Source: Malacoraja senta
Lineage: Eukaryota
Reading direction: 5' to 3'
Assembly (NCBI GenBank): GCA_038087875.1
Contig: JAXLNO010004500.1
Location: 124,001 to 188,000 of the forward strand
Length of the DNA stretch: 64,000 nt
Made by a program: the position numbers and the translations under genes. Shown here piece by piece: positions 1-64,000 of this stretch (the first letter of the stretch is position 1; each line of letters begins with the position of its first letter). Under the pieces are notes generated by a model, which worked only from the letters and a program-made list of their open reading frames with translations, ran no database searches and was not told the DNA's origin.

Positions 1-204
1 GAAGATGAATCACTTCTGTTCAGAAGACATTTAACAAGGTTACACTTAAAGTGTTTATAAACATTTGTGAGGTAGGATCAGGTTATTTGACTGGAAGGTA
101 ATTTTCCCCAAGTGAATGTGGGTGGTGGGAAAATTGAGAGAGGAGATTAATTGGAATGTGAGATTTACATGGAAACATAGAAAATACTGTAGGTGCAGGA
201 GTAG

Positions 205-670
205 GCATGTAAGCCAGACCCGTTTAACCCCCTGGAGATGGTCTGTAGTGATACCTTCTAACGAGGTTTTATGTAACTAACAATATTGCTAGTTCAGTCT
301 ATAAGGCTCTTAGGGACCTTAACATTCTGGTGTAGATGTGTGACCCCACACAAACCAAGGTCCATGGGATATGCAAACATCTAGTTTGACCTTATGCCCC
401 TGGTCTGCTCTGCTTGACTAAGTCATAAACATAAAACCTTATTATTGCCCGCAGATCTTCCTACCCAGTGTTAACTTATGCAATGACTGGACCCGTTGCG
501 CTGAACTCAGCGCCCTGAGCATAATCACTAGTAAGTGAGTTTGGCCAAGGACAGGGATGTAGCTGGAGCCGACCGGCGAATTGACGTAGCACAATGTTAA
601 CAACCCATATCTCCACGTCCCTAGGCCTGGGAGGTTTTGTGTTGAAGATACCCTTCATAATCTAGATGTC
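205..670 (-). mobile_element. Degenerate DIRS-type tyrosine recombinase fragment
   Basis: Minus-strand translation gives MKGIFNTKPPRPR..EIW.V..VL, FYVYDLVKQSRPG and VSLQTISR. These match the recombinase at 44240-45235 (MKGIFNSNPPRPRYTEIWNV, FYVYDLLKQSRPG, VSTQTVSR). Frameshifted. Confidence 0.8.
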
Positions 671-711
671 AGAGGGTGAAGACCGCGCCAGCACGCATGC
701 TGATCATCCAA

Positions 712-918
712 AATCAGTACCCCGTTCCTGCTTTTTACCCATATCCTTGATTCCATTAGCCCTAAGAGCTAAATCTAACTCTATCTTGAAAACATCCAGT
801 GAATTGGTCTCCACTGCCTTCTGTGGCAAAGAATACCACAGATATACAACTCTCTGGGTGAAAACGTTTTTCCTTATCTCATTCCTAAATGGCCTACCCC
901 TTATTTTTAAACTATGAC
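712..918 (-). mobile_element. CR1 LINE 3' fragment
   Basis: Reverse complement resembles the 3' ends of the CR1 copies at 10430-10620 and 40440-40650. Confidence 0.8.
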
Positions 919-976
919 GCATGTTTCTGTGTTCGATGACTTTATTCTTGTCAGTGATTTGGTGCACACGTTAATA

Positions 977-1284
977 GTTTAGTTTAGAGATATAGAACAA
1001 AAACAGGCCCTTTGGCCCATCGAGTCTGCACCGGCCAGCGATTCATGCACCTTAACGCTACCCTACACACAAACTTGGGACAATTTAATATTTACACCAA
1101 GCCCATTAACCTATAAACATGTACGTCTTTGTACGTGGGAGGAAATCGATGGTCTTGGAGAAAACCCATGCAGATCACAGGGAGAACGTACAGACTCCAT
1201 ACAGACAGCACCTATAGTCAGGATCGAACCCGGGTCTCTGGCACTGTGAGGCAGTCGCTCTACCTCTACTGCACCGTGCCACCC
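977..1284 (-). mobile_element. tRNA-derived SINE (HE1/V-SINE-like)
   Basis: tRNA-like head (GGCACGGTGCAGTAGAG...CCCGGGTTCGATCCTG), central V-SINE-like core and (CTAAA)n tail on the minus strand. Confidence 0.85.
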
Positions 1285-1309
1285 ATAATAGTGCTGCCCA
1301 AAAGTCAAG

Positions 1310-1690
1310 AGAGTTTTATTGTCATGTGTCCCAGATAGGACAATGAATTCTTGCCTGCTGCAGCACAACAGAATATGTAAACATAACACAGAGATAAACG
1401 TTCAGTGTGTCTATATACCATAGACCATATATATACACAATAAATAAACAGATAAAGTGCAATAGGCTGTTATTGTTCAGAGTTTGTTTGATGTCGTGTT
1501 TAATAGCCTGATGGCTGTGGGGAAGAAGCTGTTCTTGAACCTGGATGTTCCAGATTTCAAGCTCCTGCAGCTTCTTCCCGATGGCAATGGAGAGATGAGT
1601 GTGTGGCCAGGATGGTGTGGGTCTTTGATGATGTTGGCCGCCATTTTGAGGCAGCGACTGCGATGGATCCCTTCGATGCTGGGGAGGTCA
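1310..1690 (-). mobile_element. Rex1/Babar LINE 3' fragment
   Basis: Minus strand encodes RFKNSFFPTAIRLLN, the typical Rex1/Babar ORF C-terminus, followed by a CAATAAA tail. Confidence 0.75.
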
Positions 1691-1873
1691 GGGCCTGTTT
1701 CTGCAATGTACCTCTAAACCAAAAAGGATGTGATGGCATCAAAAATAGTGCAGAAGGGTTTTGCCAGGTTGTTGCCTGGAATAGAGGTCTGGTGTTATGT
1801 GAAGAGATTGGATAGGCTGCATTTATTCTCACTAGAATGCAGGAGTGAAATAATGAGGGCTATAGATTGTGTC

Positions 1874-2310
1874 GGAAGGATCTGCAGATGCTGGTTTAAA
1901 CAGAAGAAAGACACAAAAAGCTGGAGTAATTCAGTGGGACATGTAGCATCACTGGAGAGAAGGAATGGGTGATATTTCGGGTCGAGACCTTTTCGGGTTG
2001 AGACCCTTCTTCAGGAAGGATCTACAGATGCTGGTTTACACCGAAGACAGACATAAAATGCTGGAGTAACTCAGTGGGACAGGCAGCATCTCTGGAGAGA
2101 AGGAATGGGTGACATTTCGGGTCGATATCCTTCTTCAGGAAGGATCTACAGATGCTGTTTTACACCGAAGGCAGACATAAAATGCTGGAGTAACTCAGCA
2201 GGCCACGCAGCATCTTTGGAGGGAAGGAATGAGTGACGTTTCTAAACATCATCCATTCCTTCTCTCCATAAATACTTCCTGCCCTGCTCCGGCATTTTGT
2301 GTCTATCTTT
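1874..2310. repeat. Three tandem Penelope-type terminal-repeat units plus an inverted partial copy
   Basis: Units start at 1874, 2014 and 2138 (140 and 124 bp) and match the 3' ends of the Penelope elements at 7520-7620 and 18350-18483. An inverted partial copy lies at about 2245-2310. Confidence 0.8.
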
Positions 2311-2767
2311 AGGGTATAGATAGGATAGAGAGTAACTGTCTCTTTCCCGGGGCAGTGGGGACTAGAACAGGAGGTTTAAGGTGATGGGAGAGAAACGTCT
2401 AGGGATCTGAGCAGATGTTTCTCACCACAGTAGTTATCTGGAATGAGCTGCAGGGGAGATGGTTGAGGCAGACATAATCACAATGTCTATAAAGCATTTG
2501 GACATTTGGTAGGAAAGTCAGGGAGGGATATGGGCGTAATTCATGTAATTGTAGATAAACATCTCAGTCAGGATAAACAAGATTGGGCAAATGGGCCTGT
2601 TTATATGCTGCAGGATTCAGTTTATTTTAAGATTCTTTCTGTGGTTTTCATTTTGCTATCTCTATTAGCCAGAATAAGCTGAAAATGGCTCAAGCAGTCT
2701 ACACCAGAGAGAACACAGCATGAACCAAAGGAAGTGAGATATGTAAAATAGGTTCTTCCGTTTTTGA

Positions 2768-3080
2768 GTTTAGCTACACAGCACGGAAACAGGCCTTTCA
2801 GCCCACCGAGTCTGCACCGACCAGCGACTAACCCGCACACTAATAATATCCTATGCACACGAGGGACAATTTGACACGTGCATCAAGCCAATTAACCTAC
2901 ATTCCTGCACGTCTTTGGAGTGTGGGAGGAAATCGAAGATCTCGGTGAAAATCCACGCAGGTCACGGGGAGATCGTACTAACTCCGTACAGACAGCACCC
3001 ATAGTCAGGATTGAAACCGGGTCTCTGGCACTGCAAACACTGTAAGGCAGCAACTCTACAACTGTGCCACTGTGCCGCCC
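2768..3080 (-). mobile_element. HE1/V-SINE-like SINE
   Basis: Same head, core and tail as 4503-4797, reverse orientation. Confidence 0.85.
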
Positions 3081-3164
3081 TTATTGGTAACTTTGTGTGA
3101 TCTCATTTTGTTAGGATGCAAATTCTATGGGAACGCTTTCTCAAAGAGATAGATAATGATGTAG

Positions 3165-3448
3165 ATACAACAAACTGCAGCTGCTGGTTTGTACCAAAGA
3201 GTGTCACAAAGTGCTGGAGTAACTCAATGGGTCAGAGGTGTTCTACAGCATCTCTGTAGATAAAGGATGGGTGATGCTGGGTGAAGCTTCAGGTTGGGAT
3301 CCTTCTTCAGACTGATGTGTCGGGTTGGGACCCTTCTTCAGACTAACCCTACTTGAGACTGAAGTAGGGTCCCGACCCAAAGTGTCATCCAGCCTTTTTC
3401 TCCAGAGATGCTGCCCGTCTCGCTGAGTTACTTGAGCACTCTGTGTCT
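3165..3448. repeat. Inverted pair of Penelope-type terminal repeats
   Basis: ...GCTGGAGTAACTCA...CCCTTCTTCAGACT followed by the reverse-complement copy ending CTGAGTTACTTGAGCAC. Confidence 0.7.
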
Positions 3449-3770
3449 AAGGTTGATAATGAGTTGTTCAATCCTGATTTTTTGTGATGTTAATTTCTGC
3501 ATGTTCACAGGGCAGACTGTGAGAGTAAACAGTTGAAAAACTAGTCTAGCAGGAAATGTGTGGTATTTGAGTAAGTGTGAATGTGGGGCCTCTCCAGTGA
3601 GACAATAGGGGAACTCCCTGACAAAGGGGGATGTGGTGAACAAGTCACCAGGAGGTCATATCAAAGCAGAAGTTAAATGTTACATTGATATTTTTAGTCT
3701 GCTGTTGATGTATTGGCATGGTGCAATCCGATTTGGACAACTTACTGTATATTGCAGCTCAAGATGATTA

Positions 3771-4050
3771 TAGATATATAGCATTGGAACAGGCTCTTCA
3801 GCCCACCAAGTCCACGCTGAACAGCGATCACCGTACAGTACCAATATCCTATAGACTAGCAACAATTTATAATCTTTACCAAACCCTATTAAACTACAAA
3901 CTCATCTTTGGAGTGTGGGAGGAAGCTGGAGCACCCAGGGAAAACCCACAGGTAGAATGTAAAAACTCCATACAGACAGCACCCATGGTCAGGATTGAAC
4001 CTGGCGGTCTCTTGAGCTGTAAGGCATTAACTCTACTGCTGTTCCACCGT
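3771..4050 (-). mobile_element. HE1/V-SINE-like SINE
   Basis: Diverged copy with the TTTGGAGTGTGGGAGGAA core and a GTCAGGATTGAACC B-box complement. Confidence 0.75.
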
Positions 4051-4502
4051 GTCACCCTTTTGTGGGGGATCATGCAGAAGCCTCCTCGTGGCGATCCACG
4101 GAACCGACAACACGATGCACTCTGTGACGCGTCGGGCGACCAATTCTGTCAACATGTTGGACGACGACAGAAGCCAACAGTGAGCTACACCTCGTCTGAC
4201 ACACGAGCGAATGAACACTTGTTAGACTAATCAACTGAAGGTTACGACTTATAAATATGATGTGATGCAACTAATTGAGAGTGCAGCACAGAAACAAGCC
4301 CTTTGACCCATCATGTCCATACTAACTATTTTGGGACCTGATCTCTTTTTATCTTCCTGATATTTCCAATATCTACCCCTAGATTTTACTCTTTAACGAC
4401 ACACGGAGCAATAAATGGTGGCCTGTGATCCAAATAACTGCCGTGACTTCCCTTTGTGGGTGGAATATCTGAATATCATATTTCCAAATGTTGATCAGTA
4501 AG

Positions 4503-4797
4503 GGCGACACGGTGGGGCAGCGATAGAGTTGCTGCCTTAAAGTGCCAGAGCCCCGGGTCCGATCCTGACTATGGCTGCTGTCTGTACGGAGTTTGTACAT
4601 TCTCCCCATGACCAGTGGGTTTTCGCCAAGATCTTCGGTTTCCTCCCACTCTCCAAAGACGTACAGGTTTGTAGGTTAATAGGCTTGATATAAATGTAAA
4701 TTGTCCTTCGTGTGTAGGATAGTGTTAATGTGCGGGGATCTGTGCGGACTCGTGCTGAAGGGCCTGTTTCCACACTGTATCTCTAAACTAAACTAAA
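4503..4797 (+). mobile_element. HE1/V-SINE-like SINE, full length
   Basis: Head with Pol III A/B-box-like motifs (GGTGGGGCAGCGATAGAG...GGTCCGATCC), core GGTTTCCTCCCACTCTCCAAAGACGTACAGG and tail CTCTAAACTAAACTAAA. Confidence 0.9.
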
Positions 4798-5166
4798 ATA
4801 ATCTAAGTAAGCTTGACATTTAGAATCGTGTACAGCATAGAAACAGGCCCTTCAGCCCAGCTTATCTATGCCAGCCAAGATGCCCCATCTACCCTTGACC
4901 CACCTATCTATATTTTAGCTTAGTTTAATTTATTATTAATGTCACGTGTACTGTTTTACTGCGAAAATGTTTCTTGTGTGCTATCCAGTCAGTGAAAAGA
5001 CTACATTACAATGAAGCCGTTCACAATCTATAGATACAGGGTAAATTATATCATGTTTAGTGCAATGTAAATCCAATTGGTGTTTTGCCGATTTCCCTCC
5101 AAACCTTTCCTATCCATAGAAATTTCTATTACTTGACAATAATTGTATTATTTTCTTTGTGTCTAG

Positions 5167-5427
5167 GGCCTCACACACTGATCTATTACTACACCCTGAA
5201 CCACAGGAGTACTCATCTACCAGAATATAGTGTCGTGGGTGTACTGGACGGTTGTGAGATACAGTATTATGACAAAAACATGGTCATTACAGTTCCAAGA
5301 CAGAAATGTATGGCGGCTGCATTTGACAGGAATTACTGGGTAACAAATACGGTCTCTGAAACTGGTTTCCATGGAATCATCAAAGGGCAAGTCGATGAAT
5401 GGATGCGGAGGCAGAACGAAACAGCAA
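5167..5427 (+). CDS. MHC class I-like heavy chain, alpha1 exon
   Basis: 261-bp phase1/phase1 exon (ctag|GG...A|gttagt) encoding GPHTLIYYYT...PEYSVVGVLDG...YYD...PRQK.M...DRNYW...RRQNETA. It keeps Y7, Y59, R84 and the N86 glycosylation sequon (HLA-A2 numbering, aligned by eye). Confidence 0.93.
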
Positions 5428-5559
5428 GTTAGTTCATTCATTTCAATACAATTGGAGTGTGATCAATGTTCATAAAAAAACATCTCAAAGAAATTTCTCG
5501 CTGTGCCAGAGACCCAGGTTTGATCCTGACTACACGTTCTACCTGTGAACACAGATATT

Positions 5560-5960
5560 TCATTGTATCATTGTATTGTATATCTTTATTGTCATTTCCT
5601 GAGTATTCGCATACCCAGAGGAAACAAAAAAACATTCCTCAACCAGTGTCCATTTCAGTGTGCAGTAAAAAATAAATAGAAGCAAAAATACATATATCAT
5701 GAACAAATTAACACTCTACTCTACTAAACATCAACAGGCGTTCCGATCGGCAGCGGCACGACAGTGGCTCTGCTGCAGTGTGTCCAGGTTGGTGGTTGGT
5801 GCACGATACTTTGGCAGGGGACAAAGTCCGTTTATCAGTCTTATAACCTGCGGAAAGAAGCTGAGGAGCATCCTGCTGGTTTTGCACCTAATGCTCCGGT
5901 ACCTCTTCCCAGATGGCAGGATGGAGAATATGTGATGCGATGGGTGGTAGGGGTCTTTGA
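5560..5960 (-). mobile_element. Rex1/Babar LINE 3' fragment
   Basis: TTTATTGTCA tail and a GGAAAGAAGCTG...CTCTTCCCAGATGGCAG block similar to 1490-1600. Confidence 0.65.
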
Positions 5961-6699
5961 CTCCAGGTGCTCCGGTTTCGTCCCATATCTTGAAAACGTG
6001 AGAGTTTGTAGGTTAATTGGGCTCTGTAAATTACTCTTGTGTGCTGAGAATGCGTGAGAAAGTGGGATTACATAGATGTGTAGGAAGGAACTGAAGGTGC
6101 TGGTTTACAGCAAAGATAGGCACAATGTGCTGGAGTAACTCAGCGGGACAGGCAGCATCTCTGGATACAAGGAATGGATGACTTTTCAGGTCAAGACCCT
6201 TCCTCAGACAGAGTGTTTCCCCTGACTTACTCCAGCATTTTGTGTCCATTTTGGGATAACATAGAACTAGTGTGAAAGATGATCGATGGTTGGCATGGAA
6301 TTGGTGGGCAGAATGGCCCATTTCCATGCTGAGTTACTACCCTAAGAACTGCAGATGCTGCAAATGTGAAAGAAAAACCAAAAATGTCATTGTCTGATGG
6401 CTTCATTGTCAGTTTATCACCATGGAAACCTGTCTACCTTATCAGTGATACCCGCTATGTCCAACCATGCCTCCCACTCCTGTCTGTAACTTACACATTC
6501 TCACAATTCTGAAGCATTAATTTTGTTTCTCTTTCCATAGGTTCTGTTGAACTTGCTGTGTGTTCCAGCATTTTACAAATAATTGAAATGTTGGTGGCTT
6601 TTCGAATGGTTAAAATCCCTTGCGTACCTCACCAATTGTTTTTACTTTTATTGACAAATTTTGAAAGAAAAGTAGTGTGAAATATTTAAAGGATAACCT

Positions 6700-6922
6700 A
6701 AATGGCATTGTGGTTCAGCCGTAGTGATACTGCCGTAGTGCCAGAGACCCAGGGTTGATCCTGGCCTCAGGTGCTGTCTGTACAGAGTTTGTACGTACTC
6801 CCCGTGACCTGCGTGGGATTTCCCCGGATGCTCCGGTTTCCTCCCACACTCCAAGCCTGTATGCCAAAGGGGATCACTGGACACTGTGGACCCTAAGGGC
6901 TGTTTTCGTGCTATATCTCTAA
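6700..6922 (+). mobile_element. HE1/V-SINE-like SINE
   Basis: Head, GGATGCTCCGGTTTCCTCCCACACTCCAA core and a shortened tail. Confidence 0.8.
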
Positions 6923-7519
6923 ATTATCTTGGGCACCAATTGTAAAGTAAGCTGTCCAAATCCGTCTGCACCACACTTGTACATCCATATAATTTGCAAT
7001 TGGACATGTTTTATATTGTAAATCAATAAGTCCTATCACCATTACTGTGTTAATTCAATGACATTCGTAGTGTACCATTGAACAAAGCAGGACTAGACGT
7101 GGGGGAACCATCGTGAGGTGGGGGACAAAGGAGGACCTGGTGTGGGAGACTTTATAACTTTGTCGGTGCCCTTTATGTGAAGAATCTTTACATACGTTGG
7201 GTTTACAAAACAAAGAATTTCACTGTGACTTATCACATGCTACAATAAAGTGTCATTCATTCATGATTAATTATTTCTGAAAACATTGCTTTTTGTTACC
7301 TCTTCCGTTACACATTAAACAAATTATATTATTAATCTTTAACTGGACTAAAACAGGGTGAGGGTGCAAACAGGGAACAATACATCAAAATATTATGCAC
7401 TGGGACAATCTTTGTGCTCAGAGAGTGGTCAGCATATGGAATGACCTGCCAGAGAATGGAGTTGCGGCAGGTACAATAACAATATTTATAAGACCCATGG
7501 ACAGGGACATGCATAGGTA

Positions 7520-7985
7520 GATAAAAGTGCTGGAGAAACTCAGCGGGTGAGGCAGCATCTATGGAGCGAAGGAAATGGGCAACGTTTCGGGCCGAAAATC
7601 CTTCTTCAGACTGATGTGAGGGTGGGGGAGAGGGGGGGGGCGCAGGAAAAAGAAAGGGAAAGGTGGAGCCAGTGGGCTGAGGGAGAGCTGAGATGGGGAG
7701 GAGAAAGTAAGGACTACCTGAAATTAAAAAAGTCAATGTTCATACCGCTGGGGTGCAATCTGCCCAAGCGAAATATGAGGTGCTGCTCCTCCAATTTACG
7801 GTGGTCCTCACTCTGGCCATGGAGGAGACCGAGGGCAGAAAGGTCGGATTTGGAATGGGAGGGGGGAGTTGAAGTGCTGATCCACCGGGAGATCAGGTTG
7901 GTTGTTGCGAACCGAGCGGAGGCGTTCTGCGAAACGATCGCCAAGCCTGCGCTTGGTCTCACCGATGTAGAGCAGCTGACATCTA
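7520..7985 (-). mobile_element. Penelope-like element 3' fragment (GIY-YIG C-terminus plus terminal repeat)
   Basis: Minus strand encodes SHSKSDLSALGLLH...RKLEEQHLIFRLGRLHPSGMNIDFFNFR, homologous to the + strand copy at 17640-18483. Confidence 0.85.
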
Positions 7986-8834
7986 GAGAGAAACGTTTTG
8001 AATGATGTCTACCCATTGCAGGGTAAATGGGACTAGCTTAAATGGGGTATCTTGATTAGCATGGACAAGTTGGGCCAAAGGGCTTGTTTCCCTGCTGTGT
8101 GACTCTCTATGATTGCTTTATAGCAAAGAGCGCTGCTGCCTCACAGCTCCAGTGATCCGTGTTCAATCATCTCCAGTGCCGTCTGCGTGGAGTATAAGCA
8201 TTCTCCCTGTGACAATGTGTGTTCTCCAGTTTCCTCCCACATACCTAAATGTGTTGATTTAGTAGATTAAACCACCGCTGAAAATAGGTGGATTTGTGGC
8301 ATTGATAGAAATGAGGAAGATCCGTTTTGGGGAAAATTAGTGTTGGAATGGTTTTGTTCTCTGGGCTAGAGTGGGCTCAGGAGGCTGAAAGGCCTCTTTC
8401 TCTGTCACATGGATTTATGGGCAGTTATTTATCATTGAACTGCCTTCTTTCTCATTTTAGTCAACAGTGTAAAATTGAACTAATTGTCTGGATTGAACTA
8501 TTTAACAATTGTAGATGAAAGGAAGAGCAGAGGCTGCTTTCCTCCACACACAAAGTGCTGAGGAACTCAACGGGTCAAGTGGCATCTTTGGAGAACATCG
8601 GAAGGCAGATATTTCGGGTGAGGATCCTACTTCAGACTGAAGTTGGGTCACATTAGAACATGCTTTGTACTCACACTCACAGTCCAGTGTTAGTTTTCAA
8701 GGATTTTTTGATAGTCACAGCTTGTAGTTGTTACATATTCAGCAGAGAGAAGACGAGACAAACTAAAGCACCTGCAAAACACAACTAAAAGACCGCAGAA
8801 GGAAGCTAGAAAAGAAGGCTCTTATCTAAACAAC

Positions 8835-10825
8835 GTACTTTCAAGAGAGAGTTAGATTTAGCTCTTAAGGCTAAAGGAATCAAGGGATATGGGGGAAAAG
8901 ATTAGTTAAAACAAATGTAGGTCCCTTGCAGTCAGAAACAGGTGAATTGATCATGGGGAACAAGGACATGGCAGACCAATTGAATAACTACTTTGGTTCT
9001 GTATTCACTAAGGAAGACTTAATTAACTGCCGAAAATAGCAGGGGACCGGGGGTCAAATGAGATGGAGGAACTGAGTGAAATCCAGGTTAGCCGGGAAGT
9101 GGTGTTAGGTAAATTGAATGGATTAAAGGCCGATAAATCCCCAGGGCCAGATAGGCTGCATCCCAGAGTACTTAAGGAAGTAGCCCCAGAAATAGTGGAT
9201 GCATTAGTGATAATTTTTCAAAACTCTTTAGATTCTGGAGTAGTTCCTGAGGATTGGAGGGTACCTAATGTAACCCCACTTTTTAAAAAGGGAGGGAGAG
9301 AGAAAACGGGGAATTACAGACCAGTTAGTCTAACATCGGTAGTGGGGAAACTGCTAGAGTCAGTTATTAAAGATGGGATAGCAGCACATTAGGAAAATGG
9401 TGAAATCATTGGACAAAGTCAGCATGGATTTACGAAAGGTAAATCATGTCTGACGAATCATAAAAAATTTCGAGGATGTAACTAGTAGAGTGGATAAGGG
9501 AGAACCACTGGATGTGTTATATCTGGACTTTCAGAAGACTTTCGACAAGGTCCCACATAAGAGATTAATATACAAACTTAAAGCACACGGTATTGGGGGT
9601 TCAGTATTGATGTGGATAGAGAACTGGCTGGCAGACAGGAAGCAAAGAGTAAGAGTAAACGGGTCCTTTTCAGAATGGCAGGCAGTGACTAGTGGGGTAC
9701 CGCAAGGCTCAGTGCTGGGACCCCAGCTATTTACAATATATATTAATGATTTGGAAGAGGGAATTGAATGCAAAATCTCCAAGTTTGCGGATGACACGAA
9801 GCTGGGGGGCAGTGTTAGCTGTGAGGAGGGTACTGGGAGGCTGCAAGGTGACTTGGATAGGCTGGGTGAGTGGGCAAATGCATGGCAGATGCAGTATAAT
9901 GTGGATAAATGTGTGGTTATCCACTTTGGTGGCAAAAACAGGAAAGTAGACTATTACCTGAATGGTGGCCGATTAGGAAAACGGGAGATGCAACGAGACC
10001 TGGGTGTCATGGTACACCAGTCATTGAAAGTAGGCATGCAGGTGCAGCAGGCAGTGAAGAAAGCGAATGGTATGTTAGCATTCATAGCAAAATGATTTGA
10101 GGAGCAGGGAGGTTTTACTGCAGTTGTTCAGGGTCTTGGTGAGACCACACCTGGAGTATTGCCTACAGTTTTGGTCTCCTAATCTGAGGAAGGAAATTCT
10201 TGCCATAGAGGGAGTACAGAGAAGGTTCACCAGACTGATTCCTGGGATGTAAGGACTTTCATATGAAGAAAGACTGGATAGACTCGGCTTGTACTCGCTA
10301 GAATTTAGAAGACTGAGGGGGGATCTTATAGAAACTTACAAAATTCTTAAGGGGTTGGACAGGCTAGATGCAGGAAGATTGTTCCCGATTTTGGGGAAGT
10401 CCAGAACAAGGGGTCACAGTTTAAGGATAAAGGGGAAATCTTTTAGGACTGAGATGAGAAAAACATTTTTACACAGAGAGTGGTGAATCTCTGGAATTCT
10501 CTGCCACAGAATGTAGTTGAGCCCCGTTCATTGGCTATATTTAAGAGGGAGTTAGATGTGGCCCTTGTGGCTAAAGGGATCAGGGGTTATGGAGAGAAGG
10601 CAGGTACAGGATACTGAGTTGGATGATCAGCCATGATCATATTGAATGGCGGTGCAGGATCGAAGGGCCGAATGGCCTTCTCCTGCAACTATTTTCTGTG
10701 TTTCTATGTTTCTAAAAGCAGGAATGGGGTACTGCTTCTAGATGCAGGCATGATCATATTGAAAGGCGGTGCTGGCTCAAATGGCCGAATGGCCTACTCC
10801 TGTGCCTATTTTTCTATGTTTCTAT
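8835..10825 (+). mobile_element. CR1 LINE, 5'-truncated (RT domain and 3' UTR)
   Basis: KSPGPD, NYRPVSLTS, YLDFQK.FDKVPH, GVPQGSVLGP and KFADDTKL motifs with stops and frameshifts. (TTCTATGT)n-type tail near 10700 and a second tail copy to 10825. Confidence 0.93.
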
Positions 10826-11309
10826 AATTAGTATACATTCAGCTATTTGTGGTGTTTCTTGAAAACATGAAGACGAGAGAATGTAAAGGATCTGCAGAAC
10901 AACTAAAAGACTGCAGAAAGCAGCTTGAAAAGAAGGGTCTTCATCTATGCAACATAATTATGTTTTATTCAGCTATCATTGTTTGTAGAGTTTCTTATTG
11001 GAATGAAAACATCATCCAAGTTTTGACCCTTCCTTGTTACTCCTGGTCCCAGGGGCATGGTTGGCATTAGCTCATTACCTTCATCCTGATAAAGGGTTGG
11101 TGTTCACAGCTGTGCCTAGGTTTTTATCAGTTACAACCTTGAGTTCACAAACTGTTCTTTGTCTCTGGGCTAAAGTTCACAGACTCTCCTTTTCAAGGAG
11201 TGAGCAGTTTTAAGCAAACTGACTTCAGCAAATCCTTACAAATTCCATCACCCCCCCCCCCCACTTTGATTCATCAATCAATGCCAGAGGGAATGAATCA
11301 TCTAAGTAA

Positions 11310-11991
11310 AGGGGCCTGTCCCACTTACGTGTCCTTGGCACGCAAATTACGCGTTGAGCCGCGATGGTCCGGCGAAGGTCGGGCGCGATTACATGCGTAC
11401 GCACAGCCGTCTGGAGCGCGTCATGTCATTTGAAGATGGACACAAAGCTGGAGTAACTCAGCGGGATCGGCAGCATCTCTGGAGAGAAGGAATGGATGAC
11501 GTTTCATGTCGAGACTCTTCTTCAGTCTGAAAAGAAGGGTCTTGACCCGAAACATCACCCATTGCTTCTCTCCAGAGTTGCTGCCGGTCCCGCTGAGTTA
11601 CTCCTGCATTTTGTGTCTATCTTCAATTTTCTTGGCCCCGCTCTGGGAGTAGAAGTGGGGGCGGATCTGGACCGCAACGGCCGTGAGACCCAGGCCGAGC
11701 TCGGCGATCGTTTGCCTGCTTCTGCTCCTGTTGAAAGTGAGACTTTGCGTCGCGCCAGGGTCTTGGGCCTGTCCCACTTTGGCCGTCAGTTCCGCGACAG
11801 GCCGTTGGCGCGCGAAGATTTCATTCACCACAAAATTTTCGGAGCCCCGTGCGTTGTCGCGCACAACCACATACCCCTCCGCGCTTCCAAGTGGGACCGA
11901 CCCCGCGCGGCCATACAATGCCCGTGAGCCTCAACGCCACCACGAGGTCGCATAATTTGTGTGCCAAGGACACGTAAGTGGGACAGGCCCT
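11310..11991. mobile_element. Non-autonomous PIF/Harbinger-type DNA transposon (MITE)
   Basis: About 40-bp TIRs (AGGGGCCTGTCCCACTTACGTGTCCTTGGCACGCAAATTA / TAATTTGTGTGCCAAGGACACGTAAGTGGGACAGGCCCT) with TAA on both flanks (11307-11309, 11992-11994). Confidence 0.8.
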
Positions 11992-12364
11992 TAAAAATAC
12001 CGAGGAAGGGTAGCGCAGCTACACATCACTGGATATCTTTAACCTGTTCAATCACTGGATATCTTTAACCTGTTCAATGCCACCACCGAGTACACTAGGG
12101 ATCATGGCCAATAGTGAAAAATAAACTTGGCTGTGAACAGCTTAATGGTCTCCATATTTTAGAGAAAGCCTTCAATGCCCATGAGGGGTGAGCCATATTA
12201 TATCTATGTTTCTCTAAATATAGGAAGCACTTTTGTGGTAAAAGATGGGGCAGCTCGGGCCTCAAAAAGATCCAACCTTATGTGCAGCTTTACATTTGTT
12301 TATATGCAATAAGCAAAAAGAACACAATAGAAGATAAAACATGACAATAACTATAAGCAAAGCC

Positions 12365-12573
12365 AAGAGATCGTGGCCTTACACGAGTTGCTGCCTTGCA
12401 GCACCAGAGACCCGGGTTTGAACCTGACTACGAGTGGTGACTGTACGGAGTTTGCATGTTCTTCCCATAACCTGTGTGGCTTTTCTCTGAGATGTAGGTA
12501 AATTGGCTTGGTATAATTGTAAATTGTCCCTAATATGGGCTGAAGGGCCTGTTTCATCACTGTATCTCCAAAG
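12365..12573 (+). mobile_element. HE1/V-SINE-like SINE interrupted in its tail by the hAT element
   Basis: The SINE body ends ...CACTGTATCTCCAAAG and the tail resumes at 16789 (CTCTAAAGCTTAAAACTAAA). Confidence 0.8.
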
Positions 12574-13799
12574 CAGTGGTCTTAACCTGGGGGTCGTGAC
12601 CCCCATGGGGGTTGTTTGGGGGGTTTCCGGGGGTCATGAAGGGGTTGTAAAGAACATCAATTTGTTGAGCCTATTTTTAGGAACCTAACAAAGGTACATA
12701 CCACACACAGTATTTTGTTCACGTATGCACTTACGTATACATAGGGCCTATGAGAGGGGGGTGCAGGCGGTACTTCGTACCCGGGCCCAGAGTCCAAAAG
12801 GGGCCCGGGAGCTGAAGGAGGGGGCGGGAATTTCGTGAAATCTCAGAAAATGTTTGCATATATTTTGTGAAGACTAGCATTCACATTTTGTGCCTTCAGA
12901 GTTTTATATATCGTAATTCGTAGAAATTGTGATCCATAATAAAGCAGGGAATTTTAACTGGCAGGTGTGTGGTCGGGGTAACCTGATTAAAAGAGGGGGA
13001 AGGGGATGGATCTTCCCTGTAGGAGGAGGGAGAGCACGAGGACCCAGCAGAGTCATCATTACTGATGGATCTTCCCTGTAGGAGAAAAGGGGGGAGAGCA
13101 CTAGGACCCAACAGTCATCACTACTGATGGGTCTTCCCTGTAGGAGGGGGGGAGCACTAGGAGCCAGCAATCAGACCATGTGCTGACTGCATGGTGGAGG
13201 TTGTGGGCCTGGTGCTGAGCCGGGAACTCTGGTGAGGTGACGGCTCTGGCCCGCTGGTGGCCGGTGGAGAGGCAAGGGTCGGCAGAGTCGCTGGTGGAGG
13301 CCCGTGGGGAGCTGGAGTAGAGATATGGGCAGCAGCATCATTGGCTTTCTGAAGACAGTGAAGGTCGGCGACAGTGGCTGCGGTGGCCTCGCCCGGGGAG
13401 GTGGTGAGAGTCAGCAGCCGCGGCTGTTTCAGTGGTCCGGACCTGGGTTTGGATCAGTGTGTGGATGGGTGGGTGTGAGTGAGTGGGTGAGGGTGTGTGT
13501 ATGTGTGTGGGTGTATGTGAGTAGGTGAGTGAGTGTGTGTCTGAGTGTATGTGTGTGTTAGTGGGAGGGTGAATTTTATAAATGAAGTTAAAACCATTAG
13601 ATCTGTTGAACTTGTTAACAGACTATTGACTTGGTAACCTGTTTTCAAATGTTTGTGTTACCTTCAGAATACTATTATCAATTCCAGCAACAGTAGCTTC
13701 TGCAGAGGTCATTTAGCAAACTCAAGCTGATTGAGAATTATTTAAGGTCGACAATGTCTCAAGAAAGTCTTGTGGATTTGGCCAGGCTAAGTATTCAAA

Positions 13800-14270
13800 G
13801 TCAGTTTTATTCATCACATACACCCGAAGGTGCAGTGAAATGAATTTGCCAGCAGTGATACACGTAAAAAGAACACACAATACACAATAAAATTGAACAC
13901 AAACATCCACTACAGCATTCTTCACTGTGTGGAAGGCAACAAGTTTCAGCAAGTCCTCCTCCTTTGTTCACCCGTGTTCGAGGCCATAACCCCTCCGTAG
14001 TCGCCGCTAGGGACGGCCCGATGTACAAGGCCCTCTCGTTGGGATGATCCAAACTCCGACGTTGGGACGGACAAACACACACTGCGGCTTGGAGGTCCCG
14101 ACTCGGCAATTTCCTACTGGAGACTGCAGCTTCAGGATGTTATAGGCCGCAGGCCAGCGGTTCGAGTTCATCTCTGGTGATCCCCGGCGAGGGATCCCAG
14201 ACTCCGGATGGTAAGTCCACGCCACGCCCGCGGCTAGAAGCTCCGCAGACCACAGCTCCACGGTGTCAAC
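13800..14270 (-). mobile_element. GC-rich non-coding element with a Rex1/L2-type tail
   Basis: TTTATT...CAGTGAAA tail followed by CpG-rich modules containing GATGGTAAGTCC; related to 16885-17620 and 23110-23600. Confidence 0.55.
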
Positions 14271-14890
14271 GTATTGAATCAATAGTATTGAATCATACAT
14301 TGCCAGAACAATACATTTTCATGCTGTGATTTGACATTTTTCACAATAAAAGGCCAGGAAAGCTCTTTATATAAAGTAAATTTATATAATAAAAGTAAAT
14401 CTTTTACTTTTTACTAATAATTATGTCTTTTGATGATATGAACTGCATTGAAACATAAAAGGATGTTTCAATGTGAATTCTTTCTCCTTATCTGTATTCT
14501 AGCATAAACAAAGATGTTCAAAACAAAGGTAGATAAAATGCTGGAGAAACTCAACGGGTGAGTCCGCATCTATAGAGGGAAGGAAAACAAATGTGCGTTC
14601 TGATCCTTTTATTTTCTTTATACTTATTTATATTTATCATGGAGGGTGTATAGGGACATAAGGCCTCAAATGCAGAAAATCAACAGAGCGCCCCATTCCA
14701 CCCCTCTCTCAATTTCCATACCCCTTTTTGCCGTCCAGGCCACAGCTCATGGCATAAAACTGTAGCATAGTGGATAAAAACAGGATGACTAATGGAGAAG
14801 GGAAGGGGGCCCAAAAGAAACTTTGTACCCACTGATAAAATTCCTCTCAGGCCCTGCGTATACACGCACAAACAGTGTGTGTTGTGAACC

Positions 14891-16664
14891 ATGTCTTCCA
14901 AGACGCGCACGTATAGTGAAACATTTCACAAGTTGGGCTTCACAAGCATTGTTCCAAATCCGTGGTCAAGCCGCAATGTGTTCTCTGTGCCAAGGTTTTG
15001 AGTCACGAGAGCATGAAGCCCAGCAAACTGAAGATCCATTTGGAGTCTTGTCACAGTAACCTGGCGGGAGATGGCGTGGACTATTTCAAACGAAAAGAAG
15101 CCATACTCAAGGGATCCCACATCTATTCAACGGGTCACTCGCTCATCAAAATGAAGCAGCGTTGGAGGCTTCATACTAGATTGCTTATCGAATTCGCACA
15201 GACAAAGAAACCTCACAGCATCGGTGAAGAGCTTATCAAGCCACGCCTTCTCGAAACAGCGAAGTTGGTGCTGGGAGAAGAGCAGTCAAACAAGTTCAGG
15301 CAGATTTCCCTTTTGAATGACGGAGCCAAAAGTAGAATCTCGGATATGAGTAATGATATTCTGCTGCAAGTAGTGAGGGCTGTGACGAGAAGTCCAGTGT
15401 ATTCACTGCAACTGGGCGAGTCAACAGATGTTGCCTCATGTTCCCAACTGCTAGTCTACGTTTGTTACCTCAATGGAAAAGCCATGACGGAGGAGGAGGA
15501 GTACCTGTTCTCGGAGCCATTGGCTACTACCACTCGGGGAGAAGATGTGTTCAGAATGCTGGAAGCCTTCCTCATCAAACATGAGCTTGGCTGGAAATGC
15601 CTTGTCGGGATGTGTACAGATGGGGCACCTTCCATGGGCGGTTGCAGATCCGGTTTCCAAGCCTTCGTGAATGATGTCGCTCCACATGTCTCCTTCCCCC
15701 ACTGCATGATACATCGCCATGCTTTAGCGATGAAGACTCTCCCTCTTGGTCTTCGAGAAGTGCTTTCAGATGTGGTGAAGATTGTGAACCACATCCGAGA
15801 GTATGCAAAAAACTCAAGAATCTTCAAAGCGATGTGTGAAGAAATGGGCGCCAATTTCACTATTCTGTTATTCCACACAGAGGTGCGCTGGCTTTTGCGT
15901 GGTAAAGTTCTCAATCATGTGATTCAACATCGAGAGGAAATAGCGTTGTTCTGGGAGAGAAGGGGTGCTGAGAAGGAGAATCAGCTTCATGAAAAGATGC
16001 AGGTTGAACTGTTCATGATGAAGGTTGCTTACTTGGCTGACTTCTTCGCCGAGGTGAATTCCTTGAACCTGTCACTTCAAGGAAACCTCCCAATGGCAAA
16101 GTGGCAGCATTCAGGAGGAACCATTACCAGAGAAGAGTCCAGGACGGTGACTCGACTATCTTCCCTGAGATGACGACTCTCCTGGATGCTACGCCTGATG
16201 CTGAATGCCACTTCCATGAGGAGATCTCAACCCACCTTCTGGCAATTAGTGAAGCCATCGAACGTTACTTCCCCGGACTGGACGACCGCTCTCGTGATCA
16301 GTGGATCTTCTGACCCTTTTCCGTTGAAGGCGGTGCCATCAGCGATACTGACGTGACTGCGAAGGTTGAATTTTACCGAATTCGTGAAGATGCGCAACTC
16401 AAGAGTGACTTCATGGAACAAGAGCTCGCCACGTTTTGGCTGAAAGTGAAGGACTGTCCTGCACTTTCGAAGAGGGCCCTGACCCTATTGGTCCTGTCCC
16501 CCTCAACCTCTCACTGTGAGGGTGGATTCTCAACTATGGTAACTCTGAAAACGAAGGTACGCAATAGGCTTGTGATCGACACTGACATGAGATGCTGCCT
16601 GTCGAGCATTCGTGCTCGTTTTGATTGCCTGATGACTGCGAAGCAATTTCAGCCATCCCATTGA
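14891..16664 (+). pseudogene. hAT transposase pseudogene (ZBED5/ZBED8/SCAND3-like)
   Basis: BED finger KPQCVLC...LKIH.ESCH, LGESTD (first catalytic D appears changed to G), [27 protein letters not shown] and a terminal QPSH*. Frameshifts and an in-frame stop near 16311. Confidence 0.9.
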
Positions 16665-16884
16665 CTGAGCATTGGCAGACATGTTTTAATAAATCGGGCT
16701 GTTTTTTTCCAAATTTTGTTTCAGAGGTCATGGTACTGATCAAGAATGCCTGATGGGGTCGTGGGGCCAAAAAGATTAAGAACAACTGCTCTAAAGCTTA
16801 AAACTAAAGGGGCTAATAAAGGCCACAAAGTGGCTTTAGTGAGTCGGATTACAGAAAATCCCACATCTTTTTCAAGGTTTCATG

Positions 16885-17620
16885 GTTAGTTTATTGTCAC
16901 ATATACCAATTAAGGTACATTGAAATGCAGACTACCATACACCATAGTAAAAAAAGCAACAAGACACACAATAACATAAAAGTTAACATAAACATCCACA
17001 ACAGAGGAGCCCGCACGTTCCTCACTGTGATGGAAGGCAATAAAGTCCAATCTCCTTCCTCTTTATCTCCTGCGGTCGGGGCAGTCAAACAATCTGCAGT
17101 CGGTGGTCGAAACCCCCATTGGGGAATTGAAACTCCCGCATCGGAGCGGTCGGAGCGGTCGAAACTCCTGCGGCTTGGAGGTCCCGGATGTTGGTCTCGA
17201 CCGGGGACCGCGGGCTCCGCGATGTTAAAGTCTTGCAGGCTCTCACAGTTGGAGCCCTAAAGTCGATCCCCGACAGGGATCGCGAGCTCCATGATGGTAA
17301 TCCACAGGCTCCTGCGATGGATCTCCCGGTCGATCTCTAGCAAAGGCCGCCATTCCTCAATGTTAGGCCGCATTGTGGACGGAGATACGATACAGAAAAT
17401 ATCGCATCAACGTCGAGGTAAGAGATTAGGAAAAGTTTCCCACAACTCCCCCACCCCCCCCCAAAAACAAGCAAAAGAACACTAAAGAATATACATTTAA
17501 CACATACAAAATGGACACAAAGAAGGAAGGGACAGACATACTGTTGGCGAGGCAACCATTGCAGCAAAAGGTGGATTGCTTAAGGATATAGAAGGGAATA
17601 TGTGCTTGGAGTTTGTGGAT
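16885..17620 (-). mobile_element. GC-rich non-coding element with a Rex1/L2-type tail
   Basis: GTTTATTGTCACAT tail, CTCACTGTGATGGAAGGC block and CpG-rich body; same family as 13800-14270. Confidence 0.55.
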
Positions 17621-17639
17621 ATAGGCGAAGTTTGATTTC

Positions 17640-18483
17640 ACCAAGGAAGACATGGAGAATAGTAAGGACTATTAATAGTACGTACATCATAAAATCCTCC
17701 ATCATTTTTGCCACCTCCAACGGGATCCCACTACTGATCACATCTTCCCATCTCCACCCCTTTCTGCTTTCCGCAGAGACCGTTCCCTCCAAAACGCCCT
17801 GGCCAACTCGTCCCTTCACACCCAAACCACCCGCTCCCCGGCTACTTTCCCCTGCAACCGCAGGAGATGCAACACCTGTCCCTTTACGTCCCCCCTCGAC
17901 TCCGTCCAAGGACCAAAAGTCTTTCCAGGTGAGGCAGAAGTTCACTTGCACCTCTTCCAACCTCATCTACTGTATCCGCTGTTTCAGTTGTCAACTTCTC
18001 TACATCAGTGAGACCAAGCGCAGGCTCGGCGATCGTTTTGCTGAACACTTCCCCTCAGTCCGTCTTACCCTACCCGATCTCCCGGTGGCTCAGCACTTCA
18101 ACTCCCCCTCCCATTCCCAATCTGACCTTTCTGTCCTGGGCCTCCTCCATTGTCAGAGTGTGGCCCAGCACAAATTGGAGGAACAGCACCTCATATTTCG
18201 CTTGGGTAATTTATACTCCAGCGGTATGAACATTGACTTCTATAACTTTCGATAGCCCTTGATTTCTCTCTCCATCCCCTCCCCCTTCCCAATTCTCCCA
18301 CCAGTCTTACTGTCTCCGCCGACAATCTATCTTTGTCCCTCCCCTGACATCAGTATGAAGAAGGGTCTCGACCCAAAACGATGCCCATTCCATCTCTCCA
18401 GGGAAGCTGCCTGACCCGCTGAGTTACGCCAGCATTTTGTGTCTCTCTTCGATTTTAACATCTGCAGCATCTGCAGTTCTTTC
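17640..18483 (+). mobile_element. Penelope-like element 3' part (GIY-YIG endonuclease plus terminal repeat)
   Basis: FQVRQKFTCTSSNLIYCIRC.SCQLLYI.ETKRRLGDRFAEH...LEEQHLIFRLG...GMNIDF.NFR*, followed by the terminal repeat with GAAGAAGGGTCTCGACCC. Confidence 0.9.
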
Positions 18484-18599
18484 TTACACATGGAGAATCA
18501 ATGTGGAGAATGCTAACATGCAGGGACACTTTGAAGTTAAGCAAGAAGGAGATGTTGGATCACTTGAAGAGAAATGTGGATAAATCCTCAGGACAGAGG

Positions 18600-18975
18600 G
18601 GTGTAGTGGATGATAATAATAATCGTTGAAAATATTGGTGCCGTGCTGGTTTCCGACGGGCACGGTGACGGATGCACCACACATCTCTCCTTCATGCAAC
18701 TGGCAAGCGCCTCTTTTATCTCTACACATGCGTCTTCCATCAACGTCTTCAGCCTCATCTTGATTGGCCGTCCTGGGTCAAGTCTTCCATGGGTGGGTTC
18801 CCACAGCACAACCTTGTTTGCTGGCATTTCTGGGTAATGGAGCCAGTGACCTGCGAGCCTCATCCTTCTCAACGTGATCTTCTCGGTCAGAGGTGGATTC
18901 TCCCCATAGAGCTGGGCGTTGGTGATGTGGTCCCTCCATCTGACATTTTGAACTTTTCCGAGCATTCGGGTTAAG
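18600..18975 (-). mobile_element. RTE-clade LINE 3' fragment
   Basis: NVRWRDHITNAQLYG...RRMRLAGH...VLWEPTHGR..GRP, the typical RTE ORF C-terminus, with a (TTA/TCA)n-like tail. Confidence 0.8.
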
Positions 18976-19223
18976 GTACCATCAAGAGACTAGGACAGTG
19001 CTGGAGTGAGAGTCCATGCATCACACCCATACAATAATATGGTCTCTACAGTTGTACGGAAGGCCAAATATTCAGGCTGTAGTTCAGTGACAAATAGAGT
19101 TCTGCAGGGATCTGTGCTGTGACCCTTGCTACATGTGACATATATAAATAACTTGGACCCTGGTGTTCAGAAATTACCCAGTCATAACAATTAATCAAAT
19201 AATGATTATTATTTTTCTTTCAG

Positions 19224-19499
19224 ATTATCACTACGTTCAAGGACAGTTTGGTTGTGAGGTGAACGATCACAGTCCCACTGTAGGGATATTGAAGTTGGTT
19301 TTTGATGGAAGATATGCATTTAGTTTTGATAAGGACAAACTAAAGTGGACGGTGCATGATCCAATAGCTGAGCCCTTCAAAGAGAAATGGGACAAGAATG
19401 AAAAAATGAACCGTTATTTCAAGAGCTTGTTAGAACATGACTGTGTGGATCTATGGCTTACATACTATGCAATTGGAAAGACATACCTGACCAGAAAAG
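19224..19499 (+). CDS. MHC class I-like heavy chain, alpha2 exon
   Basis: 276-bp phase1/phase1 exon (ttttctttcag|AT...G|gtgagt) encoding YHYVQGQFGCEV...FDGR...KWT...KEKWD...LEHDCVD...TYYAIGKTYLTRK, with the C101-C164 pair, K146, W147 and Y171. Confidence 0.95.
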
Positions 19500-19824
19500 G
19501 TGAGTTCAGAACAAAGGATGTTGTTTTGTGATGGTAGGCAATGAGTAATATTTCACTCTGAGGCAATGAGTAATATTATCTCTGACCCAATCATGACAGA
19601 GGGAAAGGTCATTCGGCCCATTGATTCAATGCTAGTTTTCTATGCAATGTCGACAAACTGTTCCACAGCTCTCTCTCACAACTTGCACTCAGCTCCCTCG
19701 GATTCTCCTTACATTCAGCTCCACGACGGATAATTTGCAATGTCCAACTTACTCACTGGCACGTCTTTGGTATATGGGACAAAACTGGAGCACATGGAGG
19801 AAGCCAACAGAGTCATAAGGTCAT

Positions 19825-21782
19825 AAGTGATGGGTGCAGCATTAGAACATTCGGCCCATCAAGTCGACTTCGCCAGTCAATCATGGCTGATCTATCTCTC
19901 CCTCCTAACCCCATTCTCCTGCCTTCTCCCCATAACCCCTGACGTGCATACTAATCAAGAATTCAAAATATCCATTGACGGACTCCACAGCCTTCTGTGG
20001 CAAATAATTCCACAGAATCACCACCCTCTGACAAAATAAATTCCTCCTCATCTCTTTCCTAAAGGAATGTCTTTTAATATTGAGACTATGACCTCTAGTC
20101 GTAGACTCTCCCACCATTGGAGACATCCTCTCCACATCCACATCTATCCAAGCCTTTCACTATTTTTTTTATTTTTTTAAAATATTTTTATTAGAAGCAT
20201 GTACATATCATAATACAAACATTTCTTATATATCAATCCTACTTTGCTAATAGGTGGGAGTCCAGCTATCAAAATAATAGTGGTCCTCCTTTATCAATTG
20301 TATATTAAATCTGTTTCTATTTAGTTTTTTTTTATAGATAGAAAGTGAGAAATTTAAAAGCATGATAAAGAAGAATGGAATAATTTACCAATAATACAAC
20401 TTTGGAGATAGGTCCGTAGGTTATAAAGCATAACTATTCATCTAATCCTGAGCTTGGATTTCAGTCAGATTCCCATGCTGAACCAATTTACCCTTTCAAA
20501 AAATCAATAAATGGAGACCATATTCTATTAAATAATTCATGTTTGTCAATTAAGACAAGTCTACTTCTTTCCAAATGTAAGGTCTCTGACATTTCCATAA
20601 TCCACATTTTAATTGTGGGGTTTATAGGACCTTTCCAAAATTTTAATATTAATTTTTACCCAATTATTATACTATAATCAAGAAAGCTTCTTTGGTTTAT
20701 TGTAAGTCTTAGGCTTTGTTCTGATATTCCTAATATTATTAGTTTTGAGTCGGGATCCAATTGGGTATTGATTACTTCAGAAATTATTCTGAAAATGTCC
20801 TTCCAGAAATTTTTGATTTTTATACAATTTACAAAGTTAGCCTCTAAATGCTGGCATTTATCACAAATAGGAGAGATAAGTGGGAAGATTCTATTTAATT
20901 TTGTTTAAGAATAATGTAATCTATGTAATACTTTAAATTGTATTAAGCATGTCTGGCATTTAACGAGCATTGATGTATATATTGTAGACTTTCGTCCCAA
21001 ATATCTTTCGTTATGGGTTGGCCTAATTCATTTTCCCATGTGTGTCTATATAAATCCGTCGGCGAGACCTCGCTATCTAAGAGGGTATTATAAATATGAG
21101 ATATTAATTTTTCTGTATTAGAATGTTTATTCAAACATTCATCAAGGATTTCTGGTTCCCTAGTTCTGTAATCTTGTGTATTTGATTTAATGTAATCTTT
21201 AAGTTGTAAATATCTGAAAAAGTTATTTGAGTGTAGTCCGTAAATCTGTTGTAACTCCTGAAATGAAAGAAAAGTGCCTTTCCTATAAAGATGACCCATC
21301 TTTTTAATTCCATAATTTTTCCATTGTGTAAAGCCTTTATCCAACATGGAGGGTTTGAATAAAGGGTTGTTTATAATGGGGAGACAGAGTGATAAATTAT
21401 CCAATTTTAAAGTCTTTTTTAATTGTTTCCAAATTCGTATATCACTATATATTATAGGGTTTTCACTATAGGTTTTTTAATGCAATTTTGTGGGAGCAAA
21501 CATAATCGAACGAATTTCAAAAGGCAAACAGTCTTTCACTATTTTGTATGATTCAATGAGGTCCCCCCTTATGCTTCTATACTCCAGCAAGTACAGGCCT
21601 ACTGCTATCAAATGGTCATTATATGTTAACCCATTCATTCCTGGGATCATTCATGGACACCTCCTCTGGACCCTCTCCAGAGCCAGCACATCCTTCCTCA
21701 GATATGGTGCCCAAAATTGCTCACAATGCTCCAAATGTGGCCTGACCGGCGCCTTATAGAACCTCAGCATTACATCCCTGTT
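19825..21782 (-). mobile_element. CR1 LINE 3' fragment interrupted by an L1 insertion
   Basis: CR1 tail at 19825-20165 continues at 21533-21782. Confidence 0.8.
20166..21532 (-). mobile_element. 5'-truncated L1 (ORF2 3' end plus poly-A)
   Basis: PIINNPLF...FLSFQELQ...FFRYLQLKDY, poly-A at about 20165, and a 12-bp TSD CTTTCACTATTT at 20154-20165 and 21533-21544. Confidence 0.85.
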
Positions 21783-22104
21783 TGACAGGGAGAAAGTGTA
21801 ATTGATTTATTTCATATTAGTTAACCATGGATTTTCTTGACCACAGTGGACAGCCCCTAATGGGATTGCATGTCTATCACACATCTCAAAAGAGCACAGC
21901 GTTAAGCTTCGAAGGGCAAAATTTACACGAGATGTGCAGGTCAAGTGTTTTTTTGCACAGAGAGAGCTTGATACATAGAATGCGCTACCAGGAGTGGTGG
22001 TAGAGGAGGACATGATAATGGTGCTTAAGAAGGTTTTGGACAGGCTCGTGAATGTGCAGGGAATACAAGGATATGGATCACATGCAGGCAGTGGAAATCC
22101 GTTT

Positions 22105-22395
22105 TGGTTTAGTTTAGAGATAGAGTATGGAAACAGGCTCTTTGGGCCACTGAGTCTGCACTGACCAGCAATTGCCCATTCACTATTTTTGTCCTACAAG
22201 CTAAGGACAATTTACAGGAGCCAATTAACCTACAAACCTGCACGTCTTTTGTATTTGGGAGGAAACCGGAGCCCCCAGAGAAAACCCACAGGGTGACAGA
22301 GGGAACGTACAAACTCCGTCCAGACAGCACTCTAGTCAGGATCGAACCCGGGTCTCTAATGCTGTAAGACAGCCACTCTATCAATGTGCCACGGT
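22105..22395 (-). mobile_element. HE1/V-SINE-like SINE
   Basis: Same head, core and tail, reverse orientation. Confidence 0.85.
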
Positions 22396-23109
22396 TTTGC
22401 CTCAGTTTAACTTGGTATCCTGTTCCACATGGACATTGCAGGCTGAAAGTCCTGTTCTTGTACTGTTCTATGTTCTATATATTCTCATTGGACAGGGCAG
22501 GGATATGTTTTCCACTCCTCCAGCCTCCATGTTGAATACTTACTCCCAGTTTAAATCTGATTCAATTAGTCAATCCATTTCTCCCTCCCCTCCTGCCCTG
22601 ATCCCCATTCTATATCTTGAAGTAGTCATTCCCTTTTTCGCTCCCTGGTCTGTCTACTATTCCCACAACTTTCCTCTACTTTCCTGTCTTGGTGCATGCA
22701 ACATCTATCCATTTACCTCTTCCCTTCCCACTGTCCATAGACCCAGGCAGTTCTTCAAAGTGAAACAGCTTGAAACACTTGGACTTCCAGTCAAATCTAC
22801 TGCATATGGTTTTCATGACGTAATCTTCCACATTGCATCAATGAAACAAATAGAATGGCTGCTTTCTGGAGAACCTGCATTCAATCCATGGGACTTTCTA
22901 AGATTCCTAATTCCTGCCACTTTAATTCTCCATTCAACTCCCACCATGATCCATCCATCTGTACCTCTTACACTAGGATAACAAGGGTGAAAGTAGCCTT
23001 GAGGACCAACAACTCAGCTTCTGCCTTGACATGTTGCAGCCTTTCACACTCAATTCCACATTCAACGAGTTGTATTCCCTGTCAATAAAAGAACTGGTCA
23101 TTTCATAAG

Positions 23110-23600
23110 TTCATGTTCATTTATTGTCACATACACCAATTGGTGTAGTAAAATTCACTGGCCAGGTCAGTCATACAATTTAAAAAAGCAACGGACTCAA
23201 AAACACATTTTGACATAAACATCCATCATAGTGACTCCTACACATTCCTCACTCGAAGGCGAAAATAAAGTTCCAAGCCCTTCCCTTGTTGTTCTTCCTT
23301 GGTCGGGGGCCTCGAGCCCTCCATTGAACGGACGGTCTTGAGTCCCGTAGCCGGCGGCGTTCGGGCCCTCCGCGTCGAGGTGATCAGCTCCCGCATCGGG
23401 GGATTGTCAGCTCCCCCGCGCCAGGCGATCGAACCTCGCCGTGGGGCTGGACGAACCTTCTGTGGCGTTGGAGCTCCCGACTAGCCTCTCCCGAGACTGG
23501 GAGCCCTTGATGGTAAGTCCGCAGGCCGCGGTGGGAGCGATCCCAGGCAAGGGATCCGCTCCGATGGTAAGTCCACGCCCCGTGGTGGGGCTCACGACAG
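23110..23600 (-). mobile_element. GC-rich non-coding element with a Rex1/L2-type tail
   Basis: TTTATTGTCACATACACCAATTGG tail and CpG-rich modules with two GATGGTAAGTCC copies. Confidence 0.55.
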
Positions 23601-24420
23601 TCCTTTTCAACTGTTAAGTTGAAGTCAGAAAGAACAGATGCAAGAAGTATGAAGAAGGACACCAAGCTGAAACATTACGTAACCATGTCCTCCAGATGCT
23701 GCCTGAGCCACTGAGTTACAACTGCACGTTTTTGTGTTTTTTTTTAAATTACAGTAAAGTTATCCACCTGCAAAATCATGACAGCCTGACCTACTTGAGT
23801 ACTGCAGTATGTGCTGCATTTTATATAACTCTGTTTAGTTTCATGCATGCAGAGATGCAGTGAAATGGTTTGGATGGAACAGCAGATGCTGGCCACCCCG
23901 TCTCTTCTCTCCAGAGATGTTGCCTGTCCCGCTGAGTTACTCCAGCTTTTTGTGTCTATCTGCAGTGAAATGGTTGTTCTGCATTCTCCCCCGTCAAGTC
24001 ATACTGTACATAAGTACAATTCGTCCTCTTCTGGAACAGCACGCAGAGATCCACCACATTCCAGGACTATCTTGCAGCTTCCAAGTCTCTGAGAAGTCTG
24101 ATTTTGCCCTAAGGAAATACCCAATTTCACATTTTCTCATGTTAAGGCCCAGTGTCATAACAGCACTGGATTGATGAAGTAGAGGCGCCTGCCTCAGTTT
24201 AAGTTTTTCTGTTTCAAGATTGTGATCAAACCCTTATCACTGGAACTGTGTCGCAGTGCCACCCATTACGTATGTCCCAATTATCTTTCAACATGCTATA
24301 ATCACTTGTTTTTTATCCTTTTTATACTTTTTTCATGAATTGTTCAGCATAAACAGTTATGCTACAACAGTTAAGAGCAGCTACCACTTAGTTCCAGAGA
24401 CGTAACAACACAAGAGATAG

Positions 24421-24612
24421 TGTTGGAAGAATGATCAAACTCACACATAGTGGTTAGAATCCATAGTATTTTATTAGTAACACTGCAGAGGAAACACAAG
24501 GTGCTTTCTTCTCAGCATGCTTACTACCAGTCTACCCGAGAGAGAGAGAGATAGAGAGAGATGTCTAATAAGCCCGTGGGCGGAGCCACAGTATGAGCGA
24601 CACTAATCTACA
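24421..24612 (-). mobile_element. Solo LTR (192 bp)
   Basis: TG...CA termini, a perfect 5-bp TSD GATAG (24416-24420, 24613-24617), a GC box and AATAAA on the minus strand. Confidence 0.85.
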
Positions 24613-24649
24613 GATAGGCACAGGGATAAGTTTCGGTTTATTATTGTCA

Positions 24650-24945
24650 CGTTTAGTTTCGAGGTACAGCATGAAAATAGGCCTTTTGGCCCACTGAACC
24701 TGTGCTGACTAACAACCACCCAAACATTAGTTCTATCCTACACACTAGGGACAATTTACAGAAGCCAAAAACGTACAAACCTGCACGTCTTTGAATGTGA
24801 CGGAACTGCAGCACCCGGAGATAACTCACATGGTCACAGGGAGAATATATGAACTCTATATAGACAACACCCATTGTCAGGATTGAACTTTGGTCTGTGG
24901 TACTGTAAGGCAGCAACTTTCCCTCTGCACCACTGTGCTGCCCAA
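24650..24945 (-). mobile_element. HE1/V-SINE-like SINE
   Basis: Diverged copy with a recognisable core and head. Confidence 0.75.
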
Positions 24946-25299
24946 GTACTGAGGTAGTGTGTAAAGCTTTGTTTTGCATGCTATCCAATTGGATGAGGTA
25001 ACAAAATACATATATATGATCATCAAACTCAAGAACTGTAGGTAGAGCAAAGGGGAAGGTACAGAGTGTGGCATGTAGTTCTCAGTAATATAGCACACCA
25101 GTTCCATTAGATAAGTGTTTCGACACGAAACGTGACACATTCCGTCTCTCCAGAGATGCTGCCTGACCCGTTGAGTTACTCTAGCATTTTGTGTCTATCT
25201 GCGGTTTTAACCAGCATCTACAGTCCCTTCCTGCATAGTTCTATAAACAACGTCCACTGTCTGTAATGGGGTAGTGGTCAATTGGACAGTACCCTAGCT

Positions 25300-25610
25300 T
25301 ATGGATCACAGCTTACGGATAAGGGGGAAATCCTTTAAAACCGAGATGAGAAGAAGTTTTTTCACACAGAGAGTGGTGAATCTCTGGAACTCTCTGCCAC
25401 AGAGGGTAGTCGAGGCCAGTTCATTGGCTATATTTAAGAGGGAGCTAGATGTGGCCCTTGTGGCTAAAGGGATCAGAGGGTATGGAGAGAAGGCAGGTAC
25501 GGGATACTGAGTTGGATGATCAGCCATGATCATATTGAATGGCGGTGCAGGCTCGAAGGGCCGAATGGCCTACTCCTGCACCTAATTTCTATGTTTCTAT
25601 GTTTCTATGA
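25300..25610 (+). mobile_element. CR1 LINE 3' end
   Basis: Near-identical to 40435-40738, with a (TTCTATGT)n tail. Confidence 0.9.
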
Positions 25611-26547
25611 TCATTCAGAAGCCTGATTTTCTCCTCGGTTATCAAGTTTCCGAGTAAGCCAGTTGGTCCTCTAACCTGCCCACCATTCAATATGACCATG
25701 GCTGACGTTCCTCAGGCATCAACTCCTGTTCGATGTCAGTTCCTCATTGCACTCAGTTCTCCAATTTAAGTTTAAATTAAGTTAACTACCGCCACATTAA
25801 ATGTTTCCAATGATTTTGTCTTCACAAATCTCTGGCGCCAGAGAATGACCACACTCTGCAAAAAGAGATTTTGTAAACAAATGACTGGTCTCTTTTATCT
25901 CTTATTGAAGAGGAGTGAAAATACTGCCAATTTTAAGCTTGTCCCCTCCCCAATTGGCCCTCATTTTGTAACTTGTCAATTATTTATTATTGTCAATAAT
26001 ATGCCCTAGTGAAAAGATTTGCCGTTGGTATTAGTTTATTATTGTCACATGAACTGAGATATAGTCAAAAGTTTGTCTGTGTGTTATCCAATCAGATCAT
26101 ACTACACATGTGCAATCAAGCCATCCACAAGTAGATCAGTGCAAAGGGAAAAATATTCAGAGTGCAGAATATCGGGTTACTATATCATAGCATTACAGTT
26201 ACAGAGAAAGTGCAGATCAAAAAGAGTTGCAAGGATCACAATGAGATTGGTTGGAAGATCAGGACAACATCTTATGTTACATGAGAATCATTCAGTAGTC
26301 CAATAACAGTGGGGAAGAAACTGTTCCTGAATTTAATGGTACGTACTTTCAAACTTTGTTGTGTACTGTCTTAACAGGGAGCGTACGATCCCTTTTAAAC
26401 CACGCGGTTGGTTGATGGGACGAAAGAGGCAAAATGGGGCAGATGTGGACAGTAACTTGGTTGTTGTAGTAGACTGAAGAATATTTTGTGGTGGGTGACT
26501 GTGCAAGTTTTACTGAAGATGAAAATAACCATCTTACTGTCTTGTAG

Positions 26548-26814
26548 TTTCCCCTGAGGTATCTCTCGCTGCCCGCCCTGATGATCATTCAGTCCTGTAC
26601 TGCACTGTGTTTGGATTTTACCCACCGGCCATCAATGTCAGCTGGTTGCAGAATGGTCAACATGTATCTGAGACCAAATCTTCTGGGGTCATACCCAACA
26701 ACGATGGAACATATCATCTAAAGTCTGTCCTTGAGTATGATCCATATGATGGGAAACAGTATTCCTGTCATGTCGATCACAGCAGCCTGCCCGGTGGGAA
26801 GACCATCATCTGGT
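26548..26814 (+). CDS. MHC class I-like heavy chain, alpha3 (C1-set Ig) exon
   Basis: 267-bp exon (cttgtag|TT...TGG T|gtaaga) encoding VSPEVSL...LYCTVFGFYPPAINVSWLQNG...PNNDGTYH...YSCHVDHSSL...IW, with the canonical C, FYP, W and YxCxVxH motifs. Confidence 0.95.
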
Positions 26815-27129
26815 GTAAGAACATTAAATATTCATTCATAGATAATCATTATCTTCTGTTGTTTCCATTTTAATCATTGTGACTACATCCCATATTCCAA
26901 GATGCTTAAACTTTCTTTGTTTAGTGGTGTTGCTCTAAGCAATCACGTAATCAGCACCCACTCTCGACATGAGCAGAAGACTTTGTCAACAGAAAATTTA
27001 TCAAAAGTAAATAAATAACTAATATACAAGGAAGGAGTATTTGAGATTCTCAGTGGTGGAACTGAAATCCATGAAAGGTATGTTTAAATAAAAAATGAAT
27101 CTTTCCTCATGATGTGATTAACAGCAAGG

Positions 27130-27830
27130 CACTGGGGGAAGTACATGCCCCAATCCAAATCAATGGTCCGAAGCGGAAATGATTGAGAGCTTCATGTTCC
27201 TTGGCATGAATTTATCCAATATTCGGTCATGGACTGGCCACATAGCCAAGGGGGCACACCGACACTTCTACTTCCTCCGGAGACTGAGAATATTCATCAT
27301 GTCTCTGGTGACTCTAGCAAACATCTATAGATGCTGCTAGAGAAAGCATGTTGTTGGGTTGCATCACATCTTGATTTGGGAACTGCACTGCCCAAGCCTG
27401 CAAGAATATACAAAGAGTTAAAGATCATCACACAGCCCAGACTTCCCACTATTGATTCAGTCTACACCAGGTTGCCTTCGAAAACGAGACTTATCCCACC
27501 CCGGTCATTCCTCCTTCCTGCTCCCATCAGGCAATAGGTACAGAAAGTTGAAAGTATACACTGCCAGACTCAGGAACACGCCCTTTCCATCTGTTAACAG
27601 GCTTCGGGTCCTTCCATAATGTAGGTTCAATGCCCGATTCACCTCAACCTCATTGCACATTGTCTATGGAACTGATGCGTTACAATGCTGAGAACTATAT
27701 TCTGTACTCTGTATCCTCCTCTTTGCTCTATCTATTGTTTTTGAGTTTGTATTTATGTATAGTTTTATAATTTGTTTGGATAGCATACAAAACAAACCTT
27801 TGCTCTATATTTTGAAACATCTGGCATTAA
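27130..27830 (+). mobile_element. Degraded Rex1/Babar LINE 3' fragment
   Basis: Remnant GACTCAGGAACACGCCCTTTCCATCTGTTAACAGGCTT (RLRN.FFP...RLL-like), then a tail ending AATAAAAC. Confidence 0.6.
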
Positions 27831-29487
27831 TAAAACAAAACCTAATGAAGTAAGTTCCCTGACGCAAGTTACAGATTCAGCAATTAAAAATATAACTGCC
27901 TGACAAACAGCGATCGTAGTAGTTTGAATCCAAGTATGCTGCACTAACCTACACAAATGTTCACTTTTGAAGATTCCCTCGAACAATGCACAACTAAGGA
28001 ATCTGATGTTTCACTCTGAAGACTGTTGACATACTCCAGAACTTAATTTCCAACCTATCTATGTATCATCAGCAATCTAGGCTACAGCGCCATCAGTCCC
28101 TTCATCTGCTCTTAATACCAACGATAAGTAGTTCACTTTCTTGCATTGATTCCCAACCTACCGTTGCAGTTTCCCAACCTGAACACTCCTTTAAGACAAC
28201 TCTCTGCTTGCTCTTAATTGTTTTTTTCCATTCATGCTAATTATTACCCCCAATGTCATGCCTTTGCATCACTTGATTGATATCTTATGAAAATCCAGAT
28301 ATTGTGCGACATCTGGTGGTCAGGCCACTTATTGCTAGAACCCTCGTCAGGGGAGCTGGGACTATCACATGACAGGGTTTTGGTGGGAGTTGGTGATGAA
28401 TCAGTCGACAGTCAACTGGTGTGCCCGATTACAACGGCAGGAACTTTGCTCAAGTCCTTACTAAACGCGAGTGGGCCAAAACTGTATTTCTTTAAAAAAA
28501 CATTGATTTGTTCACGACGTTTGGATCTCTACAATATATTGTATTTCTTTTGTTTCTCATTCCAATTTTGTTACCTATTCTGCTTTTCCATCATTTTGTT
28601 TTTGAATTTTAGACTGTGCACACCTGCTGCTCGAATATACATTGTCTACGGGTTCCTGTTGCATTTTCAAAGAATTCTAATCAATTTCTCAAACAAAGTT
28701 TGAAGAAGGGTCCCAAAACGAAACGTCACCTGTCCATGTGTAAGAAGAAACTGCAAATGCTGGTTTACACCGAAGATGGACACAAATTGCTGGAATAACT
28801 CAGCTGGTCAGCCAGCATCTCTGGAGAAAAGGAATAGGTGATGAATCCATGTTCGCCAGAGATGCTGCCTGTTCCGCTGAGTTACTCCAGCATTTTGTGT
28901 CTATTATGTATATTCTTGCCACTGACTGGTTAGCACGTAACAAAAGCTTTTCACTGTACCTCAATACATGTGACAATAAACTAAACTAAAGCTTTTGTGT
29001 AAATCAGTATCTGCATCTCTTTCTTTCTACAATTTTCCTGTTAATGCCCTGATAATGCACTTTATTGTTTTGTTATTATTTAAATGTTCTGCCATTATTG
29101 AAAGGAATCCAGCATTTTCCCCAAAACAAATGTTAGTTTACATAGGGTTAAAGCTTTCTGCTTTCAATTCACCTTCTTTCTTGAATTAAGTTGTGGCTGT
29201 GATGGTGCCATAGATCATAGAGTTGTACAGAACATATATTGTCCCATGCCATGCTGCAGAACTCCGTGATTCAAAACACCATATCATCTTATATACCTTG
29301 AAAAGCGCCAAAGATAGACACAAAATGCTGGAGTAACTCAGCGGTCAGGTAGCATCTCTGGAGAAAAGGAATAGGTGGCATTTCTGGTCGAGACCCTTCT
29401 TCACTCTGAAGTCTTCAGACAGTGCCTATCTATTTAGCTGCACAGCTTAACAATTGATTTGTAAAATTATGCATTCTTATTTTTCAG

Positions 29488-29595
29488 AAGGAAATAGGAA
29501 GAAAGACAGGCACATAGGCCTTATTGCCGTGTGTGTGCTGATATTGCTGGCTATTGTCTTGGCAGTAATTGTTTGGTGGAGAAAAAAGAGGAGAG
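29488..29595 (+). CDS. MHC class I-like connecting peptide/transmembrane exon
   Basis: 108-bp phase1/phase1 exon (ttttcag|AA...G|gtaag) encoding GNRKKDRH-IGLIAVCVLILLAIVLAVIVWW-RKKRR, a hydrophobic helix with a basic stop-transfer. The junction with alpha3 reads TAA (see findings). Confidence 0.88.
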
Positions 29596-29859
29596 GTAAG
29601 ATGGAAAAATTGTGATGCACTGTTGCTAGTAAAAGTATTGGGCTTGAAGAAATGATCGAACTCAAGTAGGATAAGGCAGCAGCTACACCTGAAATGCCTC
29701 GACAGTCACCACTGTCAACTAGCCTTAGTGCTGTTGTTAAATGTTTCTGATAATCAGATATTTAAAAATTGTGAATTCAGTGTAAAAGAATGTTATACAT
29801 TATGGATTCACTGCCCCAAATCCTAGAAATATCAATGAGTCATTAAAAAGTACAGCATG

Positions 29860-31720
29860 CAAGCAGTCCTTTCGGCCCACCGTGTCCATGCCAACCACCA
29901 ACCACCTGTTCTCATGAATTCTATCTCATTGCAACTTCTCATCCAGTCACCCACCCACTAAGGGCAATTTACAGTGGCCAATTAAACTATAAACTGACAC
30001 ATCTTAGGATGTGTGAGGAAACCGGAGCCCCTGGAGGGATCCAATGCGGTTACACGGAGAACGTGCAAACTCCACATAGATGGCACTCAAGGTCAAAATT
30101 GAACCCGGGTCTGTGTCGCTGTGAGGCAGCAGCTCTACGAGTTGTGACACTGTGCTGCTCTGTTGGGGGCTCGTACTGTTCATGATCCAAGTCAGCTATG
30201 AGGCAGATTGGTTGCAGTTTAACCTTTACTAGTTTTGTTTAGTTTAATTTAGAGATACAGTGACAAAACAGGTCCTTAGGTCCACCGAGTCTGCGCTGAC
30301 CAGCGATCCCCGCACATTAACACTATCCTATACACGCACACCAAGCCAATTAACCTACATACCTGTACTTCTTTGGAGTGTGGGAGGAAACCTTAGATCT
30401 TGGATAAAACACACGCGGTCATGGGGAGAACGTACAAACTTTGTACAGACAGCATCAGTAGTCGCGATCGAACCCGGGTCTCCGGTGCTGCAAGCGCTGT
30501 AAGGCAGCAACTCTAGCTGCCACCAAGGCTGCTGTTGCTGGAAAACTCAAAATTAAGTGGGAATGTGAGTAGTGGGAGAAATGGTTCAAGGTGGAAAGCC
30601 GAATGAATGAGCAACAACATGACAGGTGGACTACAATGTGAAACAGGACAGCACAGAGCCAGAGACCTGAATTAAATACCGACATCGGCTGTTGTATCTG
30701 TAGAGTTTGCATGTTGTTCCTGTGACCATGTGGGTTTCCCCAGGTGCTCTGGTTTCCTCCCACCTCCCCAAAACATTGTTTGGTAGGTTAGTTGTCCCCT
30801 AGATTGTGCATGATACAATGTGGGGAGAGCTGATATGAATGTGGGACAAATGTAGGATTAGTGTACATGAATGGTTGGTGCACGTCAGTGGGACAAAGGC
30901 CATGTTTGTATGCTGCATATTTCCATGACTCTTTATGATGTAGAAAGATGTTGACTATTTTTGATTTATAAGATTGGGAAAGACTGTGAGGGACAGTGCT
31001 ATAGTAATTCAGCAGGTCAGGCAACATCCCTGGAGACCATGGATAGGTGACAATCTGGTTCGAGACTCTTCAGGCAAATTACAATGGGTATTCCTCCGCT
31101 TAAATCTGATAGTAGTGTACAGATGCACCTCAACCACTGACTTGCTCAACAAGTGCTTAAATTAGTTGAATTAAAGTATGTTTGGAGTAACATGCAGCAG
31201 TCCTTAAAATCTACCATTTCCTAAATCCCAAGAGAGCTGGATGATCAGGGTTTTAGTGTAAATTCAGTCATCTATATCACTGGTTTCTTGCCTGTGATCA
31301 CACTGTTGAAAGATATATTCTGGTGATGAATTGCAGTTCACTTTCCTCCTGTGTAAAGGAGTTATTGTGTTGAATATAACAAGTGGAAGGGAAAGTCAGT
31401 GTAGGATTTAGAGTTTGTATGTAATGCAGCATGCTAGTGCAGCTGGTAGAACTGCTGTCTCACAATGCCAGAGACCCAGGTTCAATCTGGACCTCGGGTA
31501 CTGTCTACGTGGAGTTTGCACGTTCTCCTTGTGACTACGTGGGCTTCCTCAGGGAGCTCCGGTTTCCTCCCATATCCCAAAGATGAGCAGGTGTGCAGGT
31601 AATCATCCTTGGTAAGTCACCCTGATTGTGTAGGGGTGGATGGGAAATCTATTATGAATGGGTGATTGCTGGTTAGTATGGATTTGGTGGCACAAATGGC
31701 CTGTTTACACACTGTATCAC
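29860..31720. mobile_element. Cluster of four HE1/V-SINE-like copies (about 29860-30160 -, 30235-30530 -, 30640-30930 +, 31430-31720 +)
   Basis: Each shows the tRNA-like head and/or the GGTTTCCTCC core. Confidence 0.7.
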
Positions 31721-32964
31721 TGTTTTCAAGAGAGAGTTAGATTTAGCTCTTAGGGCTAAGGGAGTCAAGGGATATGGGGAAAAAGCCAGATCGGAGTATT
31801 AATTTTGGATGATCAGCCATGATTGTATTGAATGGCGGTGCTGTTTCAAAGGGCCGAATAGCCTATTCCTGCACCTATTTTTTTATGTTTCTATCTTTCT
31901 ATTAAATAAACTAAATTGGAAGACAGAAGGTATTGACTGATGCATCTTCACGCCAGTTGTAAATGTCATAAACTGTGAGAATTGATTGCAAATGTTATAC
32001 AATATTATAAACTAAACTGGGTGATCAAAATGACAAGATGGATGAAGAGCAGCGTTTTCATTGAAATAACAGACGTGCAGCTTTCTCGAGCACTTGGCCT
32101 TGGTTGTGTAATATTTCCTCTTCAAAATACAATGTTCCCTGGCATTGCTGGTCTGAGACACCATTCAGCAAGTATATTTCCTGAAATTGAGATTCTGCTT
32201 TCATGGTATCAAGATGTCTAACCGCTCCAGCACCCAGATCAGAACCTTGCCAAAACTAAGAATGCAGCAACAATTTAGTCATTGAACATCAACGACATGC
32301 ATATTTGAACTGAGGCAATGGTTAGCTTATTATCACTGTAAACCAGTCATGGTCATGGGTCTGCCATTGTGGTCACTATTAGTGAGGGTGATTAACTATC
32401 ATTTAGCAGTGAAACGGAAAAGAATTGGCTTTTCAAGCCCACGGAGACATAGACATGGAAATGGGCCCTTTGCCTCAACTTGGCCATGCCAACCAAGATG
32501 CCATGTTTAAACTACAATTTTCCTGCAATTGACCCATATCTCACTGAACCTTTCCTATCTACAGTATGTACCTGTCCAAGTGTGTTCTAAATGTTTTTTA
32601 ACTCCTTCCCCTGGAATGTCCTTCCATATTTCCACTTCCTCTGGTTCCGAGTAACTCGTTTCCTTCTCACCTTAAACCTAAGTCCTCTGGTTCATGATTA
32701 CATAAGGCTGGTTAAAAGATTCTGTGCATTCAATCTATCCATGTTCCTTGATTTTATAAACTTCTATAAGATCACCCCTCAGCCTCTTGCGTGCCAAGGA
32801 CTAAAGTCCAAGCATTCTCATCCTCTCCCTGAATCACAGGCCCTGTTAATGACATCCTTCCGATAGTGGTGACCAAAACTTAACAAAATACTCCAAATGT
32901 GGCCTCACCAACATCTTGTACAACTGTAGCAGAACATCCGAACTTTTTTATTCAGTACCTTGCT

Positions 32965-35900
32965 TTAAAAATATTTTTATTGTTTCTTTTCCAAAAAACA
33001 AAAACAAAAATAAAACATAAAAAACAGAGCAAAAATAATAATGATAAACATAACAATGGTATTGATACATAGGGATCAGGATTACATTAATAACAGGTAT
33101 AACCTAATATGAGACCAGTGTCAAAATACACAATGAATATAGACCTCTCGGTCTCTATGTAAAATATAGTTAAATCTTTAAAAGGAAACATAAATGTTAA
33201 AAAAAAAGCAAAGATAAAAAGACAAAAAGAAAAAGAAAAAACAAAACCCCCCGAAACTAATTTTTTTTTTAAATTGATAATAATAAAATAAGAATAAAAA
33301 TAAAATAAATAAATAAAACAAAACAGAGCAAAACCGAATCTGAACTGAGAAATTCAACAATTTAAGTCTGTTTGTCGTCAAGTCCGTTCAACCTATGAAG
33401 GTAAAATAATTTTTATAACGGTTAAAGAGGGTTCAATTTATGTTGTATGAAAGTGTTCAATAAATTTTCCCCAAGACTTATCAAATTTAACCAAGGGTTC
33501 AACAATGTCACTTCTGATTTTTTCTAAATTTAAACTTGATATCGTTTCAGAATACCACTGGAGTGTGGTCGGAGGGTTGGAATCTTTCCATTTAAAGAAA
33601 ATAAATCTTCTTGCAATTAATGTGGTAAAAGCAATCAACCGATGGGCGGAGTGGGACAAATGAATAGAATCTAACATTGGTAACCCAAAAATTGCAGTAA
33701 TAGGATGAGGTTGTAAATCTATACCCAAGACTACCGAAATAGTATCAAAAATGTCTTTCCAATATTTTTCCAAAAGAGGGCAGGACCAAAACATATGGGT
33801 CAGTGATGCCACTTCAGAGTTACATCTGTCACAGGTAGGATTTATATGACCATAAAAACGAGCTAACTTATCTTTTGACATATGAGCTCTGTGAACCACC
33901 TTGAATTGTATCAATGCGTGTCTTGCACACATTGAAGAGATATTAACTAATTGAAGGATCCTCTCCCATTTCTCTATAGATAAAGACATTTGGAGTTCTC
34001 TTTCCCAGTCATTCTTAATTTTATCAAATGTATCTATTTGTAATTTTAAAATCAACTCATGAATAGTCATTATTAATCCTTTCTGATAAGGGTTCAACTG
34101 TAAAAAAAATCCAAAATTTCGGGTTGATGTGGTAGTGGAAAAGGGGGTAGTTCCTTTTGTCTAATTTGTAAATATCTAAAAAAAGTGTGAATTAGGTAAG
34201 TTATATTTATTGGAGAGTTGTTCGAAAGACATAAAACAACCCTCCAAAAACAAATCACGAAAAGATACTAATCCCTTCCTCTTCCATAACAAAAAAACTT
34301 GATCAGTACTAGATGGTTGGAAGAGAAATTTGGATAAAATCAGATAGTCCAAAAAACTTACGAAATTGAGACCGTATTCGGAACGTATGTCTTATTATTG
34401 GGTTCGTCATATATTTATTCAATCTCGTAATTGTAAATGGTAACGAAGTCCCTAGAATAGAAGCCAATTATAGCCCTTGTAAGGAATCACGTTCTAGGTT
34501 TATCCATCCAGGGCATTGGGTATCTTCTAAATCTTTTGTCCAAAATGTTAAATAACGAACATTGACTGCCCAATAGTAGAGTCTAAGGTTCGGCGATGCC
34601 AAACCACCAAATTGTTTTGATTTCTGTAGGTATTTTTTACCTAGTCTGGGATTTTTATTCTGCCATATATATGAAGACATTTTAGAGTCTATAATATCAA
34701 AGAAAGATTTGGCAATAAAAATTGGTATTGTCTGAAATAAATACAGAAATTTAGGTAAAATGAACATTTTAATAGCATTGATTCGGCCAATTAAGGATAA
34801 GGACATTGGTGACCATTTAGTGAACTGATGTTTAATATGGTCAATTAAAGGAATAAAATTAGCTTTAAATAAATCCTTGTGTTTCTTGGTGATCTTAATA
34901 CCTAAATATGTAAAACTTTCGGTAGTCAATCTAAATGGAAACTGTCCATAACTCGAAACAAAATTATTTAATGGGAAAGCTCACCCTTACTAAGATTTAG
35001 TTTATAAACAGAAAAACTACTGAATTGATTAAGTAATGCTACTATTGCCGGAATAGATTTCTCAGGGTTAGAAATAAATAATAACAGATCATCTGCATAA
35101 AGAGATAGCTTATGTGTCTTATTCCCGCAGACAATACCAAAAATATTAGGGGATTCCCTAATAGCAGTGGCTAAAGTTTCCAAAGCAATATCAAATAGTA
35201 AAGGACTTAAGGGACAGCCCTGTCTAGTTCCTTGAAAGAGCCTGAAAAAAGGGGATCTCTGATTATTAGTAAATACAGAAGCCTGAGGTATAAGATATAG
35301 CAGTTTGATCCAAGAGATAAATTTTGGACCAATCTTAACTTTTTCAAGTATATTGAATCAGTATTCCATTCTACTCTATCAATAGCCTTCTCGGCATCAA
35401 GTAAGATGACACATTCTGGGGTTTTATTAGATGCTGTATATACAATATTTATTAATCTCCTAACATTAAAGAATGAGTAACGATTTTTAATAAAACCTGT
35501 CTGATCTTCAGAGATAATTTGCGGTAAAATCTTTTCCAATCTCATAGGTAATATTTTGGAAATAATTTTAAAATCTACATTTAACATTGATATAGGTCTA
35601 TATGATGTCACTTCAGTAGGGGCTTTATCTTTTTTTTTAATTAAAGAAATAGAAGCTTCATAAAAAGCTTGTGGTAATCTATTCCTTAAAAAGGCTTCTT
35701 TAAATACCTTGCATAGCCATGGAGACAATAAATTTGAGAAATACTTTTAAAATTCTACTGTAAACCCATCTAAACCGGGAGCTTTACCAGAATTCATTGA
35801 AAAAATTGCTTTCTGTATTTCTTTTTCCGTGATGGGTTCATCCAACAACAGAGACTCATTGTATGGTAAATTTGGTAAGTTCAGTTTCTTTAAAAACTCA

Positions 35901-38900
35901 TGCGTTATATTGGAATCAGTAGCAAAATCTGATTGGTATAGGGAGGTATAAAATTCCTGAAAGGATTTATTAATTTCGTCATGGTCTACAGTTACTGTAT
36001 CATCCCGTTTACTCACTTTAGTAATCTGACGCTTGGCCGACACTGCTTTCAATTGATTAGCAAGTAATTTACCAGATTTTTTCGCCATTTATATAAAATT
36101 TACTTTTGGTTTTAAGTAACTGGTTCTCAATCGGTGATACTAATAACAAATCATATCTCAATTGAAGTTCAACTCTATTCTTATAGAGCTCTAAACTAGG
36201 AGCTTTTGAATATTTTTAATCAATTTCTTTAATCTCGTCAGCCAACGTGCGTGTTTCTTTTTGTGTTTGTTTTTTTAATCCCGCGGAGTATGAAATAATT
36301 TGTCCACGAATATATGCCGTAAAAGCATCCCAAACTATACCATTGGATATCTCTTCATTAGAGTTTGTCAAGAAGTAAAAAGCAATCTGGACTTTCATAA
36401 ACTTAATAAAGTTTAAGTCTTGAAGCAAAGTAGCATTAAATCACCATTGTTTAGCACTAAACTTGGAATCAGGTAGTTTGATCAATAGTTTCACTGGTGC
36501 ATGATCAGAAATAGCAATTGTATCATACTCACATGCAATGACCGATGGAACTAGCCGAGAATCTAGTATAAAATAGTCGATCCTAGAATAACTATGATAT
36601 ACATGAGAGAAAAATGAAAATTCTTTGTCATTTGCGTTTAAGAATCTCCAAATTTCTAACATTCCCGAGTCAAGTAAAAAATAATTAATAAAATTAGCTG
36701 ATTTATTTGGAAGCACATGATCAGATGTAGACCTATCAATCGAGGGATTCAAACAGCAATTGAAGTTTCCACCCATTATTAAAAAGTGTTCATTTAAATT
36801 GGGATAGGATGCAATTAACTGTTTAAAAAACTCAGGGTGATCAATATTTGGTGCATAGACATTCACCATATGACTTTTTGCCTATAAAGGACACTGGTAA
36901 TCACCAAGAATCTGCCATATGGATCAGAAATTGTTTCATGTTGAACAAACGGAATTGAGGAGTCAATAAAAATAGAGACTCCTTTCACCTTAGCCTGTGA
37001 ATTTGAATGAAACTGCTGTCCTCCCCAAAACTTGAAAAATCGTGACTTGTCTTCTTGCCTTACATGAGTTTCCTGAACAAAAATAATCTGAACATTTAGT
37101 CTGTGAAGAACTTTAAAAAAAAAATCCTCTTAATGGGATGGTTCAAGCCATTCACATTCCATGAAAGGAAATTAGTAACTTTATCCATATTGCTTGTAAA
37201 AAATCATGTGGGATGTAATGGGTTAATTTCTTGAAGCCTAAAAGTTCATAATACTGGAAGAAGAAAAATCTAGGGCAGAGCCAGAAGTGACGACATTTCA
37301 GCCAATTTTGTAGTTCAGAATTTGCACAAATGGAGATCACTAAATAGGGAACAAAAGACCCCTCCCCCCTCCCCCCTCCCACCCCTGTAGAACCCCAAAC
37401 TGACCAATAGACAGTCAGCAAACTACCTAATCTCCCCAATCCCATCTCCCAGTAACAGCGCTCAGCATAAAAAGAATAATATTTAACCACTACGTCATAA
37501 CACATTTGTTATTATCTCTTTGAGAGAGAAGGGAAAAAAATACAGACTGGCATGGAATGCTGCTTATTATTATCCAAGGTCAAAATATGAAAAACAAGAA
37601 CTGCGTTCTCTTAGTTTGTCTAACGACAGGGGAACACGAATTAACAAAGAAATTCTTAAAAGAATATATATAAAAGAAAAACAACTTGTCCAGTTAAATT
37701 CTTAATCATTACCAAACGAAATGTTGTCAAAATAGGAACAGTAAACCTCCAATTCTAACTTAATCAGCTATCAATTACTCCCCTTCCTCGTCGTAGCTCT
37801 TCAGACGCAGCTGGAGGCGTCTTGAGGAATGTTAAAAAATCGAAAGTTACCATTGAAAATCCGAATACGCAATCTAGCTGGAAATAATAGAGCTGGGCGC
37901 AGTTTTTTCTTATACAAATCAGACATTACATTATAAAAAGTATTTCTTATTTCCAAAAGCTCGTAACTATAATCAGGGACAAACCGAAACTTACATCCTT
38001 CATATTCAACCATACCCAACTTTTTTGTTGCCTGGAGAATATTCTTCTTCATTTGAAAATAATGAAACCGAATGATCAAATGTCTCGGTTTATTACCGGA
38101 TTTCTTCCCAATCCTGTGTGCGTTATCCAGTAACGGAAGGTTTTCATTGTGCTCAATGTTGAATGTTTTGCTTTATCATTTTAGAAGCATATTTTATACC
38201 GTTATCTCCTTCTTGGCCTTCCGGCAAACCAACAATTCGTAAATTCAATTGACGGCTTCTGTTTTCTAAGACCATATTTTTAGACTTGTATTGCTGAAGT
38301 GCTCAAGTGTTTTCATTCATTCTCCGTTCCAATTTTTCAATCTTCAAATCTCTCTCCTGTCCCAGGGTGCGCAAGATTTCAATTTGATCCTTTTGTTCAC
38401 GAAGTTCATCTTGTAACAAAGAGTTTTCCTTGGACTTCCTTCAAAGTAGTGGAGTTGGGGATGGCATCAAACAGAAAATTAGAAATGCGTGCAACAAAGG
38501 TAAAACAGTTATAATGGGTGACTTCAATCTACATATAGATTGGGTGAATCAAATTGGCAAGGGTGCTGAGGACGAGGATTTCTTGGAATGTATGCGGGAA
38601 AGTTTTCTAAACCAACATGTAGAGGAACCAACGAGAGAACAGGCTATTCTAGATTGGGTATTGAGTAATGAGGAAGGGTTAGTTAGCAGTCTTGTTGTGC
38701 GTGGCCCCTTGGGCAAGAGTGACCATAATATGGTTGAGTTCTTCATTAGGATGGAGAGGGACATTGTTAATTCAGAAACAAAGGTCCTGAACTTAAAGAA
38801 AGGTATCTTTGAGGGTATGAGAAGTGAATTGGCCAAGATAGACTGGCAATTGCTTCCTAATGGGTTGACGGTAGATATTCAATAGAAGGCATTTAAAGAC

Positions 38901-41100
38901 TGCATGGATGAACTACAACAATTGTTCATCCCAGTTTGGCAAACAAATAAATCAGGGAAGGTAGTGCATCCATGGATAACAAGGGAAATCAGGGATAGTA
39001 TCAAAACAAAAGATGAAGCGTACAAATTAGCCAGAAAAGGCAGCCTACCAGAGGACTGGGAGAAATTCAGAGTCCAGCAGAGGAGGACGATACATAATCT
39101 GCCGGAAATAGCAGGGGACCTGGGGTCAAATGAGATGGAGGCACTGAGTGAAATCCAGGTTAGCCGGGAAGTGGTGTTAGGTAAATTGAATGGATTAAAG
39201 GCCGATAAATCCCCAGGGCCAGATAGGCTGCATCCCAGAGTACTTAAGGAAGTAGCCCCAGAAATAGTGGATGCATTAGTGATAGTTTTTCAAAACTCTT
39301 TAGATTCTGGAGTAGTTCCTGAGGATTGGAGGGTAGCTAATGTAACCCCACTTTTTAAAAAGGGAGGGAGAGAGAAAATGGGGAATTACAGACCAGTTAG
39401 TCTAACGTCGGTAGTGGGGAAACTGCTAGAATCAGTTATTAATGATGGGATAGCAGCACATTTGGAAAGTGGTGAAATCATTGGACAAAGTCAGCATGGA
39501 TTTATGAAAGGTAAATCATGCCTGACGAATCTTAAAGAATGTTTCGAGGATGTAACTAGTAGAGTGGATAAGGAAGAACCAGTGGATGTGTTATATCTGG
39601 ACTTTCAGAAGGCTTTCGACAAGGTCCCACATATGAGATTAGTATACAAACTTAAAGCACACAGTATTGGGGGTTCAGTATTGATGTGGATAGAGAACTG
39701 GCTGGCAGTGACTAGTGGGGTACCGCAAGGCTCAGTGCTGGGACCCCAGCTATTTACGATATATATTAATGATTTGGACGAGGGAATTGAATGCAACATC
39801 TCCAAGTTTGCGGATGACACGAAGCTGGGGAGCAGTGTTAGCTGTGAGGAGGACGCTCGGAGGCTGCAAGGTGACTTGGATAGGCTGGGTGAGTGGGCAA
39901 ATGCATGGCAGATGCAGTATAATGTGGATAAATGTGAGGTTGTCCACTTTGGCGGCAAAAACAGGAAAGTAGACTATTATCTGAATGGTGGCCGATTAGG
40001 AAAAGGGGAGATGCAACGAGACCTGGGTGTCATGGTACACCAGTCATTAAAAGTAGGCATACAGGTGCAGCAGGCAGTGAAGAAGGCGAATGGTATGTTA
40101 GCATTCATAGCAAAAGGATTTGAGTATAGGAGCAGGGAGGTTCTACTGCAGTTGTACAGGGTCTTGGTGAGACCACACCTGGAGTATTGCGTACAGTTTT
40201 GGTCTCCTAATCTGAGGAAAGACATTCTTGTCATAGAGGGAGTACAGAGCAGGTTCACCAGACTGATTCCTGGGATGTCAGGACTTTCATATGAAGAAAG
40301 ACTGGATAGACTCAGTTTGTACTCGCTAGAATTTAGAAGATTGAGGGGGGATCTTATAGAAATGTACAACATTCCTAAGGGGTTGGACAGGCTAGATGCA
40401 CGAAAATTGTTTTCCGGTGTTGGGGAAAACAAGGGGTCACAGTTTAAGGATAAGGGGGAAATCTTTTAGGACCGAGATGAGGAAAACATTTTTCACACAG
40501 AGAGTGGTGAATCTCTGGGATTCTCTGCCACAGAATGTAGTTGAGGCCAGTTCATTGGCTATATTTAAGAGGGAGTTAGATGTGGCCCTTGTGGCTAAAG
40601 GGATCAGGGGGTATGGAGAGAAAGCAGGTACAGGATACTGAGTTGGATGATCAGCCATGAGCATATTGAATGGCGGTGCAGGCTCGAAGGGCCGAATGGC
40701 CTACTCCTGCACCTATTTTCTATGTTTCTATGTTTCTAATTTGGTCGAAACTCCTTCACCATTTCTTCCAAACTGCCAAATCTTGTTTTCATTTCATTTT
40801 TCAACTCATTTTTCAATTCATCGTTCATTTTCGATAATGCTTCTATGATGCTGGAATCAGAAGCTGCAGCTGTGGTTGTGGCTTTCCCCAGTTCCTTCTT
40901 TGGGGATCCTCCTTTCCTTCTTGTCTCCATCCTTTTCACGATTAAGGCGTGTAAAAGTGTTATCAACACTTTATGAACAGTTAGACGGTGTCTTGAAGTC
41001 AAATAGTCACCAGTAACATTCAAAGAGTGGTCAGTGGAAGTTCAAAGTTAAGGGAGCAAACGAGTTTGCAACCTTACAGCATGCTGCTGCTAGGAGAGTC
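32965..41100 (-). mobile_element. Near full-length L1 LINE, disrupted and split by a CR1 insertion
   Basis: ORF1 begins METRRKGG at 40930, is interrupted at about 40738/38445, and continues ENRSRQLNLRIVGLPE...IIRFHYFQ. ORF2 runs about 37185-33438 with APE (SWNVNGLN, NVYAPN, GG.FNC, YSRIDY, SDH) and RT (KAPG.DG, YRPISML, LDAEKA, LYADD) motifs. A-rich 3' end at about 32970. Confidence 0.92.
38445..40738 (+). mobile_element. CR1 LINE nested in L1 ORF1
   Basis: APE C-terminal part (MGDFNL, LDWVL, SDHN), a 521-aa RT ORF at 38904-40469 and a (TTCTATGT)n tail. Very similar to 8835-10710. Confidence 0.95.
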
Positions 41101-41629
41101 TAGTTATTGACATGTTATTGATGTTCATGATTATTCTGTTCTTTGTGCCTGGCCATTTTGACTTTGTCACATTTTACTTGGTTTATGATATTGTACAAGA
41201 TTTGCAATCACACCTCCCAATTGACTAAAATTATGCCAATTAACTAAATGCCTACTATGGCATTTAACTTATTGCATTATATTCAGTGCAGGGTAGAAGC
41301 TGCAGTTTTTAAAAAGGGCAAGTTTTTATTACATACTATGTGCTGTGTGCCGGGAAAGCACTGCCAGGGATGGTGGCGTCTGGGGTGCACCTTCGTGGGT
41401 GCATGGAGATGCAGGGGTTTGAGGGACATGAATCATTTGCAGGCAGATGCTGCCTAACTGGTGTCTGTACAACTGATCTGGAGGGATCTGATGGTCAGGC
41501 AGGGAATATTTCCAGTGACCCAATGGTGCTGAGTTCGCTGAATTTTACGGTGAATGGGAATGCCCCTGTAATAGAGGAACAGGTCCTTTGTCCAACAACG
41601 TTTGTGCTGAACATGACGCAACCTGAGGC

Positions 41630-42140
41630 AGAGTGGCGCTGCTGATAGAGCTGCTGCCTCAGTGCGTCATAGACATCAGTTCAATCGTAACCTCGGTTGT
41701 CGGCTGTGTGAAGTTTGCATGTATTCCCTATAACCGCATGGGTTTCCACTGTCCTCCAGTTTTCACACACATACTAAAGATGCCAAGTTTTATGGGTTAA
41801 TTGGTCTCAGTAATTTGACCCTAGTGTGGAAGCGAAAGTTAGATAACATAGAACTTGTGTGAAGGAAACTATTTGAAGGAGTATTGAATTTTTTGTTTAG
41901 TTTGGAGAGAGAGAATTGAAACAGACACTTCGGCCCACTGAGTCCGCACCAACTAACGATCACCCACATAAGCTAGGGACACAAGTCAATTAACCTACAA
42001 ACCTGCACATCTGTCTTTGGAATGTGGGAGGAAACTGGAGCGCCTGGAGAAAACCTATGCAGTCACAGGGAGAAGGTACAAATTCCGTACAGACATCACC
42101 CGTGGTCAGGATCAAACCCAGGTGTCTGGCGCTGTGCCTT
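41630..42140. mobile_element. Two HE1/V-SINE-like copies (about 41630-41860 +, 41895-42140 -)
   Basis: Head and core motifs in opposite orientations. Confidence 0.7.
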
Positions 42141-42269
42141 TATATCTGGAAGGAAGATGTTATGTGGGATGAATCAACAGTTAAAGCGAATAAACTAGTT
42201 GCATCTTTCTGAGTTCTGTTCTCTGCTATGCCATTTCTTTGTTGTCTAATATTTAATTTCCCTCCTCAG

Positions 42270-42310
42270 ATTATCAAAATATTCAACCAAAGCAGAACGT
42301 GCACCGCTAA
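42270..42310 (+). CDS. Candidate cytoplasmic (terminal) exon of the MHC class I-like gene
   Basis: Strong acceptor (tttaatttccctcctcag|). In phase 1 after the TM exon it reads D-YQNIQPKQNVHR*, with AATAAA at 42363-42368. It lies in unique sequence, but splicing is inferred. Confidence 0.5.
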
Positions 42311-44239
42311 CCAATCGCTGAGTAGAAGATTTCATGCATGTGATTAAAATGCAGGAACTGGAATAAATGGAAAGAGTTAAATTAAGTTTATCAAACATGA
42401 CAGAAATTCTCAATAGTCTGCCCTGCATTTGTACAAATTAGAGCTATCTAGCAATTTATGTTGATAACAGCTGATATGACTGAGGCCTCAACTCCTTTAC
42501 TGTGCTTATTCCACATAAGACACAATTCCCTGTTCTTTTATAATATATCCACGCATTATCCATCAATTCACCACCACATCATGCCTCTTTAATACATTCA
42601 TGTTAACTCTGTTTCTTGTCATCTCCAAGGGACACAGAACCAGTGATTTCAGCCATTCATGGTTAGGCAACACTTGCTTATTCCAGAAATCTCTTCTAGC
42701 TGATATCAAATATTAATATATCCTTTCTTAAATTTGAGGACCAAGCTGTGCACAGTGCTCCTGATTTGTCCTTAGCAACATCATGTTCCATAATTACAAT
42801 AGTAACCTACCTTTGAATGCTAATCACCTTCTGAGTTGTGTGCTGCATCTACCTGCTGGCTTTTTGTTTTGCACTTTAAACACTTGAATATCTTGCTCCA
42901 CTCATTTGCTATCTCACTCCATTTAGATAATAGCTTCCTTTGAATTGCTCTTACCAGAGTGTGTGAGCACATATTTTCCATCATGAAACTCCATTTGCCA
43001 TGTTTATGTTCATCTAACAAAGAGTCATGGAGCCATATAGCATGGAAGCAGGTAGTTCAGCCTAATGCTCCAAGCTGAACAAGATGCTACATTTAGGTTA
43101 GTCACATTTGCCAGTGTTTGGCCCACTTTCCTCTCAACATGTTCTATCCATGTACCTGTCCAAGTGTCTTTTCAATGTTGTTATTCTGCCTTCGCTGGCA
43201 GCTCATTCCATACACCCAGTAACCTCTTAGTAGAAAAGGTTGCCTCTCAGGTTCCTACTAAATCTTCCTCCTCACCTTAAACCCAGGGGTGCAGTGCTGC
43301 CGGAGCTCACCTGAGCACCGATCCGGCACCTCTGTTAAAGAAAAAATAAACAGCGTGGAATTTTAACTAGCGGATGTGTGGTCGGGGTAACCTGATTAAA
43401 AGAGGGGTAAGGGGAAGATCCATCACTACTCAGGTTCCCTGTAGGAGGAGGGGAACACTATGATGCAGCAGAGACAGACCATGTGATGTGTGCATCGTTT
43501 GTGGTTGTGGGCCTGGAGCTGAGCCTGGAACTCTGGTGGGTGGGTGTGTAGGTGAATGGGTGTGTAGGTAAATGAGTGTGAGGGTGAGAGTGTGTGTGTG
43601 AAGGCCCAGAGCTGCAGGATAGTCGGGGTGAGTCGGTGTCTTGCCGGCACCTCTGTAAAAATACATGATAACAGCCTTTTTCTTTACTTGCTTCATAATT
43701 ATATTTCATGATAATCAGTGAGTGCAACCGTGCAATATTTTGTCATAATTAAATTAAGTATTATATGTTTTAAAGTACTAGCTATACACTGGGATGTAGT
43801 AATAGGCTATAATCTTGTTTGACCCTCTAGGCACACGCGTCAATCTTTCAAAGCAGCGGAGTGACAATCACAGACGATAATTACTGAAGTATGATAGTAA
43901 GATGCATAAAGACTTAGAACTACCAGCTTGATCCTTTTATGAGGGTGGGAGCGGAGGGCACGTAATCCCTCAACGTTACTCCTCATAAAATAAAGATCAA
44001 ACTTCAAACTTGGTAAGTTCTCGTTTAATCTTACTATTTTACTTCGGAGTCATGTGAGTGACTACGTGAAGATTTCAAAGCTCTGTGATTTCACACCGTG
44101 GATTCAAATCCAGGTGTTCACTGCATTGATTGACTCTATTTGAGTAAGCACAATCAACAATGCATAACCACAACATTTGAATGTAATCAGTTAACGGTTT
44201 TATTTATTTTAATAAAAGTAACAAAATTAGGCCCATTTA

Positions 44240-45235
44240 TTATAATGGGGGATTTAATACTGTATCCAGCACGGCATTACCAAACCCTCTGAGATCTTTA
44301 ACCTCCTTGTGGTAATACTTGTGAAACATCTGTTCACTTGCCTATCCTGCGGCCACGAGAATAAGGTCTATTAGCACGTCTGAATCCCTGGCCGCTGATG
44401 TTGATGCCGCCCTGGAGGAATGAAATTTAAATTTATCAGTATCAATACCTGAATATCTCAACACCTGTTTCAACCATCGTGAAACTGTTTGTGTTGACAC
44501 TTTCTTATGAGGCTTTTTATGACTAATAAAAAATGCCAATTCGGCGCCTCTTAAAACTTTTGTTGTTTCTATGTAACATTTCACATATGTTACTACACAC
44601 AGTTGTGAAGCTGTAGGATATGCTAAAAATTCCAACTTGCATCCTGTGAACCCAGGTCTACTTTGCTTCAGTAAATCATAGACATAGAATGTCACGGCAT
44701 TTTGCCCTACTTTCATTCTATCAATTCTGAGTTTCTGTAATGTGTTAACTCTCTGTGCTGAAACTAATGCCATGAGCATAACCAATTTCATGGTAATTTT
44801 GGATAATGACAGAGTTTCAACTGGATTCCAATTCCTTAGGAACATCAGTACATCTTTTACATTCCAAATTTCTGTATACCTGGGTCTGGGAGGATTAGAG
44901 TTGAAAATTCCTTTCATAAACCTACAGACCCAAGGATGTGCTCCAATTGGAGTTTGTTCTGATTCACTGCTTAAATATGCAGAGAGTGCACTTCGTGCAG
45001 TATTAATTGCACTATAACTTAATTTCAATTCATAGTGTAGAGTTGAAAGAAACTCTATTACATCTGAAATTTCTGCTGTGTTATATGCAATATTCTTTCC
45101 TGAACAAAACACCTCCCATTTCTTTATATATGAAATGTACTGCTTCTGGGTACTATTCCTCCAGGCTGCTGTCATAACATCCACCGTACGGTCTGATAAT
45201 CTTTTTCCAAGATATGGCCTTCTTAGAATCTGCAA
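44240..45235 (-). pseudogene. DIRS tyrosine recombinase
   Basis: AQR (catalytic R), HSSR (HxxR) and AAG*...FHKYY, where TAG replaces the usual Trp codon at 44344-44342 before the catalytic Tyr. The frame continues to TAA at 44240. Confidence 0.9.
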
Positions 45236-45278
45236 ATCAACAAACCAATACGATTATGTAAAGGATGTGATTCATTAG

Positions 45279-45641
45279 TCACAGGGTGTACAAGCAGTTT
45301 AATCTGCTTTGGAATAACCATAAGGGTTTTGGTTTTTTTCCCCCCATTTTTAACACCAGTGTGTACCATACCTGTGTAGGCCAATCTGGTACTACCAAAA
45401 TCCCTGAGGCTGAATCTTGTTTAATTTTCTGTACGCATTTGTGGATTAAACAAAATGGTGGAAAAACATACAGAAACATACCACCCCAATGTAGCGAGAA
45501 AGCATCCACCACTACTGCTCCAGGATCAGGTTCCCATGACACATACTTAGGCAACTGGTGGTTCAATCTTGATGCAAACAGATCAATTTCTGGCATTCCA
45601 AATTGTGTGATAATTTGTGTGAATATTTTCCGATTTAACAT
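45279..45641 (-). pseudogene. DIRS Dam-like DNA N6-adenine methyltransferase domain
   Basis: IDLFASRLN.QLP.YVSW.PDP.A..VDAF...W...LYVFPPF.LI...ILVVPDWPTQVWY, characteristic of the DIRS MT domain; frameshifted from the upstream pol ORF. Confidence 0.8.
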
Positions 45642-45690
45642 TCATTCTGTATTATCATTAAATTTACGTGATCTTTTGTCTGCAATTGTA

Positions 45691-47160
45691 TTAATTTTTA
45701 CCTGGTAAATATATTGCTGACAGCCACATTTTTCTGGCAATACCCCAGGTCCAAATTTCATTTGCCAATTTATCACATGATTCTGATTTGATACCACCCA
45801 TGTGATTTATGTATGCTACAGCTGTAGTATTGTCAACCTGTACCTGAACATGCAAATTTCCCATATCAGTGCAATAAGCTCTAAGGCCGTAAAATGCGCC
45901 TAATAGCTCTAGGTAATTGATTCCCAGTTTTTCCAGCAAAGGTACTTCATTCACATTCCACCTACCTCCACAGCTGGAAATCATGTTAGTAGCGCCCCAA
46001 CTCAGCGCACTTACATCAGTCTGTCGAGTGACGGATGGTGTTTCTACCAGAACGTTTCTGGAAGCATTAGAAACATTGTTAATCCACCATTCTATTTCTG
46101 TAATGGATTGAATTGTTAAATTCATGGGCCTATCAAAATGCCCTCTATTCATTTTTAACGCTTGTACCTTAGCTCTCTGTAAACATTGATAATGCAATGG
46201 TCCAAATGTGACCGCTGGAAACCCTGCAATTAATTTGCCTAGCAAGCTTGCCACTTCTCTAATTGAAGGTGTGTCCTCGATAATGAGTTTTATGCAACCT
46301 TCAATTAACTGCAGCTTTTTATCTTTTGGCAAAGTGATTACCATGTGTTCGGAGTTAATTGTGAACCCTAGGTAATCAATCTTTTTGCTTGGTAACAATT
46401 TAGATTTTTGTAGGTGAATAATGAAACCTAATTTCTCAAAATGTATTTGACTGGATACTGACAATTTTGCAGCAGCCAAAGTGTCCCCTACAATGAGGAT
46501 ATCATCTAAATAAGCCATTAATACATGGCCCTCAGCTCTTAACAGAGCTAAAATTGGTTTGAGCAATTTAGTGAATAATCTTGGTGCTGAAATCAGACCA
46601 TTGGGCAATGCTTTAAATTGCCATAACTGACTCATCCACCTAAATTTCAAATATCTTTGATCATTACCATGCATTGCCACAGAATAATATGCATTTTGCA
46701 GATCTATGCTTGCCTTGTAGCAATTCTTTGTGACTAGCTAAATGGCATTAGTAAATGTTTCCATTTTGAAATGTTTCTATTGTACATAAAGGTTAAGATT
46801 TGTCAGATCGGAAATGATTCTACGTCCACCATCCCTTTTCTAGGAGAATATTCCTAGGAGAATATTTGACACAAACTGATGGTGTTGTTCTACTGACATT
46901 TATATCATCCTTTTCTGCATAAAATTTTTAAATTCTCCTTTGATCAACCCATTCTCTTCCTTTGAGAAAAATCCGTGACCAGTTTGCATTATGCTGAATT
47001 GGAGGATCCAAACGTGGAGAGAACTCAATGTTGAATCCTACAATGCTACATAGACTAAATGAATCATTTGTTATTGATTGCCATCTTTTAGGAAGAATCG
47101 TAACCTTCCCCCTATTTGTGAGTGTGAAATATTTGTTGTGTTTCTTACCAGACCAAGCCA
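45691..47160 (-). pseudogene. DIRS reverse transcriptase/RNase H
   Basis: ALPNGL.SAPR.FTK, YLDDIL and YLGF (RT); TD.S...WG, INYLEL and DNTTAVAYIN..GG (RNase H). The N-terminal part is frameshifted. Confidence 0.9.
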
Positions 47161-50100
47161 CCTAACCTCGGGGTTTGCCACCGGCAGTTGTTGTCCCCTT
47201 CTAGTAGGCACATTGTAACCTCCACGTATCCTCGGTGCAGCACGTCAACGTGTATACGAGAATAATCGGCTTGTTCCTTCTCCAGCACCACATTTCGCCT
47301 GTAGGGATACTGCCTTCTCACCGCTCTGCTCAGCATAGGTGATCCTTTAGTTTCTGTGTTAGATTTTCTCCAAAACAGATTTAGGCATTTATATATTGGA
47401 TGGTTTGCAGAGCCTGCATACTTAGGATGAATATTTGGTCTTATTGCATTTTTATGAATACAATTTATTTCAAAGTGCGCACTACACATGAGTGCTAAGG
47501 CATTTTGTTGTGAATACGATATATAACCTTCATCCAAACCACTGACCCCAGAAATTTCAGCACTTGTGTAATTTCAATTCTTGTGAGCGTAAACCACTGC
47601 TCAAATTACCCATATCAAGTTATTCACTGCTGTAACTGCTACAATTTCCCGGGTCTCATATTTTTTGAATCTCATCCATGGTTAATTCCTGGGGCTGATG
47701 GGAGAGTAGATAATTTATAGTCATAGCTATTTCCTCTCTCAAAGGTTCCCCTGTTACTCTGGGAACAGCAAAGTTTTGTGCCAGCCTTGGAACATTTGTG
47801 GCTCTGATAATGGTCTCTGGTCCTCATTTAAATCATCATCTTAATCTAGATATTCATTTTTATGTTGGGTAATTTCTGGCTCCCCTGTTTCAGGTAAGTC
47901 TCTGCCAGATTCCCCCTGCGCGGGCTCTCTTGTAGGCGCACGGACAGGCAGCCCTGCTTCAGGTGCTGCTGGTGCTGGCTCAATTCTAGGCCAACGCTTC
48001 ATTATTTTTACTCTTTATATTTGTCGGTGCTGGCACATTTATCATTGCACGTTTGTGCTGCCTTTTGTTCAGGCATTTCTGGTACTGGCTCTTCAATAGG
48101 CCAACACATAACTTGCTTTTTTTCTGGCATTTTTGGGCACTGGCTCTCCTGTAGGCCAACCTCTTTAATGTTTCTGCACAGGCACTGATGGCTCTCCTGT
48201 AGGCCACCCTTGTGCCTGTTCCAAGGCACCTCCTGTGCTATACTTCATTGGCCAACACCGTCTTAAATCCTCCTGTGGGGGTTCTTTACAAATGATCTGC
48301 CCCATAAGGAGTTATAAAGTTTTTGACCCTTGCAGTTTAATACTCTTTCCTGCCTCAGGAGGGCATACCTCCGGGTCTGACTCATCCGAGTCTACAGATC
48401 GGGCCGATTTTTGCCTTGCGCCCCGCCGCCGGCGGTTTAACGCACATTCGACCACAACGGGAGTTAATGGCTTCGCTGCCACTGACTCCGCTGACTGACG
48501 CCCGCTACCCTTAGGATCTGGGGTTTTACTACGGTGCGTCCCTGGCCACCTCTCCTTCCCATTTCTCCATAATAAACTTGTGCGGAGCTCCACCAACAAG
48601 TCTAAACGGGAAGGAAACGCTCCTGTAAGTGAAAAGTAACTCCACTTACCTTCCGACTTTTGTTTTACTCACCGGCTCGATGAGCTCCTGCTCCTCAACA
48701 CACGGTCATGAACGCTATGCGTCTGATCGATAATGACGCGTGTGCGGCTGGACGGGGCTTCTTCACGTAGTCACTCATGTGACTCCGAAGTAAAATTAGC
48801 TGGGGAGGGGATGATGGGCAGATGGAGCAAAGTTGGTGTATGGGTGGTTGTGGGAGAACAAATGAACACCAGTGGTATGGATAAGCTGAAATGTGAAAAC
48901 TTTATATTCATATAAAGTTACACAGGTGGATTATCAGATATTTTACTTAAAACTTTCTGTGCCCAAGGTTAACGACAGATGGGTCAGTGTGTGAGTGGGA
49001 AGGGGTATTAAAATACCATACAACAGATCTCAGGATGATCTTTACTTCAAAGGGATGTGCTCTACAAAATGGTTGACATCTAAGCTAGTTTCTCCACAGT
49101 GTGAGCAATGATTGCAGTATAGAAAGTTGAAAGAGATGCCAGTGAACCTCTGTCTCATTTGAACAGTTTATTCTCCTGTTGTTCACCTCTTCCTCCTCTC
49201 CTACCTGTTTCCATCTACCCATTATCCTCTCCCCACCTGGTTCTCTGTTTGATCTACCAGCCTCTGTCCTATTCCTCCCTGATTGCTATATATTGGCAAT
49301 GCATCCTCTTCCCTAACAGGCCTGGTGCAGGTTCTTGACCCTATTTGTGACATCAACCATTTGTCCCAATAATTAGCTTGAGCCATTGAATGCTTTCAGT
49401 CTTCTGTTTTTAGTTGCAGATTCCATTAGCTACAGTCATTATTGGATAGAATATATTTTGTTTTAACACTGCATTTAGTCTGAGACACAGCACCAATAAA
49501 TGTTGTTACATAACGCTTGGTTATTTGATGTCAAAAGTCTTGATTGTTTGTACTTTGTACATTTCTAATCTAATGCAAAGAATTTATCATCCATATGAAT
49601 ATAAAACTGTCCACAGTGATTGGTGGCACAGTGATCAAGTTCATTTTATGTGGCTCATTTGGTACAAGTTCTGCTCTTGAGATTTCACCTAATAATAGTT
49701 GCCTGTAGAATGTGCTTGATGAATAGACCATTGAGTATAAGATTTTTGGAAATAGATTGGCATGAAATCCAAGTAAACACATTGGATTGCACCCTGTTTT
49801 AGAGTGGCTTCATGTTGCGAAGTAAAGGCAAGATATATGGAATATGCAAGATATAACATGAACGATATAATATGCAAGGCGCAAAATTAAATTGTTGTTA
49901 AGAAAATGTAAGGCCTCCATTTATTTGCAACAGCATCAATCACAGTTATCTTACGTCAAAGTTGATTTTGTATTTTTTAAAGAATGAATGGGAACAAAAT
50001 GATCAAAAATGAATTGGCAGTCAAAGTAATACAAGGTTGTAGTGGAGACAAGTGTGTAGGAACAGGCCACTCTGCCTATCCTGCCAATACTGCTGCATAT

Positions 50101-51029
50101 AGTCCACATGACCCTCTTCCCACCTTATGCAATCTGCAACATGGTTGGCAAGTCTATGCTGGATTCTCCAATGTAGAACCGACTGCTCTTTTCTCTTTTG
50201 TGTTTGCCCAGCCTTCCCCTAAATGCAATTCGTTGATCTGGATCCTCATTCTCACCAGTATTGGGTGGGAGGGGAGGAGAGGGAGCATTCTCTGTCGAAT
50301 TCCCTGCTGGATTTTATGGTGGAAATGTTTTCACCATAGTGATTCATTTAAAAGCTTTATGTAGTTTAATATCTCCCTTCAGCCACTTCTCAAAGGGATG
50401 GAGGGCAGGGGGTGGACGACTTACCCAGGGACATTTGATGACCGTGTTTTGTTTATTTTATCCACACATTTTTTAATATAGATTAATATAGTATTTTTTT
50501 TGTATCTTGGGTAAGCACATTGAAATAGCAATGGATGGCGTGTTCAGACAATTATTTCTGATTTGTCCTCGCTTTGTGAACACCAAACCAATGTATGCAT
50601 CTGCAAAAAGGCATTGGCACCAGGGTCTCGGTTCCTTTTAAGCATCCCAGTTATCATGTTCTTCGATGCAGAGGAAATGTGGCCACGATAAATACAAAAA
50701 TGTTGAAATGCAGAATGTAAAAGTAATAGGAATTCAGGCATTTGAGCCTCAACTATTATTCCATGTGATCAATTGTGACCTAAAATTTATAGCTTGATCC
50801 TTTCATTTCTCTGATCCTTTGACCATACAAATAACATATAACTCCTTGTATAAATTCAATGTTCTGTGTTCAACTGCTTCCAGTGGTATAACATTCCACA
50901 CGTTCATCATTCTGTGGGAGAAGTAATCGCTCTTCATCTCAACTTGAAGCCTGATCATCAGATTGTGACCACTGGGTCCTGAACTGACCGGATTTCCCTC
51001 TTGAATATATGTATGCGTACATATATACA

Positions 51030-51061
51030 CATATATATGTGTGTGTGTGTGTACCTGTGAG

Positions 51062-51105
<44 letters not shown>
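51030..51105. repeat. (AC/GT)n and (TA)n microsatellite
   Basis: Direct dinucleotide runs. Confidence 0.95.
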
Positions 51106-51110
<5 letters not shown>

Positions 51111-53244
51111 TGATTTTGTTTTTCTCTTTCTCGTTTTTCATATTGTTTACCATGTACTATGTTTACATATTCCATTGTGCTGCAGTGAGTAAGAATTTAA
51201 TTGTACTATCTGGGACATACGACAATAAAACACTCTTGACTCTCTTGAATCTGTACAGACCCATAAGAATGTTGTAGTTGATTTTGAATGGTCCTAATCA
51301 CAATGTAAAACTAATCGCCCAAATCGCCCTTCATACATTAGTCCTCCCATACCTGAAATCTGATGAACCTTCACAGCACTCCCTCCATAACAAGAACATT
51401 CTTCCTAAGATCAGGAGACTAAAACTGCAGATGCCATGGTCTTGGCAAGCACATTTCTCAGAATAACATGATGTATCTTTAGAAAGGGATAAGGAGGAAT
51501 CTCTAGAGTCAGATGGTGGTGAATCACATATTAAGTTCTTGGAGCTCTGGAAAATTATCAATCTTTGATGGGAAGAATGGATAGGGAGGCTGATCACTTT
51601 GCTGGAGGGTTTGAGAGCGGACAAGGAATTATATGCAACGTGCGTTTGGAATTTCAAGTGTATGGCACGTAGATGTTGTGTAATTGGCTCCATTATGCCC
51701 TTAGTGCATTGGAAAAGGTAAACGGGGTTTTCACCTAAGATTACATTTTCTGCTAACTGCACTTTATCGTAAGCAAGTAGGCTGGCTTTGGGAAACAATT
51801 AGATGATTGAGGGCTCACTTAGAATAACTGGGAAATTATGGAGCAGCCTACAAGGATATTTATTGTAGCTAAAGGATAAGTTAAACCTTTCTTTTCTCCG
51901 AGACATGCAAGAATAGCTCGGTGCTTGATTTAATGCAGAATCTTTGAAGGACAGTGGCTGGGCCCGCAAGATCTCCACACCAGCCATCATAAATAGGAGT
52001 CTCCAATGGGCAGAAGACTGTGAGACTTGATGGTATTTGCCATAGCTTCTATCATTTAACACATTGCGCTGAAAGCCATGAGATTCATTGCTTGTTTAAT
52101 GCTTTATCTTGTAATTTGACATAATAAAGATAGTCATTTGTACCCTTGAAATTTTCTTTCTCCGTTTATTGATCCAAATCATATTTATGTTTAATCACAA
52201 AGAGAGAATTGGATAAACTACTTGTGAGCAAAAACACGCAAAACTACAGTTTAAGGGCTGGGGTTGAACAAGTGATTTTCTCCAGTAGAGAGGTGGCATT
52301 GGCCTGATAAGATAAATGGTCCCCATCAGCACAGTAAACATTTAAATGATCCATTGATTTGTATTCATCATCGTATATCAAATAAACTTAGGGATACGGA
52401 AGGAGAAATATTTTGGCCTGTTTATATGGTGCAAAATAACCCACCCCAGAACAATAAATAGTTGTGAATTTACACTTAATATTATCTGTCACTGAAGCAG
52501 AGTGCAGAGGTTCTCAAATTCATTTAAGAAATAGTATTAAGGCGACTGTATAGAAAATGATGGGTATTGCTTGGCAGCAAGATGGGAGTAGTATTGTAGA
52601 GTAGTGATGAGGTGTTTTGATGGCAGTGATCATAATTTAGCATGATTAAAGTAGCAATGTACACTAGGAATGCAGGTTCGCAACTGAGGTGAAAACATTT
52701 CCAAGACTGCAACATAATTTAACAGAAATGTAATACCAAATGTAATAAAATAGGGCAATTAAATGGTAACAGTTAACAGATCTCTGGGGATACTAGAAAC
52801 TGCAGATATTGGATCGTTGAGCAAAACTGTTGGAGGAACACAGTGGGTCAGGCAACATCTGTGGGATGGAATGAACCAACGACATTTCAGGCTGGAACTC
52901 TTGTTCAGACTGGTGACTTCAAAACGTTGTCAGTCGATTCCCGCCACAGATGCTGCCTGACACACTGAATTCTTCATGCACTTTGTTTTTAACACACCAG
53001 CTGGAAAGAGTCCAGAGAAGATTTACAAGGAGACTTGATAGTGGCATTTGAAGTCTTTAGAAAGGCATAGATATGCAGGGAAAGGATGGATATGGAACAT
53101 GTGTTGGTGGAGGAGATTAGTTCAACTTGGCATCACGTTTGGAACAGAAGGTGTGGCCCCAAGGGCCTGTTCCTATGCTGAACTGTTCTGCAAGTCACTG
53201 AGTCTATGTTCAGGGAGGGTGAGGTTGAGAAGGCTCTGATTTCA

Positions 53245-53910
53245 ATAGAAAATAGGTGCAGGAGTAGGCCATTCGATCCTTCGAGCCAGCACCGCCATTC
53301 AATGTGATCATGGCTGATCATCCACAATCAGTACCCCGTTCCTGCCTTCTCCCCATATCCCCTGACTCTGCTATTTTTAAGAGGCCTATCTAGCTCTCTC
53401 TTGAAAGCATCCACTGCTCTCTGAGGCAGAGAATTTCACAGACTCACCACTCTCTGGGAGAAAAAGTGTTTCCTCGTCTCCGTTCTAAATGGCTTACTCC
53501 TTATTCTTAAACTGTGGTCCCTGGTTCTGGAAATGTGGCCCCTGGTTCTGGATTTCATTCCTTAGAGTGCAGGAGGATGGGGTGATCTGAAAGAGGTTTA
53601 CAAAATTATGTGAGCAATCAATCAGGTAAATGCGCTTGAGTTTTTTGCCCACAATAGGGGACTCGAGAACCAGAGGATATAGATTTACGGTGAGATGTGG
53701 GTGAGTGTGGAGATTTAATAGGAACCTGGGGATAACATTTTTACACAAAGAGTGGTGGGTATATGGAACGAGCTGCCAGAGGAGGAGGTTGAGACAGGTA
53801 CTATCATAACAATAAATATACAATTGGACAGGTACATGCATAGGATAGGTTTAGAGGGTTATGAGCCAAGCGTGGGGAGTTGGGACTAATGTAGATGGGG
53901 CATGCTGTGC
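53245..53910. mobile_element. Two CR1 3' fragments (about 53245-53520 -, 53570-53910 +)
   Basis: Similarity to the CR1 3' UTRs elsewhere in the window. Confidence 0.75.
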
Positions 53911-55058
53911 CGAAAAGACCGTTTCGACGCAGTCTTACTAGGGGCAATTTACAGGGGGCAATTAACCGATAAACCTGCACTAGTTTGGAATGTGGGTGGA
54001 GACCAGCGCCCGGAGAAAACCCACGTACGACGTTCACACAGACAGCGTCCGTAGTCGGGATCAAACCCGGGTCTCTGACGTTGCGAGGCATCCGTTCGAC
54101 TGCTGCGAATTTTGTTTGTATTTTCTGATTTAAATCAAAGATGTTGGTATAGATATGAGTTCCATGTTTAGGAAATGTGTGAATGTCAGCAAAGTTGTTT
54201 GCAGGTGTAGTATTAGGCAAGATGTAAACTGCCTTGACATTCAATAACATTACCAAGCTAACTCCTCCGCCATCAATCTCTGTTCAAATAATAATTTAAT
54301 CACCGTCTTTTTGACCAGACAGTAGGACTCGCGTGAACTTGGAAGCTGCAGGGGAAATGACTAATTTGGACTGGTGTTACTTTTGGCCACTGAATGGAAG
54401 ATTATAATCATTTTCCTCTGGACGGTGGAATCAACACCCTTTCGCTTTCCAAGCGGGCAATTAGTGCTGTTCTCCCTTTGAAATCTACCGTGTAAAAATA
54501 GCACCTGCAGATCAAGATCCAAATTCACCGCCATTCTGATTTGGAAATATGTCCTGATCCTCAGTATTGCAAAAGCCGAATCGCCCCATGCCGACAGAAT
54601 ATTGTACTGGCGCAAGGAGGTCTTCAGCAGTGGAAAAAAGGATGGCGCTTTACCACATAGATGAAATGTGCATGTACCTTTAACATTGTGACCTCACCAC
54701 TACTAACCACTCCCCACATCACTGGTATAATTACAACCTTCCCACCCAGTTCTCTCTCTCTCTGGTTCCAGTGACAGACCACGGACAGCTAGGGCAGCAA
54801 AGTATGTGTATTATGAATAAACAGTAGTAACGATACAGTGCATTATGACCCATCTTTACATTCACCACGTAGTCAAAGGCAAAAAGGAAATTTTAATACA
54901 ACCTTGCTACCTGCTTAAAATAAACACTGGGTGCTGCAATCGATAGATACAACGTGTTGGTTTATTATTGACACGGGTAACTAGATACAGTGAAAACCCC
55001 TTTGCGTGGTATTCAGCCAAATCATAATATGCATGAATACAATTAAGCCATACATAAG

Positions 55059-55616
55059 TGTGAGATGCAAAATCACAAACGCTTTTAGAGACAAAGTCGG
55101 CAAAGAAGCTTTTTATTTAAAACATATTCTGCAGAATAGGTGCCTCTCCTCTGATGTCCCCTAGAGGCACACCGAGGGTCGGAATGTCTTCTATCTTTAT
55201 ACATTTCATGGGTATCATTGTCACACCCTCATCCATCCCCATTGAGCTTCTTCCAATCATAACATAAAGCCCACATTCCCACGAGAACGTCCTGGAACGT
55301 CCACCCAACGTCAAAGACACCTCCCATATCATGCATCGCATGTGCATTTAAATTAGGCATCTTGTCATAGTGGGTGTGTGTACATATTCATGTAAGTTCA
55401 TTAGGCATGCGCAGATATGTTTGACCTTATGTACTTTCTCCTTTGCTACTTACTTCTCAAATCTTCTGGTGAATTTGCTACTTTTTATCTAGAATTTCTC
55501 TCTGTTCTATATATCGCTATTTTCTATTTTACCAGCAGTCTGGCTTCTGCTGACACCCCAAGCCATTTTTCTATCCCTAGTCTAAATCAACTATGTCTGT
55601 TAACTCTTTCCTCACA
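55059..55616 (-). mobile_element. Endogenous retrovirus 3' LTR (558 bp)
   Basis: Inverted termini TGTGAG...CTCACA, immediately preceded on the minus strand by a polypurine tract (AAAAAAGAAAAGGGTGGAT), with AATAAA at 55117-55112. Confidence 0.85.
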
Positions 55617-55652
55617 ATCCACCCTTTTCTTTTTTGCTACGCAACCTTTGAT

Positions 55653-56045
55653 TTATACTATATCCTCCTTTTCTAATGCTAGCAGCAGATTCTTCGCCTC
55701 CCTATCCCCCGCTCGTTGGTTATACTGTGTTCTGAAGGCCATCATGGTGGCAGTGCTGTTCTTTGTCAGGGCTGTTTCTATCAATCGCTGAGACAATCCC
55801 CGTAAGCAGGGAATGATACAACATCCGAACAAACACAGTAAACCCACCATGACTACCACTGATGTTAGAGCTGAGGTAAAGATGTGCTTCCATTTCCCAA
55901 ACCAGGATTCTAGAAACCCAGTCCAGGAGTTGTCTACTCCAGAGTTCTCAGCCAATTCGATAGACAGAGAGGTGAGACCTGCTAGGGCTCTTGACACTGA
56001 CCCATCCGGAGCAGTGTTGTTGGGGATGAATCGCCCGTTCACACA
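55653..56045 (-). pseudogene. ERV envelope TM-subunit C-terminal remnant
   Basis: FIPNNTAPDGSVSRALAGL..L..ELAENSGVD...W.ESWFGKWK, a hydrophobic TM and GCCIIPC.R.L, resembling fish class I (epsilon-like) ERV env. The upstream part is missing. Confidence 0.8.
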
Positions 56046-56075
56046 CGCGCGGGTGGAGGGCGTGCGTGTGTGTGG

Positions 56076-56599
56076 GCACACAATACTCCAGGTGTGGTCC
56101 CACCAGGGCCCTGTACAACTGCAGAAGGACCTCTTTGCTCCAATACTCAACTCCTCTTGTTATAAAGGCCAACAGGCCAAAACTGCACACAATACTCCAG
56201 GTGTGGTCTCACCGGGGCTCTGTACAACTGCAGAAGGACCTCTTTGCTCCTATAGTCAACTCCTCTTGTTATAAAGGCCAACAGGCCAAAACTGCACACA
56301 ATACTCCAGGTGTGGTCTCACCGGGGCCCTGTACAACTGCAGAAGGACCTCTTTGCTCCTATACTCAACTCCTCTTGTTATAAAGGCCAACAGGCCAAAA
56401 CTGCACACAATACTCCAGGTGTGGTCTCACCAGGGCCCTGTACAACTGCTGAAGGACCTCTTTGTTCCTATGCTCAACTCCTCTTGTTATAAAGGCCAAC
56501 AGGCCAAAACTGCACACAATATTCCAGGTGTGGTCTCACCAGGGCCCTGTACAACTGCAGAAGGACCTCTTTGCTCCTGTACTCAACTCCTCTTGTTAT
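56076..56599. repeat. 109-bp tandem array derived from an internal CR1 fragment (about 5 copies, one more at about 57948-58050)
   Basis: The unit landmark AACTGCACAC lies at 56181, 56290, 56399 and 56508. The unit matches the reverse complement of CR1 at about 40100-40210. Confidence 0.9.
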
Positions 56600-57947
56600 T
56601 CAGATTCAGATTCAGATTATTTAATGACCACACAGTCAAGCTGGTGGAATTCATGTTCAGTACAGGATGTTACACAATAGGCTGATTCCTGTCAAACATA
56701 ACATAAAACACAAGAACAAACAGTATACAGTACATGCACGAGGTAGCTATGTGATGTTGTCATAGAGTGTTCAGATTTCGAATTGCATATGGGTAGAAAC
56801 TGTTTTTAAGTCGTGATGTTTTGGCGAGCAGTGAGCTGTAGCGCCTTCATGACGGCAGCAGGTGGAAGATGTGGTGAGCTGTGTGGGAGGCATCAGAAAT
56901 GATTTTATTCACCCTTGACACAGACCGTTTGAGATTGAGTGATTCTATTGATGGGAGGGAAGTGCTGATGATTTTGGATGCTTTGTTGAAAATGCGCTGT
57001 AGTTTATTACGGGAGTGAGTGTCTAAACTGCTGTACCAAACTGTTATTGATGAAGTGAGCATGCTTTGGATGATGGCTGTGTAAAATCGGATTAGGAGAT
57101 GTTTCCTCACTCTGAACTTCTTGAGCTGACGGAGAAAGAAAAGTCTTTGGTTGGCTTTTTTATCAATGTGATCTGAATTGATTTTCCATTTGAGGTTATT
57201 GCTTATGTGAGTGCCAAGAAATTTGAATGAGTCAGTGGTGGATATGGGTTTGCCAGAGATGAGTAGGGGGGTCTTGGGTTGTGCCTTCCGTCTGAGATCA
57301 ATGATAAGTTCATGTGTTTTTTATGTGTTGAGTAGGAGGTTATTATCTGCTTTGTTTGTTTGAGTGCGGTATTCTGTTTCGTTGTTATTAGAGATGAGAC
57401 CTATAATGGTTGTGTCATCTGCGTATTTATATATTTTGACTGAAATATACTGGGATGTGAGTTGATTTGTGGAGAGTGAGAATAACCAGGGTGACAAGAC
57501 GCAGCCCTGAGGGGCTCCTGTACTGAGGTGCAGAGGGTGAGATATGGTGTTATGTATCTTCACCCTCTGTTGTCTGTTCCAAAGGAAGCTATAGATCCAA
57601 TGACAGACGCAGGGGTCAATGTTCATGTCCGTTAATTTATGGAAAAGTTTAACCGGGTTGATGGAGTTGAATGCCGAACTGAAGTCCATGAACAGGATGC
57701 GGGCGTAAATGTTGGCGGTTTCCAGGTGTTGCAGAGTGTGATGGATGGCCAGGTTGACTGTGTCTTCTACTGACCTGTTTGCTCTATATGCGAATTGATG
57801 TGGGTCCATGTTGGATGAAGTGCTGGTTTTGAGGTGAGCGAGAATAATGCGCTCAAATGACTTCATGCCCACAGATGTAAGGGCAATCGGTCTGTAGTCA
57901 TTGAGGCAGGATGTTGTGTTAGACTTGGGCACAGGAATGATGGTGGA
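56600..57947 (-). mobile_element. Rex1/Babar LINE, 5'-truncated
   Basis: NDYRPIALTS..MK.FER, QFAYR.NRS.ED, DFSSAFN, GAPQGCVLSP and YADDT motifs, with an (AATCTG)n tail at about 56600-56620. Confidence 0.9.
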
Positions 57948-58144
57948 TTATGAAGGCGAACAGGCCAAAACTGCACACAATACTCCAGGTGTGGTCTCAC
58001 CAGGACCCTGTACAACTGCAGAAGGACCTCATTGCTCCAATACTCAACTCTTTCTCTGTTTTCTTTAGTGGCCTTTCCAAATAAAATGAAAACATATTTT
58101 ACACTTTGTGGACAACTCGATGTTTGAATTATGTTCTTCAACCA

Positions 58145-58465
58145 GTTTAGTCCAGTTTAGTTTAGAGATACAGTACGGAAACAGGCCTTCGGCCCCACCG
58201 CGTCCGTGCCGACCAGCGATCCCCGCACACTGACAATATCCTACACACACACAGGGGGACAATTTACAATCTTTACCAGAAACCAATTAACATACAAACC
58301 CGCACATCTTTGGAGTGTGATAGAAAAACAGAGCGCCCGGAGAAATCCCACGCAGGTCATGGGGAGAGAACGTGCAAACACCGCACAGACAGCACCCGTG
58401 GTCGGGATGGAACCGGGGTCTCTGGCGCCGTGAGGCGGGCAACTCTACCGCTGGGTCACCGTGAC
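58145..58465 (-). mobile_element. HE1/V-SINE-like SINE
   Basis: Head, core and (CTAAA)n tail. Confidence 0.85.
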
Positions 58466-58492
58466 GACCAGAGAGGGAGGGAGAGGTGGATA

Positions 58493-58631
58493 CTTCTCTC
58501 TCCCTCTCTCTCTCTCCCTGGCTTCTCTCGATCTCCCTCATCCCCTCTCTCTCTCTACCCTCTCCCTCTCTCCCTCCCTCTCTCTCTCTCCCTGCTTCTC
58601 TATCTCTCTCTCTCTCCTCGCCTCTCACTCT

Positions 58632-58671
<40 letters not shown>

Positions 58672-59272
58672 GAGGGAAGGAGGGAGAGAGGAAAGGAGTC
58701 TGACATTAATCAAAACTCTCCAAAATTCTTAACCCCCTCTCTCTCTATTATCTCCCCTTCTCCCCTCTATTTATACACCTCATTTTATCTCTCTCCTCTC
58801 TTTCCTCCTCTCTCCCTCTCTCCCTCTCACTCTCTCCATCCTTCTCTCCNNNNNNNNNNNNNNNNNNNNNNNNNNNNNNNNNNNNNNNNNNNNNNNNNNN
58901 NNNNNNNNNNNNNNNNNNNNNNNNNNNNNNNNNNNNNNNNNNNNNNNNNNNNNNNNNNNNNNNNNNNNNNNNNNNNNNNNNNNNNNNNNNNNNNNNNNNN
59001 NNNNNNNNNNNNNNNNNNNNNNNTCCCTCCCCCCTTTCTCTCTCTCTCCCTCCATCTCTCTCCCTCCCCCTTTCCCTCTCTCCATCCCTTCATCCCCCCT
59101 CCTTTGTCTCTCCATCCCTTCATCCCCCCTCCTTTGTTCTCTCCATCCCTTCATCCCCCCTCCTTTGTTCTCTCCATCCCTTCATCCCCCCTCCTTTGTT
59201 CTCATCCCATCCCCTTCATCCCCCCCCCCTTTGTTCTCTCCATCCCTTCACCCCCCCCTCCTTTGTTCTCTC
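58493..59272. repeat. CT-rich low-complexity/microsatellite tract spanning an N gap (58850-59023)
   Basis: (CT)n runs and degenerate CTCTCCATCCCTTCATCCCCCCTCCTTTGTT units. Confidence 0.9.
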
Positions 59273-59299
59273 CATTCTACCGTCAATGCCCAAAAAAAA

Positions 59300-59495
59300 A
59301 CAACAAAACACACCGGAACCAAAACTGCGGCGTTTCGCCCTCCACCCGGACGCCTGAGACCCGCCGTCCCACTTTGCCAACGCCGGCGCGCCGATCTAAA
59401 GCGTCCCCCCTTTCCCCGGAAGCGCCTTTGTGGACGAGAGGTTCGCCACCCGACCGGAAGTGGTGCGGGAATCCAGCTGTGAAGAGCAGGTAAGG
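59300..59495 (+). promoter_or_regulatory. CpG-rich promoter/first-exon candidate with ETS motifs and a 5' splice site
   Basis: Unique CpG-dense segment with CCGGAAGC (59416-59423) and ACCGGAAGT (59453-59461), followed by CAG|GTAAGG (GT at 59490). Confidence 0.55.
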
Positions 59496-59527
59496 ATAAA
59501 AGCGCTGTCATGCAGCGGGTGGCAGCA

Positions 59528-59977
59528 ATGCAGCCAGTGATGCATGCATTCCCTTTAATGCAGCCAGTGATGCATGCATTCCCTTTAATGCAGCCAGTGA
59601 TGCATGCATTCCCTTTAATGCAGCCAGTGATGCATGCATTCCCTTTAATGCAGCCAGTGATGAATGCATTCCCTTTAATGCAGCCAGTGATGCATGCATT
59701 CCCTTTAATGCAGCCAGTGATGCATGCATTCCCTTTAATGCAGCCAGTGATGCATGCATTCCCTTTAATGCAGCCAGTGATGCATGCATTCCCTTTAATG
59801 CAGCCAGTGATGAATGCATTCCCTTTAATGCAGCCAGTGATGCATGCATTCCCTTTAATGCAGCCAGTGATGCATGCATTCCATTTAATGCAGCCAGTGA
59901 TGAATGCATTCCCTTTAATGCAGCCAGTGATGCATGCATTCCCTATAATGCAGCCAGGGGTGCATGCATTCCCTTTA
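59528..59977. repeat. 30-bp minisatellite, 15 copies
   Basis: Unit ATGCAGCCAGTGATGCATGCATTCCCTTTA with a strict 30-bp period and few variants. Confidence 0.97.
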
Positions 59978-60246
59978 ATGCAGCAGGGGGAACATGCACA
60001 GGCGCTTGCAGGCCGATCCCCGCATTTTATAATTCACACTATATTCACACTTAATATAGCACTTCAGGCAGGTTTCTGTCTCATTTCCAAACCATTTCCC
60101 CAAACCCCTCCCACAAACTCACCAAGCCGACCTTGCGTGACAACGGCGTGGATGTGGGGAGCCCAGACCGGCCAAAACAGGTCCTTCGGCCCATTCCCCC
60201 CCCTGCCAGCCCGCTGATGGTATTGTCTGAATCGGGTCTACGTTCG

Positions 60247-61110
60247 NNNNNNNNNNNNNNNNNNNNNNNNNNNNNNNNNNNNNNNNNNNNNNNNNNNNNN
60301 NNNNNNNNNNNNNNNNNNNNNNNNNNNNNNNNNNNNNNNNNNNNNNNNNNNNNNNNNNNNNNNNNNNNNNNNNNNNNNNAACAGGCCCTTTGGCCCAACT
60401 TGCCCACACCGGCCAACATGCCCCATCTACACTAGTCCCACCTGCTGCCCGCGTTTGGCCCATATCCCTCCAAACCTGTCCTATCCATGTACCTGTCCAA
60501 GTGTTGTGATAGTCCCAGCCTCACCTGCCTCCTCCGGCAGCTCGTTCCAGTTGCCCTTCAGATTCTTATTCAAATTTCCCCACCCCCGCCTCTCTCACCT
60601 TAAACCCGTGTCCTCTGATCCTCGATTCCCGTACTCTGGGCAAGAGACTCTGTGCGTCTACCCGATCTTTTCCTCTGGTGATTTTGTACACATCTATAAG
60701 ATCACCCCTCATCCTCCTGCGCTCCAAGGAATAGAGATCACCCCTCATCCTCCTGCGCTCCAGACAGCCTTGTGGGGCCTAAAGTAGATTCTCAGCCAGG
60801 CACGCAGCAAAATCAATGTTTTGGCCTTTTCCCTGTGCTGGCTGGTTGTGCTGACTGGCATGGTGCTTTTAAGCCTCCAATGCATCACAGAGCCATGAGG
60901 GAATACTTGCTCCAATTTGACCAGCTTTGTGTGGCCTATNNNNNNNNNNNNNNNNNNNNNNNNNNNNNNNNNNNNNNNNNNNNNNNNNNNNNNNNNNNNN
61001 NNNNNNNNNNNNNNNNNNNNNNNNNNNNNNNNNNNNNNNNNNNNNNNNNNNNNNNNNNNNNNNNNNNNNNNNNNNNNNNNNNNNNNNNNNNNNNNNNNNN
61101 NNNNNNNNNN
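60247..61110. other. Two assembly gaps (N 60247-60379 and 60940-61110) flanking a CR1 3' fragment (about 60380-60730, minus)
   Basis: N runs; the intervening sequence resembles CR1 3' ends. Confidence 0.9.
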
Positions 61111-61184
61111 CCTTGAGTCTCCCCGCAGATGCGTACCTGCACAAGACATGAAGTGATTAATTACGATTTCTAGTACAAGATTTC

Positions 61185-64000
61185 TAGAAAATGCAAAAGG
61201 TGGTTTGCTTTGAAAATGCAAAAGGTGGTTTGCTTTGAGAATGCTAAAGGTTGTTTGCTTTGAAAATGCAAATGGTGTTTTGCTTTGAAAATATAAAAGG
61301 TTTGCTTTGAAAATACAAAAGGTTTGCTTTGAAAATGCAAATCGTGGTTTGCTTTGAAAATACAAAAGGTAGTATGCTTTGAAAATGCAAAATGTTGTTT
61401 GCTTTGAAAATACAAAGGGTGGTTTGCTTTGAAAATACAAAAGGTAGTATGCTTTGAAAATGCAAAATGTGGTTTGCTTTGAAAAATACAAAGGGTAGTT
61501 TTCTTTAAAAATGTAAAAGGTGGTTTGGTCTGAAAATGCAAAAGGTGGTTTGCTTTGAAAATGCAAAATGTTTGCTTTGAAAATGCAAAATGTTTGCTTT
61601 GAAAATGCAAATGGTTTGCTTTGAAAATGCAAATCGTGGTTTGCTTTGAAAATACAAAAGGTAGTATGCTTTGAAAATGCAAAATGTGGTTTGCTTTGAA
61701 AATACAAAGGGTGGTTTGCTTTGAAAATACAAAAGGTAGTATGCTTTGAAAATGCAAAAGGTTTGCTTCGAAAATGCAAAAAGTATCCTGAAAATGCAAA
61801 TGGTGGTTTGGTTTGAAAATGGAAATTATGGTTTGGTTTGAAAATGCAAATGATGGTTTGATTTGAAAATGCAAATGCTGGTTTGGTTTGAAAATGCACA
61901 TGGTGGATTGGTTCGAAAATGCTAAAGGTTTGGTTTGAAAATGCAAAAGGATTGGGTTGAAAATGCAAAAGTTGGTTTGCTTTAAAAATGCTCAAGGTGG
62001 GTTTGCTTTGAAAATGCAAATGGTGTTTTGCTTTGAAAATGCAAAAGGTTTGCTTTGAAAATACAAAAGGTTTGCTTTGAAAATGCAAATCGTGGTTTGC
62101 TTTGAAAATACAAAAGGTAGTATGCTTTGAAAATGCAAAATGTGGTTTGCTTTGAAAATACAAAGGGTGGTTTGCTTTGAAAATACAAAAGGTAGTATGC
62201 TTTGAAAATGCAAAATGTGGTTTGCTTTGAAAATACAAAGGGCAGTTTGCTTTAAAAATGCAAAAGGTGGTTTGGTCTGAAAATGCAAAAGGTGGTTTGC
62301 TTTGAAAATGCAAAATGTTTGCTTTGAAAATGCAAATGGTTTGCTTTGAAAATGCAAAGATTTGCTTTGAAAATGCAAAGACTTGCTTTGAAAATGCAAA
62401 AGGTTTGCTTCGAAAATGCAAAAAATATCCTGAAAATGCAAAAGGTGTTTCCGTTTGAAAATGCAAATGGTGGTTTGGTTTGAAAATGCAAATGGTGGTT
62501 TGAAAATTGAAATTATGGTTTGGTTTGAAAATGCAAATGATGGTTTGATTTGAAAATGCAAATGCTGGTTTGGTTTGAAAATGCAAATGGTGGATTGGTT
62601 CGAAAATGCTAAAGGTTTGGTTTGAAAATGCAAAAGGATTGGGTTGAAAATGCAAAAGTTGGTTTGCTTTGCAAATCCAAAAGATGGTTTGCTTCGAAAA
62701 TGCAAATGGCGGTTTGCTTCGAAAAGGCAAATGGCGGTTTGCTTTGAAAATTGAATTTTTTTTTATTTGTAAATGCAAACGGTGGTTTGCTTTAAAAATG
62801 CTAAAGGTGGTTTGCTTTGAAAATGCAAATGGTGTGTTGCTTTGAAAATACAAAAGGTTTGCTTTGAAAATGCAAACGGATGGATTTGAAAATGCAAAAG
62901 GTTTGCTTTGAAAATGCAAATCGTGGTTTGCTTTGAAAATGCCAATGGTGCTTTGCTTTGAAAATGCGAAATGTAGTTTGCTTTGAAAATACAAAAGGTG
63001 GTTTGCTTTGAAATTGCAAAAGGCGGTTTGCTTTGAAAATGCAAAAGGTGCTTTGAAAATGCAAAATGTTTGCTTTGTAAATGCAAATGGTTTGTTTTGA
63101 AAATGCAAATGTTTGCATTAAAAATGCAAAAGGTTTACTTTGAAAATGCAAAATGTTTGCTTTGAAAATGTAAAAGGAGGTTCGGTTTGAAATGCAAAAG
63201 GGAGTTCGGTTTGGAAATGCAAAACGAGGTTTGGTTTGAAAATGCAAATGGTGGTTTGGTTTGAAAATGCAAATGATGGTTTGGTTTGAAATGCAAATGA
63301 TGGTTTGGTTTGAAAATGCAAATGGTGGTTTGGTTTGAAAATGTAAATGGTGGTTTGGTTTGAAAATGCAAATGGTGGTTTTGTTTGAAAATGCAAATGG
63401 TGGTTGTGTTTGAAAATGCAAAAGATTTGGTATGAAAATGCAAAAGGATTGGATTGAAAATGAAAATAGTGGTTTGATTTGAGTATGCAAAAGGTTTGCT
63501 CTGAAAATGCAAAAGGTTTTGCTTCCTAAATGCAAATGGTGGTTTGCTTTGAAAATGGAAATTGGTGGTTCGCTTTGAAAATGCTGAAGGTGGTTTGATT
63601 TGAAAAAGTAAATGGTGGTTTGCTTTGAAAATGCAAAATGTGGTTTGCTTTGAAAATGCAAAAGGTGGTTTGCTTTGAACATGCAAAAGGTGGTTTGCTT
63701 TGAACATGCAAAAGGTGGTTTGCTTTCAAAATGCAAAAGGTGATTTGCTTTGAAAATGCAAAAGGTGCTTTGCTTTGTAAGTGCAAAAGGTGGTTAGCTT
63801 TGAAAATGCAAAAAGATTTGCTTTGAAAATGCATAAATGGTTTGCTTTCAAAATGCAAAAGGTGGTTTGCTTTGAAAATGCGAAAGGTGGTTTACTTTGA
63901 AAATGCAAAGGCAAGTGCGGTTGCTTTGAAAATGCAAAGGCAAGTGTGGTTGTTTTGAAAATGCAAAGGCAAGTGCGGTTGCTTTGAAAATGCGAAGGCA
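61185..64000. repeat. Diverged 21-25-bp satellite (TTTGCTTTGAAAATGCAAA(A/T)GGTGG-like), running off the window
   Basis: More than 100 monomers, with longer blocks duplicated at offsets of about 690-750 bp. Confidence 0.95.

Follow-up and report, generated by a model that had tools for sequence, protein, structure and literature searches.

The window (the whole 64-kb stretch of Malacoraja senta DNA analyzed here) contains, on its forward (+) strand, five exons that correspond to exons 2–6 of a skate class Ib MHC gene, all of them phase 1 with AG acceptor and GT donor borders. We compared them with L001, a 3455-nt contig of a spliced transcript from a skate, with an Amblyraja gene (L002) and a Rhinoraja gene (L003), and with the chains of solved structures. 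The α1 exon (5167–5427; 9ch4_A E 5.6e-35) aligns over 5165–5427 with L001 cDNA positions 152–414 (92.8%), and the α2 exon (19224–19499; 9ch4_A E 9.9e-35), which includes the conserved cysteine pair, aligns with positions 417–690 (94.5%). The α3 exon (26548–26814) encodes an Ig C1-set domain (Pfam C1-set E 3e-20; 9ch4_A E 1.2e-35), and its last base, 26814, is T. The connecting peptide, transmembrane (TM) segment, and basic stop-transfer run (GNRKKDRHIGLIAVCVLILLAIVLAVIVWWRKKRR) are encoded at 29488–29595 (L001 cDNA 957–1065, 95.4%). The last coding exon (42270–42311) specifies (D)YQNIQPKQNVHR, with the YQNI codons at 42272–42283 and a TAA stop at 42309–42311, so that the predicted tail is ...WWRKKRR-D-YQNIQPKQNVHR. 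This tail is 13 residues long.

The proximal 3'UTR (42312..43283, + strand) matches L001 cDNA 1064–1347 and 1555–2310 at 84–86% and has an AATAAA at 42362–42367, while the distal 3'UTR homology (48859..49605, + strand), which extends as far as the transcript contig does, matches L001 cDNA 2661–3455 at 80.5% and has an AATAAA at 49495–49500. Between them lies a stretch (43284..48858, – strand) with a DIRS-like retroelement, whose reverse transcriptase and tyrosine recombinase ORFs span 44345–46680 (Pfam RVT_1, Phage_integrase, Phage_int_SAM_4). This stretch is missing from L001 and L002 and is thus an insertion relative to Leucoraja and Amblyraja. Intron sequence of the window copy lines up in the same order as in the Amblyraja locus, at 84–93% identity. 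Among signal-peptide-like ORFs with a phase-1 donor, no convincing leader exon was found in 1–5166, and the first 151 nt of L001 had no blastn match in the window; the Amblyraja leader lies 31.8 kb upstream of α1, and we expect that of the window copy to lie past the left end of the window. A tblastn search with the four exon peptides revealed neither another class I gene nor extra exons within the window, and no other gene occurs in these 64 kb.

The exons of L001 map onto the window at exactly the predicted borders, and the same borders, including those of a separate short tail exon, are found in the Amblyraja and Rhinoraja loci. The initial annotation had proposed a candidate terminal exon at 42270, joined to the TM exon at 29595, and had named transcript evidence for this junction as a check. 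L001 supplies the homologous junction at the same borders: it reads ...CAGGAGAG up to the junction and ATTATCAAAATATTC... beyond it, so that TM is joined directly to the homologous YQNI exon. Because this junction is present in a spliced transcript, its counterpart in the window is not a chance pairing of splice sites, and the exon at 42270 is the true last coding exon. The donor of the TM exon (AGAG/GTAAGA) and the acceptor of the last exon (...CCCTCCTCAG) are the same in Amblyraja. Transcript contigs from run X1 cover exons only, with ends at 26546, 26813, 29487, and 29595, and do not match the window at its copy-specific sites; those placed on the window from other runs are from paralogues or other species, and the best word share of any run with the locus was 0.55. 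The copy-specific bases at 26561–26562, 26666, and 26744 serve as haplotype markers of the window copy. Besides 26814, the placed contigs differ from the window at several sites in the α3 exon and for this reason do not derive from the window locus.

Each ectodomain exon has 9ch4_A as by far its best solved relative (E ~1e-35 per exon), compared with E values of 1e-7 to 1e-12 for other class I chains against α1 and α2. Over α1–α3 the window is about two-thirds identical to 9CH4, which itself shares ~88% identity with P0101, the orthologue from Stegostoma, and the fold of the window ectodomain is fixed by this solved structure. In the tree (SH-aLRT), the window copy falls in a skate clade (support 100) within a 29-row lineage of sharks and batoids (support 99), where it is monophyletic with orthologues annotated in 17 species of sharks, rays, and skates; P0004 and P0140/P0141, which represent sister lineages, lie outside, and teleost and reptile class I sequences are also apart. 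Ectodomain identities follow the same order (Amblyraja 94%, Rhinoraja 93%, Leucoraja 91%, sharks 60–64%, sister lineage 38%, teleost class I 32%). The gene was called nonclassical at the outset, and this stands: it does not cluster with classical UAA, whose chain 6lup_A matches α1 at E 2.4e-7 versus 5.6e-35 for 9ch4. We conclude from these comparisons that the window gene is a member of the class Ib lineage of elasmobranchs represented by the shark structure PDB 9CH4, so the statement that it could not be assigned from sequence alone was too cautious. Of the options first offered, a reported CD1-like lineage or an undescribed one, the former is the more probable: the 9CH4 lineage most probably corresponds to one of the reported “CD1-like” UFA/UGA genes. 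The window copy is then one member of a shark and ray class I-like family that is already known.

The UFA/UGA genes are described as resembling CD1, linked to the MHC, present in one or few copies, and lipid-binding by crystal structure and mass spectrometry, in mentions of unpublished work or personal communication (PMC10751288, PMC12562908). Public records of 9CH4-lineage genes carry automatic names only, searching the literature for “9CH4” brought up nothing but unrelated papers, and the PMC10751288 supplement has no lineage labels. An earlier PDB entry, 8GM8, comes from a different shark lineage than 9CH4. That 8GM8 belongs elsewhere is the sole hint as to whether the name UFA or UGA applies.

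In 12 species of sharks, rays, and skates, drawn from eight orders, a YxxΦ motif occupies the same position, directly after the basic stop-transfer run. Its variants within the lineage are YQNI, YQTI, YENI, YESI, YNVI, YNAV, YNTV/YNIV, and YNVV, and no YxxΦ is present in the tails of the sister lineages. Skate orthologues end in DYQNI(Q/P)PNQNVPC and DYQTIQPNQNRRC; in batoids nine further conserved residues (...PNQNVPC) follow the motif, and in sharks the motif stands at the very C-terminus. Gene models of whale shark and Chiloscyllium are without a canonical YxxΦ (GYSLT/GRQVFL, GMANFS). The expectation that orthologues would share the tyrosine motif was thus borne out, and on sequence grounds the tiny last exon and the tyrosine sorting signal that it encodes are genuine and conserved. 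In ...VIVWW-RKKRRD-YQNI, the tyrosine is the seventh residue past the hydrophobic span. A tyrosine 6–9 residues from the membrane favors lysosomal delivery.

Because YxxΦ is kept in 12 species, endosomal sorting can reasonably be inferred at the family level, for intact members of the lineage. Such members are type I membrane glycoproteins with α1–α3, TM, and a tail of 9–19 residues, in which Y-x-x-(I/V), one residue past the basic run, should recruit the AP-2 μ subunit and possibly AP-3 if it acts like the signals of CD1b/c/d and of the LAMP type. Adaptor binding would then lead to cycling through endosomes and lysosomes, the presumed site of lipid ligand loading. In the CD1 family, binding to AP-2 is known for the tails of CD1b/c/d, and binding to AP-3 for CD1b and mouse CD1d (PMC5192300). 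We consider it distinctly unlikely that the tyrosine instead serves as a phosphotyrosine, a basolateral signal, or a plain internalization signal without lysosomal delivery. YxxΦ is short and has several functions, human CD1d and CD1c possess it yet do not use AP-3 (PMC5192300), Φ is missing in the two orectolobiform gene models, and batoids have their conserved residues past the motif; however, the position of the motif is invariant with respect to the basic run and the membrane, the shark motif is C-terminal, a placement shared with CD1b/c/d and with lysosomal signals of the LAMP type, and the motif is kept while its x positions vary.

The initial annotation had described α1, α2, α3, and TM as four clean phase-1 exons. 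Their places, borders, and phase hold, but they are not clean: the codon split across intron 4 (26814..29489, + strand), T at 26814 plus AA at 29488–29489, is TAA in the window and GAA (Glu) in L001, L002, and L003, so that the reading frame ends prematurely right where the ectodomain does (...GGKTIIW). The end of α3 reads ...ATCTGGT/GTAAGA in the window, ...ATCTGGG/GTAAGA in Amblyraja, and ...ATCTGGG followed by AAGGAAAT in L001. As assembled, the window copy would leave its TM segment and tail untranslated; DYQNI is still coded at 42270–42283, but behind the stop. The open reading frame from α1 to the tail is therefore broken as assembled, and the copy is a member of the lineage by descent. 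With the stop lying 106 nt before the final exon junction, nonsense-mediated decay of the mRNA is to be expected. Rescue by adjacent splice sites was considered and rejected: the tandem acceptor at 29491 creates TGA, and the alternative donor at 26812 yields stops with both strong acceptors. Only two routes keep the frame: use of acceptors that are weak and purine-rich (29498 paired with donor 26812, or else 29506), and skipping of the TM exon.

The T at 26814 is known from the window assembly alone, and the base is G in every placed contig of runs X4, X5, and X6. It could reflect a mistake in assembly or base calling, or a null allele that is rare and carried by the sequenced animal; the locus would then usually encode a class Ib molecule that is membrane-bound and has a working YQNI tail. 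The splice sites, frame, both cysteine pairs, the N-glycosylation site, TM, and tail are otherwise intact, and the window copy has only nine unique substitutions (three synonymous, six not), with a nonsynonymous-to-synonymous ratio like that of functional relatives. We nevertheless judge this reading unlikely. The contigs with G differ at other α3-exon sites and hence come from other loci, and the window copy carries two further changes at invariant sites: W48C in α1 (TGT at 5307–5309 versus TGG; Trp in 26 of 27 relatives) and A113V in α2 (19298–19300; Ala in 27 of 27), both unique to it, in addition to the 5.6-kb retroelement in the 3'UTR. That W48C and the stop are both G-to-T changes also counts against it. 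No statistical sign of relaxed constraint was seen: the ratio is like that of other skate branches, although the unique substitutions of the window copy (n = 9) are too few to be informative.

It is very doubtful that the window copy is a secreted, TM-less class Ib molecule, ending either at the TAA or, by skipping of the TM exon, as ...TIIW-Y-YQNIQPKQNVHR. The stop does fall exactly at the end of the crystallized ectodomain construct (9ch4 ends ...GGKTVLW), TM-exon skipping is in frame, an equivalent isoform is modeled in Scyliorhinus (P0137: ...GKTVPW-DYNTV), and both Leucoraja (P0122) and Rhinoraja (P0109) have TM-less models that read through from α3. These isoforms of other species are, however, automatic gene models, the position of the stop predicts nonsense-mediated decay, and W48C likely destabilizes the fold. 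The same three observations (the stop at the ectodomain boundary, the restored W-Y-YQNI... frame, and the TM-less models in catshark, little skate, and Rhinoraja) underlie a broader proposal, that skates turned some CD1-like copies into secreted lipid-binding proteins and that the window copy is one of these rather than a dead gene; we regard this as highly improbable.

Judging from its sequence, the window copy is probably a 9CH4-lineage class Ib gene with a YxxΦ tail that has recently become a pseudogene or null allele. The G-to-T change at the last α3 base would convert GAA to TAA and halt translation right after the ectodomain, and the mRNA would be expected to undergo decay. Together with W48C, A113V, and the retroelement in the 3'UTR, the stop suggests a recently inactivated member of a family with multiple copies in skates. 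The endosomal traffic originally proposed for this molecule thus holds as an expectation for intact relatives and fails for the window copy, whose TAA precedes the TM exon; being broken ahead of TM, the copy calls for caution and is not a functional example. Taken with the numerous, almost identical genes of Rhinoraja, it suggests that the family undergoes birth-and-death turnover in skates. For the lineage as a whole, a tyrosine sorting tail has been held for several hundred million years on class I molecules reported to bind lipid. If the sorting is true, cartilaginous fish already had endosomal sampling of non-peptide ligands, the feature that typifies CD1, by common descent or convergence.

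Among known systems, the 9CH4 lineage shares with the window copy its domain lengths, exon structure, and short tail exon, whereas the junction TAA, W48C, and A113V set the window copy apart. The literature account of UFA/UGA as single- or low-copy differs from Rhinoraja, where at least ten annotated copies of the lineage lie on one chromosome. The nearest solved relatives after 9CH4 are MR1 and classical class I chains (nurse-shark-type UAA 6LUP, grass carp 5H5Z). They share the Pfam MHC_I and C1-set matches, and the α1 exon has tyrosines at residues 7 and 57 and an arginine at 82, near the α1 C-terminus, in the same aligned columns as 6LUP; in contrast, their identity is ~30–35%, they lie outside the lineage in the tree, and their E values are at least 25 orders of magnitude weaker than those of 9CH4. 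The lysosomal signal of LAMP-1 is GYQTI at the C-terminus. Rhinoraja copies with YQTI, the C-terminal G-Y-N-V-I of Stegostoma, and a tyrosine about seven residues from the membrane resemble this type, but skates have Asp rather than Gly before the tyrosine, and the batoid motif is not C-terminal. CD1 orthology was rejected from sequence: no CD1 chain is among the PDB matches of the window α1 and α2, and the best Pfam family is PF00129 (MHC_I), with PF16497 (MHC_I_3) absent for the skate orthologue and below threshold in Stegostoma (29.8 bits; cut-off 35). The likeness of YQNI to the tail of human CD1b (RRRSYQNIP; AP-2- and AP-3-dependent lysosomal sorting) may be convergent. Although skate tails run nine residues longer past the motif, they share with CD1b the YQNI itself and a very short basic tail with its own exon and, for the 9CH4 lineage by literature report, a lipid-binding groove.

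The class I gene in the window is built from plus-strand, phase 1 exons with canonical borders: alpha1 (5167-5427; ...gtgtctAG/GGCCTCAC to ACAGCAA/GTtagt), alpha2 (19224-19499; ...ttctttcAG/ATTATCAC to AGAAAAG/GTgagt), alpha3 (26548-26814; ...tcttgtAG/TTTCCCC to ATCTGGT/GTaaga), TM (29488-29595; ...tatttttcAG/AAGGAAAT to GGAGAG/GTaaga), and a terminal exon from 42270 (acceptor ...ccctcctcAG/ATTATCAAAATATT..., stop codon 42309-42311). Pfam assigns alpha1 and alpha2 to MHC_I and alpha3 to C1-set, and a tblastn search of the window with the exon peptides found no second class I copy. The leader exon lies beyond the window, which holds only 5.2 kb upstream of alpha1; the corresponding distance is 31.8 kb in Amblyraja and 14.8 kb in Rhinoraja. 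Searching 1.8 billion representative proteins with the alpha1 exon matched class I-like proteins of skate, ray, and shark, and the cluster look-up included three predicted proteins of 334 aa from short Logan contigs. One of these contigs (L001, Leucoraja erinacea, 3455 nt) encodes the model XP_055521885 except for 7 N-terminal residues, and must be spliced mRNA because it is too short for a gene spanning tens of kilobases. Its blastn matches to the window (5165-5427, 19226-19499, 26546-26813, 29487-29595, and 42268-42550) are the predicted exons, 3'UTR homology continues at 42549-43283 and 48859-49605, and across the two critical junctions it reads ...ATCATCTGGG/AAGGAAATGG... and ...AACAGGAGAG/ATTATCAAAATATTCAACC.... 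The exon borders are identical in the Amblyraja radiata (L002) and Rhinoraja longicauda (L003) loci, and contigs of sequencing run X1 cover only exons, ending at 26546, 26813, 29487, and 29595, a pattern expected of spliced RNA from a close relative. Together, these data establish for the gene family the 29595/42270 junction that the initial annotation had predicted.

We assigned the gene to a lineage by structure and phylogeny. By far the best solved relative of each exon is 9ch4_A (E about 1e-35 per exon), recorded as a 268-aa "Ig-like domain-containing protein"; the next matches, to MR1, classical class I, ZAG, and HFE, score 1e-7 to 1e-12, and outside the Ig domain none of the solved-structure matches is a CD1 chain. 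The zebra shark orthologue shares about 88% identity with 9ch4, which therefore comes from an orectolobiform shark. In a maximum-likelihood tree of 38 proteins, the window copy falls in a skate clade (100) as sister to Amblyraja plus Leucoraja, nested in a batoid clade (99) and then in a 29-row shark and batoid lineage (99) whose branching approximates the species tree; outside it are two related batoid/skate lineages and teleost/reptile class I. Ectodomain identity to the window is 94% for Amblyraja, 93% for Rhinoraja, 91% for Leucoraja, 60-64% for sharks, 38% for the sister lineage, and 32% for teleost class I, and intron sequence aligns colinearly to the Amblyraja locus at 84-93%. A CD1 gene was rejected on sequence by Pfam. 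The initial annotation was thus right in calling a nonclassical class I gene with a conserved sorting-type tail, but its view that the gene could not be assigned from sequence was wrong, given the per-exon match to 9ch4_A and the placement in the 29-row lineage. Elasmobranchs are reported to carry a CD1-like MHC-Ib lineage, UFA (PMC10751288), and the crystallized, pan-elasmobranch, non-UAA 9CH4 lineage fits the literature's CD1-like description, as UFA or UGA. The lineage and its CD1-likeness are already on record; public records give it automatic names only, and none of the papers searched names 9CH4. Another solved structure, an "MHC class I protein" (PDB 8gm8_A, 265 aa), has alpha1 motifs in common with these lineages (PRQxWMA and LDDLQI-type); the relation is distant (E 1e-7 in alpha1), and it may be the other member of the UFA/UGA pair.

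UFA/UGA copy number in the literature is single or low, whereas Rhinoraja longicauda has at least 10 annotated genes of the lineage, over 90% identical, on one 41.5-Mb chromosome (P0093 and P0107-P0115; L003), which suggests an expansion specific to skates. In little skate, P0122 lies on one 127,421-bp Leucoraja contig with P0004, of the 38%-identical sister lineage with a tail lacking YxxPhi, and the two lineages are therefore physically linked. The Leucoraja erinacea LOC129716032 models (P0094, P0116-P0120, P0123, and P0124) join class I alpha1/alpha2 exons to a 7TM receptor resembling GPR139, with a GPCR C-terminus identical in all; they are probably chimeric annotations over neighboring genes, and the fusion explains why the class I cluster includes a protein named "GPR139".

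Although the exons and tail proposed in the initial annotation are real, the alpha3/TM junction of the window copy carries a stop. The joined exons read ...GGKTIIW, stop, GNRKKDRHIG..., with T(26814) and AA(29488-29489) forming TAA; the last alpha3 base is G in Amblyraja genomic DNA, the Rhinoraja gene, and the Leucoraja transcript, giving GAA, and the codon is Glu in 24 of 26 relatives. A tandem acceptor 3 bases downstream yields TGA, an alternative donor 2 bases upstream yields stops with either strong acceptor, and the frame survives only if the TM exon is skipped or a weak purine-rich acceptor is used (29498 with donor 26812, or 29506). Gene models without TM occur in three species. In P0137 (Scyliorhinus) the TM exon is skipped with the frame kept (...GKTVPW-DYNTV); P0122 (Leucoraja) and P0109 (Rhinoraja) continue past the alpha3 donor into intron sequence, and the same read-through in the window would give ...TIIWCKNIKYSFIDNHYLLLFPF and a stop. 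Nonsense-mediated decay is expected when a stop precedes the last exon junction by more than 50-55 nt; in the window copy the distance is 106 nt, so its mRNA should be a target.

We compared the window copy with 27 family members and found three departures at near-invariant residues, namely W48C (TGG to TGT at 5307-5309), A113V, and the stop. W48C (5309) and the Glu-to-stop change (26814), both unique to this copy and damaging, are both G-to-T transversions. Speaking against decay, only nine substitutions are unique to the window copy when polarized with three skate sequences (3 synonymous, 6 not), a ratio like that of other branches; therefore, either inactivation was recent or the T at 26814 is an error. 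None of the sequencing runs searched carries the window locus (best word share 0.55-0.70). Contigs of X4, X5, and X6 over the alpha3 end all have G at 26814, but they depart from the window sequence at 26561-26562, 26666, 26744, and other sites, and so represent paralogues or other species. The 3'UTR is also split by 5.6 kb (43284-48858) when compared with either Leucoraja or Amblyraja, and the extra stretch contains a minus-strand DIRS-like retroelement (ORFs 44345-45235 and 45694-46680; RVT_1 and a phage-integrase-type tyrosine recombinase). We conclude that the window gene is one more member of a known lineage, and probably a dead one.

The introns and flank are dense with non-LTR retrotransposon fragments (RVT_1, zf-RVT), at 9063-10095 and 38430-40469 on the plus strand and 33441-36869 and 57324-57932 on the minus strand; the two plus-strand copies are one family, with several copies at 92-93% identity in the Amblyraja locus. 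Intron 2 holds a plus-strand 403-aa ORF followed by further ORFs (14962-16664); it matches no Pfam family at E 0.001 and may be what is left of a DNA-transposon gene. Tandem arrays lie at 56076-56599 (109 bp x 4.8), 59527-59984 (30 bp x 15), and 61187-63993 (25-bp satellite x 116, reaching the window end), with three N gaps among them (58850-59023, 60247-60379, and 60940-61110).

In credible full-length models the tail is a basic run, one residue, and then Y-x-x-(I/V), with the tyrosine seventh past the hydrophobic span; the tail of an intact skate copy reads RKKRRDYQNIQPNQNVPC, and a shark tail reads RRQRGYNVI. The motif is YQNI in Amblyraja, Leucoraja, and the window, YQTI in nine Rhinoraja copies, YENI in Pristis and Mobula, YESI in Hemitrygon, YNVI in Stegostoma, YNAV in Heterodontus and Mustelus, YNTV and YNIV in two Scyliorhinus species, and YNVV in Cetorhinus. 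Models from whale shark (GYSLT or GRQVFL) and Chiloscyllium (GMANFS) break the pattern, several further off-pattern tails are evidently mispredicted, and YxxPhi is absent from the two sister lineages. By our estimate, a tail of 13 residues would contain one YxxPhi by chance in roughly one case in ten, which is not improbable; the evidence is that position, Y, and Phi are kept while the x positions vary, rather than mere presence. Intact members would reach the surface with beta2-microglobulin and would then be internalized through AP-2 via the tail tyrosine, and AP-3 may route them onward to lysosomal compartments, where lipid would be loaded; that the lineage binds lipid is taken from the literature. 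The endosomal trafficking suggested for the window copy would not apply to it, because its translation would end before the TM and it would perform none of these surface or sorting steps.

The CD1b tail is RRRSYQNIP, and the LAMP-1 signal is GYQTI. AP-2 is bound by the tails of CD1b, c, and d, and AP-3, for late endosome/lysosome delivery, by those of CD1b and mouse CD1d (PMC5192300). In this lineage the motif is the protein C-terminus in sharks and is followed by about nine further conserved residues in batoids; in CD1b, c, and d, as in the sharks, the motif ends the protein.
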